Of a stretch of 64,000 nucleotides of DNA, positions 1 through 64,000 are shown in pieces. The first letter of the stretch is position 1, and each line of letters starts with the position of its first letter. This stretch comes from Trichosphaerium sp. ATCC 40318. Taxonomy: Eukaryota; Protista; Tubulinea. Location: contig JALMLS010000155.1 in NCBI GenBank assembly GCA_038496445.1, positions 158,064 to 222,063 of the forward strand. The letters run 5' to 3'. Made by a program: the position numbers and the translations under genes. The notes beneath the pieces were generated by a model. It was not told where the DNA came from, made no database searches, and saw nothing but the letters and a program-made list of their open reading frames with translations.

Positions 1-1812
1 ATCAAATCATCATCTTTGCAGTACTTGAGAGTCTTCATGTCGTAACCATGTTCTTCAAACTTATCATAGTAATCTTTTATAAACGTTAGCAAAACAGCGA
101 AGTTGAGAATGTTGACAAAAATTCAAGTAAACCCTTACGTTCGTAACCGAAGGACTTTAGCCAGGTAAGTACTGGATCAGTATTGAATCCATTGTCATTT
201 ATTCCCGGCTCGTCTTCAGTCACAATTCCTTCAGTTGGACCTACAGCCGCTTCTGCTTTCTCTTTAATGCGTGTGTATGTTAACCATTTTTCTCTGCCTC
301 GTGCATGGAACACCAGAGTTGCAATAACCACACAAAGGAATATAATGGCGATCACAAAGCCAAAGATAATTCCACTAATACCAACGAGGTAAGATTAATT
401 GCACATGAGTGCCAAAAAAAAAGAAAATTGCAACAAGAAAAAGAAGCAATAGAGCCTTACAGTTCTCTGCCATGCATTGGCCCTTTAAACCCTTGTGGGT
501 CATTTGTTGGCGCAAACTAATACACATGAGTTTGATTTTATTGAGGAACGTACTGTAGGTGCTACAGGTGGAGTAGGTGCCGCCTAAAAAATAAGCATTA
601 ATTTCTTCTTTGTAAATTGTGAAAGAAAAACTTCGTACTGTGGTTGGCGGATTGGTTGGTGCAATAGTTGTAGGTGCAGCTGTTGTTGGTTGCACGGTTG
701 GTGAGTCTACTGGTGCATCAGCAGGCGCTTCAGAAGGTGCTTCAGAAGGTTCTTCAGAAGGCGCATCGGAAGGTGCTTCAGAAGGTGCATCAGAAGGCGC
801 CTCAGAAGGTACGCTCCCTCCTGGACAAGCAACACCAGATGATAAGTACATATGAAAAATGTCGTCTCCATTGGCTTGAGTGAAATTCACTGTAACGTCA
901 CTGGTAGGCGCTATTTTTTTAGATTAAACGGAGCTTAGTAGTGTTTGAGACGTTGACTACTTACCTCCTTGATCGCACATTATCCATACCTCTGTCATAC
1001 GCACACCAGCGTCTGGGATAGGTTGTCCACCTCCTAAATGACGTCTTTTAATTTTGCGAATAGTAATTGTTTTGCACAAAAAGATACGCACTGTATTGAA
1101 GGTGTACTCCTTCTCCATTGTCCAGGCCCTAGTGTGTTTATTATGATCGGTGTAATTAGCACTTTTTTTGCAAACGCACAATGACTTTCGAATCAGGTGA
1201 GTCTGCAAAACCAAGGGAAGCCTAATAAACGTCAAGAATTATTCACAAGGTATAGCTCGTATACCTCACTGTCACGACTACCAAAGGCACCCTTTCAATA
1301 GGAGTTATAAGACGATAAAAAATAATGTACTAAAAACTGTACCCAAGATTGACAGCTACTACCTGAGGAATGTAAGTTTGCGTATGGTGGGTTGTTTGGA
1401 AAATTCCAGTTGCTATTTCAAATCTCAAAAGAAAAGCAAAACTCTTTTTAATCGAAAACAAATACGTACTGAAGTCTTCTGAGCCGCAGTGTACTTGATC
1501 AATATCCTTGCAGATGTATTAATGTACAATATAGCGCTGTGTTTGTACAAATTAGCGTACCGCACATATTGTGAGCTTGAAATCGTAATTGCCTTGTCCT
1601 ATTGGCACTTGTTTTACTTCTAGTGTTTGCGCTACATTTTTTTTTTAATAATAATTACTAACGGATGTATTACATGTTAGAGACGCCAGATTATACGTCG
1701 ATTGGTCACTAGCAACAATATTGGAACAATCCATCGCCCTTTTCACCTGTTGGCCATTAACGCAAGAAATGACACCTAGCAAACATAGCAAGATGCACAG
1801 TCGTAGTGACAT
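1..1812 (-). CDS. Type I membrane protein: signal peptide, MRH (M6P-receptor/ATG27-like) domain, PSEA/PT-rich stalk, one TM helix, cytosolic SAM-like domain; 3' end runs off the window
   Basis: Spliced reading gives MSLRLCILLCLLGVISC (signal), YNLASLT...YDFKLTIC and RMTEVWIMCD...FHMYLSSGVAC (MRH-like), GIIFGFVIAIIFLCVVIATLVF (TM), and VLTWLKSFGY...DKFEEHGYDDMKTLKYCKDDDL (SAM-like). Confidence 0.65.
718..810 (-). repeat. Coding tandem repeat, 12-nt unit encoding PS(E/D)A
   Basis: TCAGAAGG recurs with 12-nt spacing; protein reads PSEAPSDAPSEAPSDAPSEEPSEAPSEA. Confidence 0.9.
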
Positions 1813-1925
1813 ATCAGACACTTACATTAATATTCAAGCAGCAAATGTGCGAAGTAAAGTTAGGGACAATACCACGCATGACAGACACGTATTCAAAGAA
1901 CGACCTTGTCCATAAACACAGTACC

Positions 1926-2792
1926 ATGTCTGACATTCAATTCTTGGCCTGTGAAAATTTTAGAGATACTGGTAAGGCGCTTGATAGCCTTGGTCAAGAT
2001 GCTCGGTGTAAAGGCTTAAAACTCCCTCACGGGCGTATAGTACGCGGTGGAAAGATAGGTATGACTTGTTAGGCGATTTTATGCTCGTTTTTAAAAATAC
2101 AACAGCTTAATACGTTACGTACCTAGATCTATGCGGTGCAAAGGATATAGGACTACCTAATACTGTTTTTAATCTAAAACTTGGACCTGATGATCCAAAC
2201 GCCGAAATATTCGCTAAACACAAGGCTACAGGGATCCAAGAAGCAATAGCAAATAGTATAGACAAGTACAATGTACGTCCTGAAGCGAATTAGCTCGTAT
2301 TATTCAGCGAAAAAAACAAATCAAGCTTACCAATCTCAGACAAAAGACAAAGATGTCAGAGAATGGATAACAAGAACTCTACAAAAAGTAATAGAAGTAC
2401 CACAAGATCGTTACCCTATAATGTTCCATTGTGCAGCCGGAAAGTAAGTAATCACGTGACCACATCGAAAGCTTATAGTCGCTGTCCTAAAAAACCCAAG
2501 TTGAAAAAAAAGTTATTTCTTACTGATTGTTTGTGAAAGAGATCGCACCGGCATAATAGTTGCTGTCATCCTTTTGATCATTGGTTTCCCACTTGATATT
2601 GTATTGGAAGAGTTTAGACTTAGCAAGGGAGAGTTCCATGGAGATATTGAAGCCGCATTAGCTCCTATTCATCCAAACCCGCGGAGTTACCTCAGGAATA
2701 AGGTAAACACAAAGAAAAGCACATCCTTTATCTTAACGTTATGTTTCCAGGTGAACACTGGTCTACTAAAAAAGAATGTTCTTGGTCTTTGA
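1926..2792 (+). CDS. Cys-dependent tyrosine/lipid phosphatase of the PtpB/IphP (Y_phosphatase3) type, 4 introns
   Basis: N-terminal NFRD motif; spliced active-site loop IMFHCAAGK|DRTG. Confidence 0.85.
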
Positions 2793-3067
2793 AAATACTA
2801 GCGTACGACTAAAGAGACGAATCCACCACGTGATGATCACCGTAAAATTGTTGTGTCAAAAAACCAAAAAAAAAAAAATAAAAAAAAGCCTTAAAAGTGA
2901 CGCCATAAGTAAATTACAAAAACAACAATATCGGAGTTGTTACATAGGCACCACTGGCTCGGTGATAATACTTTTATCCATTCATATACAGTGGTGACGC
3001 CTAACTTGGTTATATTTTCAAAACAACAACCTCATCATTGAAGGCCTATTTTAGCGCCTCTAACGCA

Positions 3068-5606
3068 ATGGGGATTTGCTCCTCATCTATGGATAGCGAT
3101 TCCAGGCTAGAGAGTAGAAAAATAGACAGAAAACTAGCAAGACAACGTAGACAGATGCAAGATGTGGTGACCTTACTACTTCTCGGTACATTTTAAAAAA
3201 AAAACGTGATTACCCCTTTTTTTGTGTTATAGTAACAACCTTCCTTTCATAATAGGTACTGGTGGTTCTGGTAAGAGTACTGTTGCAAAACAACTGCATT
3301 TAATCTTCGCTGGGGACTTTTCAAAAGATGAGCAAAATGATTTCTTGAGGATTATACATCACAACATTATATACCTTATGAGAATGCTTGTGAAAGAACT
3401 AGAGCGTGATAATGTAAATTTACCACATAACCTAACAGTACGTACCTTAAACATATTATTCCTCTGTCAACACATCAACCTCCGGCGTTCGCACGGTATC
3501 TATTTTTGTTCGAATCATTCACCTGTCACAAACCACACCCAACTCACAATTCATATTTTCGCGCTGTGGGTATTCAGGTGTTTATTTAAAGCGTCAATAC
3601 TCCTTTTGGACGGATTGAAAATGAACAAAAATACAAAAATAATAATATGTTGCTACAGGACGACCAAAAACTTATAAGCGAATTATCTCTGCGTAGCCCT
3701 TTAACAGCAGAAGTTGCTGACGCAATAGATCGCTTATGGAATACATTACAAGTTCAAGAAGTATTTTACGCAAAATCTTCTTTTGTGGGTCACAGGGAGG
3801 CGTGGGAATAGTACGTTATTAAGTTTATTCGAAAAAACCATTGAAGATTTTTCATTTTTCCAAATATCACCATAAATATCACGTGATTATATTTAATTGT
3901 ATTTTAACCTTTTACTAAGCTTGAGACCTCAATTGAAGACATATGCATGCAAGGATTACAAAGTAACAAAAGAAGATATATTACGAGCTAGGTACCGTTC
4001 AGTTTTTGTTTATTGAATAAGTGTGCTTTTTTGAACTACCAATCCAGATTTTTTGCTTCTGTCGTAATCTGACGTTGTTAGACATCGAACAACCGGTGTA
4101 AGAGAAACTAGTTTTTGTTTGGACGACCTGTTGTTTAATATAGTTGATGTTGGAGGGCAAAAAAGTGAAAGAAGGTAAATAGTTTATTTCATAATAGGAA
4201 GAAAGTTAAAGCACTTCCGAAAAGCCCATGTTCGCTATTTTTAACGTTATTACGATAGAAAATGGTTACATTGCTTTACTGATATCACGTGCTGTATATT
4301 CTGTGTAGGAACGAGCGACTGTATCCGCCCAAATGCGTAAAAAAAAACATTTAATGTTTACATTTGGCCAACCTTTTTTTTTTTGCTTGGCTGAGCATTC
4401 TATTTTAACATCTATCCTTGACACACTAAAGATGATTTAATGTGCGAAGAAATAGCTTCTGTCAATGCCATACATGATTCGCTTAAAGTATTCGGAGATG
4501 TAGTAAACGATAAACTGCTAATAGATAAGCCTTTAATAGTGTTTTATAACAAAGATGATATATTAAGGAAAAAAGTTCAAAAAGTCCCACTGACTGTCTG
4601 CTTTTCGGATTACAAAGGTTCGTAAAACATTGTGTTTTTATGTGTGCAAACATACATAGCTTCCCAATTTGATAGATGGGAGGTTGTTCCTTAAAAAAAA
4701 ACAACTGTCAAAAAAACTCGACCGCTACGCACCAAATACGCGTAGACGCGAAACTAGTTTTTCTGATTTTTTGATTTTCTGATACTCTAAACCGAGTGTT
4801 GTCGTTTTGTACTGCTTTTTTCTCCCCGATAAATTGCGGCTTTACGACGAGAAAAAAGTTCCTTTTTTGGTGCAAAGTTGACAAGTCGCATTGTCGCTCT
4901 ACGCCTGTTCGATTTTCAAAAAGTTTTTTTTCGTTTTTTGCGTTTTGTTTCGCTCAAAACTCTTTTCTGATACTCCCAATGCATATAATAACGCCATTAT
5001 ATTATTTACAGCGTATGCGTACACTTTTAGATGATTACATCCGCTACTAATTTTGCATTCCTCCTTTTCTTCTCAAAAAAAAACCGACGCTACGCCTATT
5101 TCGGAACTTGATTTACTTCGCCGTCATATAGCCTCGGTGTCATTTTTCTTTTCTCATAAAACTCCATTAAAAAATTACTACCCAGTTCCCTTTTGTGCAA
5201 TGCGAACATTACACGTGCAATTTTTTTGTTCAGAAAAAAGAGTCAATATGTCGCGCACAACCAAACTACTACCCTTTGCAAGTTCAATCTCACAGGAAAA
5301 TTTTAAAAGGCCGCAAAGTATTTTTGAATTTTTTTTATTAATTTCTCCAATATTATTCGTTGTAGCCATCCTCGCTCCTAGTAACTTACGTGTGACTATC
5401 TAGGACAACAAACATACGATGATGTGCTTTCATATATAAAAGCTAAATACGCGGAGAGGATCCGTTCCGCTGCCAGGAAGAAGAACATTTACGAGCATGC
5501 GACATGTGCGATAGATGCTGATAATGTGAAGCTAGTATTCGCAGTTGTGAGGAAGCAAGTATTGTCGGCGGTTCTTCAGGATGTTGGACTATCGTTCACT
5601 GTATAA
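3068..5606 (+). CDS. Heterotrimeric G-protein alpha subunit, 7 introns
   Basis: MGICSS acylation motif, LLLGTGGSGKST, RHRTTG, DVGGQKSERRKW, NKDD, TCAID. Confidence 0.95.
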
Positions 5607-5750
5607 AACAGTTTAAACAATAATGTACATTAAAAACCATCTAGAATGATTAGCAAGAGAGCTATGAATTGTAAAACGCATTTCCTTTTTAGTCTCCTTT
5701 AAACACAAGTCCATAATTAGGAGCAAAAGTGTCGGTTATTAGTCCATTCT

Positions 5751-7966
5751 TTACCTATAAATTGCAGACGTCTTAGGATACACGTAGAGTGTACGTTCCA
5801 CTACATTCCATGAGGTAGTGGAAAAATAGGAAAGAAATCTGCAACTGTTGCGGAGGATACCTTGAAAATAAAATGAGATCAATTTAAAATGGTGTATAGA
5901 TACTAAGAGCGTTGGGGGGTTTTGTGGGTATTCAAATTGAATTCCTCCGCGTGTGTGAACGGATGAGGGAACCACGTGGAATAAAAAAAGAAAAATAATT
6001 TTAAAGGGAACAGGCGGAACATGGCTATTCGCGTAGAGCAAGTGCGCCTTGCTTTACATGAACCTTTAACTACTCGCATTTTTAACATACCTTTTTCTTT
6101 ACAATTTTTCGTTGATACCTTCGGAGTAGCGTGATTTTCTGTAGTTGTTCCATGCATATCCCTTTTCGTCACTGAAGGCGACTACCGTCAAAAAACAACA
6201 ATCTTGCTGAGAGAGCTTAATTTGGTCTTCATAGCTTTTCATCTACGTGTCAGATAATACGTTTCTTTTCCTCCGTGAAACAAGTCACGCTGCATTTACA
6301 CGTGTAATAGTGAAATAGAACATGTAAATATTATGTTACGCAACGTTTGGGGCAAATCTATTCCCGGCAGACTAAAATCAGTGACATGCTCAATACAAAA
6401 AACTTCATTGCATGAATGCCTTATTGCACGCTATATGAATCTAAAGGATCATAATGCTATTTAGCTTTTGGACCGATGAAATAATGCCATTTGTACCGAA
6501 AAAGTGTACCCAATAACTGCATGAACGTTTCTCAACGTAAAACAATTTGTTTAACAGTCTGTGTAGTTGAGGTTGTGTTCGAAGTCTTTTCCTCTAATCT
6601 TAGGCACATCAATGACATACAGAACCTTTGCGTTCGTACAATAAAGGTGGTATTTGAGAACGATAACAGGGCGAAAAAAGCAGTTTGGTCGAAATAAGTA
6701 GACGTGTATGACAGAAAAAAGTCTGTATGTTATATTGTCTCTAGATGATTACAGAAGCTTCAAATAGAGTTTTGAAACACGTACTTCGTCATTATTTTCT
6801 GTAAAAGGAAGTTTTACCAACCTGCGTAGTATGCAGAAAAACTTCACAAGTTACACCTGCGTACGCATCTAGACGCGTGTAAACAATGTTTATTCCTTTT
6901 CGGTAAAGGATTGAAGAGAAAAAAGAATCTTTAATGGCATACGTCTGTACACTCTTTTTTTTGATGTTTTTCTCCGTTTACCTTACAAACCAGCTATAGA
7001 CTTCCCTGCTTTCTATTTTTGGAATAGAACTGTATTTGATGTTTTGAAATGTCGTTTCAAAGGGTAGCCAAAACCATATTAAAAGAAGGAGGCCATAAGC
7101 GCCGTCACACTGTGTTATATGTAACCGTAAGGTCTTTGAACAAATAGAGTTTTTAAAGTGATTTTCTTTTATTACATTTATAGTACAAGCTGTGGGTGTT
7201 TCTTGTTCTTCTTCTCTTTCCTCTCGTTTTTTTTGTTACAGGTGAGGAACATGAAGAAAAAAAAAATGAACGGTGGAAGTGGAAGCTTTTCTTTTTTTTG
7301 TTCTCTTCTTAGGTTTCGCAAATCGAAGTAATTCAATTCATAACATAGTCTACACGCATTCGTGAATCTCGACTAACAGTTTCTAAGTGAAATGATTAGC
7401 TTCTAGCTCGGTTTTTTTCCAACGAATAAAAAAAAACATTTTCTCCGTTACGTACTCGTTTGTCTGTAGTTCATCATGTGTGATGTAACACAACTAGATG
7501 TTGTGGGTATGCTAAGCCATGTATTGCGAATAAAGTCTCCGCCCATTCCTTCAGTGCCAAGTATGTTTTCAAGTGCAAGGGAGGCTTCTTCTTCCTCCTT
7601 AGATGCACCTGGGCGGAATCTCCATACGGCGTATAGTGGTCTGTTATCAGCTAGGCAGAGTGACATGTTGCTTTGTGGTTGTGAGTTGTGATTAATGGTT
7701 TCAAAAGCGGTTGAATTATTTTTTTATGAAATTTCGCTCCATTTTTGCACTTTTCCGCTTAAAACGGTTGTATTCGAAAGATACGCCCATAGGAATAATA
7801 TACACGTAAGAATATATAACATTTTCGGACCAGTGGCTGTTCCTGGAGACAGACTTCTATTTATTGCAACTTCTCACAAGAACTAGCGCAGTCGCACATA
7901 ATTGTTTTTAGAACGCTGATTGCGCCATAGTCAGGCGAAACGACATTGCTATCGTTTGTATCCATA
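5751..7966 (-). CDS. Probable multi-exon hypothetical gene or genes; structure unresolved
   Basis: Exon-like ORF 7448-7666 bounded by splice sites, hydrophobic MLYILTCILFLWA upstream, several minus-strand GT..AG introns; a full frame could not be assembled. Confidence 0.3.
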
Positions 7967-8390
7967 TTTGGATTCAAATCTGTTATTATGTTGTTAACCA
8001 ACCCATTTTTTTGAGATTAAACAATATACATACTATATAAACAACTCTTGGTTTACCCTACTGAAAACTCATTACATTTTTTTTGAGGTGAGTTCGTTTT
8101 CTGAATTCGTAAACAAAAAGTCCAAGTAAAAATGAGGCCACAATTAATTGTTAACAATGTCTATGTGTGGTTCATATACCACTCAGATTTTCTGTTTTCT
8201 TTATTTACGTTGCATACAAGCGATACGTAGTGCACTTTTTTACGGTCGTTATTTTTTTTTTTGTGGAGTGTATTAGGTTGTCTATGTACAAGGGGAGTTT
8301 TACAAGCGCTGCATTTTGGCAGCGATTCGAGTCAAAAAGCTCGTAGTTCTGAAAAAAGGTCGTTTTTGCGTCCGTGGCTTTCTCCGTTCT

Positions 8391-11300
8391 CTACGATTCT
8401 TCCGACTTTACAAAGCGTGCTAGCGTATTAAACGGTACAATGAGAAGGTCATATGTACCGTCTAAACGAACAATAGCTTCCGTTTGGTCAATACCCATAA
8501 GTCTAAAGGAGAATTTGTTTAGAAAAGGCGAATCCAATGAAAAAAAGAAAGAGTAGTTCGGTTAAAGCCAAAAAAAAAACACATACCTTCCAATAGCTCC
8601 TCTGTCGTTACCTGATACAACGACAACAAAACTCTTGTTTTTAGGTACAGTCTTATCGAGTATTGTTGTAGGTACTTGTACTTCCTCACCCTTTAACAAA
8701 GACAAGTAAGCGCTATGAACGACCGAGAAAAAGAGGGAAAAAAAAGATGTTCAAGTTGGTTCACTTTAGTACAAAAATAGAAGTCAAAAAAAACAGAAAA
8801 TAGGTCGCAGACCAAATGGCAGGGAAAAACGGGTACATGTACATACGTCAAAATTAACCAAACAAGTATCACCGTCTACTTGTGAGATCACGCCGGTTGA
8901 ATTTGCGAACTTTCCACCTGCAAAGTCGTTATCCGTTATCTTGACTTCTATATTCGGTAAAACCCACGAAGCATTGCCTAGAAAATGCGTTAGAAGAAAC
9001 AGGAAACAGAAGGGAAAAAAAAAAATCGGAGGGAAAGTTCCTCCCGTGAAACTTGTTGCAAATTTAGCACGTAGCTACGCTACTGGCGCTTGTAAATACG
9101 CAAGCATAAACTCACGACGGAGAAATAGCTTTTTCGATCTACTCGAGAAAAGGCGTAAAAACGTACTTGGTGCAGCAGGTTCTATTGTGTATGCGCCTGG
9201 AGTGCTTGGTGGCATCATGCCAGGAGTGCCGGGTGTGGCAGGAACACCTTAAGAAATAAATTATTAATTTCCAATAACGTCCTTAATTCGTACCTGGTGT
9301 GCCAGGTGTCTGTGGCATCATCATACCAGGCGTGCCAGGTGTGCTAGGTATGCCCATAGGTGTTGTTGGGACCATACTGTGCATGCCGGGTGTACTTGGC
9401 ATTCCAGGAGTTTGTGGCGCTCCGAAAGGAGTTGGAGGTGCGCCAGGCGTGCTTGGAGGCATCATACCAGGAGTACCAGGTGTTCGCGGTGGTAGAGAAA
9501 CCATGCCGGGTGTACCAGGTGTTTGAGGTATACCTGGCGTAGAAGGGATACCAACAGGTGTGGTTGGATTGTATGACATATCTACACCAACACCAGGCGT
9601 AGCCGGTTCGCGTATAGTACCTACATGTTACATTAATCAAAGTTGAGAAAAAATTTTCGAAAAACTAAGAAAGCAAAAAAAAAAGAACAAGTATTCAAGT
9701 CTCCTGTTCAAACTGATTTTGAACCCCCGCAGGTTCCTTTCCATTGTGTAAGCGCGCGTGTAATGAGTGCCACAGAGATTTTAAATGATTTAGAGAGAAA
9801 AAGAGAACTGGACCCGTATTTTGTTTGGCCCGCGGTTTTTTTTTGATTCACCAAATTGTACTAACCAGTCTTTTTCAACCACTTTTTGCCATTTTGTTCA
9901 ATTTCAGCCATTTCTTTCATCAAAAACTTTAATTTTTTTCGCGAGTGGTGAAATTCTTCACCCTCCAAATCTCTGCTTAGAAACAAGCGTAGGTCCTCGC
10001 GCCACGTGGAAATCTGCTCGAACGTTGTACCAACGTCGTACCAGCTCGCGATTGACAGTTTGTATGGATTTTTGCATTTACGCGTATAACTCACTCCAAA
10101 AACGTTCCTTTTTCGTTTACGTGAGGACATGTTGTTGTCGTTACAAGGTAGGCCAACTTTTGCTAACAAGTACCTTTTTTGAAAGCGTTATCACTTCTGA
10201 CTTAAAATACTTGTTGTAAGTTCACACTTGTAAATTTCTCCGAGTTACGCTCAACTGACCACTTAGGGCTTCTTTTTCTTACACTTCGTAACGTTTTTAC
10301 AAAAAAAAAAACTAACCACAAAAAAAAAAAATTGGTGAAATTGAGACTTGGCCACTAACAGAAAACACAAAGTTTTGGTTCACGCGTGTTGTTACCAAAC
10401 TCACTACTACTGCGGGGGGGAATAACAAAAATACCGACTAAGATAATAAATTTGCGTACCTGGTGTCGTAGGAGGATACAAATAAGGATCTCCAGGCGTA
10501 GCAGGGGGTTGCTTTGTGTACAGTTAGACAAAACAAAAGAAAAAAAGTTTGCTTGGCATGTTGAATTCGTAAAATCAAACAATACGAACGAAAAGCAAAA
10601 AAGAAATGTAGCTTGGGCGTTTTGCAGTAGGAGTTAAATCACTCATATGTGCACTGCTCAGAGAAAAAAAAAAACTCAAGAAAGTGAGGTGTACGCACAT
10701 CATTATCACCTCTAGACAGTGGATATTGATTGCTTCCGTATGCGTTTGATCCAGGTGTTTCTGGTGACCGATCATCATTCCAAGACTTGGAGTGTCGTTA
10801 GTAAAATAGGAAGGGTGCTTCTCGAAAAAGCCGAATTATTGCTGAAGGAAGAAAATTGTCGTACTCTGTCAGACATTGGGTTAGGTGTAGGCGTCTCTGA
10901 GCGCAAAGGCGTCGCGGTAGGATTCCACACATCCCTACTTGGCGTAGATGGCGTGTGATGAACCATAGGCGTAGAAGGTCGCATTGGAGTAGCAGGAACG
11001 TTACGTCGGACTGGTGACACATCTCTATTATCTCTTCCGCTAGAACTACTTTTGCTAGCGCTTCCAGAACCGTTAATTTCTGTAACAAACCCAATTTTGA
11101 CGGGAACAGTTTTGCAATTCGCGTGTAATTCGACTCTGGCTGTGGTATCATTACAGTTCTTTACAATACCTATGTATCCGCGCCAACGACCCTTACTGTA
11201 CACGTATTAGTGACAAAACGTTCCCACATTTTAGTTCGTTATGCGTACTTTATCTTTACAGTTTGATGACGAAGTGGATGATCTCTAAGCGTCCTGGCGC

Positions 11301-14131
11301 CCTTTGGAATACCTCTTGGACCTCCACCGCCACCACGTGAGTTATTATTATTATCAAGGGCAGAAAATCGATTCTTTCTTTTGCCTTTTTGAGAAGTTGT
11401 CAGTACATTAATTACCTAAACTAGCACTTGGTGTACCTCCTAGCAGAGCAAGGTCCCTAGACTTTGCAGCAAAAATTCCAGAATTTTTATTTACTTCTCG
11501 GGAAAACAGGAAAACGTGTTGTCGGAATATATGTTTTATCGTAGCAAGGATCTATAGTTGATTGGTTAATTTTCAATGCTAAAGTATAGATAAAAGCGGA
11601 ATAAAATAATTATCCATATGTGCCAACGTACGCCTCCAAATTGCCCTCGTTGGACTGATACGCGATCCCCTTTGTTGATAGAGTTATTTCCGCTGTCAAG
11701 CGTAGTTGAACGCCAGTTCCAATTCTTTTTAACGACTTGCTTTAATTTAACGTCTTTAAGCTGTCCACCTGTATCAAGCACTTGGAAACCATCTCTATCA
11801 ACGCGAACAATGACACCGACGTTTTGTCTAAGTACAAAGAGTAAATTAAGTGATTCGACATCACATGTTCACTGCAAAATCCGTACCCAGAGAATGTGAT
11901 CATATCATGAAGTTCATACTCTCCTAGCTTAATTCTACCAGCAGATACTTCCTCAGATCTTCTCAGATCACCGACTAACGCCTTAAATGTCTTTTTCGTT
12001 ATATCAGTAAGAACTGTAGCCACCTCGCCCTCAAGTGCTACAATATGTCCTGTACTATCCTTATTAGGTCCGTCTAACACTTTAACATGGTTTCCGCGAT
12101 CAAAATGTTTAGCCAATTGAGCAATAGGCAATTCCAATGGGTCCTGGTAAAACCGTTTAGAAGTTGAGAAAGAAAGAGAAGGTAATGACAAAGGTCGTTA
12201 TTTACCGTGAGCTCCTTGTGTTGTGGCATAATAACAACAAGACCAGCAGTCTTATCAACTGACATGACCTTACCAACCAAATTCTTTAATTCACCTTCAA
12301 TAACTCTAACTTTATCGTCCTTCTGGAAGTTGTGTTTTCGTGTTGATGTATTCCTTAGTGCTTCAATATCTGCACTTATTTCGTTTACATCATCATCTAC
12401 CTTTTGGCTTTGAAATTTCTCAAGTTCTTTGAGTGTAGGTGTCACATCTTGCCACATGATACTCTTAATTGGGAACTCTTTGTAAAGAAATCCATTACTG
12501 TATAATTCATCGTTCCATTGATAAAACCGTTTGCCAGTTTCCTTTTGCGATATATATCTACCAGTGTCTCCCATACCATTATCCTGAATTCGAAAGTGTT
12601 AGCAAACAAAAAAAACACAGAAAATACAAGGTAGTTTTCAACAGCAACTAATCACATACACTAAGGTCGTTCTTGCTAAAGAATTTCGCAGCAGGCCGTC
12701 TAGCTTTTGTCTTTCGCTTGCGCTTACGGACTACGCGAGCTGTTTTAATTGCACCATCAACAATGTCTTGTTGTGCCTCTTCATACTGCTCGTCGTCCTT
12801 AAAAATCATAAGTTAGGAACAAAGCCTTGTTAAAGTTTTTTCTTGTGGCGCTGACACTTACCGCCATGTCCTCGTTGTGTTGCTTCCTAGTTGATCGATT
12901 GTAATCAATCCTTGGAATTATACGAATCATAGCTTTGGCAGTTGTATCTTGGAATTGCTCGACTTGTCCAAGATCGCCTTTGTACAAACCTCTCTTTAGC
13001 CTTACCCATTGTCCCTATTTTTTCGTTCAACACCAGAAATACAAATGTACAAATTAAATTAAAAAATCAAACAGCATACGTGTTTTAGCTTTGGTATACT
13101 CTGTGGAATCTTTAGCACTTCGGGCATTTGGTCTAGGCCAACTAGCTTAGGTTTACTCCAAGTTGGAGCCATTGTCAATCCTTCAAGTGCCTACACAAGG
13201 TGAGCAATAGAAACAAATTACTAAAAACCGTACAGCTGATACGTGACTCTCCCTGTGGGCTTCAATATAAATATATCCTTTAATGTGATCCAAGCAAAAA
13301 GCTGAAATAATAGGCAAGGTTATGCCTAATTGTTTCTTGTTCAGGTACTTTTGCATAATACCAACAACTAAAGCGCGCTCTTCACCAACCTTAATAATTA
13401 ATTGAGTATCTCCAAAAGGTCAAGAGAGTAAAAAATATGCGAACAAAGATAATAAATAAATAGCAATCAAACTTGAGTATAATTGTTTGGTTTATCTTTA
13501 CCTTCATTTTGAGATGCCATAATTTTGGATCACGTAGCGTTGGTAATAGGGACTCTTGAGCGACGTTTGGTATTTCACCCTCAGGCATATCATATTCCTC
13601 TTCTTTATCATAGATGCTATAACGATTGGCAATACGCTCTTCGTCTATCTCACCATCGAAATACGTTTCGCGGCGCACTCTGTTTCTTCTCTTATCTAAA
13701 AAATGCATTTAACGATGTAATAGCGCAGATATGACGCCAATTACCTTGCTCAGCGATTGCCTGTAGATAATTGTCATCTGCTACTTCTTTTTCATATTGG
13801 CCTAAATTAATTCGTTAACTCTGCGCACTTGCTTTTCTGACGTTCAAAATAGCGAATAAGACCGAACTTTTCGCGTTTGACCGGTTTTTTGCAAAAAAAC
13901 TGCATTTCAATCATACGCACCTGGTTTGGCCTCCTCGAAGTCATCTGCTTCCACAGCAGCGTCGTCAAAAAAATCAGCTGCTGTTTTCCTTCGCTTGGAG
14001 TCTCGTTCGTAGTCATCCTCCTCATCGTTTGAATCGAACTCTTCGTCCTCATCCTCTGGGTCTGGTACAAAGTTTCCATCATAACCATATTCGAGGTTTG
14101 CAGCATTCAACAGGCGCTGTGTATTAGACAT
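8391..14131 (-). CDS. SPT5: Transcription elongation factor SPT5, about 20 introns
   Basis: Acidic N-terminus, LLPTLRDPKLW, NGN domain (KGYIYIEA), KOW motifs (YKGDLGQV, GNHVKVLDG, KGRWRGYIGIVK..ARVELH), TPG-repeat CTR, C-terminal KOW. Confidence 0.96.
9195..9606 (-). repeat. SPT5 C-terminal repeat region (PxTPG repeats)
   Basis: Many TPG/TP units in ORF 9283-9579 and the flanking exon. Confidence 0.85.
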
Positions 14132-14310
14132 TGCGAAGGCTGTAGTGGTCCAGATATACTGCTATCAACACACGTTGACCTTGACTAGTTAATTTCTCAA
14201 CCGCCGAAAAAAAAACGGTTTGTGAAACACTGCACTTTTCGCTCTTTGTTTTACTAAAAAGCCAAGACAAGGAACTGTAATAATACACTGAAAACGGTTC
14301 TGGTCGCACA
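14132..14310. promoter_or_regulatory. Short bidirectional promoter region between SPT5 and the USP gene
   Basis: Divergent ATGs about 180 bp apart; two AAAACGGTT motifs (14211-14220, 14291-14299). Confidence 0.55.
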
Positions 14311-17300
14311 ATGGGTAACAACGCTTCTCTTTAACGTGCTTACACTATTGTAGCTGACGAGACGGAACCAAAGTACAAGTTTAAGTATCTGTCGTTCCTT
14401 TCAGATGTTAAAGAAGGTATTGACGCCTTCTATTTGCGCATCTGTCAAACCAGGACCAAAATTAGCTATTAACCGAATCTAGGTGCCTCAACTTTATCAC
14501 TTTCTCTTAGTGAAATTGAGGGGGATATTCAAAGCTTAATAAATGATCCCAACAGCCTAAGCGCTGACCAAAAAGAAGCGTTGCTTGAGCAAGTTCTCCC
14601 TGACGCAACTAATGCACTGTTGAATAAATGGTTCTCAAATTTAATAACTGTTTTTGCTAAAACTCACATAGGTACCGCAAAGACAGCAGGAAGCTATACG
14701 TGCGTGTTAATACGTTTATTCAAAACGTTTTGCGCCTCTTGGCAAAGGTTTGCATCCCACCACAAAGTAATGAAGCGCATATAAGCACGTTGGTACGTGT
14801 ATATTGCTTGTTGTAAATAAATAGCTACACTCAATCAAAAGGTTAACGCTCCATTTTCAGGTGTCGATTTTACGCCAAGGACGCTTTTACAATACAGACT
14901 ACATCAAAGAGGATGAGCTTGAAGAAGAGCAGCACGACAATTCGCTAAAACACGGAGATTACGCTGAAATGAAGGTGAGCATTTATTAAAACACAACTTG
15001 TGTTTTTTGGGAGTTGACACGTTTCCTTAATTATGTTTTAGGAGGTCAGAGGTAATTACGCTTATACACCGCGAAACACAGTATCTGTGTTTTATGTTTC
15101 GAATCTGAATGAGTTTGGGAAAGCTGGAGGCTTCGACGCTATTGTGGAGCGCGTCAAGAAAGCCAGCGCTTCGCCAGATTTAGAAATGATAAAGTTATTG
15201 TTAAAATTATTTTACGAGGTACTCCACAAAAACATTAACGTCTGTTGATCACATTATTTAGCTGCGTGAATGGCTTGTTTATTCGTTTAAGAAAACATTT
15301 TTCCCTCGTACGTATTTGTTAATGACTTTCCTAAACATTAGCGACGCTCTATATTGTAATATTACCTCAAGTTTGCTCCTGTTGTTTCTTTGAACAGTTT
15401 TACTTATTAATTTTCCTAGAGATCACTGAAGCTGTTTTTTCAGCTCTTAGAGAGCTTAGTGGAGACGCTTTGAAGCAAATTAAAAAAGCTGACATTCAAC
15501 AAATTGTGTCTTCAGTTGAAGACCTACTAAAGTACGTGACATTAAAACAAAAATTATATTGACAGTAGCTGAAGGGATGTGTCTAATGAGAAGGCTTTCG
15601 AAATGTCTGAGAAGTTTTGTTTGGACTTTGCTTTGAAATGTTTCAATTCCTCTCTATTGGAGAAGAGAATGCAGGGATTAGTATATTTTGAAGAAGCCAT
15701 AACAATGACAAAATCAAAGTAAGTACTTCGTACTGACTGGACTTTATTTTTTATTCATATTTTTTTTAGGGAGAGTTTCAAGGATTATAATGGCATATCA
15801 ATGGGTGAGTTTATTAAGACGTCAAAGTGGATGGATATGAAGTAAGGATTTTTTTGTTTGTATGAATTTCTCATCGTGTCAGGTTCTTGTTGAGTTGGTT
15901 CAAGGAGCAAAAAATTGTTGCGACTCTATTTGGAGAAGGAACTCATGAGTCTCTTATCGAGAAGTCAGGCGATTTGCTTGCTTTTCTAGCTTCTAATCAT
16001 GGTATTTCGGTGGAACACCTTGACATGATTTGGAAAATGACCAGTGTAAGATTATTATCACCGACCATTTGGTGTCTAACACCTTTTTGTAGGACCAATA
16101 CATGGCTAAAGCTGCGTATACCGCCCTTGATAAAATCAGCGAACTTGGGGATAAGACGATGAGTGGGTTTGTTTATGATAAGATTTTGGAGACAAAAGTG
16201 TCTGACTACAAGAAAGAATACCTTGACATTCTTAATTTTTTGTCAAAAAACCCTGTCACTGATGTTGAGGTGCGTCTCTTGTAATAACAAAAATGCAGTA
16301 CTTAGTTGTTACTGGTAGGGCCTTTTATCTTACATGTGGACAATATTAATTGAGCAAGATGACCTTGTATCTCTCCCTTTGAGAAGTTTATGCATAACAC
16401 ATTATGTCAGTATTTTGAAGCAACGTCTACAACCAAAGGTACAAACCTCACTTTGTTCTTCGTTTAAACAAACGTACTAGGCGGCATTGGACTATGTCTT
16501 GCAATGCGTTGACGCACTTGCAAAAGGAATAAAGCCTCTGGATTGTATTAAACTGATACGCGAGGCAGCAAATATTTTTTATCCTAAGGTCTTAAAGCGT
16601 AAATCTGCACCACATGAATCACAAACAGGTACTTCTTCATTCCATTTTATCAATTGTGTCTGACAACTCGTTAGGCATGTTGACTCATTTACATGATTCA
16701 AAGAAATTTTTTGATGTTTTAACTGGCGACTTGTTGTCATATAAAGCAAAGGCCAAACAAAGGTATGTTGAATGGTTTCTTTTAGGTTGGTTGTTGTAAT
16801 TTATTTATAGGATTGATGAAGTTGGTGGTGTGAAGGCCGTTACCTCAGATGATATTTTATTTGGTGCTCATTCGCACAAAGAGAATATTACTCAACGACT
16901 TGACTTCATTTCCTACTTGCTAGAGAACTCCGGAGAAAATTGTGTCCTCACAAAGCCACAAGTGAGTGCCTCTGGATCTAGTATTTTGTAAAAATATGCT
17001 TACAGCCTCTTAGATTCGTCTTGTATGGCAGAGTTTAACCCAGCAGCCACTTACACCTGACGAAATTGATCTATGTTTCAATTGGTTTAGATCTCTTGCA
17101 CAACCAGTCATAGATGGCACTGATGGTGCGTTGATTGCCGAAACATAGTTGTACTCACTCAACGCCTAGAGTTACTTTCGGATGATAATGTGCTGGATAT
17201 TTATGAGAATTTGTTTCTCACCTTACAACCAACGAAATTTACTAAAAATGGCTTCGCCACCTTTATGTACGCCTCTTGTGATTCAACTCTATTTTAGACT

Positions 17301-20300
17301 TACTTTGTGGTAGAAACTACTTTACAGTATCCAACAAATTCAAGAAGAATATCGAGTTAGGAGGGAAGGGATTTATGGTTGTTCATCTCGAAGAGCTTAA
17401 AGGTCTCAGTAATTTGTGGGCAATTACACTTCAAAACCCTTCTCCTGATGTGTTTAAAATGGCCGCTGCTTTTCTGATAAAGTTGCATACAAGAGTGCGT
17501 AAGAGTTGTGATTTGTATTTCTAATATGTTATGTTAGTTATCCAGGCGTTTATATTTAAAGCGTGACATATTATTCAAGGGTTTTGTAGATCAGTGCATG
17601 GTTCATTTGACCAGTGCTGCGGCTACTATCAACCAAAATAGTTCAACTGATAACAAGGTCAATGGTGGCGAAGGAGGTGACTGTAACGACAAGCCAGATA
17701 CCAACGCAGGTTCTGTTGCTATCGTCAATCAGTCTATTATTCTTCTACGCGTGCGTATTTATAGAATCACTTCGTTTTGTTCACATTATTTGCGTTATGA
17801 TGAAAAACTCGACACTGAGATATTTTTTGTTGTTTACAATCAAAGTTATCTAAGACGATAATACTCGTCCTTGTAATGAACAATGTTATTTTTCCTTAAT
17901 TATTGCTGATATTTAGCACATTCTAACATAAATACTAGCAATTTTTGGAAGAAGCAAAGCACGTGCCTGATCCAGCAAAGCTCAGTAAGAACGTACGACA
18001 TATTTATACTATTAGCGTAGCTTACTTTCATTAGTCAGGCAAACCAGTACCTACAGCTAAAGATAAAGAATCCATTGAACTCTTGAAGGGTTTTGTACCA
18101 GATACTTCACCTCTTGTATTACTATTAGCACTCAGAAAGGCGAAAGGCGTTGTTGTACGTTTAGTTGCTTGCTTGCTATTATTGTTTACTAATTATTGCT
18201 GTAGCCAAGAGCAGCTGGGTACTTGTTTGACGAAACACAACGACCGAAGATAGACAAAGAAGCAGCCAAGTTTGAAGATATTAACAAGCCTGTCAAAGTG
18301 GCCAACACAGATATTGTGAGTATATTAAGTGCTGGTGATTACTTCAACAGCTTGTTTGGTCTACTATCTATAGATAATGTCAACAAGAAAGTTGTGTGGG
18401 ATGTTGTTAACAAACTTCCACGTGATCCGAAATTGTTATCAATAATTGAGAACATGGAATCTCCTACTTGGTCTGAAATTCTTAAGACGTCAAGTGTTTA
18501 CAGGCTTCTGTATTCCCTACAAATTCTGGAGTCATGCTTGCTTCAAAACGAGGGTGATACCGAGGTATTTCGTTTCAAATTCTGTGAATGTTAACACGTG
18601 TTTTAGGAAGTTCAGATACGGAAAAAAGAACTATGTGTACAGTTCGTAAAAACTCATGGCTTTGGATATATGCTAAAGGCGTTCACACGTACGTTTTGTA
18701 ACTTGTTTGTTGACTGTTCTATTTTTTTCAAGTTGATGGTTTGAATTTAGATGATGAGTTTATTAAAATGTATCTATCTGGTGGCGATGGTAACACTAAG
18801 GGCGCTGTTCCAAAAAAACGTGTTGTTGGTACCATGTTGCGCATACTACACTACTTTATGGAAGGTAACTAATTATACACCTAAACAGTTTTATTCTTAC
18901 TTTTTTACCTTATTAGATAAGTTGGTGTCTTTATCTTCACTGGCAACGCCTACAGCTAGCAAGGCGCAGCCTAAATTGAAGCTAAGCTCGAGCTCTGGGA
19001 ATATACTATGGTCATCCATAGACTTTGTTCTTCTTTTGAAGATTTTACTTAATTTAATTTGGACTACAGTTGAGAGCGCGTAAGACCTTGCCATTTTGGC
19101 TGATTTATTTTTTTGACTTTTATGTTAGCAAACATATTAAGGACAACATCATAATTGTGGAGTATGCAATGTATTTGGTTGTATCTTCTATTGTGTCTCA
19201 ACCAGAATCACTCTTGATAGAGTTTTATTCTTTAGCTATTAAAACGGTATGTTCGTGAACTTCGGCACTTTTTGACTAAGGGTTTTTTACAGGCTGATAA
19301 AACAATAAATTTGAAGGAATTTATGCTTTTATTGTTGACTGGGTGCAAAGATCGTAAAATATCTTATGTTGCTAATAATGGGTTGTATGAGATGTGCAAG
19401 AGTCTTAATCCTAAGTTTAACCAACTAGGTAGTCATACCTTCTATTCCCTGACACCCATACACTAATATTTCCCTTAGAGCCACCTCGAATCCATTTTTT
19501 GAAAATCATGATCGATAACTTCCCATTCAGTACTAAAGGCGACGAGGATTTGGAACACTACCTTGAGTTACTGTGTAAACTACTATCAGTAAGGGCCTTT
19601 ATTGAGTACTTTGATCTAACTCGTATTGTAGGACGTACTGGGAGACATAGCTATTTCAAAGGAAGACAAAGCAAAACTTGTAACAAATGAGTTTGTTACA
19701 AAGTTGGTAGAAAAAATCATAAGATGTGAAGGTGATGTCTCTGCTTGCCAAGGGCAAAACGTATTTATTGGTGCAATGTCTGTTTTGACTATAATCATAA
19801 AACATCAGAAGGAGCGTAAAGATCACTTGGGTAACAGTGGGTATGTTATTGTTTGCAGCTATTTTTGTTGATTTTGCTTTAGAGATTGCAAGTATGATTT
19901 GGTTGATGAGCTGTTATACGAGTGCCTGTTTTTTAGAGAGAAGACTAGGTTCGGTATGAAAGGCACTGGAACCAAGTGCAAGACACATCGCGCAAGATGG
20001 ACGGCGTTTAATCTTTTGGCTGAATTAGCAAGAGATTCTAAAGAAAATTACTTTAGAGTAATAAAAGCTATGGAAGGATTTGTTATGTCTGGTATGTAAT
20101 TAAACAAATGTCACTAGCCTTGTCATTATATTAATTGAACTCACAATTATTTTCTAGTTAAAAAGCCAATGGGTAAAGAATGGGAGTTGCTAAAGGTAGA
20201 TTTTGATAAGAGTGTAACCGGATACGTTGGTATGTTTTTTTTCAATTATTTTTAATTATGTTGAAGTCTTTTGCTGACATTTGCTGCTTGTAGGTATCCA

Positions 20301-23300
20301 AAACCTTGGCTGCATTTGCTATATGAATTCGCTATTACAACAGTTCTATATGATACCCGAACTAAGGCTAGGAATAATGAATGCTCCAAAGAATGAGAAC
20401 GTCGACAAACAGTACGGATTTATTTTTCAGTATTTTTTTGATGTTTGTCTTCACTTCTGATGTAATGTTAAAGTGACAATACGCTGTTGTTCGAATTGCA
20501 GGAAATGTTTAGCTTCTTACAAGAGAGTACAAGAATGTTCTATGATCCAACAAAAGTGTGTTCCAATTATATAGTCGATGTGCGTTTGTCTTACTAGCTT
20601 CGTCTTATTAATGGCATTTTTAGGGTCGTGCTGTTGAAGTTGGACGACAACACGATGCTGACGAGTTCTTCAACTTATTCACCGATAGGTTGGAAAGGAT
20701 ATTTAAGGGCTCTGAGCAGGTACATTATACTCGCTCGTAAGTATTTCTAAGCTCTTTTTCAGGAGCATTTATTGAATAAAATGTTCGGCGGTACACAACT
20801 ACAAGAATTGATATACACAGTTGGAGGGCAAGAACGTCGGTCTACTCAAGTGTCTCCTTTCATGACACTTTCTTTGGATATACAAAAAAATGATACAACG
20901 CTTCACCAAGCAATGCAAAACTATTTTGCAGGCGAGACTGTAAGTGTTTTGTTAACTTGGCTTACAGCCTAACTAACTTGGCTTTTACCTAGATCAAAGA
21001 TTATAAAACTGATGAAGGTTTGCTTACAGAGGTGTTGAGAAGACCTTCTATTAAGAACCTACCTAATACTCTCATTATTCACTTGAAACGGTTTAAATGG
21101 GAATGGCACAGTACGTTATTGTTACAATCTAGAAAATGTATACGCGACTTATTTCTTTTTCAAAAAGGTGGAGCTGGGAAGAAAGAGAAAATATACGATT
21201 ATCTTTCATTTCCTTTTGAACTGAATGTACACTCATATACTGTGGATGCTGTTCATACAAAGGAGGTAATCTATGCGGACTCTCATCATATTTTGTGCGT
21301 TGCTGTTATTTACTGGATTTTTTACAGGGTTCATCATTGATCAATACTGTTGATCCTTCTCAATGTCAATATGATCTCACTGGCGTTGTTGTTCATTCAG
21401 GAACAGCTGAAGGAGGTCACTACTACTCATTCATCAAAGAACGTACTGAAGTTGCCGAAAAAGCCAAGTGGTTTAAATTTGATGATTCTCGAGTAACTCC
21501 TTTCGACATAACTGTATGGAATATGTGTTCGTCGTTTTTTGCTAAATATACTGTCCTAGAACCTTGGAGATGAGTGTTTTGGTGGCGAAGAGGCCCTGGT
21601 CAGAGGAGTAACTTCTCATAAGAAGAAAAACGTGTACATGTTATTCTATGAGCGTAGAGACACAAACAAGCGATCCATCAAACCTCTCTTGGACCAATTA
21701 CACGCCTCTGTACCTGCGTAAGAATCACGATATGTTCTTTTTTTTTAATGGTGTTAACTCTCGTTCATAGTGATTTACTTGAGCGCATTCGTAAGAGTAA
21801 TGCAGATTTACTCCAAGGGCAACTGCTTAATGAACCAATTTACTTTGATTTCTTGGTTGACTTGTTTGCTGGCTCTATGCAGCACGAACCTTTACTCTCA
21901 ATGTGTAAAGTGCTTGTCAAGAGTAAGTAATATATTATTTAACGTAAGATAATATGAGGTTGTTAACAGAGAACTAGAATGTTCAGAAGATGATGAACGC
22001 TTCACAATGATTAAGATGGCAACAAAATTCTTCAGTGATGTTGGTATGGTGTTTTTTTGTAGTTCCTGTTGCTGTTGTCCTTATTAATAATCTTTTCAGT
22101 TATATGTGGTAAAAATGATATTTCTATATTACAATACATTGAGTTCCTGCATGGTCTATACGCACAACACGTTCCAGTAAGTTATTTCATTGTAATTTTT
22201 TTTTGGTTCTTTTCTGAAAAATATTTTAGGCTTGTAAATGGTTTCTGTACAAGATTAGTACAACACATGACCACTGGTACATCCCACTCATTTATTCTAT
22301 GCGCTCAGTATTGTATTTACTAACGAGACTGTCTCAGGGTTAAATATCTCCTAGTGGAGTGTCCAAAAACTGCTATAAGAGATCATTTTGCATCTTTGTT
22401 GATTCAAATGTTGACAACACTGTCACCTGAAGAAGCAAATATTTTCCCACCTCCTGCTGACGAATGTGTATTTTTGGCTAAAATGGCGGACAGGAAAAAC
22501 CTCCTGAATGGTACACACGACGGCTAGCCAGTGTATTATACCCTTATATTGTTTTAGGCGAATCACCATTTTATTTCAGTGAGGTTGAAATGGAAGAGAT
22601 GAAAGCGAAAGGACCAGAGCTTTTACAAGCTATAGAAAAAGAAAGGCATAAAAAGATGGCTCAACGTATAACCCAACAGGCTCTTAACTTTGATGAGCTT
22701 CAGCATCAATGTGTTTCGGTTATTTTTATGCGTTATATGCTTGATATTGTACGGTCTCTTGTGTTCATGCTGTTGAAGCGTACTCACTTTTTTTGTTTTT
22801 TTTTATAGATGGAGTACACAAGGAAACATTGGAAGCAGTTCCATTCTTACTTCAGAGTTATTAAGGAATTTTCATCAATTGGACATGTTCAGGTTTGTTT
22901 AAATGTTTTGGCCTATCACAACTCATAATTTGGATGTAGCGTGCATATATGCTTTCTCAGAGGATTATAGAACTTCTTATCGACTACTATATGGGTCGAT
23001 ACTCTCCATACCATGAGGTAAAGAACCACAAAACACTTATGTTTATACTTATTCTGTTAAGAACAATAAGTTGTCTACACGTTGTGGCATTCGCGACGAA
23101 AATACACAACCAGACCTTACATATTTGTTTGATACAATAGGCATTGTGATACGTGGTTGTCATACTGGGTATGTTTTGTATAACTTCAATAGTGGATATC
23201 TCATTCTGTTCACTTAGTGCTACCGTGGATATGTTACTTCAAGGTGGTAAGATTCAGCGTGGTTCTATGATGCTTGAATCAAAACCAAACGATGCATATG

Positions 23301-24303
23301 AAGAGGTATTGGCGCCTTTGGAACCAATGGAACGTTACTTGCTAAAAGAGAAGGTGAGATGCAGAGATCAACAACAAAATTATTTCTATATGTTTGTGCC
23401 GTGTTACTTACTCCTTTGATAGCATATGTTCACCTCACTTACAAAGCAAGGGTTTAATGTGAATGTTAACATAAGAATCATTACACATTTGAGTTGGGAA
23501 GACCAAGACTAGTAAGTGTTTGTTAATAATTATAAATCATTGATCAGTTTTCTTACTTGATTCTTCAGCACATACTGGATTTTAGGAATTCTCATGACCA
23601 ATTTTTATAAGTACAGAGATAAAGCTATTATGCAAAATCAGTTTCATTGCATTAGTGGATTATTGAAGGTAACAAGAAAAGGCATCTTCAAAACAGTTAA
23701 AATTCTAACTTTTTTTGTTTGTTGTAGATTGATGACTCACTTTCTTGTTGGCGAACATACTTGGTTCTTAATTGGACTGATGGAATGTTAGCTTTTGTAT
23801 CTAAGGATTACTCAAATTCCGTACGTTAGCTTCAAACTTACTTGGCTTTTACAATTTTTCAAGAAATTCTTTCAAAAAAGTACTAACTTTCTTTTTTCTA
23901 GTATCGAGCTAGTGCTCTTGAAGTGCCTGAACTTGTCCTCACAGTCCTATTCTCTGAGATCTCTAAAAATCCGCGTGTTGCTGCTTATTTATACGACGAG
24001 AAGTCACACTACAGGGACAACTTTATGTCTATTTTAAGGGTACGATAACTTTGCAGGAATCTTATGTCTTTTTTCTTGTCCGATTGTTTATTAACAATGT
24101 TGTCTTAGTTACTTGTTAAGACAGCCGTTCGAGTTGCTAGTGGTACCACAGATAGTGAGTTTGTTGTAAGATCTACAGCATTGTTATCTGGCTGGGAAAG
24201 CTTCTGGAAAGGTGACATGGTTGTTGAGAAAAAATGGGATGGTCATTTCGATTTGAATGCTTTTAAATATAAAGAAGGTATCACGTTGGGGAACAAGAGA
24301 TGA
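14311..24303 (+). CDS. Large ubiquitin-specific protease, USP9X/USP24/USP34 family, about 50 or more introns
   Basis: Cys box GIQNLGCICYMNSLLQQ, QHDADEF, LIIHLKRF, His box VVHSGTAEGGHYYSFI, WFKFDDSRV, YMLFYER; N-terminal LEKRMQG and FGKAGGFD helical region. Confidence 0.9.
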
Positions 24304-24559
24304 TAAAGAGACGAAAACGAAAGACCAAAAATTAGTCGCTGAAACGCTTGACACTTTTTTTTTACACTATTTTTGGCCTTAACGTTGCACACGGCTCGTT
24401 GTACCTCAATAAAAACTTGTTACACTACTCGATCGTGTTAAGTCACCTAAATAATGACGTTGCTTGGCTAAGCCGCGGATAACCACTTACTTTGAACCTG
24501 TTGACCCTGGTGTTCCTGCTAAAACTGTTTTTGTAGCAACAAGTTTGCAAGCGGTTAAA

Positions 24560-25926
24560 ATGGAGCAGAGTCTTATAAATCTACCAGCAGAACTACTCTA
24601 TATTATCTTAAAGGACATAGCAAGGCTCCACATACAATCCTTGATAAATGTAGCTCTAACATGCTCAACGTGCGTAAAATATCGTTCTCGCTAGAACCAC
24701 AAGCTAGAAACGAACAGTAGAAATATTTATACAGTGTTTGTAGGACGTGTAATATTGTATTCCCAAAATCAGTGAACGATGCAAATTCATCCATTGACCA
24801 AACTTTTTATCGATCTATTGCACTTCACCTCGCTTTGTGGAGAAAAAGTGGCGTTGATAGATTCGACGATATACCAAATGTTACAGATTGGCATAGGTTT
24901 CTAATAAATCACGTGAGCTTTATAGCAGTACCGAGTAAATGGAAGACAATGCATTCACGTTTTTTATCAATGTCGATAGATAAAATGATACAACAATCAA
25001 GGCCCAAGGAAGATCAATACGTCGCTTTCTTAGGAGTGAAAACTGAAAACCTCGCTGAAGTTGTGGAATGGTTAAAGATTGGAGAGGTAATCTAGACATT
25101 AAGCTTCAAACAAAAAGTTGTTCATTTTTTTTTACTAAATCTTTAAAGGTGGACAAGGATAAAACAACACCATGGTATGCCACCTTTGGTACGTCAACAA
25201 AATGTATATATTGTTGTGGCTCATATGTTCCCTATGACAGGTTTCCTCCCACCGAATAAATCTCATTTTGGTGAAACACGTGTTACTCCTGCAGCGAGTT
25301 GGGACTGGTCACTAAACGTGAGTATTTGGGTTTTATGTAATTTTATTTTAACTCCCTTTTAAAGATGCCTAAGCCTCTTGCTGTCTATTCCACATACGGT
25401 GGATCTGAGAGGCACTTTTATATGATTTATGAAGATGCTATCAAGTGTAGTTGTGCAGTTGTTATAGTTGTTGATGACCATGCTATACGGTACACTGATT
25501 GTTGGTGCTCAGGTAGTTTTGATACAAAATTATGGCTTTTCTAAGTATTGAAATTAGATAACAAACCAGAGACTCAGGACCTGATTGAAGGAGTATTGAG
25601 GCGTACTGGGCCAGATAAGCCAGTGTTATTGATGGCCTGCAAATCTAAATACATGGCTAAAGAAGAACACTTCACGGCTTCAGAGTGTATACAAAAACTA
25701 AGGCTTACAGACAACAATGTACAAGGCGATACCCTTGATAATTTAATACATGTGACAACAGTAAGTGAAACCTTAAATGAGCAACGTGATAAAGCGATTT
25801 TGTTAACACTTGTAGGTTGATCCGAAAAACGGAAATGGTGTCCGCGAAGGCATGGCTTGGCTATGTTCTGCACTTATGAACATGCCAGGGAGGACATTGA
25901 ATCAGCGGCAATGCGCCATTCAATAG
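24560..25926 (+). CDS. F-box protein with a degenerate Arf-like (pseudo-GTPase) domain and C-terminal CaaX
   Basis: LINLPAELLYII...VALTCS (F-box); VAFLGVKTENLAEVVEWLKIGE; AVVIVVD; PVLLMACK; GNGVREGMAWL; ends CAIQ*. Confidence 0.7.
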
Positions 25927-26361
25927 AAAACACAATCCAAAATAGTTTATTGTTGTACACTAAACAACACCATGTTACAATAAAGTAGCTACAAAGAAAT
26001 GTATAGTTGACTTGAACATGTGATGTACTGACTTGCACCAATAATGTAACTCAGTATTGTTCTTCCCTACGTTGTCAATGATATACGTTGCGCTTGTAGC
26101 AGCTTAAGTACAATACTGTAAATCTCTCACAGATGCGCTTTTCAATTTATAATTAATAACTTAGCATGTTGTCACAGCACGATCTAATCTGATAAATGAT
26201 TGATAAAGAACACTCGCAACTGTAAGTGTCTCTTCAAGGTTCTTACTGTTATTCATCAAAATACGTATTGGTGCGGCCACATGGATTCAACAAACTCAGA
26301 GCAGCTAAACTTAACACAAGTGATTCTTTATTTGCTACGTATACACCAGTAGCACTCTAAT

Positions 26362-27836
26362 ATGCTATCAAGGGTTCAACGGTACATTTTTGTAGGCAAT
26401 AGAATAAAATAGCCTTAAAAATAACATTAGGTTTACTCAACAGTCGCACACACGCGGAAGAGTGCTATCACAGAGGCGACAGCAACATAAAGTTAAAGCA
26501 GTTAAAAACTATTCAACTTCGCCAATACCACCCTTTGGAGATCCAAAGAGCCCTGTAGTAATCACTTGCGCTATTACAGGAGATGTGCCTTCAACAGACC
26601 GTATACCAGTCCCAGTAACTCCAGAACAGCAGGTATGCGCTACATACGACACTATTCGTTATTGTGTTTCGTTCACGAACGGAAATTAACTTTAGTGTAG
26701 GTAGCCTCTATTCTTGAAGCACATGAGGCTGGCGCCTCTGTTGTGCACTTGCACGTACGCGATGAGGTACGTGGTCCTTTTTGACACTTTCTTTGGTCAA
26801 AAATAAAACCGAACAGGGCGATTATTGACACTCTGTTTTTAGAATGCCAAATGCACGTTCAATCCAGATTTATATAAAAAAGTAATGGATGGTGTCAGAG
26901 AAAAAGCTCCAGAAATGATTCTAGAGTTCTCAACAGGTCAGACTTGTTTTTTTTATGTTGCAACAAAACATAAATTTTCAAGATAGGTAACTATGCTCCA
27001 ACCGTTCAAGATCGCGCTTTGTGTCTACAACACAAACCTGATATGGCATCGTTATGCCCCGGCTCAGTGAACTTCAAGGCAACGAGACCAGGTAAAGATA
27101 TCTTCAAGTACGACATACAACATAAGATTTATGAAATTGCTAAAGAGTATAATGTACAGACAGTTCCTAAACACCCACGAAGAGATTGATTATCTAGCAA
27201 AGACAATGATGGATAATAATATTAAACCAGATGTTGCAATATTCGATGTCAGGTTCGAGTTTTCTTTTGAGGCAGCTTGACGTGTCAACATTTGTCATTT
27301 TATAAGTTCAGTGAATCTCAAACGTCACAATTAATACTTTGACACCGCTGACCTCCTACTAGTATGTTGTATCATACCAATGACCTCATACGACAGGGTA
27401 AACTTAAAACGCCTGTAAGACTTATGTTCGTTATGGGAGGACATATGGGACTCGAAGCAAGGAGACCATTATTAGATTTTCTTGTTAAGGAAAGTACTGA
27501 TTTATTGGGTAAAGAAAACTTTACATGGCAAACAGTGGGAGTCGGTTGGAATCATGATTCTATTGCTAAATGGACTCTTGATCTAGGAGGTATGTGTATA
27601 CAACTGTATCACTGGATTAAAGCACAACCTTGCATTGTTTCTGCAATATTGTAGTCATGCCTTTTTTTTTTTTAGGTCATTTACGCACAGGGTTTGAAGA
27701 TTCCCTCATGATTCGTAGAGGTGTATTTGCAAAATCAAACGCGGATTTGGTTAGGCATATGGCTAGCCTATGCAAAGCTATTGATAGACCAGTTGCAACT
27801 CCACAACAAGCGCGTGAAATTATTGGTCTAAACTAG
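26362..27836 (+). CDS. Beta-keto acid cleavage enzyme (BKACE/DUF849, Kce-like) with a predicted mitochondrial presequence
   Basis: VITCAITG, PVTPEQ, EAGASVVHLHVRD, PDMASLCPGSVNF, GGHLRTGFED, RPVATPQQAREI; Arg-rich N-terminus without acidic residues. Confidence 0.9.
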
Positions 27837-28297
27837 TTCAGATGAAAACTATAAATGTAAAACTAGTTAAAGAACAAATTAGGAATATTTGGCATTTTTC
27901 TTGAGAAACCGCCACAAATTGCACCTTTGTTAGCCGCTACCTGAGGCAGTTTGACTAAAGTAGTCTTGGTCCTTTTTTGAAACGAGTACCTTGTTTGCCT
28001 TTTAGTTTTTGTTGCATATTAGGTGGTAAACAATGGAAACTCCATCAATGAAAGCTCAAAATAAGTTTGTGGGAAATTTGTTTAGGGATTGATTTGTGTT
28101 ATTCTTTAAAAAAGGCGAGATGTTCACTTATTTTCCAACAAAACAAATCACAGAAAACACTTTGAGCATTACAACGCTTGCTCAGTACACATAATCACGC
28201 CAATATTATCCACATATTTATACAATAAACACGAAACTTACAATTGGAATTTGCCAAACCCTTTACACCTTTTCCACCAACTTGTCAGGCTATTCAA

Positions 28298-29781
28298 ATG
28301 ACAACCAAAACAAAGAGAGAATGTAAACGAGAATTACATAAAAACTGTGGTACGTAGGACAATTCTCATTCTTACATTGCAATATCGATTAACAGCGCGT
28401 TAGAGCCCGTTTTGCTACTCAAAGTGCCGCGGGAAGTACTATGCGCAATTTTTGCTGAAATACAGGAGATAAAGCATTTACACAACGTTATATGCGTAAA
28501 TAAGTTATTCAGGAGGCTAGTTAGCACTTCTAGAGTTTTTTCTGTAAGTACATTTTTTTACATTTTACAATTACACAACAAGGTTTCTTTCCGTTCGACG
28601 CTGCCACATAGCATCCAAATAATTAAAACTGGCTCTCGGACCATTTTTGCGCAAAACAAAGCTAAATAAGTACAATAGGCTAGTTTGCTCCTCCGCTCTG
28701 TTAAAGCTGAACCAAAGTGTTCATCAATTCCTCTCCGATGGATCACAGGCATTACTTCAACTCCTTCAGGACATGTTCGTCTTTTTTTTTTCTCAACTTC
28801 TTCTGATACATCGTAGGTGTTACTTGTCGATAAACACTCTACAAATAACCGAATACGATCACACCACAGGTACAATACACTCTACCCTCGGAGGCAGCTC
28901 AACACCACGAAGCTCCAGAAGAAGGGACACACGTTTATCACTCGCATATCCTTCAGGTATCTGCTATGGTACGTATTCAATACAAAGTCGTTTGTCTAAA
29001 GCTAAATTTGACTTTGTTGATAGATGATCTTACCAACTCGCTCATTTTCAGTGATACGATGAGACACTCCATTCGCTCGCATAACTTGAACACCGGAAAG
29101 GTAGAAACTCTGGTGGGCAACCCTCTCCAGAAGGGATACAAAGATGGTGTAGGCAGTAAAGCAGTTTTCCATACGCCATTTGCTATCTGCAAAGACAGGC
29201 ACAGAAACATCCTAGGTACGTACTTACAAGACCAAGCTCTGGCTAACTCGTCCTCAGTTTGCGACTTTTTAAATAGGTGCATCCGAAAGTTCTCCCTAAA
29301 AACACGTGAATGCACAACCCTTGCAGGCGCTGTTAGCCCATACAACGCCTTGGACGTCCAAAAGCGCCAAGATGATGGACCTGCACTCAAAGCGAGATTT
29401 CTTCAACCATGGGATGTCACTGTAGCACCAAGACAACCTGGTGTATACGTAGCAGACTTTAGATCAATACGCCTCATAAAGAACAAGACTGTGTCAACAA
29501 TATTGACACACAAAGAATCTATCTACAGTCTAGCCTTTGATGATAAAGGTGACTTGTTTTTTGGTGCTCATGATGGAATCTATAAGTTGTTTCTTACAAC
29601 AAAATCAAAAAGGGTTATAAAGTTACGTACAACTCAACGGATAACATTTGCACGTGCTATACATTTTGTAGCCCCAAGTACTTTAATCGTTGCCACTTGC
29701 GATTCAAACAATCGCAGTTCTCAAGTTCACCAAATAGACTTAACATCTCTTGCAACGGAATGTCTTAATTGGCAATTTTAG
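28298..29781 (+). CDS. F-box-like plus NHL-repeat beta-propeller protein
   Basis: LLKVPREVLCAIF...VICVNKLF; NHL repeats YPSGICYD..LIFSDT, GYKDGVGSKAVFHTPFAI, DDGPALKARFLQPWDV. Confidence 0.75.
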
Positions 29782-29882
29782 TTATATTTTGTCATATTGT
29801 ATACATAATTGCAGTAACATGCAAGCTTGTAAATAAAACTACTAAAAAATGACAGTTGTCAGTTAAGCTATCATAACAACTT

Positions 29883-30669
29883 TTAGCTTGTTTCACTGAT
29901 TGATGTTGTACGAAGTAGCAGTTGTAGTCTAAACGGATAATTGAGTGATCTAGAAGCTATAGGGATAATGACAGCATCATCATCGCCTACAGACTCATCT
30001 TCCTGGCTGTCCTCCATTGTAAAGTCCATTTTATCTACATCAACACTTTCAACCGTTTCAACCGATGTCCACGTTTCAGAAAGTGTATTTGGAGACTTGG
30101 TGTGACACACAATTCTCCATCGAACATCTTAAAGCAAGTTAGTATTTGTGTTGTCTGACATAAGCAATACCATCAAGGGAGAACTGTTGCAAAGCAGGTG
30201 GTTTTGTGTCGAGATTTCGCAAAAATGGAGACAGATTTGGAGCATAAGATTTTGACATTTCATAACAATTAGAGATTTCAAGTATTAGTTCCTCTGTACG
30301 TAATAAGATAGTTGTTTGCTAGTTTTAGTACCTAAAGTATCTGAGGTGTTGATGTCGTAAACTTGAAGCCTGATAGAGTCTATTGAGTCGCTTGATGAAG
30401 ATAAACTGATTTCTTCGAGCGTTGCACGAATGTAATCGCAAAGTTGGTCAGATGTACTCCTAAAGTATGATGCAACGCCAATTACACTCCTATTGAACGT
30501 TGTAGGCGGGTATCTTACATGTTAAGTTAAAATAAGATTATGTTAATCCCCAAACGGTGGATACAGTCCGCGAACATACAAATAATGATGTATCACGCAT
30601 TCTACAAACAGTTACATCACCCATTACATTTACTGTACCTAAATTCCGATACAACACTCCAGTTGACAT
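29883..30669 (-). CDS. REV7: HORMA-domain protein, REV7/MAD2L2-like
   Basis: Spliced LECVIHHYLYVRGL|YPPTTF...LCDYIRATL; C-terminal IIPIASRSLNYPFRLQL resembles the REV7 C-terminus. Confidence 0.75.
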
Positions 30670-30800
30670 GCAACAGGAAGAGCCTTGCCTAACAAACCAA
30701 AATCCCGCACGTCAGTACGAAAATTGTCACCGCTATTCTTTGACACCACAAAAAACCCAAATACTAATTGCTTTTATACGCGCATAATGATGAAAGTACT

Positions 30801-32468
30801 TTATACAAATAAATGGAAAGCCCACTATTACCGCGTAGGCAGCTCAACTTACAATCTTTTTTACATTTAAGATTGCGAATCCAATATCATTTTGTTGTAC
30901 AATTTTCATATTATGCTCCTCCAATAAGTCCTTGTTTGCGGTCCAATCCTATTCGTGTCAACATATCGCTTACACTAAGGCAAATAAAGCTAATACTTAC
31001 AGCACCAGGAACAAGAGGTGAAACGAATATGGCGTCAGGGTTTTCTTCAATAAAAGATGCTGTAATGTCTTTAACGTATGTTGAATCGCCACTAGCACCG
31101 CTTATCACAATACTAGCATTTTTGTGCTACAAATACTTGGTTTAGATTACGTTCTATAGAAGCACAATATAATTTAGTACCTGTTTCTCGTCACAAAATA
31201 CGAAAGTGGTGCCTATACATAACACTATTTAACAAAAAAACAAATTGCGCACGTGCTGGCATACCTGAAAATAGTTTTTGACGCCCCTCGCTGTCTTGTG
31301 ACGCAAAAAATTCTGCTTTAATACTTGGATCACCAAGAGGTGGCAAGAAGCTAGCATAAACAATTAACAAATAATTGAAAAAAAAGCGCAAATAAATTAA
31401 TGCAAACAAAAAATGACGCCAAGAAACATACTCAACATGGTCTGGTAGAGGGTTTTCCCATTGTGAATCTCTGTCCTTTATTGCCTTGATGTAATCGACA
31501 GACACTACAGGAATGCCAAGCAACAAGCTCTGCATTACCTTAAAGCGAAAAATAGTTAATTATTTGGTGCCTCAAAAAACTTTTACCTTTACTGTAACAT
31601 CCAACTTGGTCATTACTAAATGTGTTGCTTCGGTGACATCTGTTACCATTTCGCAGACTGAAATTCGTAAGAATGAGATAATTAGGTTTGTAAAAAAACA
31701 AAAACAAACTCGTGTAAAATGCGCACGTATATCTGATACATGTTCCTTTATATTTTGTCGCTCAGCGCGGCGTATACCAGAGCAACAAAATTTAAAAGGC
31801 TCTTTCTGTACTTCCAAGCGTGTATTGGAAGCGCCAAGCTAGCTTAGAGTTAACAATCTCCAATTTGAATATTTTAATAACGTTAGTTTGTTTTTTTTTC
31901 ACCAAATAAATGGCTTGTGTTCTAAAACTGTGCGTTTCGATACGTAGAAAGCGGATTTGGCGTTTACGGCTTACCTCAATAATGTCACCTGGTTGGATAA
32001 CGACAGATTGTCCAGTGTAGCGTTGGTTGTTGTGAAGAGTACCAGTTTTACTTTCGTCCTTTAGAGACAGCTGTGGTTTGCCATTTTTCATTTCAACAAC
32101 AAGATCCGCATGGTGTCGCGATATGGCTTTATCACCTTGTATCAATATATCCGTTTCTGTAAAGGTGTTAGGGAGCGAGTGGCATGCAAAAACAGTAACT
32201 TTTAGATAATAAAACAGTATAAGGTCTTCGTTTAAACGTGAAATTGCCCTTTAAATACGCAGCTACAATTAAAATGCCAAGAATATGGCAACAAGCTCTT
32301 AACGGTAGATAGGCACTAAATACAACGAAAGTCACGCACCCTTCCTGCCAATACTGTAACTGCCCACTTTTGTGAAGTAGAACTTTGTTTGCGCTTATCT
32401 TGGTTAGTTTTGCGCGGATAATTCATTTTCGTACTTCCATCTTTGCTTGTTAAGTGTATGATCCACAT
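30801..32468 (-). CDS. NBS1: Nibrin/NBS1-like protein (FHA plus tandem BRCT), short; exact stop uncertain (30801 or 30844)
   Basis: MWII start, YSIGRK..DKAISRHHA..SKTGT (FHA), THLVM..VTVK..LLLGIPVVS (BRCT1), FLPPL..RQKLFSG, QNDIGFAIL (end of BRCT2). Confidence 0.8.
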
Positions 32469-32852
32469 TCAATGTGCGTTAGCCTTACGTATGAGCAATA
32501 TAAATTGAGGAAGTCTAATAAAGTCATCCAAAATTGTCAATGAATGGAAATTTCAGCTGACAGAATTCTAGCAAGCTTTACTCAACCCCAAAACAAGGTA
32601 ATTGCACTTTTCTCAGATTTCCAAAGCGGAGCAATACTGGTGCAATTCCTTACAAGGTAAAACATGCGAGTGTAATCAAAAAAACAAATAATAATTTTCT
32701 TTTTTTGGGATAAGTTTTTATGAGCGTCAAACATCATTTGTCAATACGTTTGTCGCTACGTTATTACACGCGCGATGTACAAATAGTGCAAAAAGGCTGT
32801 TATGTGACAGCAAGAGCCGGTACCATGCTCCAATTCAGGGACCAATAAGCAA

Positions 32853-33946
32853 TTACATGTGTGGCGGTCCTTTTGGTGGGTAACCTGGTGGTGGGCCGTT
32901 GTAGCCTGGTGGTGGCGGTCCTTTAAATCCTGGACCTCCTGGTGGTCCACCGTAACCTGGTGGTGGTCCTTTATAGCCTGGTGGCGGTCCACCGTAACCT
33001 GGTGGCGGTCCTTTGTAGCCTGGCGGTGGTCCACCATAACCTGGTGGAGGTCCTTTGTAACCTGGTGGTGGTCCACCAAATCCACGAGGAGGTGGTCCTT
33101 TGAATCCTGGTGGAGGAGGGCCTTTGTAACCTGGTGGTGGCCTTTTTGGCATACCATATTTAATAGGGCCAGCTTGCACTACGAGATGTTAGTAATGATT
33201 TTTGAAAGAAAATGTACACGAAATGTTAAATTGTTAACGCCTATTTCACTTGTACAACGTACCTTGAGGTTGCATCATGCCTGGTGCAGGGCCACCAAGA
33301 CCTTTTGGTGGGCCAGCAAGGCCTGGTGGACCTTGCATGCCTGGAGGAAGTGACATACCACGTCCAGCAGCACGTCCCATACCTGGACCGACAGGTAGGC
33401 TACCAATGCCTCTGCGTTGCTCCTAAATGTAGTGTTATTAACGTGCAGTGTACCAGGCGAGAATGACACTTGTAGGAAACTCTCAAACGAATTTTGTTTT
33501 TAAATTGTTTGAAAAAAAAAAATGTACCTCTGGCGGTGGTGGCCCTTCGACACTCAAAGATACGATAGTTTCACCGCGAATTATTAATAAACCCAACTGG
33601 CGCTTAATTTCCCTTTGTTCTTTTCCTTTTCCTTTGACACCAACAAGACGGTGCTCTTCCGAGTCAGATAAGATAAGATTCATGTGTTTATCAAAGGCCA
33701 TTAGCTGACCAACCATCCAACGACCATCTTGTATTGTGATGCGCATGCGATAATTCAGCAATTGCTGCATCTTGCTGCTCTTTGTCATCGACTAGCAAGA
33801 TCAGCGACAATACCACCCCAATAAAAGTAAAACAGCGCAATTGTGATCAAACGCTATTCGCGTAGTGCCGTTATATACACTGAAACGGTTGTAGCGAAAA
33901 AACGCGTCGATTTTGCTAAAAACTTTGCGTAAAAAGCACGTACCAT
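32853..33946 (-). CDS. SNRPB: snRNP core protein SmB/B'
   Basis: KSSKMQQLLNYRMRITIQDGR..AFDKHMNLIL..LGLLIIRGETIVSLSVEGPPP, GRG motifs, Pro/Gly tail; first coding exon is the ATG alone. Confidence 0.95.
32862..33142 (-). repeat. Coding tandem repeat, 21-nt unit encoding GPPPGY(K/G)
   Basis: Visible in ORF 32853-33179. Confidence 0.9.
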
Positions 33947-34175
33947 GTTGGGCGTCGAGTGAACAGAAACTTGTAGCTTAGAAGTGGCAAAGAAGAAGCA
34001 ATACGAGGTGATCCAAACTTAAAGCGATCGCTTTTGTTTTTTTATTAAGTCAAGTATCAATTTTTGTTTGGTGGACTCTATGGGTTGTTGTCGATGTTGT
34101 AATGAGGTATTGGTTACGATTCAGTTGTTATTCAGTCGCATGCACTTACAACAATTCTGTTGTGGACTTGTTCGT

Positions 34176-34952
34176 TCAATTTGTGCTAAGCTTGCTTTTC
34201 ATGTACATCAACTCTTTGGCCATCTCTCTGCGCTCTCTGCGCGCTTCTCTACCATTGGGTTTGTTGGCCATAGCAGACTGTAGGGTAGCTATTTGTTGCT
34301 CCAAAGATGTACTCATGTGATTGGATGAGTTTATGTTTATGCTATTGACACGTGGCTCAATCAACATGTCTTGTGACCGTGCTACCTCCTGTAAATTGTT
34401 GTCCACGATAGAGAGACCTGCGTTAGATTCGAGCGAGTGTATAGTAGCAAGAGCTGCATCCCGTTCCTTACTGTAATACCGTTACACATAAAACACTTGT
34501 GGAATTACGCACACTATGGCAGCAATCTGAGCTGAGTACTGATTAACTCGTTTTTCCAATTCGTCTCGTTCGAGTCGCGCTGACTCTGCCTCATCCGCCC
34601 TCTAGACCGCGTTAATACGTCGTCTCACAAAGGAATGAGTGAGTAAGTGGCGAGTAAATCATGTACCAATAAGTGTTTTGGTTGGTATTCCTTTGGAAGT
34701 GCTGACGCTGAAGGAAATGTACTAAAGCCTTGGTTTGAGGTTAAAGCAGTTGTTGGCTGTAGCGCGGTTTGGCCACCACCAGAATTGCCAATCAATCCTA
34801 ATATCAATGACGTAACGCACAATCAAGTTTACAGTACGTGGCGCCAGCCCAGGGAATATGGATAGTACAGTTTGCCTTTCCTCACTCGTCCAAGAAGAGT
34901 CGTCGTTAAATGACGCCCTTACGTTTTGAGTAAACTCGGGTGTTGTGGTCAT
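34176..34952 (-). CDS. Hypothetical small coiled-coil protein, about 3 introns
   Basis: Exons with GT-AG borders join into MTTTPEF...RADEAESARLERDELEKRV...REMAKELMYMKSKLSTN*. Confidence 0.55.
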
Positions 34953-35053
34953 CACTCGAGCGTAAAACAAAAACAAAAAAAAACAGCAGTCAACGAGTAA
35001 ATAGGTAGTAGTTACGTGTTCCAGCGAAAAAGGTTTATTAGTTGATTCAACGC

Positions 35054-35472
35054 TCAAGAAAGGTACTTTTTCAAGATGTCAGCGACTACACCAACATACT
35101 TCTCCATGGCATCGTCCTTGGACATACCTTCCATAGAAATAAGCAACTGGTACAAAAAAAAAAAAAAAATTATACCTTTACGGCTCTCCCAAGCATCCCA
35201 TTTAGCCTTGGCTTCTAATTGAATGCTCCATGGTGAAGCTATAAGTATTAGTTGGCGCAGCAACATTTCCCGTAGTACGAATACCTGCAGAATTATCGCC
35301 AACAGTGGCTTGCTTGTACAAACCGTACAATTGAAGCAATTCTTCGTTGGTTGGTTTCTTTCCAACTTCTTGGAGCTTTGTTTTAACGTCAGAAGCGGCA
35401 GTTTCGAATCTAGTCTAAAGGGCGTTAATATAGCACCAAAGTTGAAAGAAAGCGTGCCTTGAGGTCGGCCAT
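35054..35472 (-). CDS. ACBP: Acyl-CoA-binding protein; first intron is GC-AG
   Basis: FETAA..PTNEELLQLYGLYKQATVGD..KAKWDAW..MSKDDAMEKYV. Confidence 0.95.
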
Positions 35473-35852
35473 TTTGGAATTATTAGTAGGTTTTTGAAAA
35501 TACCTTGCTTGACTTGGTTCACTAACCCTGTACCATAACTGATTGGCCCCACTATTTGCCTACAACTGCCATACGTCAACATGTAAACAGCAGATTGTAA
35601 AATAATAAAAGAGCTGCTTCTACATCGTCACGAAAGGATTAAAATTGTAATCAATTGCACTCTACAAGGCTTACAAGGCTTATGAAATTGTTTTGCGGTT
35701 TTTTTTTTTTGCAACGTCGTACTCAAAAGTTGAAAACGGTATCGTAGCGCCGCATTGGCATCATTCGTATTTCAACCGCTTCCCGTTTATTCGAGAACCA
35801 CCCATCCTTAAGGGAGTTTTAGTTGAAACGTACAAATTGTAATTCCACCCAG

Positions 35853-37646
35853 ATGTCACAGACGCTCTACAGTACGCCGTCACTCAACTTATTTCAGCAA
35901 GTAGCAGAGAATGAACCCGCAACAGCCAATAAAGCCAGCTTGGGTTTCTCTGCAAGCCTCGGAGGTATGATGTCCCTTGATAATACCCAGCCTACTCCCG
36001 TAGCTCAGAAGCAGCCTACACAACACCAACCATCTTCGAACGGGCAAAAACAAGAGCCCACGTCGCTGCTTGGCTATGGGCAACCGTACTCCCTCCCTGA
36101 AACGGCCAAAGACCTGCCACCTGCCAATATATTTGATCCTTTACACCCAACGCCTTCAAGTAGCGTTCCAACACCCGCAGCGCAACCGAACCTACAGCAA
36201 AGTATTAGTCAACAGTACAATTCACAGCACTCTCAGCACGCAGCAAATAGCGTGCCCGTAACTCAAGCGCAATCTTCACCAGCTCCAGCACAAAAAGCAC
36301 CAACTGCTCCATCTGACAGTTTAATTGTATTAACCAAGGTACGTTAAATATACTCGATTTTAAACCGGTTTTATGTTACAAGGAGCTATTTAAAAAAAGC
36401 CAAAGCGTTAATTGTGTTAAATTATAACAAAGTCTCTTATACCCCTTTGTGCTTACCATCCTACGCTTTAGTTACAAGCCCACCTCGAAAAAATATCAAA
36501 CTACATGGTAAGTGTTGACGAGCGTTTGAAGAAACTTGAAACCACCTCACAGAGTATACTGCGCACTCAATCCACGTCTGAGGCTAAAAGGTACCTGCGC
36601 AATCAACTTCATTTGTATCAAAAGAATAACTTGTGTTCAGGAAAGCCTTTGAAGATGTCGTTGAATCAGAGTTAGAAATTATTAAAGGCACACAACAACA
36701 ACAATCCAGGTCACTTACAGCTATCATGTCTTCTGGTGCGTACCCAACAGGATCCGAGAAAGTTTTCTTCAAACCAAACACGGTTTTTTTTCCAAAACAA
36801 ATTTCTTACCAACGGTTCTTTTATAGTACAACTACAAACACAACACGAACTTGAAAAAGTGTCAAGGCGACTGGATGCTCGTACACAGCATGCACCTCCT
36901 CCACCAGCACATACCCAATACGTCGAAGATGACCTAGAACTCGCCAGGCGCTTACAAGCGCAATTTGACAATGAAGGTGCTGATGCCTCTACCTCACGCA
37001 AGAAGCGACGCAGCCATTATCCTAAGGTGACATCCACACCTTCTGAGCCTACTTCTCATGCTTCAGATTTGGAGTTTGCAAAACAACTACAAGTAAGTGT
37101 ATTGAATAAATCAATAAAAGAAAAAAAAATTCTTACACTTCTGTTTTAGGCTCAGTTCGACAGTGAAGCGGTAGATACTGAAGCAAAAGAAGAAGGCAGG
37201 GGCGAAGGAAAGGGTTTCTGGTCAAAAGTATTTGGCCCTAAACGCGACGGGCCAATTGACTATGACTCAACAACAACTGAAAAGGAACCAAAGGAAGAAA
37301 CTTCTAAGCCAAAACGAAAAAAGAAGAGCTCCTCCTCCAAAACTTCTAAACCATCAGGAGGTACTGACGGTTTTTAATTAAAATTTGTCAATGCTAGTTC
37401 GTCAAAACAATTAAGTTTTATGTAACGAAAACTAATTTGTCATTAGATCAACCGACATACCAACAGCCGCAAGCGACACCAGCCTACCCTTATTATTTAC
37501 CGCAAATGCCTATGCAACAAATGCCTCAGATGGCAATGTATCCAAACGCTACACAAATGCAACCTATGGCTCAAATGCAGCCAGCAATGGCACCATATCA
37601 AGCCACCGGTCAAATGGCTCAACCTATGTATTATGTCCAACAGTAA
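35853..37646 (+). CDS. Q/P-rich protein with a coiled coil and two UIM-like motifs
   Basis: DDLELARRLQAQFDNE and SDLEFAKQLQ|AQFDSE; VDERLKKLE coiled coil; MQPM-rich tail. Confidence 0.65.
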
Positions 37647-37999
37647 GATCTGGCCTAGTGCGCTTGTTCGTTTCAGGCATGATACGTTATTGAGTTACGC
37701 GCCACAGAGGGCTCGTTGTAAAGTTAGAAGCCTCATTGGAGCAAATGCTGTAAATAAACACAAACAAAAAAAAAAAAAAAAAAGTAAGCAGTTGCCGCAA
37801 AAGCGAATAAGGAAACCCTCCTACAAGGCCCGTTTACGAGTTGTGAAAGTGCCACATCGTTTGCGTTAGTAGTGTTTGGTACACTTAGATTGCTTTGCAG
37901 TTTTGTACTGGAAAGGATAAAAAATAAAAAGAAGTTTGGCTTAACAGAAAATTGTGTCCTAAAATTACGAGCGAACCCGTACTGTGACATCTCAACAAC

Positions 38000-39577
38000 A
38001 TGTCTGACAAAACAAAGGGCGACAAACACAAGTCCGGTGGAAAAGCGACAAAGAAGAGCAAAAAAGCAAAGGACCAAGACCCACATAAGGAGTTGCCTGA
38101 CGAGATATCTAATTCCGAGTCGGAGGGCGAAGGAGAAGTGAAACTCGCTCATGTTGGGTACATCCAGGTTAAAGCAAAGGGAAAGTTCAAAGCACACTAC
38201 TGTGTGCTTATTGGAGGAACCTTTTATTGGTTTAAGAACAATCTGGTGCGTTTGGGCGAATGTTGTTTTTTTAGCTTTTTTGTTCGTACAAGCCTTTGTG
38301 ACGAGAAAAAACGCGTACAATGGCAATGGTGTGGCGTACGCGGCGTACAAAAAACAGTTTTGCAAACAGTTTTTGAAACAACTCAGCGATCCTAAACAGA
38401 TCTCGTCGAGTGCATCGTTATTTGCACGCACGCGCCTTTCAACCCAACTCGAAATTCCAGACATCGTTCCTAACCTCGTGCTTCAGGATCAAACGCCGGC
38501 AGGTAAAGTGGAGCTAGCAGCCGCAAAAATTGATTCCAAGAGTGATGACAAACACCCTTTCACGCTAACGTTATCTACAAGTGCGTTTTTTTTATTGTTT
38601 TTCCAAAGCGAAAATTAAAACAAAACACCACACGCTTTTTTGAGGGCAAATATTTCGTTTTGATGTAATTTATTATTATTTTTTGATGCTTTAGAATGAC
38701 AAATAACGTGTTGTACTAGGCGAGGGAGCCTTTGAAGGTGCTTGCAGTGCTCCGGGAGACCTTGAAACATGGCTAAAAATGTTGAAGGAGAATAGTTCAC
38801 TTCCTCCGGCGGAACCACCAATGCGCGCTGGTAAAAAGCAGGTGCGCAAATTTTTTCTATCCGAATTGACTGAAAAAAAAAGTTTGCTGTATTTTCTGTA
38901 AAAATTGACTGCAACTACTACACAACACTTGAAAATAGACCCGAGGTTCTGATGTTCTTTTAGTCTAAATCCACGGCTGCCAAAAAGGCAGTAGCAACCA
39001 AATTGTCAACTAGTAAGGTCGGCAAAGGTGTTATTAAGAAGGTAATCAACGACGAGACTGCTGCTCTTCTTGTATCTATTCGCAGAATAATCAAAAAAAC
39101 TTCTGGTCCAAAGAAAGCTGACGAGATCGAAAAAAATATAATCAAGCTAGCTGTCAAATCGTACCTATTGATCGACCGCAAAAAGCTTCAAGGCGACGAA
39201 TTCCTTGTTGCAGATAAACCGCTTCGCGAAGCCTTCGAATTGCTTATCAAATGTTTCAACGGACGAGGCCGTGTTGACCCAAAGGTCCTCCAAGGCGCTT
39301 TCGTGCGTGTAGAAGAGATGCTCAAAAATGCAGAGACCGTCATTACAAACTTACTCGCGCCTCACTTGACTCCAAAGAACATGTTCCGTATCTCCTCTAC
39401 TTTCGGACACCTTGCGCACAATGACTTCCTCAATCAAGTATTCAGAGATGATACCCTTGAAGAGGACTTAGAAAAGCTCATTGATGCTATGGAATAGTAC
39501 GTTTTTTTTTTTGAAAGTTTTCAATCAATTGTGTCTGTACTTACGTTTTTTGTAGCTACACGCAATTCCACTACTAG
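38000..39577 (+). CDS. PH domain fused to a TNFAIP8/TIPE (DUF758) domain
   Basis: HVGYIQVK..FKAHYCVL..FYWFKN..HPFTL..LETWLKML (PH); INDETAALL..KKADEIEKNIIKLAVK..PHLTPKN..RISSTFGHL..FLNQVF (TIPE). Confidence 0.8.
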
Positions 39578-39801
39578 TCAGAAACTTTGTTGTTTTAGCG
39601 TGTCGCTTAGGCCAATCAAACAAATATCAACTTCCTCTGTTGATGCTTGTATCTTGTACACTTAATATTATCGTGCCATTAATGCTTTTGTACGCTGGTT
39701 ACTCGTAGAATTATAATTTACGTTTGAACAATTATTTTGGCTCCTGAAAAGGTTGCGTGTGAAAATTTAGTCAACGCCTAATAATCTTGCTACCTCACAA
39801 G

Positions 39802-41551
39802 ATGCAAGCTTGGTTTTCGTTGTTAGTATTGCTTGTAGGTATTGTGGGTGTACAAGCTTTACCATTTTGTCCTATGAAAGGCTGTGACCCAACCGTTTCT
39901 TATTTGTCGCTTGCAATTGTACCATCTGCACCTTTAGAATTAAAGTGGCAGTTGAATAGCCTCAATGGTACCAGTCTTCGTATCAAAACCGGTGGTGGTT
40001 GCTCTACTGCAGGTAGTAACGCGTATTGTACTGTGCAGAACCTCAATGGTATGATTACATGTGTTGTTACTTGTTTTCGTTATTAAACACCTATTAGGTT
40101 TATTGGCTGTCGCACCAAATGGATCAGTATTGTGGCAATCTCCCATATTGAGCGACGCGTAAAAAGTTAAAGTTCACGTGCTATTTTGTAACGTTAACTA
40201 GTGAAGCGATACCTCTTGTTCTGGGATTTGGTGGCACCGCAGTTATTTCTCACGATGCTGAAAGGTAGTATCTTTTGTACATGTCCTCACTCTTACTTGT
40301 GATTCATTAGTATTGCACTATTAGTGGCAAATGGATCTCCAGGTTGGGCACTATCTTCTACACCAACACTATTTTCTCCAGCTTTGAACAAGAATTTGTT
40401 TTTCGCACGTGACAATATGTTTAGCACAGTAAGCAAGTGTATTTACAGAGCATTAGATCCTTGGTGACAAGAGAAACGGTGGAGTGGTGGCTATCGATCC
40501 AAATGGATTGTCCTATGCCTCTCTTGATTTTACTGTACCTGGTGGGACATTCGGGATTGTTAGTGAGTTACAAAGGTTTTTTTTGTAGTGTCAGTTGCTT
40601 CATTCTAACGTTGAAGGTACACCTCCTGTGATTGGTAACAGAAACTACGTTCTCACTCAATTTCATGCGGACGAGGGGTAAGTTTGTTTCCTTGGTTTAT
40701 CAGACTTATTAAAAGATAAGGAAAGAACAAAAAAATATGTTTTCTGCGTATGCAATTGACCTTCATGTCGCCCTTTCCGGTCGTTTAAATATATCGTGGG
40801 TATATAGTATGGATGGCAATGTTACAAATAGTCAGTATGTTTGTTAATGCATTAAGAAGGGTGATAGATGAGTCTAATTTGTTGTAGGGCGATGTCGGTA
40901 AATGATCCAAAAAGTGGCAGTAATTCTTTGCTTATACCTTACCTCGACACCGATGATGTGTTGCAAATTGTTTGCATTCTTGATAAAGGCGATTCATATG
41001 CTTATCATTGGCAAACATCGTTAAATACCTATAATACAACGTACAGTTCTTTACTGTTAGATACATTTTGGAGATCTTATTTTATTGTAGTGCATTCTTG
41101 GCATCTGACGGTAACGAAATGGTTGTTGCTAGTGTGGCGAATACCTCAATTTTACATTTCGTGGATCTGATTACTGGGTTTATACTCAGAAGTGTGGACA
41201 TGAAGAGATTATTAAACGTGACAAACGACGTAGCGTTACAATATTTTAACACTGCCATACCTAACAAACTCATAGGTATTGATTACAGCGCCTGCTTTGC
41301 TCGTAGGACAAGGGAATAGCAAATATTGTATAGTTCCTGTATTCATTTGTGAAGCTGATACTAGTGTTGTTGTTGCAATAGATATGAATAGCATTTCATT
41401 AGCATGGAGCGTAAAAGTCGGTGTTGGAAAAGAAAATACTGTTGTATCAAATGTAATCGTACTGAACGGAGTTGATGGCCCTTTAGTTGTAGTACCAACA
41501 GCAGCGGGTTTAAAAGCGTTTGGTGAATTGAATAAAAGTGATACGTTTTAA
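39802..41551 (+). CDS. Secreted protein with PQQ/BamB-like beta-propeller repeats
   Basis: Signal peptide MQAWFSLLVLLVGIVGVQA; repeats LAVAPNGSVLWQ, VVAIDPNG, YAID..ISW, VVAID..LAW. Confidence 0.6.
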
Positions 41552-42259
41552 GGCCTATTCTTGTTTTATTCGCACATTTATCACGTGCAAAGGTGTTTCG
41601 AGCTTACGCTCATAGTTGTCTTATCTATCTATAGCTTTTTCTTGTGCCCCATGACTTGTGAGCTATATCTTCTTTGTCTCTTTGCAAAGCAATTTACAAT
41701 GAGGTGCAAAGTTGTTCAATTGTTTGTATTTCTTTGTAGACGCAGATTCGAAGCTAGTATGCTCCATGGGTGCTTATAAGACTCAGTTGTATGTAAATCA
41801 TGTCATAGTATAACCTTAATACGGGTGGTTGTAGGTAGGCAACTACGAAGTAGTGATGTATGGTATTAATTACATTGACTTGTCATGTATATTTCCTTTT
41901 TGATACGGAATACTGTGCTATAGTATACTACCTACATAATTTAGGACGGCATAGAACTAAGTTGCGACGTAGTTCGTTGTCGTTATTTGTCGATGACACT
42001 TTACCCAAATTAATCCCGGCGTCGGGTATTTTTATCCCGTAGCTTCTTAATCCAGCTAACGACAAAAATTCGATACTTACGTAAGCTTAGGGCACACTAT
42101 GTAAGGATGGTGTTATGTACACAGTATAATACGCTGAATTTAGATGACAGACGTTTGTCGTTGCATTAATATGTTCCTGAAAAAAGTAACTTTTTTGTTC
42201 CGTTTGCGGAGTTTCTCAGACAGTCTAGTTTCTCCATATTTAAAAAACTGCATTCCTTC

Positions 42260-43150
42260 ATGTCCAGTCCCGACATCAACAACGCCTCACCGAGAGAAAC
42301 AACAATCCTAATGGACAGTAAAAAGAAAGAAGTATCAGATAAAACATTTAGGACACTGTTCTACTGGAACCTAGCGATGGCTATTTTTCACTTTATTCAG
42401 GCTGTAGCGATATTTGTGCTTGCTGGAGTAAATTCGACTTTCAGAGACTTTAAGCTACCTATTCGACGCCTAGAACTTGTCGTACGCCAGCCAGGCGGCG
42501 TTGGGAACGAGACAGGAGAATTTATCGACTCACAGCTAACTGATGTTGGTAACATTCGTGTAGCTCCCCTCACAGGCATATTTTCTTTGCTCTCGGCTAT
42601 ATTCCACGTTTTGGTGATTCTTCCTTACTTTAACAAATTGTACAAAAACGGTATCAGAGGCGGTTATAACTACTTTCGGTGGATTGAATACTCGCTATCC
42701 TCATCAGTTATGATTTTCCTAATTGCGCTCTTTTTCGGCATCTATGATATTGGCACTTTGGTCCTCATCGTAGCAGCAAACGCTACGTGCATGCTATGTG
42801 GTCTTTTAATGGAACAACTAAATCGGTATACTAAACACGTCAATTGGACACCTTTCCTTGTTGGTTGCTTCATTGAGATATTCCCCTTTGTGGCTATCTT
42901 TATAAGCTTCTTCTCTTCGGGTGGTAGACAAGCTCCAAGTTTTGTAGTTGTAATTTTGTTCGTTGAGATTATTTTCTTTTCTCTATTCGCATTCAACATG
43001 GTATTGCAATACGCAAAATTTTGGAAATGGCGCGACTATGTATTCGGCGAGATTGCCTACCAAGTGCTATCACTTGTTGCAAAAACTCTTCTTGCTTGGA
43101 TTGTGTTCGGAGGTCTAAATCAACCAAACGAATTTGCACAAGCATCATAG
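42260..43150 (+). CDS. Heliorhodopsin, intronless, 296 aa
   Basis: 7-TM ORF with WNLAMAIFHFIQ (TM1 His/Gln), SAIFH (TM2 His), RWIEYSLSSSVM (TM3 counter-ion Glu), GLLME, GEIAYQVLSLVAKTLLAW (retinal-binding Lys); basic N-terminus. Confidence 0.95.
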   Translation: MSSPDINNASPRETTILMDSKKKEVSDKTFRTLFYWNLAMAIFHFIQAVAIFVLAGVNSTFRDFKLPIRRLELVVRQPGGVGNETGEFIDSQLTDVGNIRVAPLTGIFSLLSAIFHVLVILPYFNKLYKNGIRGGYNYFRWIEYSLSSSVMIFLIALFFGIYDIGTLVLIVAANATCMLCGLLMEQLNRYTKHVNWTPFLVGCFIEIFPFVAIFISFFSSGGRQAPSFVVVILFVEIIFFSLFAFNMVLQYAKFWKWRDYVFGEIAYQVLSLVAKTLLAWIVFGGLNQPNEFAQAS

Positions 43151-43259
43151 AAATAAACATCTTTTTTTTGTTTGTTTTTGTCTTTAATTAATTTACAAGT
43201 TGTGCTCACCTTTTTTTAATCGCTTTGTCGTATAAAGTGAGCTGCCACTATATTAGTTT

Positions 43260-43807
43260 CTAGGCTATTCTTCGTCTTGCTCTCGGGATGTCAACAGTTT
43301 TGTTTTCTTAAAGTATTCTGCTACTTTCTTCTTGTTAAGATAAACAGTGGCACCAGCTCCGCAAAACACTTTGTTCTCTACCTACTAGATTTGTTGGTAC
43401 GTTTTCATTTTGCGGTCATGTACCTTGACAGGAATGGCCCATTCGGGTACAACAAAATTTTTGAGTTCTTCTTTGGTTGCCATCGCCAATTGCGCGTACA
43501 GAGTATATTCCGGCGTGATTGCGTTAAATTCTAAGCGAATACAGTCTGTTGTAACTTCGAGGTGTGTTATTTTCGAATTCGGGTCTGGATTGTGGATGAC
43601 ATTATCTTGTACGTTGTTTGACACGTTTTTACCAAGCAAACTCGGCAAAATCTTGTTGAAGCGTTCATTTTGCGCCAGCAATTGTGCCACGCCGTCATGA
43701 GTATTACTAGATTGATTAGACGCGTAGTGACGCTTTGTACGAGACAGGTAAGGAACTTTTGCAATGCAACGTTTATTGGCCCAACGTACGCCCAGTACGG
43801 CACGCAT
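43260..43807 (-). CDS. Hypothetical protein with a mitochondrial-presequence-like N-terminus, 1 intron
   Basis: MRAVLGVRWANKR..RTKRHYAS; long exon, then a GTACAT..TAG intron, then VENKVF..RRRIA*. Confidence 0.55.
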
Positions 43808-43918
43808 GGCCGCGATGTAGCACAAGAAAAAACCTTTTAGCAGTTGTTTAAGTTGTAGTTGGCTGGAAATCAGCAAGCTCAGTTTAAATGTGAGTCTAGG
43901 CAAGCGATTGGCGTTAAT

Positions 43919-44308
43919 CTATAATCTTGCAATCCATCTTCGTTGTAATATGAAATTGACACATGACTTGTTAGAGAAAGTGTACAAAGGTTTGCTTAGA
44001 TCTTCTTTTGAGAGTTTAAAGCCCTCTTCATCCAATACAGAGAGGTTTCGCAAATTATACGCAGACAATGCCTCTTTGACGGTAGTATTAGCAGATAAAG
44101 ATGCTCTGTTCCTCTGTTGTACTAAATTAAAGGTTTTTGCCGTGAATGGTTTTACTGTAACGAAAACAGTAATGTTTCCACTCCCTCGCTCTTTTTGCGG
44201 GTCCCCTGTACCAAACTTTTTTATCTTTGTTTCTGTGGCGTATTCCCAACCGCTCTTTACAAGTTGTGTGGCTACACCACCCGCTAGAGAGGCTAAAACG
44301 ACTGCCAT
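43919..44308 (-). CDS. Intronless hypothetical protein, 129 aa
   Basis: Single ORF from ATG (MAVVLASLAGG) filling an intergenic gap, protein-like composition. Confidence 0.5.
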   Translation of the reverse strand: MAVVLASLAGGVATQLVKSGWEYATETKIKKFGTGDPQKERGSGNITVFVTVKPFTAKTFNLVQQRNRASLSANTTVKEALSAYNLRNLSVLDEEGFKLSKEDLSKPLYTFSNKSCVNFILQRRWIARL

Positions 44309-44461
44309 CACTACAGAGTTTGTACGAATTAAGTTAAACGCGAATTTAGTTGGCAAGTAGTCTCTCAAAAAATCTTGATCCACAAAGGTATTTAATATGC
44401 GACAGCACTAAGCAAAAAGGGTGTTCGTGTAATTTTTAAAGTTGATACAAGTATTTCTCAT

Positions 44462-45455
44462 TTAAATGAGCTTTTTCTTTTTGAAGTACATTTTTAGGTA
44501 GCGTAATTGCAAGTAACCCGCAGTTACAACTAGGATAACTTGCGCCAATGAAAACCAGAATACACGTCCGCTTGTACTCTCTGTTGTGGATCTGAAGCGC
44601 ATCTCTCTTCTCTGAAGAGAAGTGTTAAAAGTGACATGTCATTTTGAAAAAAAAAACCCAAACAATAGTTCGCTTTTATACTATCATCTACTGCGTACCT
44701 TTGAGTATCTTTGGTCAGCCCTAATATTGTCTATTTTTGTCTGAAGGTTTAGAAGGCGGCTATGAATTTCTGTACACACCATTAGTGATGCCGGTTACAA
44801 AAGGTTTTTTTGCATTTTTTTTTGTTCATCAGGAAATGACGTTTTGACACGTACGATCAATATGCTTCTTTTCAGCTGCATTTTCTTGGTCGTTCATTCC
44901 CCATTCTTCGTCTCCCATACCACCCAAGTGGAAGTCCATGTAAAATTTCTGTGAGAGTCAAGAAGAATGACAGTTGAAAAGAATGCGTTTAGCATATTAA
45001 ATAAAACGTTGATTGGCGGATACAAATTTACTGAGGCCTCTCCAACTGGCACTGGTCGTTTGAAAACAAATACTGTGCTCTCCCGCGTCATGACTAGTGA
45101 TAGTGAAGCTACCTTTCTTTGGGTAGTTTCTACGATGTGTTTCTGCGCCCGTTGGGCCATTAACTGTGACCTAAACAGAAAGTTTGTGAATAATAACAAC
45201 TGTTTTATCTATTAGTACCATAATTTCGAACTGCGCGTTATTAATATCCTGTGATCCGGCTTGCATTGACTCAACGCGCCATTGAGCGCCTACGAGGAAG
45301 TCCCTTGGTATCTATTGAAAGGTTACGTCTGCTCTCTTTTTTGACGCGTAGCTAACCTCCTGAACAAAACACTTTCTTTGTCCTTCAGTCATGTGTATGT
45401 ACCAGCAAAATGCGCCAGTGAGGTGCAAAAGTAGCAAGCAACCAACGAGCTTCAT
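44462..45455 (-). CDS. p24/emp24/gp25L cargo receptor, alpha subfamily (TMED9-like)
   Basis: Signal peptide, EGQRKCFVQE, GEHSICF (GOLD), REMRFRSTTESTSGRVFWFSLAQ, C-terminal YFKKKKLI*. Confidence 0.92.
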
Positions 45456-45882
45456 CTTGGTGGTGTTCAACGTGGCAGCTTTGTGAATAAGAGTGGCTGG
45501 TTTTTTTGCTGACTTGACTTTTCCAAACTTATAGTCAATCTATTCACTAAACCTGGACTTACTCGTTGTCTAATTTATTTTCGTTCCATAGAACATACTT
45601 AAGCCTTAGTCTCGTACGTATTCACATTTACGCTCCAGTATTGTTAAACCTTGTACTCCGTATTTTGAATACCTAGTAAGAGTTGTTTGCGAGTCGTCAC
45701 ACGTGCGTGGACTGTTTGTGCAACCAACATTGTATCACGGTTTTAGCTTCTGTCGCTGTCTTAGCTACACATCTACGAGCTTTTTTACTTGATTTGGTCG
45801 AAAGTGAAGCGTCAGTATTGTTGCGTTGAAAAAAAAACTGTATTACAGAAAGGAACTAAGCAACTTTATTAACAGGACCAAC

Positions 45883-47365
45883 CTAATCTTCGCCATTGCG
45901 TGCTGAACGACGTGACCTACGCTCTCCTCGTTGTCTTCTTGGTTCTAGTGTAGGTCTAGAGCCTCCCTGTCTGGCAGCTCGCCTATCGGCTATCTCTTTT
46001 TTCTTTCGATCGATTTCTGCTTGCATTCGTTTAGATTCCTCGTCGGATGAAGATTCTTCGCTGTCACTTTCTTCACTTTTTTCGGCTTCTCTCTCAGCTA
46101 CTCTTTTATCGTAGGCTTTTCTTCTTTCCAATCGTTGTTTCTCTAGATCTTTAAAGCTCCGACCTCTTTCTTTCTCGACCTTGTCACGTGCTACTTTCAT
46201 CTTGTATGCTCTTTTTACAGAATTGGCTTCTCTACCGTCTGTTGGAATTTTCTCGGTGATCTTAGGAACGTCGCTTAGTTCACCACTCTCAACCTTAGAT
46301 TTCACCTTGGCCTGCAAAGGACGAATTTCATCCCAAACATTGTACGTAAAGAAATCACCTACCCACCCCTGATACTCATCTTTTACTGTCCACGTATGGG
46401 ATCCTCCTCTCCAAAGGTCTCCGTTTAGTACCACCGGGGCATCGTATTCTGGATACACGCTTCTTTTTGCAAGGTAGAGTTTGCCACCTGAAATGCGTAT
46501 CATTTTACACTCGTCCTTGTCAGTGAATCGAAACAGTTTCCTTCTCAATCCAGGGACGCCATCGATGTACAGAATAAAAGGAAATCTTTTATACGAGAAG
46601 CCAGTAGGTTGCCAGCGAAGGAGCATTTTTTTATCGGTCCAATCTTTACCCTCCTGCTTTCTGTACAAATCTATGCTGTCTTCAGTAAGATCTGTGCAAA
46701 ATATAATCATATTGGCTGAATGCCAGCATTCTTGTCTTTTGAGTGACTCCGCTTTTTCCTCGTCTACGAAGTTTTCCAGTGGGTATTCAACAGGTCTCCT
46801 TGCAACGATTCTTCTTTTTGTGCTACGACCACTACTCTGTTGGCTTGAGCGAGAAGCTGACGTTTTGGTTTTTGACTCCTTAGGGCGCTTCCCTGGTACC
46901 AACACAAGCTTCCCTCCCTTGATTACTACTGAATCGCCCTTGTACGGTACTTTTAGTGATTTCCCGTTTACACTAACAACACTGTTGTCTTTTTTAATGA
47001 AATTCATGAGCGTTTGGCTCGGAGTAATGGACCTAGATGATGTTCCAGCGCCACATTTCACCTTAATGTCGTATGTGGCCTTATCTTTGTTTGTTATGCT
47101 ACCGGCACTCATTGCTCTTATTGTAGGTAAATATGAGTTGTCTTTTAAGTTCACTTGGAATCGCATGAAACTTGTTCCCAATTCACTTAAGGATCTGTTT
47201 TTCGCAGTAACCTTGCAAGTTATTTGAAAGCCTAGGAACGCAAGTTTTACGATAAACCCACTTGTTCAAAACAGTCCAATAAATACAGCTCTTTATTGGC
47301 ACGAAAGTGTAAAGGAGTTGTTGTAAGTTTGTTTTTACGTCTCCAACATTCTCCGGTTGCGCCAT
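45883..47365 (-). CDS. Hypothetical protein of about 478 aa with one 46-nt intron (47212-47257) and a charged tail
   Basis: ORFs 47183-47365 and 45883-47181 join in frame through TGG|GTTTAT...TGCAAG|GTT; the N-terminus is weakly F-box-like. Confidence 0.6.
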
Positions 47366-47771
47366 GACAGCGCAATCAGTTACAAACAGACTTCCTTTTA
47401 ATTTTCGGACAGTGCACCTAGATGATTGACCATTTACAAACCAACTAGAATTGAATCATGTTTACGCCGTGTCTATGACAATTCTGACGCTGTACGACAT
47501 TGACACATTTTCTTGAACAGGAACTTACAATTTTTGTTTTCTTTTTTGCTTAGGATTTGCTGTTTTTATTTAGTTAAAAGTTGAAAGATGCGTGAGCCAT
47601 TCTAAATCCTGGATCACTATTGCTATAGGCCCTAGCACTCAAATACCAAACGTCAATTGAAGATTTTCATAAAAAGCGTTGAAAAAAATCACGGAAAAAA
47701 GGCAGAACACAAAAGAGTCAATGAAAACCAGTATTTTATTCTTGTAGCTTCAAATCATTATTGTAAACAAC

Positions 47772-50700
47772 ATGGCGGAACAAAACACGCCTAGTGGTGA
47801 TACACCAAAGGTAATAAAGGCTTAAGAGAAACTCATAGCTCCTAGTTTTGCGTATCATTCCCTGTTTGCTACGTTACAACGTCCAAACACCGTGGAAGCT
47901 CTATGCGATAAATTTTAGCCACTTTACAGCGATCAGTGCCTAACTATACTTTAGTCTACGAAAAAACGCGATGCTCTTCGCGAAATAGAGATACAAGTAC
48001 AAAAGAAATGGGAAGAACACAAAGTGTTTGAAGATGACGCACCTGCAGATCCAAACAGCAAACCAAAGTACATGGCTACGTTTCCTGTACGTATCTTTAA
48101 ACACCAGTGACCCCCAAATTCAAAATACTTTCTTACACTTGTAAAAGTACCCATACATGAACGGAAGACTTCACCTTGGCCACACTTTCACCCTAGCAAA
48201 GGCAGAGTTCTCCGTTGGCTACCAGAGACTTCAAGGCAAAAACACCTTGTTTCCATTCTCATTTCACTGTACCGGCATGCCAATCAAGGTGCGATGGCAA
48301 TAAGAATTTTACAGTGTTACCTTTGTGTAACTGTGGGCATTTTTCTTTTTCGTCTTGTGCCAAACTTACAGAAATACGCGTAGACATCCGCAGATAAGCT
48401 TGCCGTTGAAATTTCCAAGTACGGTAACCCTCCACAGTTCCCTATTGAAGAGGACGAGCCTGAAAAGAAACCAAAGCAAGACGTTGTGGTTGATCACACA
48501 AAGTTCAAATCCAAGAAGGCTAAATCCGCCGCAAAATCTGGTAAAAAGAGCGCCAAACAATGGGAAATTCTTCAAATGTCTGGTATCCCTGACGAAGAAA
48601 TCCCAAAGTTCCAAGATGCAGCTTATTGGCTTCAATACTTCCCACCACTTGCTAAGGTACGAGAAGAGTATTTTTTTTATTTATGCATTTATTTTTTGGT
48701 TAACACCTGTTTTCTAGAGCGATCTTAAAGATCTCGGTGTCAAAGTAGATTGGCGTAGATCATTTATCACTACTGAAGTAAATCCGTTTTATGATGCTTT
48801 TGTACGTTGGCAGTTTATAACACTCAAAAAACTTGGAAAAGTTCAATTTGGTAAAAGGTACACCTTCGCTGATTACTGCAGTCTATTTTTTCGCTTACAT
48901 TTAAAACTTTCAGGTATACGATATACTCTCCAAAAGATGGACAACCTTGCATGGACCACGATCGCGCAGAAGGCGAAGGTGTGCTCCCTCAGGACTACAC
49001 TTTGATCAAGCAAGAACTTCTCGAACCGTACCCAGAAAAGCTTGCATCTCTCAAAGATACAGGCAAAAAAGTGTACTTGGTTCCTGCCACTCTAAGACCA
49101 AACACAATGTGCGTGTACCACCTCCACAATACGTTTCAATTTACTTGGGTTTTAGGTATGGTCAAACAAATTGCTTTATTCTCCCAGAGGGCGAATATGG
49201 TGCCTTCGAAATCAATGACACCGATATTTTCGTTTGCACAGAACGTGCTGCACGCAGTATCCACTTGCAATTTATATTTGCTGTTTTCAATTTTCTGCAT
49301 TTTCCTTAACATAAAACAGACATGTCATTCCAAGGACTCTCCCCAGAGTTTGGTGTTGTCAAATGCCTTGCAAAATTTAAAGGCTTGGATATTATTGGCG
49401 CTGCCTTGAAGGCTCCGCTTGCTACATACGACAAAATATACGTCCTACCTATGGAGACTATTTCAACTACAAAGGTATTCTTTGGTTTTAAAACTTATAA
49501 AACCAACAAATCTTTTGACGTATACTTTGTTCAAAATCTCACGGCTTAAAATAGGGTACAGGTGTAGTGACATCTGTTCCTAGTGATGCACCTGACGATT
49601 ACATGTGCCTCAAAGATCTCAAAACTAACGAGAAAATGAGAACAAAATATTTCACCACATCAGGCCTCAAACCTGAAATGGTTGACGTACGTTTGGACTG
49701 CTACGATTTTGTACAAGCACCATTAAATTCTAACCTCTTTTTTAACAGCCATTTGAAGTTGTTAAAATCATTAATGTGCCTGGATACGGCGAAGACTCTG
49801 CTGCTTCTCTATGTGAGAAGAAAAAGATCTCTTCCCACAAAGATAAAACTGCTCTTGAAGAGCTCAAAAAGTTGGTGTACCTTGATGGTTTCAACCACGG
49901 TGTCATGTTGGTTGGCGACTACAAAGGACAGTATCCTCAGATAGTTTTTTTTGAATATTTTTGTAGCATTCTATGTATTTGCTTTAACTGTAAAAAGAGT
50001 TGTCAAAGAGTGCATATCAAAGATCAAACAAGATCTTATCGATGCTGGACAAGCCTTGCCTTACAGCGAGCCTAACGGAAGAGTTGTATCTCGATCTGGT
50101 GATGTTTGTGTTGTCTGTTTGTGTGATCAGTGGTATGTTACATACGGTGAACAAAAATGGAAGGAATCAGCACTCAAGTGCCTCGAGGCCATGAACACTT
50201 ACGGGTACGCGAATGAGAAATAAGAATGCGCTTGGTGCTTGTTTATTTATGCCTTCAATAGAAACGAAACAAGAAATATGTTCGCCAAAACTTTTGATTG
50301 GATGAACCAGTGGGCTTGTTCACGTTCTTATGGTCTAGGAACTAAGGTCCCTTGGGTGCGTGCAGTAGTTACAAAAAATACCAGCAATTTTGATGACCAC
50401 AACTATTTGAGCGCTTATCACAATGAGGTAGGATGAGAAATACTTGATTGAGAGTCTATCAGATTCTACCATTTACATGGCATTTTACACTATTGCTCAC
50501 TTGCTACTTGGTACGTTTTCGTAGAAGTTATTTGTCAACCAAATACTTGGCACAAGCTTACTGTATCTGTGTAGGAAAAGACAATATTGCTGGTGCAGGT
50601 GTTGGTCCTCTAGGTATTAAGGCTGAGCAGCTTACACCTGAGGTACTTTAAATTTAAAAGTCATAAGATGAAGAAATTTACCCGCGTAGGTGTTTGATTA

Positions 50701-52677
50701 CATCTTTTTGGATTCTGATGCTCCAGATACTGCTATCCCTACTGATGCCCTTGACAAACTTCGTGCAGAGTTCAGATACTGGTACCCTGTAGATCTCAGG
50801 TACATAGCCAAGAAGAATATAGTAAATACTCATACTACTGTGTAGAGTATCCGGTAAAGATTTGGTAACAAACCATCTTACATTTTACATTTACACCCAT
50901 ACTGCGCTATGGGGAGTGGATAAATGGCCTAAGGCTGTACGAGCAAATGGACACATCATGTTGAATCAAGCTAAGATGTCAAAGTCAACAGGCAACTTCT
51001 TGACTCTAGCTGGTGCGTACTAGCCTTATTATCTGCAATTGTAGCTGACCAACACTCTTTAATCAGATGGTATTAAAACTTATGGTGCTGATGCCATGCG
51101 TCTTGCTCTTGCAGATTCTGGAGACACCATCGATGATGCTAATTTTACTCACGAGAATGCCACAGGAGCTATTCTCAAACTTTACACATACATTGATTGG
51201 GTAAAAGTGCGTACCTATCTACCTGTCTTTTTTTTGTCAATTGTTAACAAACATGTTCTATAGGAGACTCTTGCTGAGCTTCCAAACTACAGAGAAGGAC
51301 CACCATCCACATTTGCGGATAAGGTATTTGCAGCTGATATTTCTGAAGCAATAAGAACGACCAAAGAGTGCTATGAACAGTGCGTGTAACATTTAATAAT
51401 TTAACTACTTTTTTTGATTATCCTCCGCGAGAGTTCTCGAGTGTGTACATGGAGAGAAGCGGTTTTCGCTTTTCAACGTGTTTTAGACGCACTTTTGAGA
51501 TAGTAGTTGGAGGTAAATTCGACAAAACCTTTTCATATTTTTTGAGCAGTCTTCACCTTTAGTTCGACGTTCTAATAATTACAAAAGGGCTCTATACCGT
51601 GATGTTACACGTAACTCCTTCTATCAACTCAAGAAGCTCAAGGAATACTATGATAAATTGTGTTCAGCTGCTGGTGGTAAGTTTATTAATTTTGCATTTT
51701 ATTACTTTGTTACTCATTTTTGCGTACAGACAAGCCAAATAGAGAACTCTTGCTCAAATTTATAACTGTACAAGCCATTCTCATATCTCCAATTACACCT
51801 CACATGTGTGAGTACATTTGGTCTGACCTCCTCAAAAACGTACGTTCAATGCCTTTTCTATTGCCATTGTAAAAGATTGTTAACAAATATCTAGGATGGC
51901 TTTATTGCAAATGCCAAATGGCCTGAACCAATAGGTGATTTCGCTGAGTTCCTCTTTAAGAAGAGCTACGTAGAGAAGAACCTTCACACATGGAGAACAA
52001 AGCGAGAAACATACATCAAACCGCGAAAGGTAAGTGACCTTGACTGATTTAAGAACACAATCTTACTATATTTGTTTCAGGGACCTAAGAAGCCAGCACC
52101 AAATTGTTTTAACATATATGTTGCTCTAAAGTACCCAGAAGTCCAAGCACAGGTTATTAACACGATCAAGGCAGTTTACGATAAGGTACGCAATAGTCTA
52201 ATTTCGGTTAAGAAAAAATTACAACAATTTCGAATTAAAATGACGTTGTAACATTCTTGTAGACTGCTGATCTACCAGCGGAAGCTCGTTGCTTCCCAAG
52301 TAGGAAGGATATTATTGTTGAGCTTCGTAAAGTCAACTCTGCCAAGAAATTCGTTAAGGATGCCATGAAAGTTATCTCTGCTGTTGAAGTACGACACCCT
52401 TAGCGTTTTTTTGTTGTTTTGAAAGAGTGTAAATTAACAATATTGGTAGGCATCGTTCAAGTCTGGTGGAGAAAGCGCGTTTACCCTCCAATGGCCTTTC
52501 TCTGAGATTGACACTTTGACAGATATGATCGCTTACATTAAAGCTGAACTTCAAGTTGACGAAGTAAACATTTACACGCATGATGCTGAAGGTAATCCAG
52601 ATCCTATTAATCGTACAAAATTCTCTGTCCCTGGTAAACCGATTGTTATCTTCTCTGGCGAAAAGAAGACTGAATGA
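47772..52677 (+). CDS. LARS: Cytosolic leucyl-tRNA synthetase, about 24 introns
   Basis: [70 protein letters not shown]. Confidence 0.97.
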
Positions 52678-52755
52678 GAAGTATAAAATGAAACAAATAA
52701 AAACACCTTATTTTTTTAAAGTGGTAAATGTTTACATTGTTATTATTTCTGATAC

Positions 52756-53536
52756 TCAAGCTATTGTACATGATGCAGAGCACATGGGTTGTCCATGGCC
52801 GTTAGGAACGTTGTAGTCAGGTGGAATAGGATCCTTACGATTAAAAAATTCTTGTCCCTACAGATTTATTAGATGGTAAAAAAAAGGATCCAATTCACAT
52901 GCCTTAGATCTATCCACTACAATATTACATACTTCTGTCTGTGACATTATGTCAAAAATGTTTTGGGTGACTATAAGTTCACTGTCACTAGATTGAGTTT
53001 GTATTGTAGTGATTCTTTCAGCTCGACTGTCATACGAAAAATATCGCTTTAAAAAAAACATTAGCATTTGGTAATACCCTACAATAAATGTGCAAGTTGG
53101 ATGAGCAATTTTGGGGATTTCCGAAAATAGAAAAACTAGTGACTTGCAATGTTTGTCAGTGTACCATTTGTTGTTGCATGATCCTGGAGAAATCGTCGTC
53201 CATTTGAAAAGCGGAAGCCGTTTTAATTACATTACCGTACACACTCGTGAATTGTTGACTTATTTGCCGGAGGTACCCAAACGTGCGCGTTTGAGATAAT
53301 GTAGCGTCTGTAAGGCAGACATACGCTGTTTCTCCATCAAGGCGACAAGAGTAGTTGAATTGTGGTGTGTACGTAAAAGATATGTTTTTAGTGCCCGTTG
53401 TGCCCATGGCGGCTATTTTGCGAATAACAACCATTGTAATTTGTGGGAAGTTTCCCTGTGCTTCTGCATGATCAACCAGTACTGTTGTACCTCTAGATAT
53501 TACACTATATATAATTCCTGGCCTCTCATCCTCCAT
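52756..53536 (-). CDS. VAMP7-like longin protein with a degenerate SNARE motif, no TM helix and a predicted CaaX tail
   Basis: IIYSVISRGTTVLVDHA..GNF..YVCLTD..FGYL..FSRIMQQQM; last exon ends MCSASCTIA* if the GC-AG intron 52858-52902 is used. Confidence 0.75.
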
Positions 53537-53629
53537 TATGCTTGTGTGGGAAAATATATCTGTGACAGTCAAGATTTAGTAAAACTTATTTTTAAATAAG
53601 CACCACTCTCTATCCTTCCGACGCTAGCA

Positions 53630-54876
53630 ATGCTTGAAGGGTTCAAAGGATTACGCAAGGTAGACGTCGCAGACACTTTACAAGTCCCACAGCTAAAGTG
53701 GAGCAATAAAACTAATGAATGGGTTCCTCATGAGCCAGAGTCGCCTGACAGTATACAAATTAAAAAGCTAACGGTGTTTACCCTTAACATAATGAAAGAG
53801 CAGGTACATAGCGAATGCGCGCCTGCGAGGCCAAGAGCTGCACTAATTTACGAATTGTGCGTACTCATTAAATGAAAGACTCAAAACTGTAAAAATAGCT
53901 GACCTGTAATCCAAAATAGTTATTTGTTGACACCTACAAACAATGTTAGGTGGATCTTGTTCCCCGAATGGATGCACTGGTAAATGAGCTAAAAAAATGC
54001 GAACCGGACATTGTTGCTCTCCAAGAGAATAAGAAAACGCACAATGGTATCATACCTTAGCAAGCTTGTTAACTAACGGGCAATAGCACTGCTAATGGAG
54101 GCTCCGTATATACGAGAGCGTTACTACGTGTCTGAATTCACAGGACAACAGTACGGGTTCAAGGTACTTGTTGTGTTGTTGAGTTTACATATGGAACTAA
54201 TATGGGATAAGGTGAGCCTATTGTCCCGCTTTCCACTATCATCGTTGACACTGTACAACGTGTTGAGTACGTTGTTATTGTAAATCTATTGTTTAACACG
54301 TTAAAAACCTCCCTCAAGGCAGACAAGCCCTTGTAGGATCACTTGTTATAAACGACCAGACTTTTGCTTTTGGTAGCACGCACCTGACATCTGGTAATAA
54401 CCCTTCGCGGCGCGAGAATCAAATAGAGTTTCTATACGACAAGGTGAGTTGGGTCACAACAAACATGTTTATAATGGGGTTTTACTTAGATGAAAAGTTA
54501 CGAGAATGCCATGTTGGTAGGCGACTTTAATTACTGTCATTCAAATGATGACACCTCTGATGTACATTTACGCTATGATTATGAGGATTGTTGGCCAATC
54601 ATAAACAATACGTACACACAACTAAAACAACTGATTGGGTGACATTGTTTTTCATTTAGAGAAGGGTTCACAAGGCACAACAAACGTATTGATAGAATGT
54701 ATCTACGGCACGTGGACTACCTCACATAATTTGTTTTAATAATCTTGCTTAGGTCCGATATAGCGAGACCAATGCGTATGAAGGTAGTAGCTAAGGGAAC
54801 GGTACAGAATGCAGTACAATTCAAGTCAATCTCAGATCATTGGGGCCTTTGTGTAACGCTAAAGTTTGCACAGTGA
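53630..54876 (+). CDS. Endonuclease/exonuclease/phosphatase (EEP) family protein, TDP2-like
   Basis: TLNI, PDIVALQE, LLSRFP, STHLTS, LVGDFN, RIDR, SDHWGL. Confidence 0.88.
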
Positions 54877-54981
54877 TTTAGCTTTTTACAATCTTTAATA
54901 AAAGTGCAGCATCAAATGTTTTGCTTTAAGGCATTTTATTTTGGCTTTGTGTTAAGTTCAGAGTTAACCGGTCACTCCAGC

Positions 54982-55793
54982 ATGTTCGCATCTTCGTACA
55001 GATCCATAGTTAGAGCACAGAGACTAGCGAGTACACGCAGAAAGAACACCAGCGTTCGCGTGCGCTGTATTAACACAAAGCCCAACCAACCAATTAACTG
55101 GGATAAAACGCCTCAAGACGAGCTTGTCGCAGAAGCTCTAGGCGAAAAATATGATCCAGAAGGTGAATATACTACTAGACCTGTTCCCCCAGGCGCAGAC
55201 AGTAAAATAAAAGAGAATGCAGAGGTATTTACCAACAAAAATTATTTGTTCAAACCCAAAAGACCCGTATCTGAGGCCCTCTTGCTCACTATATTGTTAC
55301 AGGCATATTTGCGAAGAGATATGGAGGGATGGCTGTTTGGTTCACGCATTTTAAAGGAAGATAGACACGAAAAAGCAAAAAGGCAAAAAAATTCACCGTT
55401 CTTTTGTGGCGAAGACCCTGTAAGTAGCTACAAACAAACATATTTTACAATCAAAAAAAAAAAAAAAAGTATTTTGCCCTTTACAAAAAGGCTAACAAAA
55501 AATGATGTAGCTAGGACCAGGACAAACGCGACCAGCTGCTGATTGGGAAAAACCACAATACTTTTTTGTACGACATTCATTTACAAAAATTATTTTCGCA
55601 CTTTTTCGCTCACGTTGTTCTCTAGTATGCTGTTTGGGGAATTGTTATTTTGTTTATAACTGTTTTCAAAGTTGACGCCACTGGACTTCGCTGGGCGCTC
55701 GAGGAGGCACAAGAACGTTTCGTTGTCGCAGAAAACGCACGGCGTGCTGTTGAACGAGCCAAACGGGAGAGACAAGAACAACGTGGATTGTAG
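54982..55793 (+). CDS. NDUFB11: Complex I accessory subunit NDUFB11/ESSS-like
   Basis: Presequence, PGQTRPAADWEKP, TM YAVWGIVILFITVF, WALEEAQER. Confidence 0.7.
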
Positions 55794-56138
55794 GTGCAAC
55801 TTATACAAACACGACTACAAAAGGAAATGCCAAAACATACAAAAAATTATACAACAAACAGGATGCCATTTTGCACATTGTAAATTTTTATAAATATCAC
55901 AGTCAAATGGCACCAGAGCACTCGATATGCAGTTTTGTAAACCAGATAAACCAAAATTCTGAACACTTTGTTTCAGCTAACTGCTGGCAGACATGTTTGT
56001 CACAAAAGAATTGTTTCCTCAAGAGTGTAGTAGTTTTTTTTTTAACTATTCCACAATCTCGTCAATTACGTAAGTAATGATTTTTGTGTTGTAAAAAAAG
56101 AGACCGATTCGTGGTCTTTATTTTTTGACGCATTTCAC

Positions 56139-57378
56139 TTATTCGTCACGGTGTACAACGAAACAGTTGGCTTGGTTGCTTGGGAATACAAGAATGTCTG
56201 CAACTTGTACGTGCTCAGGTCTTGATGCAGCGTATACAATGTTATCTGCAATGTCCTCAGCTACGAGAGGCTTCATACCTTTGTAAGGCGCCTTTGCTTT
56301 TTCCTTATCTCCAAGACGAACAATGCTAATTAAAAATAAACAACAAAAAAAAGAACCAATTCCTCACCTGAACTCTGTCTCAACAAGCCCTGGAGCGATT
56401 TGTGTAACACGTAGTCCTGTGTTAGCCAGCTCTTGGCGCATTGCCGAGTTAATGGCGTCAACAAAGTGTTTAGAACCACAGTAGATTGAACCTCCTCTGT
56501 AGGCCTCGCGACCAGCTACACTACAAAGTGTCAAAAAAAAAAAAAACGTGGTTTGTTTATCTACTTCAATACCTTCCGACATTGATAATATGGCCACTAT
56601 TGCGCTTCTTCATATCAGGTAAAAATGTGCGGAGCATGAACAGCACTCCCTATTGCCAGGCCAACATGTTAAAGGGTGTGTACAAAAAAAAACGGTATCT
56701 GTTAGCTACCTTAACGTTGGTGTCAACTACGTTGTTGATGGCTTCTAAGGTATTATCGGCTGTGTGATTGGTGCCAAGGGCTAGCCCTAGTGACGGTTTA
56801 ACTAACACACGACTTTTCGTTCACCCTTCACCGACATACCTGCATTATTAACCTAACAATAATATTAAAACTAGTTTTTTTTTTGTTGTCCAACGAGTGA
56901 ACTTTTTTTTCGTACCAGCACGTCAATTTGTTTGAACTCTTCTGGGAGAGCGGCTTTGAGTTTTTCTACGCCGCTGGACTCTTGAATATTGAAAGCAAAG
57001 ACGAACACTTGAGTTTAATTGTTTAGTACACTAAATAAAACCACCGTTCCTTGCGAAGCAAAATTAAGCGTGCGATGCGCCTTACCTTTTACACTGTGCT
57101 TTGCTTCAATAGCTTTTTTAAGAGCTTCCAAACGCTCTTGTCTCCTGGCAGTGATAATCTACGAGATATTAATAATGATTTGTAACGTTTAAAGCTAGCG
57201 TTCTTACCAGGTTACTGCCTGATTTCGCGAAGAGCCACGCAGCTGCTTCACCAATACCTGCTGAAGCGCCTGTACTGTAAATCGCTTAGATAACAGCGTT
57301 TGCATGTTGTAAAATAACGTACATGAGTACAACTTTGCCTGTGAGTCGGGGGTATGCAGGATATGTGTCAGAAGCCAT
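56139..57378 (-). CDS. Short-chain dehydrogenase, YdfG/YMR226C-like NADP-dependent 3-hydroxy-acid dehydrogenase type
   Basis: [50 protein letters not shown]. Confidence 0.9.
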
Positions 57379-57592
57379 GTGAGTTACGAGTGATTGTTTT
57401 ACAAATGAAAAATTTTCGTTGACTTTTTTAGGCAGTTTCAGTTCCTTTTTTTTTTTTTGAAACTTCCAGAACTTTCTCAAATACGAATTCGTTGCGACGA
57501 GTAACTGACCCATTCAACATCTTTTGTGGTAATTACTATTATGTACACTGTATTGCAATTGATTTACAGGAGAAATACGACACATTTCACAC

Positions 57593-58571
57593 TTATGATG
57601 CAAGCACCTGTGCTGGTTCTGGTTGCGGGTTTTCTTCTACTTGCGTTTCTAGGCGTTTTAGTAAATGTGTTTGATAGCAAAAACCTAAAATTTCCATACC
57701 TCCAATGGGCTCTGTATTTGGCACGTCAGGCAATACAATATTGGCTTCCTGCAAAGGGAAATAAGTTGTCAATTTAATTAACAAAAAAGACTCACATCCA
57801 TTTCTTTCTCTGCTATCAGAGCTCTAAGCTCATCTTCGATTTCTTCCTCGTCACCACTTTCAAGAGCATTACCTAACATGTTTGCAACTTCCTACAAAGA
57901 CTTTTTAGCGCTAAATAGGATAAGGTATCAGTACCTCTTGATATTCCAACGCTTCTTGTGTATCTGCCATAAGATCTTCTACTTTGTCGATATCCATTTC
58001 GTCATTGATTTGTTTCAGAACCCGCGTTCCCTCTTTAATGCCAGCGAGTACTTTTTGTTCAATTTTAGCGAATTCGATTGTATCCACCTAACGATCACCG
58101 ATAAATTAAATGCTTGGTGTCACATGTCAAAAAAACTTTGTTCAAAAAATCTAGGCACCATGTCCTGCAAGTTTTGTGCTGTTTGTTCGGTTTTGATGAG
58201 CATTGATTCTTGATACTTCTTTTTGCGCAAGCACAGTAACGCCTTGTCGCGCTTACCTAGTTTTAGGCAATGTGTTATGCATAATTAAAACCAAAAAAAA
58301 AAATCACCTTGTTGAAGTAACGTTTTAGCCGCTTCTGTCTCCCTTTCCATGACGATGGTCACCTGGGGTGTAGTTGAGGTTGTGAAAGCATGCCATAAAC
58401 CCAAATATAAGAGAATAAAACACGTACCTTTTTTTTGTACTTCTGTAATTTGTCATATTGTACTTTTAAATCAAGTATAGCTTGATCTTGCGATGATACT
58501 GTACGTTGAGGTGTAACTGTGCCTTCTATTGGCCTAGGAGTTCCGAATAGGCGCCCAATAACGCCACCCAT
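57593..58571 (-). CDS. VPS20: ESCRT-III subunit VPS20/CHMP6
   Basis: MG start, QDQAILDLKVQYDKLQKY, ALLCLRKKKYQE, TIEFAKIEQKV, LPDVP. Confidence 0.9.
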
Positions 58572-58709
58572 ATCTTTGAGAACGGCTTTGTTAGGTAATT
58601 GAGTTAAAAAACAACACCAAAAAAAAAAAAACATCTTTCAAAAGTGGTCAGCGTCGGTTCAAGTTTTTATTCGAATAGCACCTTACCAACAACTGCACAA
58701 ACGGTTTAG

Positions 58710-59846
58710 ATGATGGAAGAGGAGGTATCAGAGCTCTCTAATACCACTTTTGGTACAGCAGGGTACACTGATGCCGAAAGATATGAAATACAGGCAATGT
58801 TAGACATACAACTACCTGAGGACGACGTTTCGACGCGCCCTGGTCCCGCTGGGAGTACGTAAAGTAGATTTGCTTTTATTTTGCTGTAATTTTGAAAATT
58901 TATTCCTGTAAAGAGAATGTGTCGTACATCACCATTGATACAGCGCTCAAAAATGCAAACAAAGCGTTTGGGATTTCAGGTTGGTCGAGCGAAATGAAGT
59001 CGTTTACACAAGATTATGTACGAGGTCGCTACCAACAATTCGCTGCATAATCCATACCGCCGTTTTTTAGCGCCAGTTGTGTGAACAAAAAAAAACCAAA
59101 CAAGTCACCTGTCAATCAAATCATTTATTTTTATTGCAGCACTACCAAGATGCTGAAGGGCGTTGGAGTTGTGGTTACTCTTCAGTTGTTAGAATAACGC
59201 TAAAAGATGGCTCTTTTCGCGAGGATGTTGGTACAAAGAATTATTTGATTTTGACAAAAATTCAAGAAATATCCAGCATGTACATGTTAGCTTACTCACT
59301 GTTAGGCTACGGTAATGCAGTCAAGAGCAGCTCGTATGCAGAGGCTGTAGAGAAGGCAAAAAAAGTAAGTTTTTGTTATTATTGTTGATTAACACTAACG
59401 CGTCATAACCACAAGACAGCAGCATCAGATGGCCTAAAGAGGTAAAAAACCCCCAAAAGTCTGCTCTCCTTAAACTTACTTCTACAAGGGCATTGCGGCA
59501 ATTCGGTCCATACACTGGCAACAATGTCAGACAACCAAATGGCCGTGCGTTTAAATTGCGCTTCAAGTTTAGTTATAACTAACAGTGTTGTGTAGAATTC
59601 TCGAGAAAACGACCACGGCCGAATAATTACACAAAGAGCCCCGAACCAGCTCAATTCGTGCAATCAAACGGTGTTCATCCGCCTGCGCCTCAAACGAGCT
59701 ATACACCAAACATGAAACAACAGCCATTACAAGGGGGTGTTGCACCATACCAGAGCCCAAATGGCCAGAGAAGACAAGTGCTCAATCAACAACAGACCAT
59801 GCGACACGGTTATAACAATGGTGTGCGCTCGTTTAACCGCAACTAA
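58710..59846 (+). CDS. RAD52: RAD52/RAD22-family ssDNA-annealing protein, short form
   Basis: STRPGPAG..VSYI, ANKAFGISGWSS, VRITLKDGSFREDVGYG, EKAKKTAASDGLKRALRQFG. Confidence 0.9.
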
Positions 59847-60131
59847 AATACTCGTTATTGTATGGGAAAAGGGCACTGTGCTTGTTGTAAAGTGTAAAGT
59901 AAAATATTAAATTGTACATAAAAACTTTGTGTTTTTTTTTTTTTTGGTGAAATGTTTGTAATACAATCACGTGCAACTGCTTTATTTGTAAAGTGGTTCG
60001 TAAACACTGTTTAATGTTGCTGTTTTGTGACGCTATTGAGAACGCCACGAGAATATACCAAAAATGAAAAGTAGTCGTTGACTTTTTGTGTAAATAGTAT
60101 TTACTTTTGAAAAAGCGTTATTTTTGTTGTA

Positions 60132-61451
60132 ATGTCAGAAGCTACAGCAGAACAAACGCCAGAAGAATTGCGCGCACAGTTACAGGAGTATGATGAAGAA
60201 CTGCGACTCGTGGAAGAAGCCTTAGAAGATGATAAAGACAATAAGGAACTAAAAGAAACCCGAAATACGCTTTTAGAGTTTGTTAATCTCACAAAAGACA
60301 TTTTACGGGCTACAGAGCCACAGGAGGATAAAAAGGATACTAAAAAACCAGCGGAAAAGGCTGAAACGCTCAAATATGCGCTTGCGAGAGGCCTTGGCAT
60401 TGGTACAGAATGCCACGCGCGGTATAGGTGCGATTAGCTCCAACGTGAATTTCCAAAGCGTTCTCTTGTGAATACTGACTGTACACAGTGATGGTAAATG
60501 GTATAAGGCGACCATAGATGATATTACGGGTGCGAAGATGTGTTTTTTTTTTATTTGCTGAAAAAAACAACCGGTTCATGTTGCGTTGTATTTTTTTGGG
60601 CGCTTTTTTTTTTCCAAGGCCTGTGCATAAAAATTGAAACAATCTCTTTGACATGGGCGTGTAAATAAATTTGCCTGAATATCTTGGATTTCAAAAACCG
60701 ACTTACCAATTCTCGTTGCTAGACACTGGGTTTGAAATAACCTTTCAAGACTATGCGGAATCTACAGAAGTGACGATGGAGAATATAAGAAAGCACGAGC
60801 TTATTGCCACAGGCAAACGTAAACGTGTTGTAGAACCTTCTGAAGGTGATGGTATTCAGTTGGCGATTCCTGACAGGCTCAAGATACAACCAAATGACTC
60901 AGAGCAGGTAAGAAAACGCAAAAAGCGTGAGAAGAAAACCATAAAACAAAACAACAAACGAAGGTACACTTTCTCCTCCAAGTTTTTTACCATCTTTTTG
61001 CCACCCTTCTTGCCTTCATTTTTTTATCATTATTATTTTTTTGACTACGGCAAGCACATCGTTGTTTTGTTAAGTAGTTACGTACCTACCACCAAGGTCA
61101 AAAACAAAGAAGCATTATTGAATTCATTATTCAGGGTTCAAGAGGCTGAGAGGAATGCAAGCAAAAAGAGTTGGCAAAATTTTGTAAAGAAACAAAAGCG
61201 AAAAACAGGTTTTATGACTAATGTCAAGAGAAGCTCGCAATTTTCAACACCTGAAGGCGCAGGAAAGGTAACTGCTAACGAGTAAAAGGGTATTCAATCA
61301 ATTAACTTGCTCGTTGTAGGTTGGCGTGGTAAATGCTGGGAAGGGAATGACTAAAAATCGCGAGACATTGTACACCCCAAAAGCGATAACCACAATGCCT
61401 CCAGGTTGGAAACCAAAACAATCGCGTAGGCGTAGCAGGGATCGGTATTAG
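60132..61451 (+). CDS. SMNDC1: Splicing factor SPF30/SMNDC1 (Tudor domain)
   Basis: LQEYDEELRLVEEAL, CHARYSDGKWYKATI..ITFQDY (Tudor), IPDRLKIQPND, KKSWQNF, STPEGAGKVGVVNAGKGMT. Confidence 0.88.
60964..61134 (+). repeat. 171-nt SPF30 intron; copy A of an inverted repeat pair
   Basis: GTACAC...TTCAG; removal restores NNKRR|VQEAER; matches the reverse complement of 62623-62786. Confidence 0.92.
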
Positions 61452-61659
61452 AGGTAGAGACTGTGATCACAACCCAAACACTTGTAACAAAAAATTCCAA
61501 AAATTTAATTAAAAAAATGTAACATTTGTGATGCAAACGTGGTTCTTCGTGGGTGCGTAGGCTACATCTAATTCGCCCACGGATTGATAAAAATTGAAAA
61601 GCGTAACGTTAAGTCGGACTACTGCTGAACTTTATCACTTTTAGCGTTGCCATTCCACT

Positions 61660-62979
61660 ATGAAGGTGTGGTGGCGCGAGACCATTGTTGGCGAGACTGT
61701 TACACACGGTCTCGCCAAAAAATTACGCGTATTAACGCTTGATGATTGGTATTCTGTGTCACAACGACGATTTTCAATTGAAGGGAGGACCGTAATCAAG
61801 TACGCTTGTTTAAGAGGGCTTCAATTATTTGTACACGCGTGTGCGGTTTAACAGATATTTTAGCCATTACAAGACGCTGCCGAGAGCACTGAGACATATA
61901 TATCCGCACTACAATTGGCGCACACAAAAATTTAGGTACGCAGGCGTTTTTCGATGTTGTTGGTAGTGTTGCTGGCATACAGGCTCACAGGTGTTTATCA
62001 TTCGAGTAGGCGAGTGCCTCAAAATCACTGGGGTAGCTCAAAAAACCATCGGACGGCCTGGGACAGCGCAGCCGCAGAACTGGGCGTCAAGGTTGCTACT
62101 GACTGGCTCGGTGTATCGGGCAAGCAGATGGAAGAAGCAGGTATTATGGGCCTAATAGCATTGCAGTACGTTGGAGGTCACGTGATTAGTTAAATTGGGA
62201 AGGCCTTTTGTAACAGAAAAGCTGAAAAAACCCCCCAAACCACAGTGTCACACGTGCACTCGTGTATAAAGCGTAGTATTCATGCGGTCTGATAGGTTTG
62301 GCGGATCTTTACACAAAGCAGTTGTAAGCATGCATCCAGAATACAAGTGGCCGCAGTTCAAATATCCTTCTGGTCATTGGGAAAATCTCTCAAATCAGAG
62401 AAAAGCGTTTGATAGCAAGGCAGCAGAGTTAGGTTTAACCACATTTGATATGTGGTATGATTATGGTGTCCGTAAAGTGCGTGATCTTGGAAGTGTATTG
62501 GCACTCAAGTATGTTTGGCAGCCTGAATGGCTGGTTAGTATTCGCATTATAGCAAGCTTATTTGTTTTTTTAGGTAAACTGTTCCATTGCATTGGCATTA
62601 CATTCAATCTATCCAGAGCATCCTGAATAATGAATTAAACAAAGGCACCTTTGTTTTTGACCTTGATGTTAGGTACGTAACTACTTAACAAAACAACGAT
62701 GTGCTTGCCGTAGTCAAACTAAACATAAAAAAATGAAGGCAAGAAGGGTGGCAAAAAGATGGTAAAAAACTCAGGAGAAAGTGTAGCGCTTCGTGCTGGT
62801 GGTTTATTGCCATATTACCCAGCTTTATTGAAGCACATTTATCCTCAATTCAACTTTAATTGGCAAGCTTTTGGCCAAGCCCATAAAAAATCAGAACAAC
62901 AGTACATAATTATTTGGCACATTTTCCATTAATTTTATGTAGTGTATTGTTGCAATTAACACAACAATTGTTTAAATGA
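61660..62979 (+). pseudogene. Repeat protein gene (DWY..V / YPxxxW..F..P..HW..N.R repeats), apparently disrupted in its 3' half
   Basis: Three to four ~65-aa repeats; apparent frameshift/stop at ~62575, stop TAA at 62628 inside an insertion, repeat frame resumes at ~62789, ends at the AT-rich boundary. Confidence 0.6.
62623..62786 (-). repeat. Inverted copy B of the SPF30 intron
   Basis: Two blocks of ~47-48 nt are exact reverse complements of copy A. Confidence 0.92.
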
Positions 62980-63357
62980 CAAATATTGGCAAATGTACTA
63001 TAAATATTGTAAATTATAACAAATATCTATCAACTCATAATAACAGAAATTACAAAAAATAATAGGATTGGTTATGTTAAAATAAGTTAAATAACTAATA
63101 GTTTTGTCAATTTTTAACTAAAATATACAGTAAAGTAAAACAAATATTACAAATAATACATGATAAAGTCAAATAATTATAAAAGTGTACAAAACCACAA
63201 ATATAAGACAAAAACATTACACACTCAAAAATTCCATAAAGCCTTTCAATGTAACCCTAGCACTAGCTGAAAATAATATAATTTAAATAAATCTTTAAAC
63301 TTTACCTTAATAAAAAAATAAGTGATATTATCATAAATCAATCAATTTAAAGTAAGG
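62980..63357. other. Extremely AT-rich, G-poor non-coding tract at the subtelomeric boundary
   Basis: Abrupt composition change, no ORFs. Confidence 0.75.
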
Positions 63358-63490
63358 CCCTAACCCTAATACAACTTAGGGTTGTAAACCTAACCCTAAC
63401 CCTAATAGAATCATCACAAATAAGCCCTAACCCTAATCCACAATAATATCAATTAGGGTTATACCCTAAAATCCAATTAGGGTTAGGGAC
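63358..63490. repeat. Short telomere-type CCCTAA/TTAGGG arrays in mixed orientation
   Basis: CCCTAACCCTAA at 63358, 63394 and 63425; TTAGGG at 63376, 63453 and 63477. Confidence 0.85.
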
Positions 63491-63921
63491 TATGTGATTT
63501 TTATTCGCCGAATATCGTCCTGTACGGGCCATCGCGGGTAGGTGCAGAAATGCCAAAGACATTTTTGTGCTTGAATTAATATGGTGCTTCATCCTATACT
63601 ATGTTGTATTAAATACACACATAAAATTATGCTAGGGTTGTGTTGACATTGGGTATTTTTTTCCTTACAAGTTTACAATTGACTACTATTGAGCTAGGGT
63701 TAGGGACTATGTGATTTTTATTCGCCGAATATCGTCCTGTACGGGCCATCACGGGTAGGTGCAGAAATGCCAAAGACATTTTTGTGCTTGAATTAATATG
63801 GCGCTTCATCCTATACTATGTTGCATTAAATACACACATAAAATTATGCTAGGGTTGTGTTGACATTGTGTATTTTTTTCCTTACAAGTTTACAATTGAC
63901 TACTTTGAGCTAGGGTTAGGG
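63478..63921 (+). repeat. Subtelomeric tandem repeat, ~217-bp unit, two near-identical copies followed by a degenerate partial copy
   Basis: GGACTATGTGATTTTTATTCGCCG at 63487 and 63704; units are punctuated by TAGGGTTAGGG. Confidence 0.92.
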
Positions 63922-64000
63922 CTAGGGTTGAGTTGACATAAGTTTTTTTTTTTTTACAAGTTACATTACTGATAATTATTTTATCCAAGGGCCATCACTA

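Follow-up and report, generated by a model that had tools for sequence, protein, structure and literature searches.

Does an unusual concentration of introns with GTATCC donors in a 64,000-nucleotide stretch (referred to below as the window) of the genome of Trichosphaerium sp. ATCC 40318, a marine amoeba of the Tubulinea, reflect genuine removal by the minor spliceosome, and if so, does it signal an expanded minor-intron set read by diverged snRNAs? In animals, plants, and early fungi the U12 consensus is RTATCCTT for the donor and TTCCTTRAC for the branch site. A preliminary description of the window reported five candidate minor introns in genes for a G-protein alpha subunit, REV7, p24, and leucyl-tRNA synthetase (LeuRS), the last of these with two. 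All five were found at the reported positions and on the reported strands, and each has the GTATCC donor core.

The G-alpha gene carries a U12-type GT-AG intron at 4321..4431 on the plus strand (111 nt, phase 1, donor GTATCCGC), with branch motif TCCTTGAC at 4415-4422 and the branch A 10 nt from the 3' end. On the minus strand, a probable U12-type GT-AG intron in a HORMA/REV7-like gene lies at 30514..30564 (51 nt, phase 2, donor GTATCCAC; branch motif AACTTAAC at 30521-30528, branch A 8 nt from the 3' end), and a U12-type GT-AG intron in a p24/TMED gene lies at 44949..45023 (75 nt, phase 0, donor GTATCCGC; branch motif TTCTTGAC at 44957-44964, branch A 9 nt from the 3' end). The gene for cytosolic LeuRS, which extends over 47772-52677 on the plus strand, has a U12-type GT-AG intron (a) at 49257..49319 (63 nt, phase 1, donor GTATCCAC), with branch motif TTCCTTAAC at 49302-49310, and a probable one (b) at 49931..49997 (67 nt, phase 2, donor GTATCCTC), with a wobble-variant branch motif, GCTTTAAC, at 49981-49988; in both, the branch A is 10 nt from the 3' end. 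Direct reading of the sequence thus agreed with the earlier statement that the branch A lies 8 to 10 nt from the intron end in all five introns. However, this distance does not discriminate between intron classes, because ordinary introns of this genome have a YTRAY motif likewise 10 to 14 nt from the end. The branch motif is an exact CCTTRAC in two introns, TCTTGAC or ACTTAAC in two, and CTTTAAC in one, so that it is weak in three of the five (REV7, p24, and LeuRS b).

The introns had been described as necessary to restore conserved reading frames. Homology searches, in which exons were searched singly rather than as joined spliced models, bore this out for four of the five; for REV7 the evidence is a HORMA lead and the reading of the sequence. 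Homology continued without a gap across the G-alpha intron and both LeuRS introns. The exons flanking the G-alpha intron correspond to positions 199-218 and 220-280 of Pfam PF00503, with the split codon at position 219; the gene finder had misplaced this donor at 4337. The LeuRS exon pieces had no Pfam match, but in the PDB search the flanks of intron a matched human LARS1 residues 313-344 and 346-394, and the flanks of intron b aligned with residues 437-496 and 504-565 (the first query residue projects to 498). For p24, homology covers the upstream exon only (EMP24_GP25L positions 41-87 and TMED9 residues 92-128); the downstream exon, searched separately, had no match of its own, and the intron contains an in-frame TAA. 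The gene finder, which used no branch-site information, called the p24 intron and both LeuRS introns. In the REV7-like gene, the downstream exon matched HORMA clusters only (ESM Atlas 0.86, 187 shared features), and Pfam, PDB, and word searches with the exons returned no match. The REV7 identity is therefore a lead. The junction was placed by reading and by the in-frame stop within the intron, the upstream exon being just 37 nt long.

If the five introns were all of the ordinary U2 type and their U12 likeness a coincidence, GTATCC donors and minor-type branch motifs should occur independently of each other. They do not. Among 862 predicted introns, in a prediction that did not use branch signals, the minor branch motif was present in four of the six with GTATCC donors and in only 5 of the other 856 (odds ratio, 340; P = 8e-8). 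Genome-wide (70.3 Mb), the pattern defined by the five introns matched 940 times, compared with 337 matches in a backwards control, an excess of 603 +/- 36. Each branch class was in excess behind the GTATCC donor: strict CCTTRAC (149 versus 12 and 178 versus 27 for matches versus control), DCTTRAC (392 versus 198), and CTTTRAC (221 versus 100). The exact CCTTRAC accounts for only about 45% of the class that was counted. The G-alpha intron fits the strict pattern and the REV7 intron the DCTTRAC pattern, and LeuRS intron a appears among the strict genome-wide matches as C98:207320-207382. By chance alone, fewer than 10 ordinary introns would be expected to combine GTATCC with a branch motif, given about 0.2% GTATCC donors, 0.6% branch motifs, and 220,000 introns. 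In the window itself, 0.31 chance matches would be expected in place of the five observed, all of which fall on introns required by the reading frame. These results, together with the presence of three minor snRNA genes described below, make a wholly coincidental likeness extremely improbable, even though the lack of a U4atac hit at E <= 10 would speak for it.

A narrower alternative is that at least one of the REV7, p24, and LeuRS b introns is removed by the major spliceosome, its minor-type signals being hybrid, due to chance, or relics of conversion. No minor branch motif is present in two of the six predicted introns with GTATCC donors, so some GTATCC introns may be of the major type or hybrid; the YTRAY motif of ordinary introns occupies the same position relative to the 3' end; and approximately half of the DCTTRAC and CTTTRAC matches in the genome are noise. 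However, these two branch classes together show a genome-wide excess of 315 and occurred in only 3 of the 856 non-GTATCC introns, a rate that corresponds to a rough likelihood ratio of about 20 to 55 per intron against this alternative. The nucleotide preceding the donor points in the same direction. Major-class donors in this genome read GTACGT and are preceded by G (position -1) in 57% of cases, whereas G at -1 was found in none of the five introns (P = 0.015), including the three with weak branch motifs. Thus, it is unlikely that any of the three belongs to the major class.

The preliminary description had also pointed out that none of the five donors has TT at +7/+8, and this was confirmed; all five have C at +8. 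When the class was defined irrespective of these positions, TT was the commonest +7/+8 pair genome-wide (26 to 32%), so that the probability of finding no TT in five introns is about 0.15 to 0.23. T is present at +7 in 53 to 62% of donors, and +8 is uninformative, with T at 34 to 38% compared with a background of 36%. A donor with little information past +7 and a branch motif that often has one mismatch or a wobble are genome-wide traits in Trichosphaerium.

Several further candidates did not hold up. A sixth possible intron, ATATCCTTCC...TTTCTTAAC...AG at 52198-52312 on the minus strand, lies antisense within the LeuRS gene, no compatible frame is open in its flanks, and it was attributed to chance. 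ATATCCTTTG at 1980-2148 (minus strand) had no coding support, and a pattern match at L003 802-921 was considered noise because at this place the gene has an intron with a GTACGT donor at 811-857. The ordinary intron with a minor-like motif that had been noted earlier, at 1222-1290 on the minus strand, does carry TTCTTGAC, which we read as chance. A loose scan for the motif plus its flanks returned hundreds of uninformative rows, the flank coding score being too weak.

A search for minor snRNAs, as the preliminary description had proposed, found genes for U11, U6atac, and U12. U11 (66 bits) and U6atac (52 bits) scored above their curated cutoffs. The full-length U12 gene is interrupted by a 51-nt intron, which explains its score of 39 bits, below the cutoff of 53. 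No U4atac turned up even at a threshold of E <= 10; Lopez et al. (PMC2396436) likewise did not have U4atac among the minor snRNAs that they found in Acanthamoeba and Physarum. Two outcomes had been named beforehand as counting against U12-type introns, a genome with no minor snRNAs and GTATCC donors with no branch-motif enrichment. With these snRNAs present and the motif enriched, both came out in favor of the U12 type.

The snRNAs do not have the divergence that had been suggested for reading a relaxed donor. The 5' end of U11 is the canonical AAAAGGG, and the U12 branch box is the canonical GUAAGGAA, which reads GUAAGGAAAA like the Rfam consensus. The U6atac box is GCCGA rather than AAGGA, but a change from AAGGA to [GU]CCGA has already been described as the "CC variant" of U6atac (Lopez, Rosenblad, and Samuelsson 2008, PMC2396436), which is common to Acanthamoeba, Physarum, cnidarians, and oomycetes, some of these lineages having canonical donors. 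A compensatory change can also be rejected: GCCGA would pair with UCGGC, whereas position +6 of the donors is C, and G at +7, which could pair with the box, is depleted (3 to 7%). The CC variant does not account for these donors. The GCCGA-bearing U6atac is the only exact core locus in the genome; a look-alike core at C16:33341, evaluated as a possible second, canonical U6atac, lacks the downstream CAAGG.

The larger claim, that minor introns make up an expanded 2 to 3% of the total and that a U11 or U6atac diverged in this lineage reads their relaxed GTATCC donors, was suggested by the window itself. The estimate of roughly 200 introns was reasonable, in that the gene finder gave 217, and the published intron density of the Trichosphaerium genome is about 3 per kb; five introns of this kind among some 217 do amount to such a share. 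The uninformative +8 and the noncanonical U6atac box would also fit. However, extending the density of the window to the whole genome would require about 5,490 pattern matches, far above even the raw count, and a random 200-kb sample contained none (P = 1.6e-7 at window density). On a like-for-like basis there are about 600 minor introns among about 220,000 genome-wide, or 0.27%; the total share, with the AT class and variants that were not scanned, is perhaps 0.4 to 0.6%. Added to the canonical U11 and U12 boxes and the wide phylogenetic distribution of the GCCGA box, these counts make such an expansion highly improbable. The story of an expansion with coevolved snRNAs is a tempting one, but we set it aside as wrong.

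The five introns are instead a local cluster. The like-for-like pattern found only these five in the window, where 0.55 real matches and the chance matches given above would be expected. With a plain Poisson distribution, five per window has P = 2.6e-4, and about 0.3 such windows would be expected; thus, heterogeneity or clustering at the level of genes must be assumed. The high local count probably reflects a gene-dense stretch of ancient genes, one that was picked out since every window is read.

Taken together, the sequences, the reading frames, the snRNA genes, and the association of donor and branch motif lead us to infer that the five are very probably genuine minor-spliceosome GT-AG introns, clustered locally in four old housekeeping genes. 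As predicted from the sequences, U11 would pair through its 5' end with the core UCC of the GTATCC donor, and the U12 box would pair with YYTTRAC, bulging the branch A. The CC-variant U6atac would then take the place of U11.

A poorly studied branch of the Amoebozoa would thereby join the lineages that keep a working-looking minor spliceosome, with a complement of human scale. Most sequenced amoebae have few or no minor introns. The finding bears on the ancestral density of minor introns in Amoebozoa and on the background against which the Physarum expansion took place. It also provides a rule for annotating the Trichosphaerium genome: GTATCC combined with YYTTRAC 8 to 13 nt from the AG. It is conceivable, but on balance doubtful, that lineage-specific gain rather than retention made a good part of the complement, in a milder second amoebozoan episode that yielded about 600 to 1,300 introns, the largest known set in Amoebozoa outside Physarum, with a shortened donor code and a tolerant branch code. 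In line with such a gain, none of the genes here (LeuRS, REV7, p24, G-alpha, and an NAA10-like gene) is counted among the minor-intron genes of human or mouse, and genes carrying two minor introns seem over-represented.

The Trichosphaerium introns resemble canonical U12 GT-AG introns in their GTATCC core, in a CCTTRAC-type motif about 10 nt from the 3' end, in their location in old housekeeping genes, and in leaning away from phase 0 (one of five). The intact pairing boxes of U11 and U12 and a minor-intron share of a few tenths of one percent, as in humans, are also like those of canonical systems. In contrast, the Trichosphaerium donor has no information at +8, and the introns are very short (51 to 111 nt). 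LARS, MAD2L2, TMED, GNAI/GNAS/GNAQ, and NAA10 are not in the human and mouse minor-intron tables (PMC6717393).

In Physarum polycephalum, minor introns exceed 20,000, the branch motif is a new one, TTTGA, and the U12 box has changed to compensate (Larue, Elias, and Roy; bioRxiv 10.1101/2020.10.12.336362). Like Physarum, Trichosphaerium belongs to the Amoebozoa and combines numerous minor introns with relaxed signals, but it differs in that its minor introns number only about 600 to 1,300, its branch motif is classical, and its U12 box is unchanged. The GCCGA of its U6atac, the same as in Acanthamoeba and Physarum, is nothing specific to this genome. Minor introns number 265 in Protostelium, 90 in Pelomyxa, and about 12 in Acanthamoeba, and their density is 0.27% in Rhizophagus and 0.55% in Basidiobolus (Larue and Roy 2023, PMC10639083); Trichosphaerium does not appear in the text of that study or in the searchable minor-intron literature. 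Like these other Amoebozoa and the minor-intron-rich fungi, Trichosphaerium appears to have retained the minor spliceosome with a modest complement of introns. Its estimated complement, at least about 530 to 600, exceeds those of Protostelium, Pelomyxa, and Acanthamoeba, and its density is close to those of Rhizophagus and Basidiobolus.

The window sequence agrees exactly with the coordinates of the five GTATCC introns proposed in the preliminary description, and all five start with GTATCC and end with AG. The branch A that had been placed 8 to 10 nucleotides from the intron end was found in every one, within a YYTTRAC-like motif; the variant in the REV7 intron is ACTTAAC. Phases were derived from the translated flanks, and frame continuity was checked per exon, each against a reference. 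The G-alpha intron (4321-4431, + strand) is in phase 1 and splits codon 219 between exons that match positions 199-218 and 220-280 of Pfam PF00503. The exons flanking the first LeuRS intron (49257-49319, + strand, phase 1) correspond to residues 313-344 and 346-394 of human LARS1 and those flanking the second (49931-49997, + strand, phase 2) to residues 437-496 and 498/504-565, with the split codon providing one residue at each junction. For the phase 0 p24 intron (44949-45023, - strand), the 5' exon matches EMP24_GP25L and TMED9; the downstream exon, too short for this purpose, gave no match when searched alone. The junction of the REV7 intron (30514-30564, - strand, phase 2) comes from reading and from an in-frame stop within the intron. 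Pfam, PDB, and word searches with the REV7 exons returned no match, and HORMA clusters in the ESM Atlas are the sole lead to identity. Support for frame continuity at the junctions is at the level of single exons.

GTATCC is a poor donor for the major (U2-type) class. Introns were predicted with a crude, unsupervised gene finder in the window, a 200-kb sample, and three small loci, which gave 863 introns in 273 kb; the finder is imperfect, and of the five GTATCC introns it overlooked or misplaced two. Ordinary predicted introns have an unusual donor consensus, GTACGT, with C at +4 in 58% of the 863 and G at -1 in 57%; 26 of the 863 are GC-AG introns. G at -1 occurs in none of the five GTATCC introns (P = 0.015). 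Because ordinary introns place a YTRAY branch motif 10 to 14 nucleotides from the 3' end, a short branch distance is not diagnostic. The association between GTATCC donors and minor (U12-type) branch motifs, on which the preliminary description had staked its reading, was strong. Among predicted introns, from a gene finder that makes no use of branch signals, CCTTRAC, DCTTRAC, or CTTTRAC stood 8 to 13 nucleotides from the end behind four of six GTATCC donors versus 5 of 856 others (odds ratio 340, P = 8e-8). One of those five is the intron near 1230 that had been raised as a caution.

The same signal was evident genome-wide when the order GTATCC, branch motif, AG was counted against the backwards pattern as control. 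CCTTRAC gave 149 matches (control, 12) at gaps of 20-50 and 178 (27) at gaps of 51-120, DCTTRAC gave 392 (198), and CTTTRAC gave 221 (100). The excess is 603 +/- 36, which duplicated loci and double-counted acceptors reduce by roughly a tenth; by chance alone, fewer than 10 co-occurrences would be expected in ordinary introns. Rough likelihood ratios suggest that each of the five introns is, at a minimum, highly probably of the minor type, and for the two with an exact CCTTRAC the likelihood is far above that floor.

Minor spliceosomal RNA genes were found for U11 (66 bits, canonical 5' end AAAAGGG), U6atac (52 bits), and U12, which is full length with an intact branch box, GUAAGGAAAA, and scores 39 bits, under the curated cut-off. 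A major-type intron of 51 nt (GTACGT...CTAG) divides the U12 gene (1501-1694, - strand, of L001, a small locus on assembly contig C49) between the part with helix I (AGCCTTAAACTAA) and the branch-pairing box (TGAGTAAGGAAAA), and this split explains the score below the Rfam cut-off. No gene for U4atac was found in the genome even at E <= 10; nor does U4atac appear among the minor snRNAs that Lopez et al. (2008, PMC2396436) listed for Acanthamoeba and Physarum. The idea that a diverged U6atac reads the GTATCC donors was not supported. In the single such locus of the genome, the box whose human counterpart pairs with the donor has GCCGA in place of AAGGA. Known as the CC variant, this form was reported in 2008 from Acanthamoeba, Physarum, cnidarians, Trichoplax, moss, and oomycetes (PMC2396436); it lacks complementarity to these donors and is not a novelty of this genome. 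Strict matches (GTATCC, exact CCTTRAC, then AG) lie beside two of the snRNA genes: one at L001:2558-2643 (+ strand), ~0.9 kb away from U12, in a gene that Pfam identifies from the upstream exon as GNAT/NAA10-like, and a candidate at L002:1801-1895 (- strand), ~0.2 kb away from U6atac, where reading through the intron also leaves the frame open. The expectation per locus is about 0.014 strict matches (post hoc P ~6e-4), and their placement may be chance.

The preliminary description took five minor introns among roughly 200 as an expanded set of 2-3%. Its intron count was fair, with 217 predicted within the window; its percentage does not extend to the genome. The draft genome (70.9 Mb, 27,369 transcripts, ~8 introns per gene, mean intron 75 nt; PMC10521059) implies about 210,000-240,000 introns, or ~3/kb. 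All five introns fit the counted pattern, so the like-for-like share is 603 of ~222,000, or 0.27%. The looser ATATCY class (575 versus 312 in the control) adds at most 263, and with unscanned branch variants allowed the minor share is perhaps 0.4-0.6%. A random 200-kb sample held no pattern matches, whereas a density like that of the window would have produced ~15.6 (P = 1.6e-7).

A local cluster is the better description, with five matches in the window versus 0.55 real and 0.31 chance matches expected. If matches followed a plain Poisson distribution, five in a window would be rare (2.6e-4 per window, ~0.3 windows per genome), a rarity softened because all ~1,100 windows were examined and strict matches appear to pair. 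Within 5 kb, they pair ~2.5 times as often as expected (~10 pairs versus 4 in a rough by-eye tally). Distinct strict pairs less than 5 kb apart lie, for example, on assembly contigs C7 (74563/74740), C34 (288898/290966), C43 (149025/149733), and C69 (132551/133204). Two minor introns per gene, as in LeuRS, may be common. By inference, old conserved genes carry a disproportionate share of the minor introns; the window is full of such genes, which raises the local expectation.

None of the five donors carries the canonical TT at +7/+8, as had been pointed out, but this is unremarkable (P = 0.15-0.23). In approximate hand tallies of the strict matches listed, +7 was T in 62%, A in 26%, C in 9%, and G in 3%, and +8 was T in 38%, A in 27%, C in 25%, and G in 10% of 92 distinct rows at gaps of 20-50; T made up 53% at +7 and 34% at +8 of 97 rows at gaps of 51-120. 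TT was the commonest pair among these matches (32% and 26% in the two sets), and +8 has the background composition of ordinary introns. In this genome the donor code appears to be genuinely shorter than the RTATCCTT of textbooks. At +8, each of the five window donors (4321, 30564, 45023, 49257, and 49931) has C, found there in 25-27% genome-wide (post hoc P ~0.001), and two share GTATCCGCC; the shared C is probably coincidence. A further segment, 27098-27182 (+ strand; ATATCT...TTCCTAAAC...AG), is a possible minor-like intron of the AT-AG type. With it removed, the frame stays open beyond the stop that ends predicted gene 26362-27189; without splicing, the frame is likewise open as far as that stop.

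No paper in the literature searched connects Trichosphaerium with minor introns or U12. In PMC6717393, the tables of human and mouse minor introns include MAPK8, SNRPE, VPS35, and IPO5; LARS, MAD2L2, TMED, GNAI/GNAS/GNAQ, and NAA10 are absent from them. The count estimated for Trichosphaerium exceeds those reported for Protostelium (265), Pelomyxa (90), and Acanthamoeba (~12), and its minor-intron density is near that of Rhizophagus and Basidiobolus (PMC10639083). In Physarum, minor introns number more than 20,000, the branch motif is a new one, TTTGA, and the U12 box has changed (bioRxiv 10.1101/2020.10.12.336362). In contrast, Trichosphaerium has far fewer minor introns, the classical branch motif, and an intact U12 box. 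Judged from these sequence features, the five introns are very likely classical minor introns rather than a system of the Physarum kind.

Follow-up and report, generated by a model that had tools for sequence, protein, structure and literature searches.

Towards its end, the 64,000-nt stretch of DNA analysed here (the window) carries two adjacent forward-strand genes, the splicing-factor gene SPF30 and a gene from a very large family of orphan repeat proteins, followed by telomere-like and subtelomeric sequence (Table 1). Intron 3 of SPF30 (copy A) has an inverted twin (copy B) lodged 1.5 kb away in the repeat gene, where it lies antisense to the coding sequence and truncates the reading frame.

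Table 1. Features of the SPF30 locus, the neighbouring repeat gene and the chromosome end (positions in the window)
Feature	Position	Strand	Basis or remark
SPF30 (SMNDC1-type Tudor splicing factor) gene	60132-61451	+	Transcript contigs L021 and L022, and orthologues
SPF30 exons	60132-60427, 60489-60529, 60723-60963, 61135-61267, 61320-61451	+	
SPF30 intron 1 (putative), 61 nt, GTGCGA..CACAG	60428-60488	+	Removal restores the Tudor motif C-x-A-x-Y-S-x-D-G-x-W-Y of orthologues
SPF30 intron 2, 193 nt, T-rich	60530-60722	+	Spliced out of both transcripts
ACGAAG	60958-60963	+	3' end of SPF30 exon 3; this hexamer also flanks copy B
Copy A (SPF30 intron 3), 171 nt, GTACAC..TTCAG, phase 2	60964-61134	+	Spliced out exactly in L021
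SPF30 intron 4, 52 nt	61268-61319	+	Spliced out of both transcripts
Neighbour gene, very large orphan repeat-protein family	61660-62630	+	Predicted model, 216 aa, ends ...IYPEH-PE-stop
Neighbour exons (model)	61660-61799, 61855-61935, 62010-62165, 62296-62512, 62574-62630	+	
Copy B, inverted intron twin	62622-62788	-	Antisense to neighbour gene; repeat search, BLASTN, alignment
Stranded C-terminal fragment of neighbour gene, LRAGGLLPYYPALLKHIYPQFNFNWQAF..KKSEQQ	62789-62932	+	Typical family C-terminus
Chromosome end: CCCTAA and TTAGGG tracts (telomere-like, both orientations) and a 217-nt subtelomeric repeat in two copies	63340-64000	.	

SPF30 and its third intron

The two transcript contigs behind the SPF30 model come from the same strain and match the window at 100% identity; the poly(A) site lies near 61537, and L022 ends in poly(A). 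A word search returned no SPF30 orthologues; phmmer detected 340 relatives, and for several of these the source gives the name 'survival-of-motor-neuron-related-splicing factor 30'. The orthologues have TUDOR/SMN_Tudor matches, and in the alignment the window protein shows the Tudor domain together with the conserved C-terminal IP..L.I.P.DSE ... W..F ... GKVGV, while single exons of the window gene have no Pfam match of their own. The spliced protein aligns without gaps with 8 SPF30 orthologues, and the gene is single copy in the genome. The intron 1 entered in Table 1 is a predicted one, kept in both assembled transcripts, which are collinear with the genome there.

Copy A is absent exactly from L021 (protein P0002) and present in L022 (protein P0001). 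The exact removal of 171 nt from one transcript bears out the original prediction that this segment is a genuine spliced intron of SPF30; its description as unusually long does not hold for this gene, in which intron 2 is longer still (193 nt). Retained copy A adds 57 codons that are open in frame, and such an open frame arises in 4.4% of shuffles. Its composition (T 40%, A 26%) is close to that of intron 2 (T 39%, A 26%), the exons being A-rich, and the trinucleotide AGG occurs at both of its ends.

The nearest SPF30 relatives, including those of Clydonella and Dermamoeba, are transcriptome sequences, and their affinities point to Discosea. All six orthologue genes that were looked up are single uninterrupted ORFs, which ORF-based gene calling may partly explain, and nearly all of 54 metagenomic SPF30 loci are uninterrupted across the intron 3 site. 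In the four clearly split metagenomic loci (L073, L079, L082 and L083), a small set, no intron position is common with those of the window gene; the intron in L083 falls 8 nt from the intron 3 site, and there are perhaps nearby introns in L079 and L082.

An inverted twin in a subtelomeric repeat gene

In a global alignment, 60964-61134 (+) and the reverse complement of 62623-62788 (-) agree at 152 positions and differ by 11 substitutions and 5 indels, an identity of 93% over aligned bases and of 87% over all columns (11 gap columns in the 5 indels), in line with the 85-90% first estimated by eye. A repeat search recovers the twins as two pairs of inverted arms (61030-61116/62642-62728, 87 nt, 90%; 60958-61032/62720-62794, 75 nt, 83%), and BLASTN over the whole genome aligns copy A with copy B at 88% and E=2.7e-55, a similarity far beyond chance. 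Within the 64-kb window, repeats of at least 60 nt are confined to the twin pair and the subtelomeric tandem repeat. Differences between the copies are clustered: two stretches, of 47 and 49 nt, are identical, a pattern with P=0.004 even on the assumption of only 12 events.

The limits of homology had first been placed at the 3' splice site and within a few nucleotides of the 5' site, and the alignment agrees. At one limit the similarity stops at the 3' splice site, with TTCAG|G in both copies. At the other it extends through ACGAAG, followed by G-TACAC in copy A vs CGC-TACAC in copy B, so that the intron's 5' G is replaced by CGC and copy B has no 5' GT on either reading. The six-of-six flank match at this one junction has a P of about 0.003, and there are only three other ACGAAG sites on either strand within 54000-64000. 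Past the hexamer 4 of 15 bases match in an ungapped comparison, limiting the claim of a shared flank to the 6-mer. Beside copy B these six bases may belong to the host gene, as the L-R codons that precede the GG motif of the family, instead of having been copied from the exon; the stranded C-terminal fragment of the neighbour gene begins with CTTCGT, their reverse complement. The copies have diverged by 12%, so the junctions may no longer be those first formed.

The repeat-protein family of the neighbour gene numbers at least 120-150 loci in the genome. It has no Pfam match, and an atlas comparison gives leads only, at scores below 0.9. Three of the four introns of the gene model begin GTACG; a search of the protein collection, confined to a set range of lengths, found no transcript-derived protein of this gene. 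Copy B sits between the native codons IYPEH and LRAGG, where it replaces about 48 codons (~144 nt) of one repeat unit with a gain of ~167 nt, and it supplies the stop codon of the truncated ORF (...IYPEH-P-E-TAA, 62628-62630). The antisense orientation, the partial loss of one repeat unit and the disruption of a subtelomeric repeat gene were thus read correctly from the start. Decayed repeat-family coding sequence was considered as an identity for copy B and rejected, there being no unit motifs in three frames. At the DNA level the genome has one copy of the neighbour locus, SPF30 too is single copy, and no empty-site allele or paralogue was found.

The contig ends at 64000, and the 217-mer listed in Table 1 is also found near the ends of many other contigs. 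The locus of copy B is within 1.3 kb of this repeat-rich subtelomeric sequence.

Origin of the twin

The pair had been interpreted as candidate members of an introner-like mobile family, and a genome BLASTN had been set beforehand as the test. BLASTN with either copy as the query (E up to 10) and a search with a 40-mer core (no more than 3 mismatches) found exactly two copies, both on the same contig (C98) and 1.5 kb apart; with only two copies in the 70.3-Mb assembly, the mobile-family reading fails. Neither terminal inverted repeats, internal inverted repeats nor a target-site duplication were found at either copy. There is no stable fold (MFE z-scores of -0.75 for copy A and -0.47 for the + strand of copy B) and no Rfam match in the intron, and the idea of a functional RNA inside it was rejected. 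What survives of the earlier interpretation is a spliced intron with a disruptive antisense twin. The locus is a well-documented chromosome-end oddity produced by a single copying event, and neither a new class of element nor a family of jumping introns. Locally templated break repair and reinsertion of an excised intron, both raised previously as alternatives, are now the leading explanations.

The reading to which we give about an even chance is that copy B, inverted and dead, was copied once from SPF30 intron 3 and taken up as filler during break repair in a dispensable subtelomeric neighbour. A break would have cost the neighbour gene about 144 nt of coding sequence, and about 167 nt of filler, copied from SPF30 at a distance of 1.5 kb, would have closed the gap. 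The broken end ...ACGAAG would have annealed to the identical six bases that end SPF30 exon 3, and an error-prone polymerase would have extended it across the intron; a join without homology would then have linked the new strand to the other end, beside the IYPEH codons. We infer the direction of copying (A to B), the break, the priming by microhomology and the type of template (DNA vs intron-containing or excised RNA). Several observations count in favour of filler repair. The clustering of differences between the copies is expected from low-fidelity repair synthesis, and with more than 120 loci in the host family the loss of one member should be neutral. The sense-strand composition of copy A is intron-like, resembling intron 2 and not the exons; subtelomeric repeats and telomere-like tracts adjoin the locus; and the neighbour gene models cleanly apart from the stretch that copy B replaces. 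Two features count against it. A DNA-templated patch has no reason to begin at an exon-intron boundary and to end at a 3' splice site, a double coincidence that we estimate at 1e-4 to 1e-5, and the second junction of copy B is without microhomology.

That the shared segment ends at both SPF30 splice sites would be explained if the excised, debranched intron had been reverse-transcribed and captured at a nearby break, or had been reverse-spliced into an antisense transcript and copied back; either route would yield a copy of the intron complete from end to end. Such an RNA-derived reinsertion, which we consider rather unlikely, also explains why copy B sits exactly between native neighbour codons, and it places the irregular end (CGC for G) at the 5' end of the intron, where a cDNA would finish. 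Random orientation is expected under it, target deletion is expected for capture at a break, and the AAG|G flanks are protosplice-like. However, RNA capture gives no reason, in a genome of 70 Mb, for the copy to lie 1.5 kb from the intron unless it took place in cis; the six bases ACGAAG would have to match by chance (P about 0.003); and copy B carries neither poly(A) nor a target duplication. Reverse splicing in particular leaves the loss of 144 nt at the target unaccounted for and needs an antisense transcript, whereas no RNA evidence was found for the neighbour gene. The splice-site limits would follow, through selection, if copying had run from B to A. In that case the repair of a break in SPF30 exon 3/4 would have been primed from ...ACGAAG on the neighbour, with about 170 nt of non-coding filler copied into SPF30 as an insert that was in frame, open and spliceable. 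On this reading the primer would carry the 6-nt match at its 3' end, and AGG at both ends of copy A, its open 57 codons (the 4.4% of shuffles being reduced by a further factor of 1/3 for length), its retention in one of two assembled isoforms and the lack of an unambiguous orthologue with an intron at the exact site, among the few intron-bearing loci compared, all speak for a gain of this kind. We nevertheless regard it as unlikely. Copy B is foreign to its host and breaks a repeat unit between native codons, so that one more event, itself unexplained, would be required for its origin, and only chance would make the copied tract match the foreign segment. A priori, an insertion is also far less likely to be fixed in an exon of a single-copy splicing-factor gene than to strike, neutrally, one of more than 120 paralogues; the T-rich strand bias fits an established sense-strand intron; and L083, perhaps with L079 and L082, has an intron near the site, 8 nt off in L083.

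A narrower form of the mobile-element proposal, a low-copy, non-autonomous introner-like element present in both genes after a local hop, with its own splice signals and a target preference for ACGAAG|G, is decidedly unlikely. It accommodates a shared segment that behaves as an insert in both contexts between the same seven flanking bases (ACGAAG...G), and local reinsertion is common for cut-and-paste elements; but the copy number of two, the missing termini, target-site duplication, fold and Rfam match described above and the failure to find a 29-mer core in metagenome contigs all weigh against it, and insertion leaves the missing 144 nt of host sequence unexplained. An assembly artefact is highly improbable. 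The assembled copy B lies within 1.3 kb of a repeat-rich subtelomeric contig end, yet fold-back or chimeric artefacts give identical copies, whereas these two differ by 11 substitutions and 5 indels, and on both sides copy B is bordered by unique, single-copy coding sequence typical of the family.

Comparison with introners, intron transposition and filler DNA

The origin of new spliceosomal introns and intron mobility have been argued mostly from indirect evidence (PMC3443670). The locus offers a clean two-copy case: it pairs a working intron of a single-copy splicing-factor gene with a dead copy that lies antisense in the dispensable gene beside it, and the shared tract stops at the splice sites. 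It is possible, though doubtful, that the twin is the natural footprint of a spliceosomal intron acting as a discrete moving unit, either through re-entry of RNA or cDNA beside its own gene or through the recent birth of the SPF30 intron from neighbour filler. If true, either would document in a single event, rare and datable, a step of intron transposition or gain that is mostly inferred indirectly. Were the order of copying known, the pair would provide a single dated example of intron-borrowing break repair, of DNA re-entry, or of birth from neighbouring filler.

DNA-transposon introners carry transposon termini and a target-site duplication. Introner-like elements are known as hundreds of near-identical copies in unrelated genes of one genome (PMC3609843, PMC4540971); they coincide with introns, are spliced and are co-linear with transcription (PMC3443670), and those of fungi have a stable predicted secondary structure (PMC3609843). 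Copy A resembles the introners of Micromonas, fungi and others (PMC3443670, PMC3609843, PMC4540971) in being a spliced intron of more than typical length that ends where the repeated element ends, and it is co-linear with transcription; copy B is antisense to its host and lacks a 5' GT. The pair is unlike introners in numbering two copies against tens to thousands, in the disruptive antisense position of copy B, and in having neither a stable predicted structure nor transposon termini.

Intron transposition, by reverse splicing followed by reverse transcription and recombination or by capture of intron cDNA, has been reviewed (PMC3443670), and intron circles and transposition have also been discussed (PMC10996645). 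The twin resembles such events in comprising a whole intron, end to end, at an unrelated site with AAG|G-like flanks. Reverse splicing would place a complete intron with exact GT..AG ends at the new site, sense to a transcript and at no cost in target sequence. At copy B the 3' end is exact (TTCAG). The twin differs in that the 5' G has become CGC, with loss of the 5' GT, leaving copy B non-functional as an intron and antisense to the only recognisable gene. Some 48 target codons (~144 nt) are gone, the source is 1.5 kb away, and reverse transcription and an antisense transcript are hypothetical here.

Filler or templated insertion at a double-strand break corresponds to the class 'intron gain during DSBR' (PMC3443670), and in the DSBR section of that review, citing Gorbunova and Levy, insertion with target deletion is given as typical of filler-DNA repair. 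The locus resembles filler insertions arising by NHEJ, microhomology-mediated repair or template switching in being a single event with one donor-copy pair, in combining an insertion (~167 nt) with a target deletion (~144 nt) at a presumed break, and in its nearby donor, inverted copy, 6-nt microhomology at one junction, clustered copying errors and subtelomeric setting. Ordinary templated insertions have arbitrary ends, whereas here the donor tract is a whole intron, matching it to within 0-1 nt at one end and abutting the last base of the exon at the other.

Copy A as a spliced intron of SPF30

Copy A, the third intron of SPF30 (see table), is a genuine intron of that gene. Two proteins, both from a single JGI sample (3300016894), were retrieved by word search: P0002, in which copy A (171 nt) is spliced out to give ...KQNNKRR|VQEAERN..., and P0001, in which copy A is kept as 57 in-frame codons. 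Their transcript contigs (L021 and L022) show 100% identity to the window and are therefore transcripts of this strain; alignment of transcript to window places the splice junction at exactly 60963|61135, and the poly(A) end of L022 lies near 61537. Among 340 relatives found by phmmer, some named SPF30 by their sources, eight were aligned across the junction, where the spliced protein is ungapped and the retained form shows a 57-residue insert relative to all eight. The original prediction of a spliced SPF30 intron is thus borne out, whereas its description as unusually long does not hold for this gene, since intron 2 spans 193 nt; copy A also shares the T-rich sense-strand composition of intron 2. 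SPF30 is present once in the genome and is the last conserved gene before the subtelomeric zone.

Features of the inverted twin and its two host genes
Feature	Window position	Strand	Remarks
SPF30 intron 2	60530-60722	+	193 nt, absent from both L021 and L022
SPF30 intron 3 (copy A)	60964-61134	+	171 nt, removed in P0002/L021
SPF30 intron 4	61268-61319	+	absent from both L021 and L022
Neighbour gene model	61660-62630	+	five exons, 216 aa, 3' of the SPF30 poly(A) site
Resumed C-terminus of neighbour gene	from 62789	+	LRAGGLLPYYPALLKHIYPQFNFNWQAF..KKSEQQ, family-typical, 3' of copy B

The inferred 61-nt intron 1 (60428-60488) is kept in both L021 and L022, with a stop codon (60435-60437) ahead of the Tudor domain; its retention reflects either inefficient or regulated splicing, or assembler bias toward unspliced molecules. 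Copy A comprises exactly 57 codons and has no stop in the SPF30 frame, a property of only 4.4% of shuffled versions (with an extra factor of 1/3 for length); the insert encoded by the P0001 transcript would be hydrophobic, 57 residues long and placed in a conserved linker.

The SPF30 relatives nearest to this one come from transcriptomes (Clydonella sp. ATCC 50884, Dermamoeba algensis and one further EukProt set) and suggest a discosean amoeba as the source organism. All six orthologue genes looked up are single uninterrupted ORFs, which may partly reflect ORF-based gene calling, and nearly all of 54 metagenomic loci are uninterrupted across the copy A site. Four of these loci are clearly split: L073 has the site without an intron, L083 has an intron 8 nt downstream of it in another phase (ungapped alignment), and introns close to it in L079 and L082 cannot be placed in register. 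No match to the other intron positions of this gene was seen in the four either, so the lack of a match at the copy A site is uninformative on intron age. The introns of the L083 orthologue (L083:140-770), including the one 8 nt from the copy A position, consist almost wholly of ATG/ATC trinucleotide repeats.

An inverted twin in a subtelomeric repeat gene

The inverted twin of this intron, copy B, is real and statistically solid. A repeat search of the window finds adjoining inverted arms (61030-61116/62642-62728, 87 nt, 90%; 60958-61032/62720-62794, 75 nt, 83%), and apart from these the 64 kb contain only one repeat of at least 60 nt, a tandem repeat of 217 nt where the contig ends. Aligned globally, 60964-61134 and the reverse complement of 62623-62788 match at 152 positions and differ by 11 substitutions and 5 indels (11 gap columns); BLASTN over the whole assembly gives 88% identity (E=2.7e-55), in agreement with the predicted pair of ~85-90% identity lying 1.5 kb apart. 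The predicted limits also stand: one end of the homology lies at TTCAG|G, and at the other ACGAAG is common to both copies, followed by G-TACAC in A and CGC-TACAC in B. The 6-nt junction match has P of about 0.003 by simulation, and only three further ACGAAG sites occur in 10 kb on either strand. Differences between the copies are grouped in a small number of patches around identical stretches of 47 and 49 nt (P=0.004, even if as few as 12 events are assumed). The shared tract is insert-like in both genes, its ends being the splice sites in SPF30 and falling exactly between native codons in the neighbour gene.

The neighbour gene model has four GT..AG introns of 55-130 nt, three of which start GTACG. 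Its protein is coherent and built of units of ~76-78 aa, from one YPxxxW to the next, with the pattern W...N.R.F.D..A..LG....DWY...GG..LL..Y.gS..AL.. and, in the family, a characteristic C-terminus (W.W..F....KK..Q). This very large family, whose members have diverged widely, numbers at least 120-150 loci in the genome, the closest paralogue standing at 39-46% identity; it has no match in Pfam, and atlas leads are weak (amoebozoan hypothetical proteins and DUF4046). A search of the protein collection, limited by protein length, yielded no protein derived from a transcript of the gene. As predicted, a stop follows closely on YPEH and part of a unit is missing: the CAT codon of ...IYPEH ends at 62621, the reading frame continues for two codons into copy B to a stop at 62628-62630, and the last unit lacks ~48 codons (~144 nt), with ~167 nt of inverted intron sequence in that place. 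Family unit motifs are absent from all three frames of copy B, which is therefore foreign to the gene.

On the + strand of the window (62671-62680) copy B carries AG|GTACGTAAC, a 5' splice-site motif of the GTACG type shared with three of the four introns of the neighbour gene. The motif is an accident of the near-palindrome TTACGTA of the SPF30 intron; any read-through transcript could use it as a cryptic donor.

The locus lies at a chromosome end, the contig stopping at 64000. Telomere-like CCCTAA and TTAGGG tracts in both orientations, from about 63350 on, and two copies of the 217-nt repeat lie within 63340-64000. This 217-nt repeat also occurs on 15 or more further contigs, in most cases within a few kb of the contig end, and is therefore a family of subtelomeric repeats. 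That the telomere-like tracts are of mixed orientation suggests earlier breakage followed by rejoining here.

Origin of the twin

We favour, at about even chances, a one-off filler copied from A to B, most likely a single repair-associated copy of the intron into a dispensable subtelomeric gene, with either DNA or RNA allowed as template. A DNA-templated patch, copied in inverted orientation from the SPF30 locus 1.5 kb away and accompanied by a deletion in the neighbour gene, would explain the distance, the inversion, the lost codons and the ACGAAG match, and would attribute the clustered differences to error-prone repair synthesis or patchy conversion. It gives no reason for the tract to start at the last exon base and stop at the 3' splice site, a double coincidence we estimate at 1e-4 to 1e-5.

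That coincidence vanishes if a discrete unit moved, although luck or cis effects must then account for the ACGAAG match and for a distance of only 1.5 kb. The unit may have been the excised intron, reinserted as RNA or cDNA, which is the leading rival but improbable; a low-copy mobile element in both genes ranks third and is distinctly less probable, having two copies only and no termini. Ranked between these is intron gain in SPF30 from copy B, which incurs the same penalty as the DNA patch, because the extent of the copied tract must then equal that of the foreign segment within the neighbour gene. An assembly artefact at copy B is very unlikely, because the copies differ at 22 columns. Likelihood alone does not separate the models, and the choice rests on prior plausibility. 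Fixation of 171 inserted nt within an exon of a splicing factor encoded once in the genome is far harder than that of a neutral hit on a single member of a set of >120 paralogues, located at a chromosome end prone to breaks, and the A-to-B filler is favoured for this reason. The coincidence of the tract ends with both splice sites stays unexplained and is the sole feature sustaining the more interesting reading, that a spliceosomal intron was moved as a discrete unit or arose only recently, which we regard as doubtful.

Comparison with introners

The original prediction had proposed a mobile, introner-like family. BLASTN of the whole genome with A and with B (E up to 10) returned no further copies, and a 40-mer core search allowing up to three mismatches found only the same two sites; a 29-mer core had no hit among metagenome contigs, a result of little weight since the same collection also missed L022. 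The copies have neither terminal inverted repeats nor the flanking direct duplication that target-site duplication, advanced as support for a family, would leave. The twin has no Rfam match, the folds of its two copies are no more stable than those of shuffled sequences (z = -0.75 and -0.47), and the assembly holds no empty-site allele or paralogous locus. An introner family, with two places only in the genome, no termini, no duplication and no stable fold, is not supported. Many copies and an orientation shared with transcription define introners, together with stable structure in fungi (PMC3443670, PMC3609843, PMC4540971), and the twin differs from them in all three respects.
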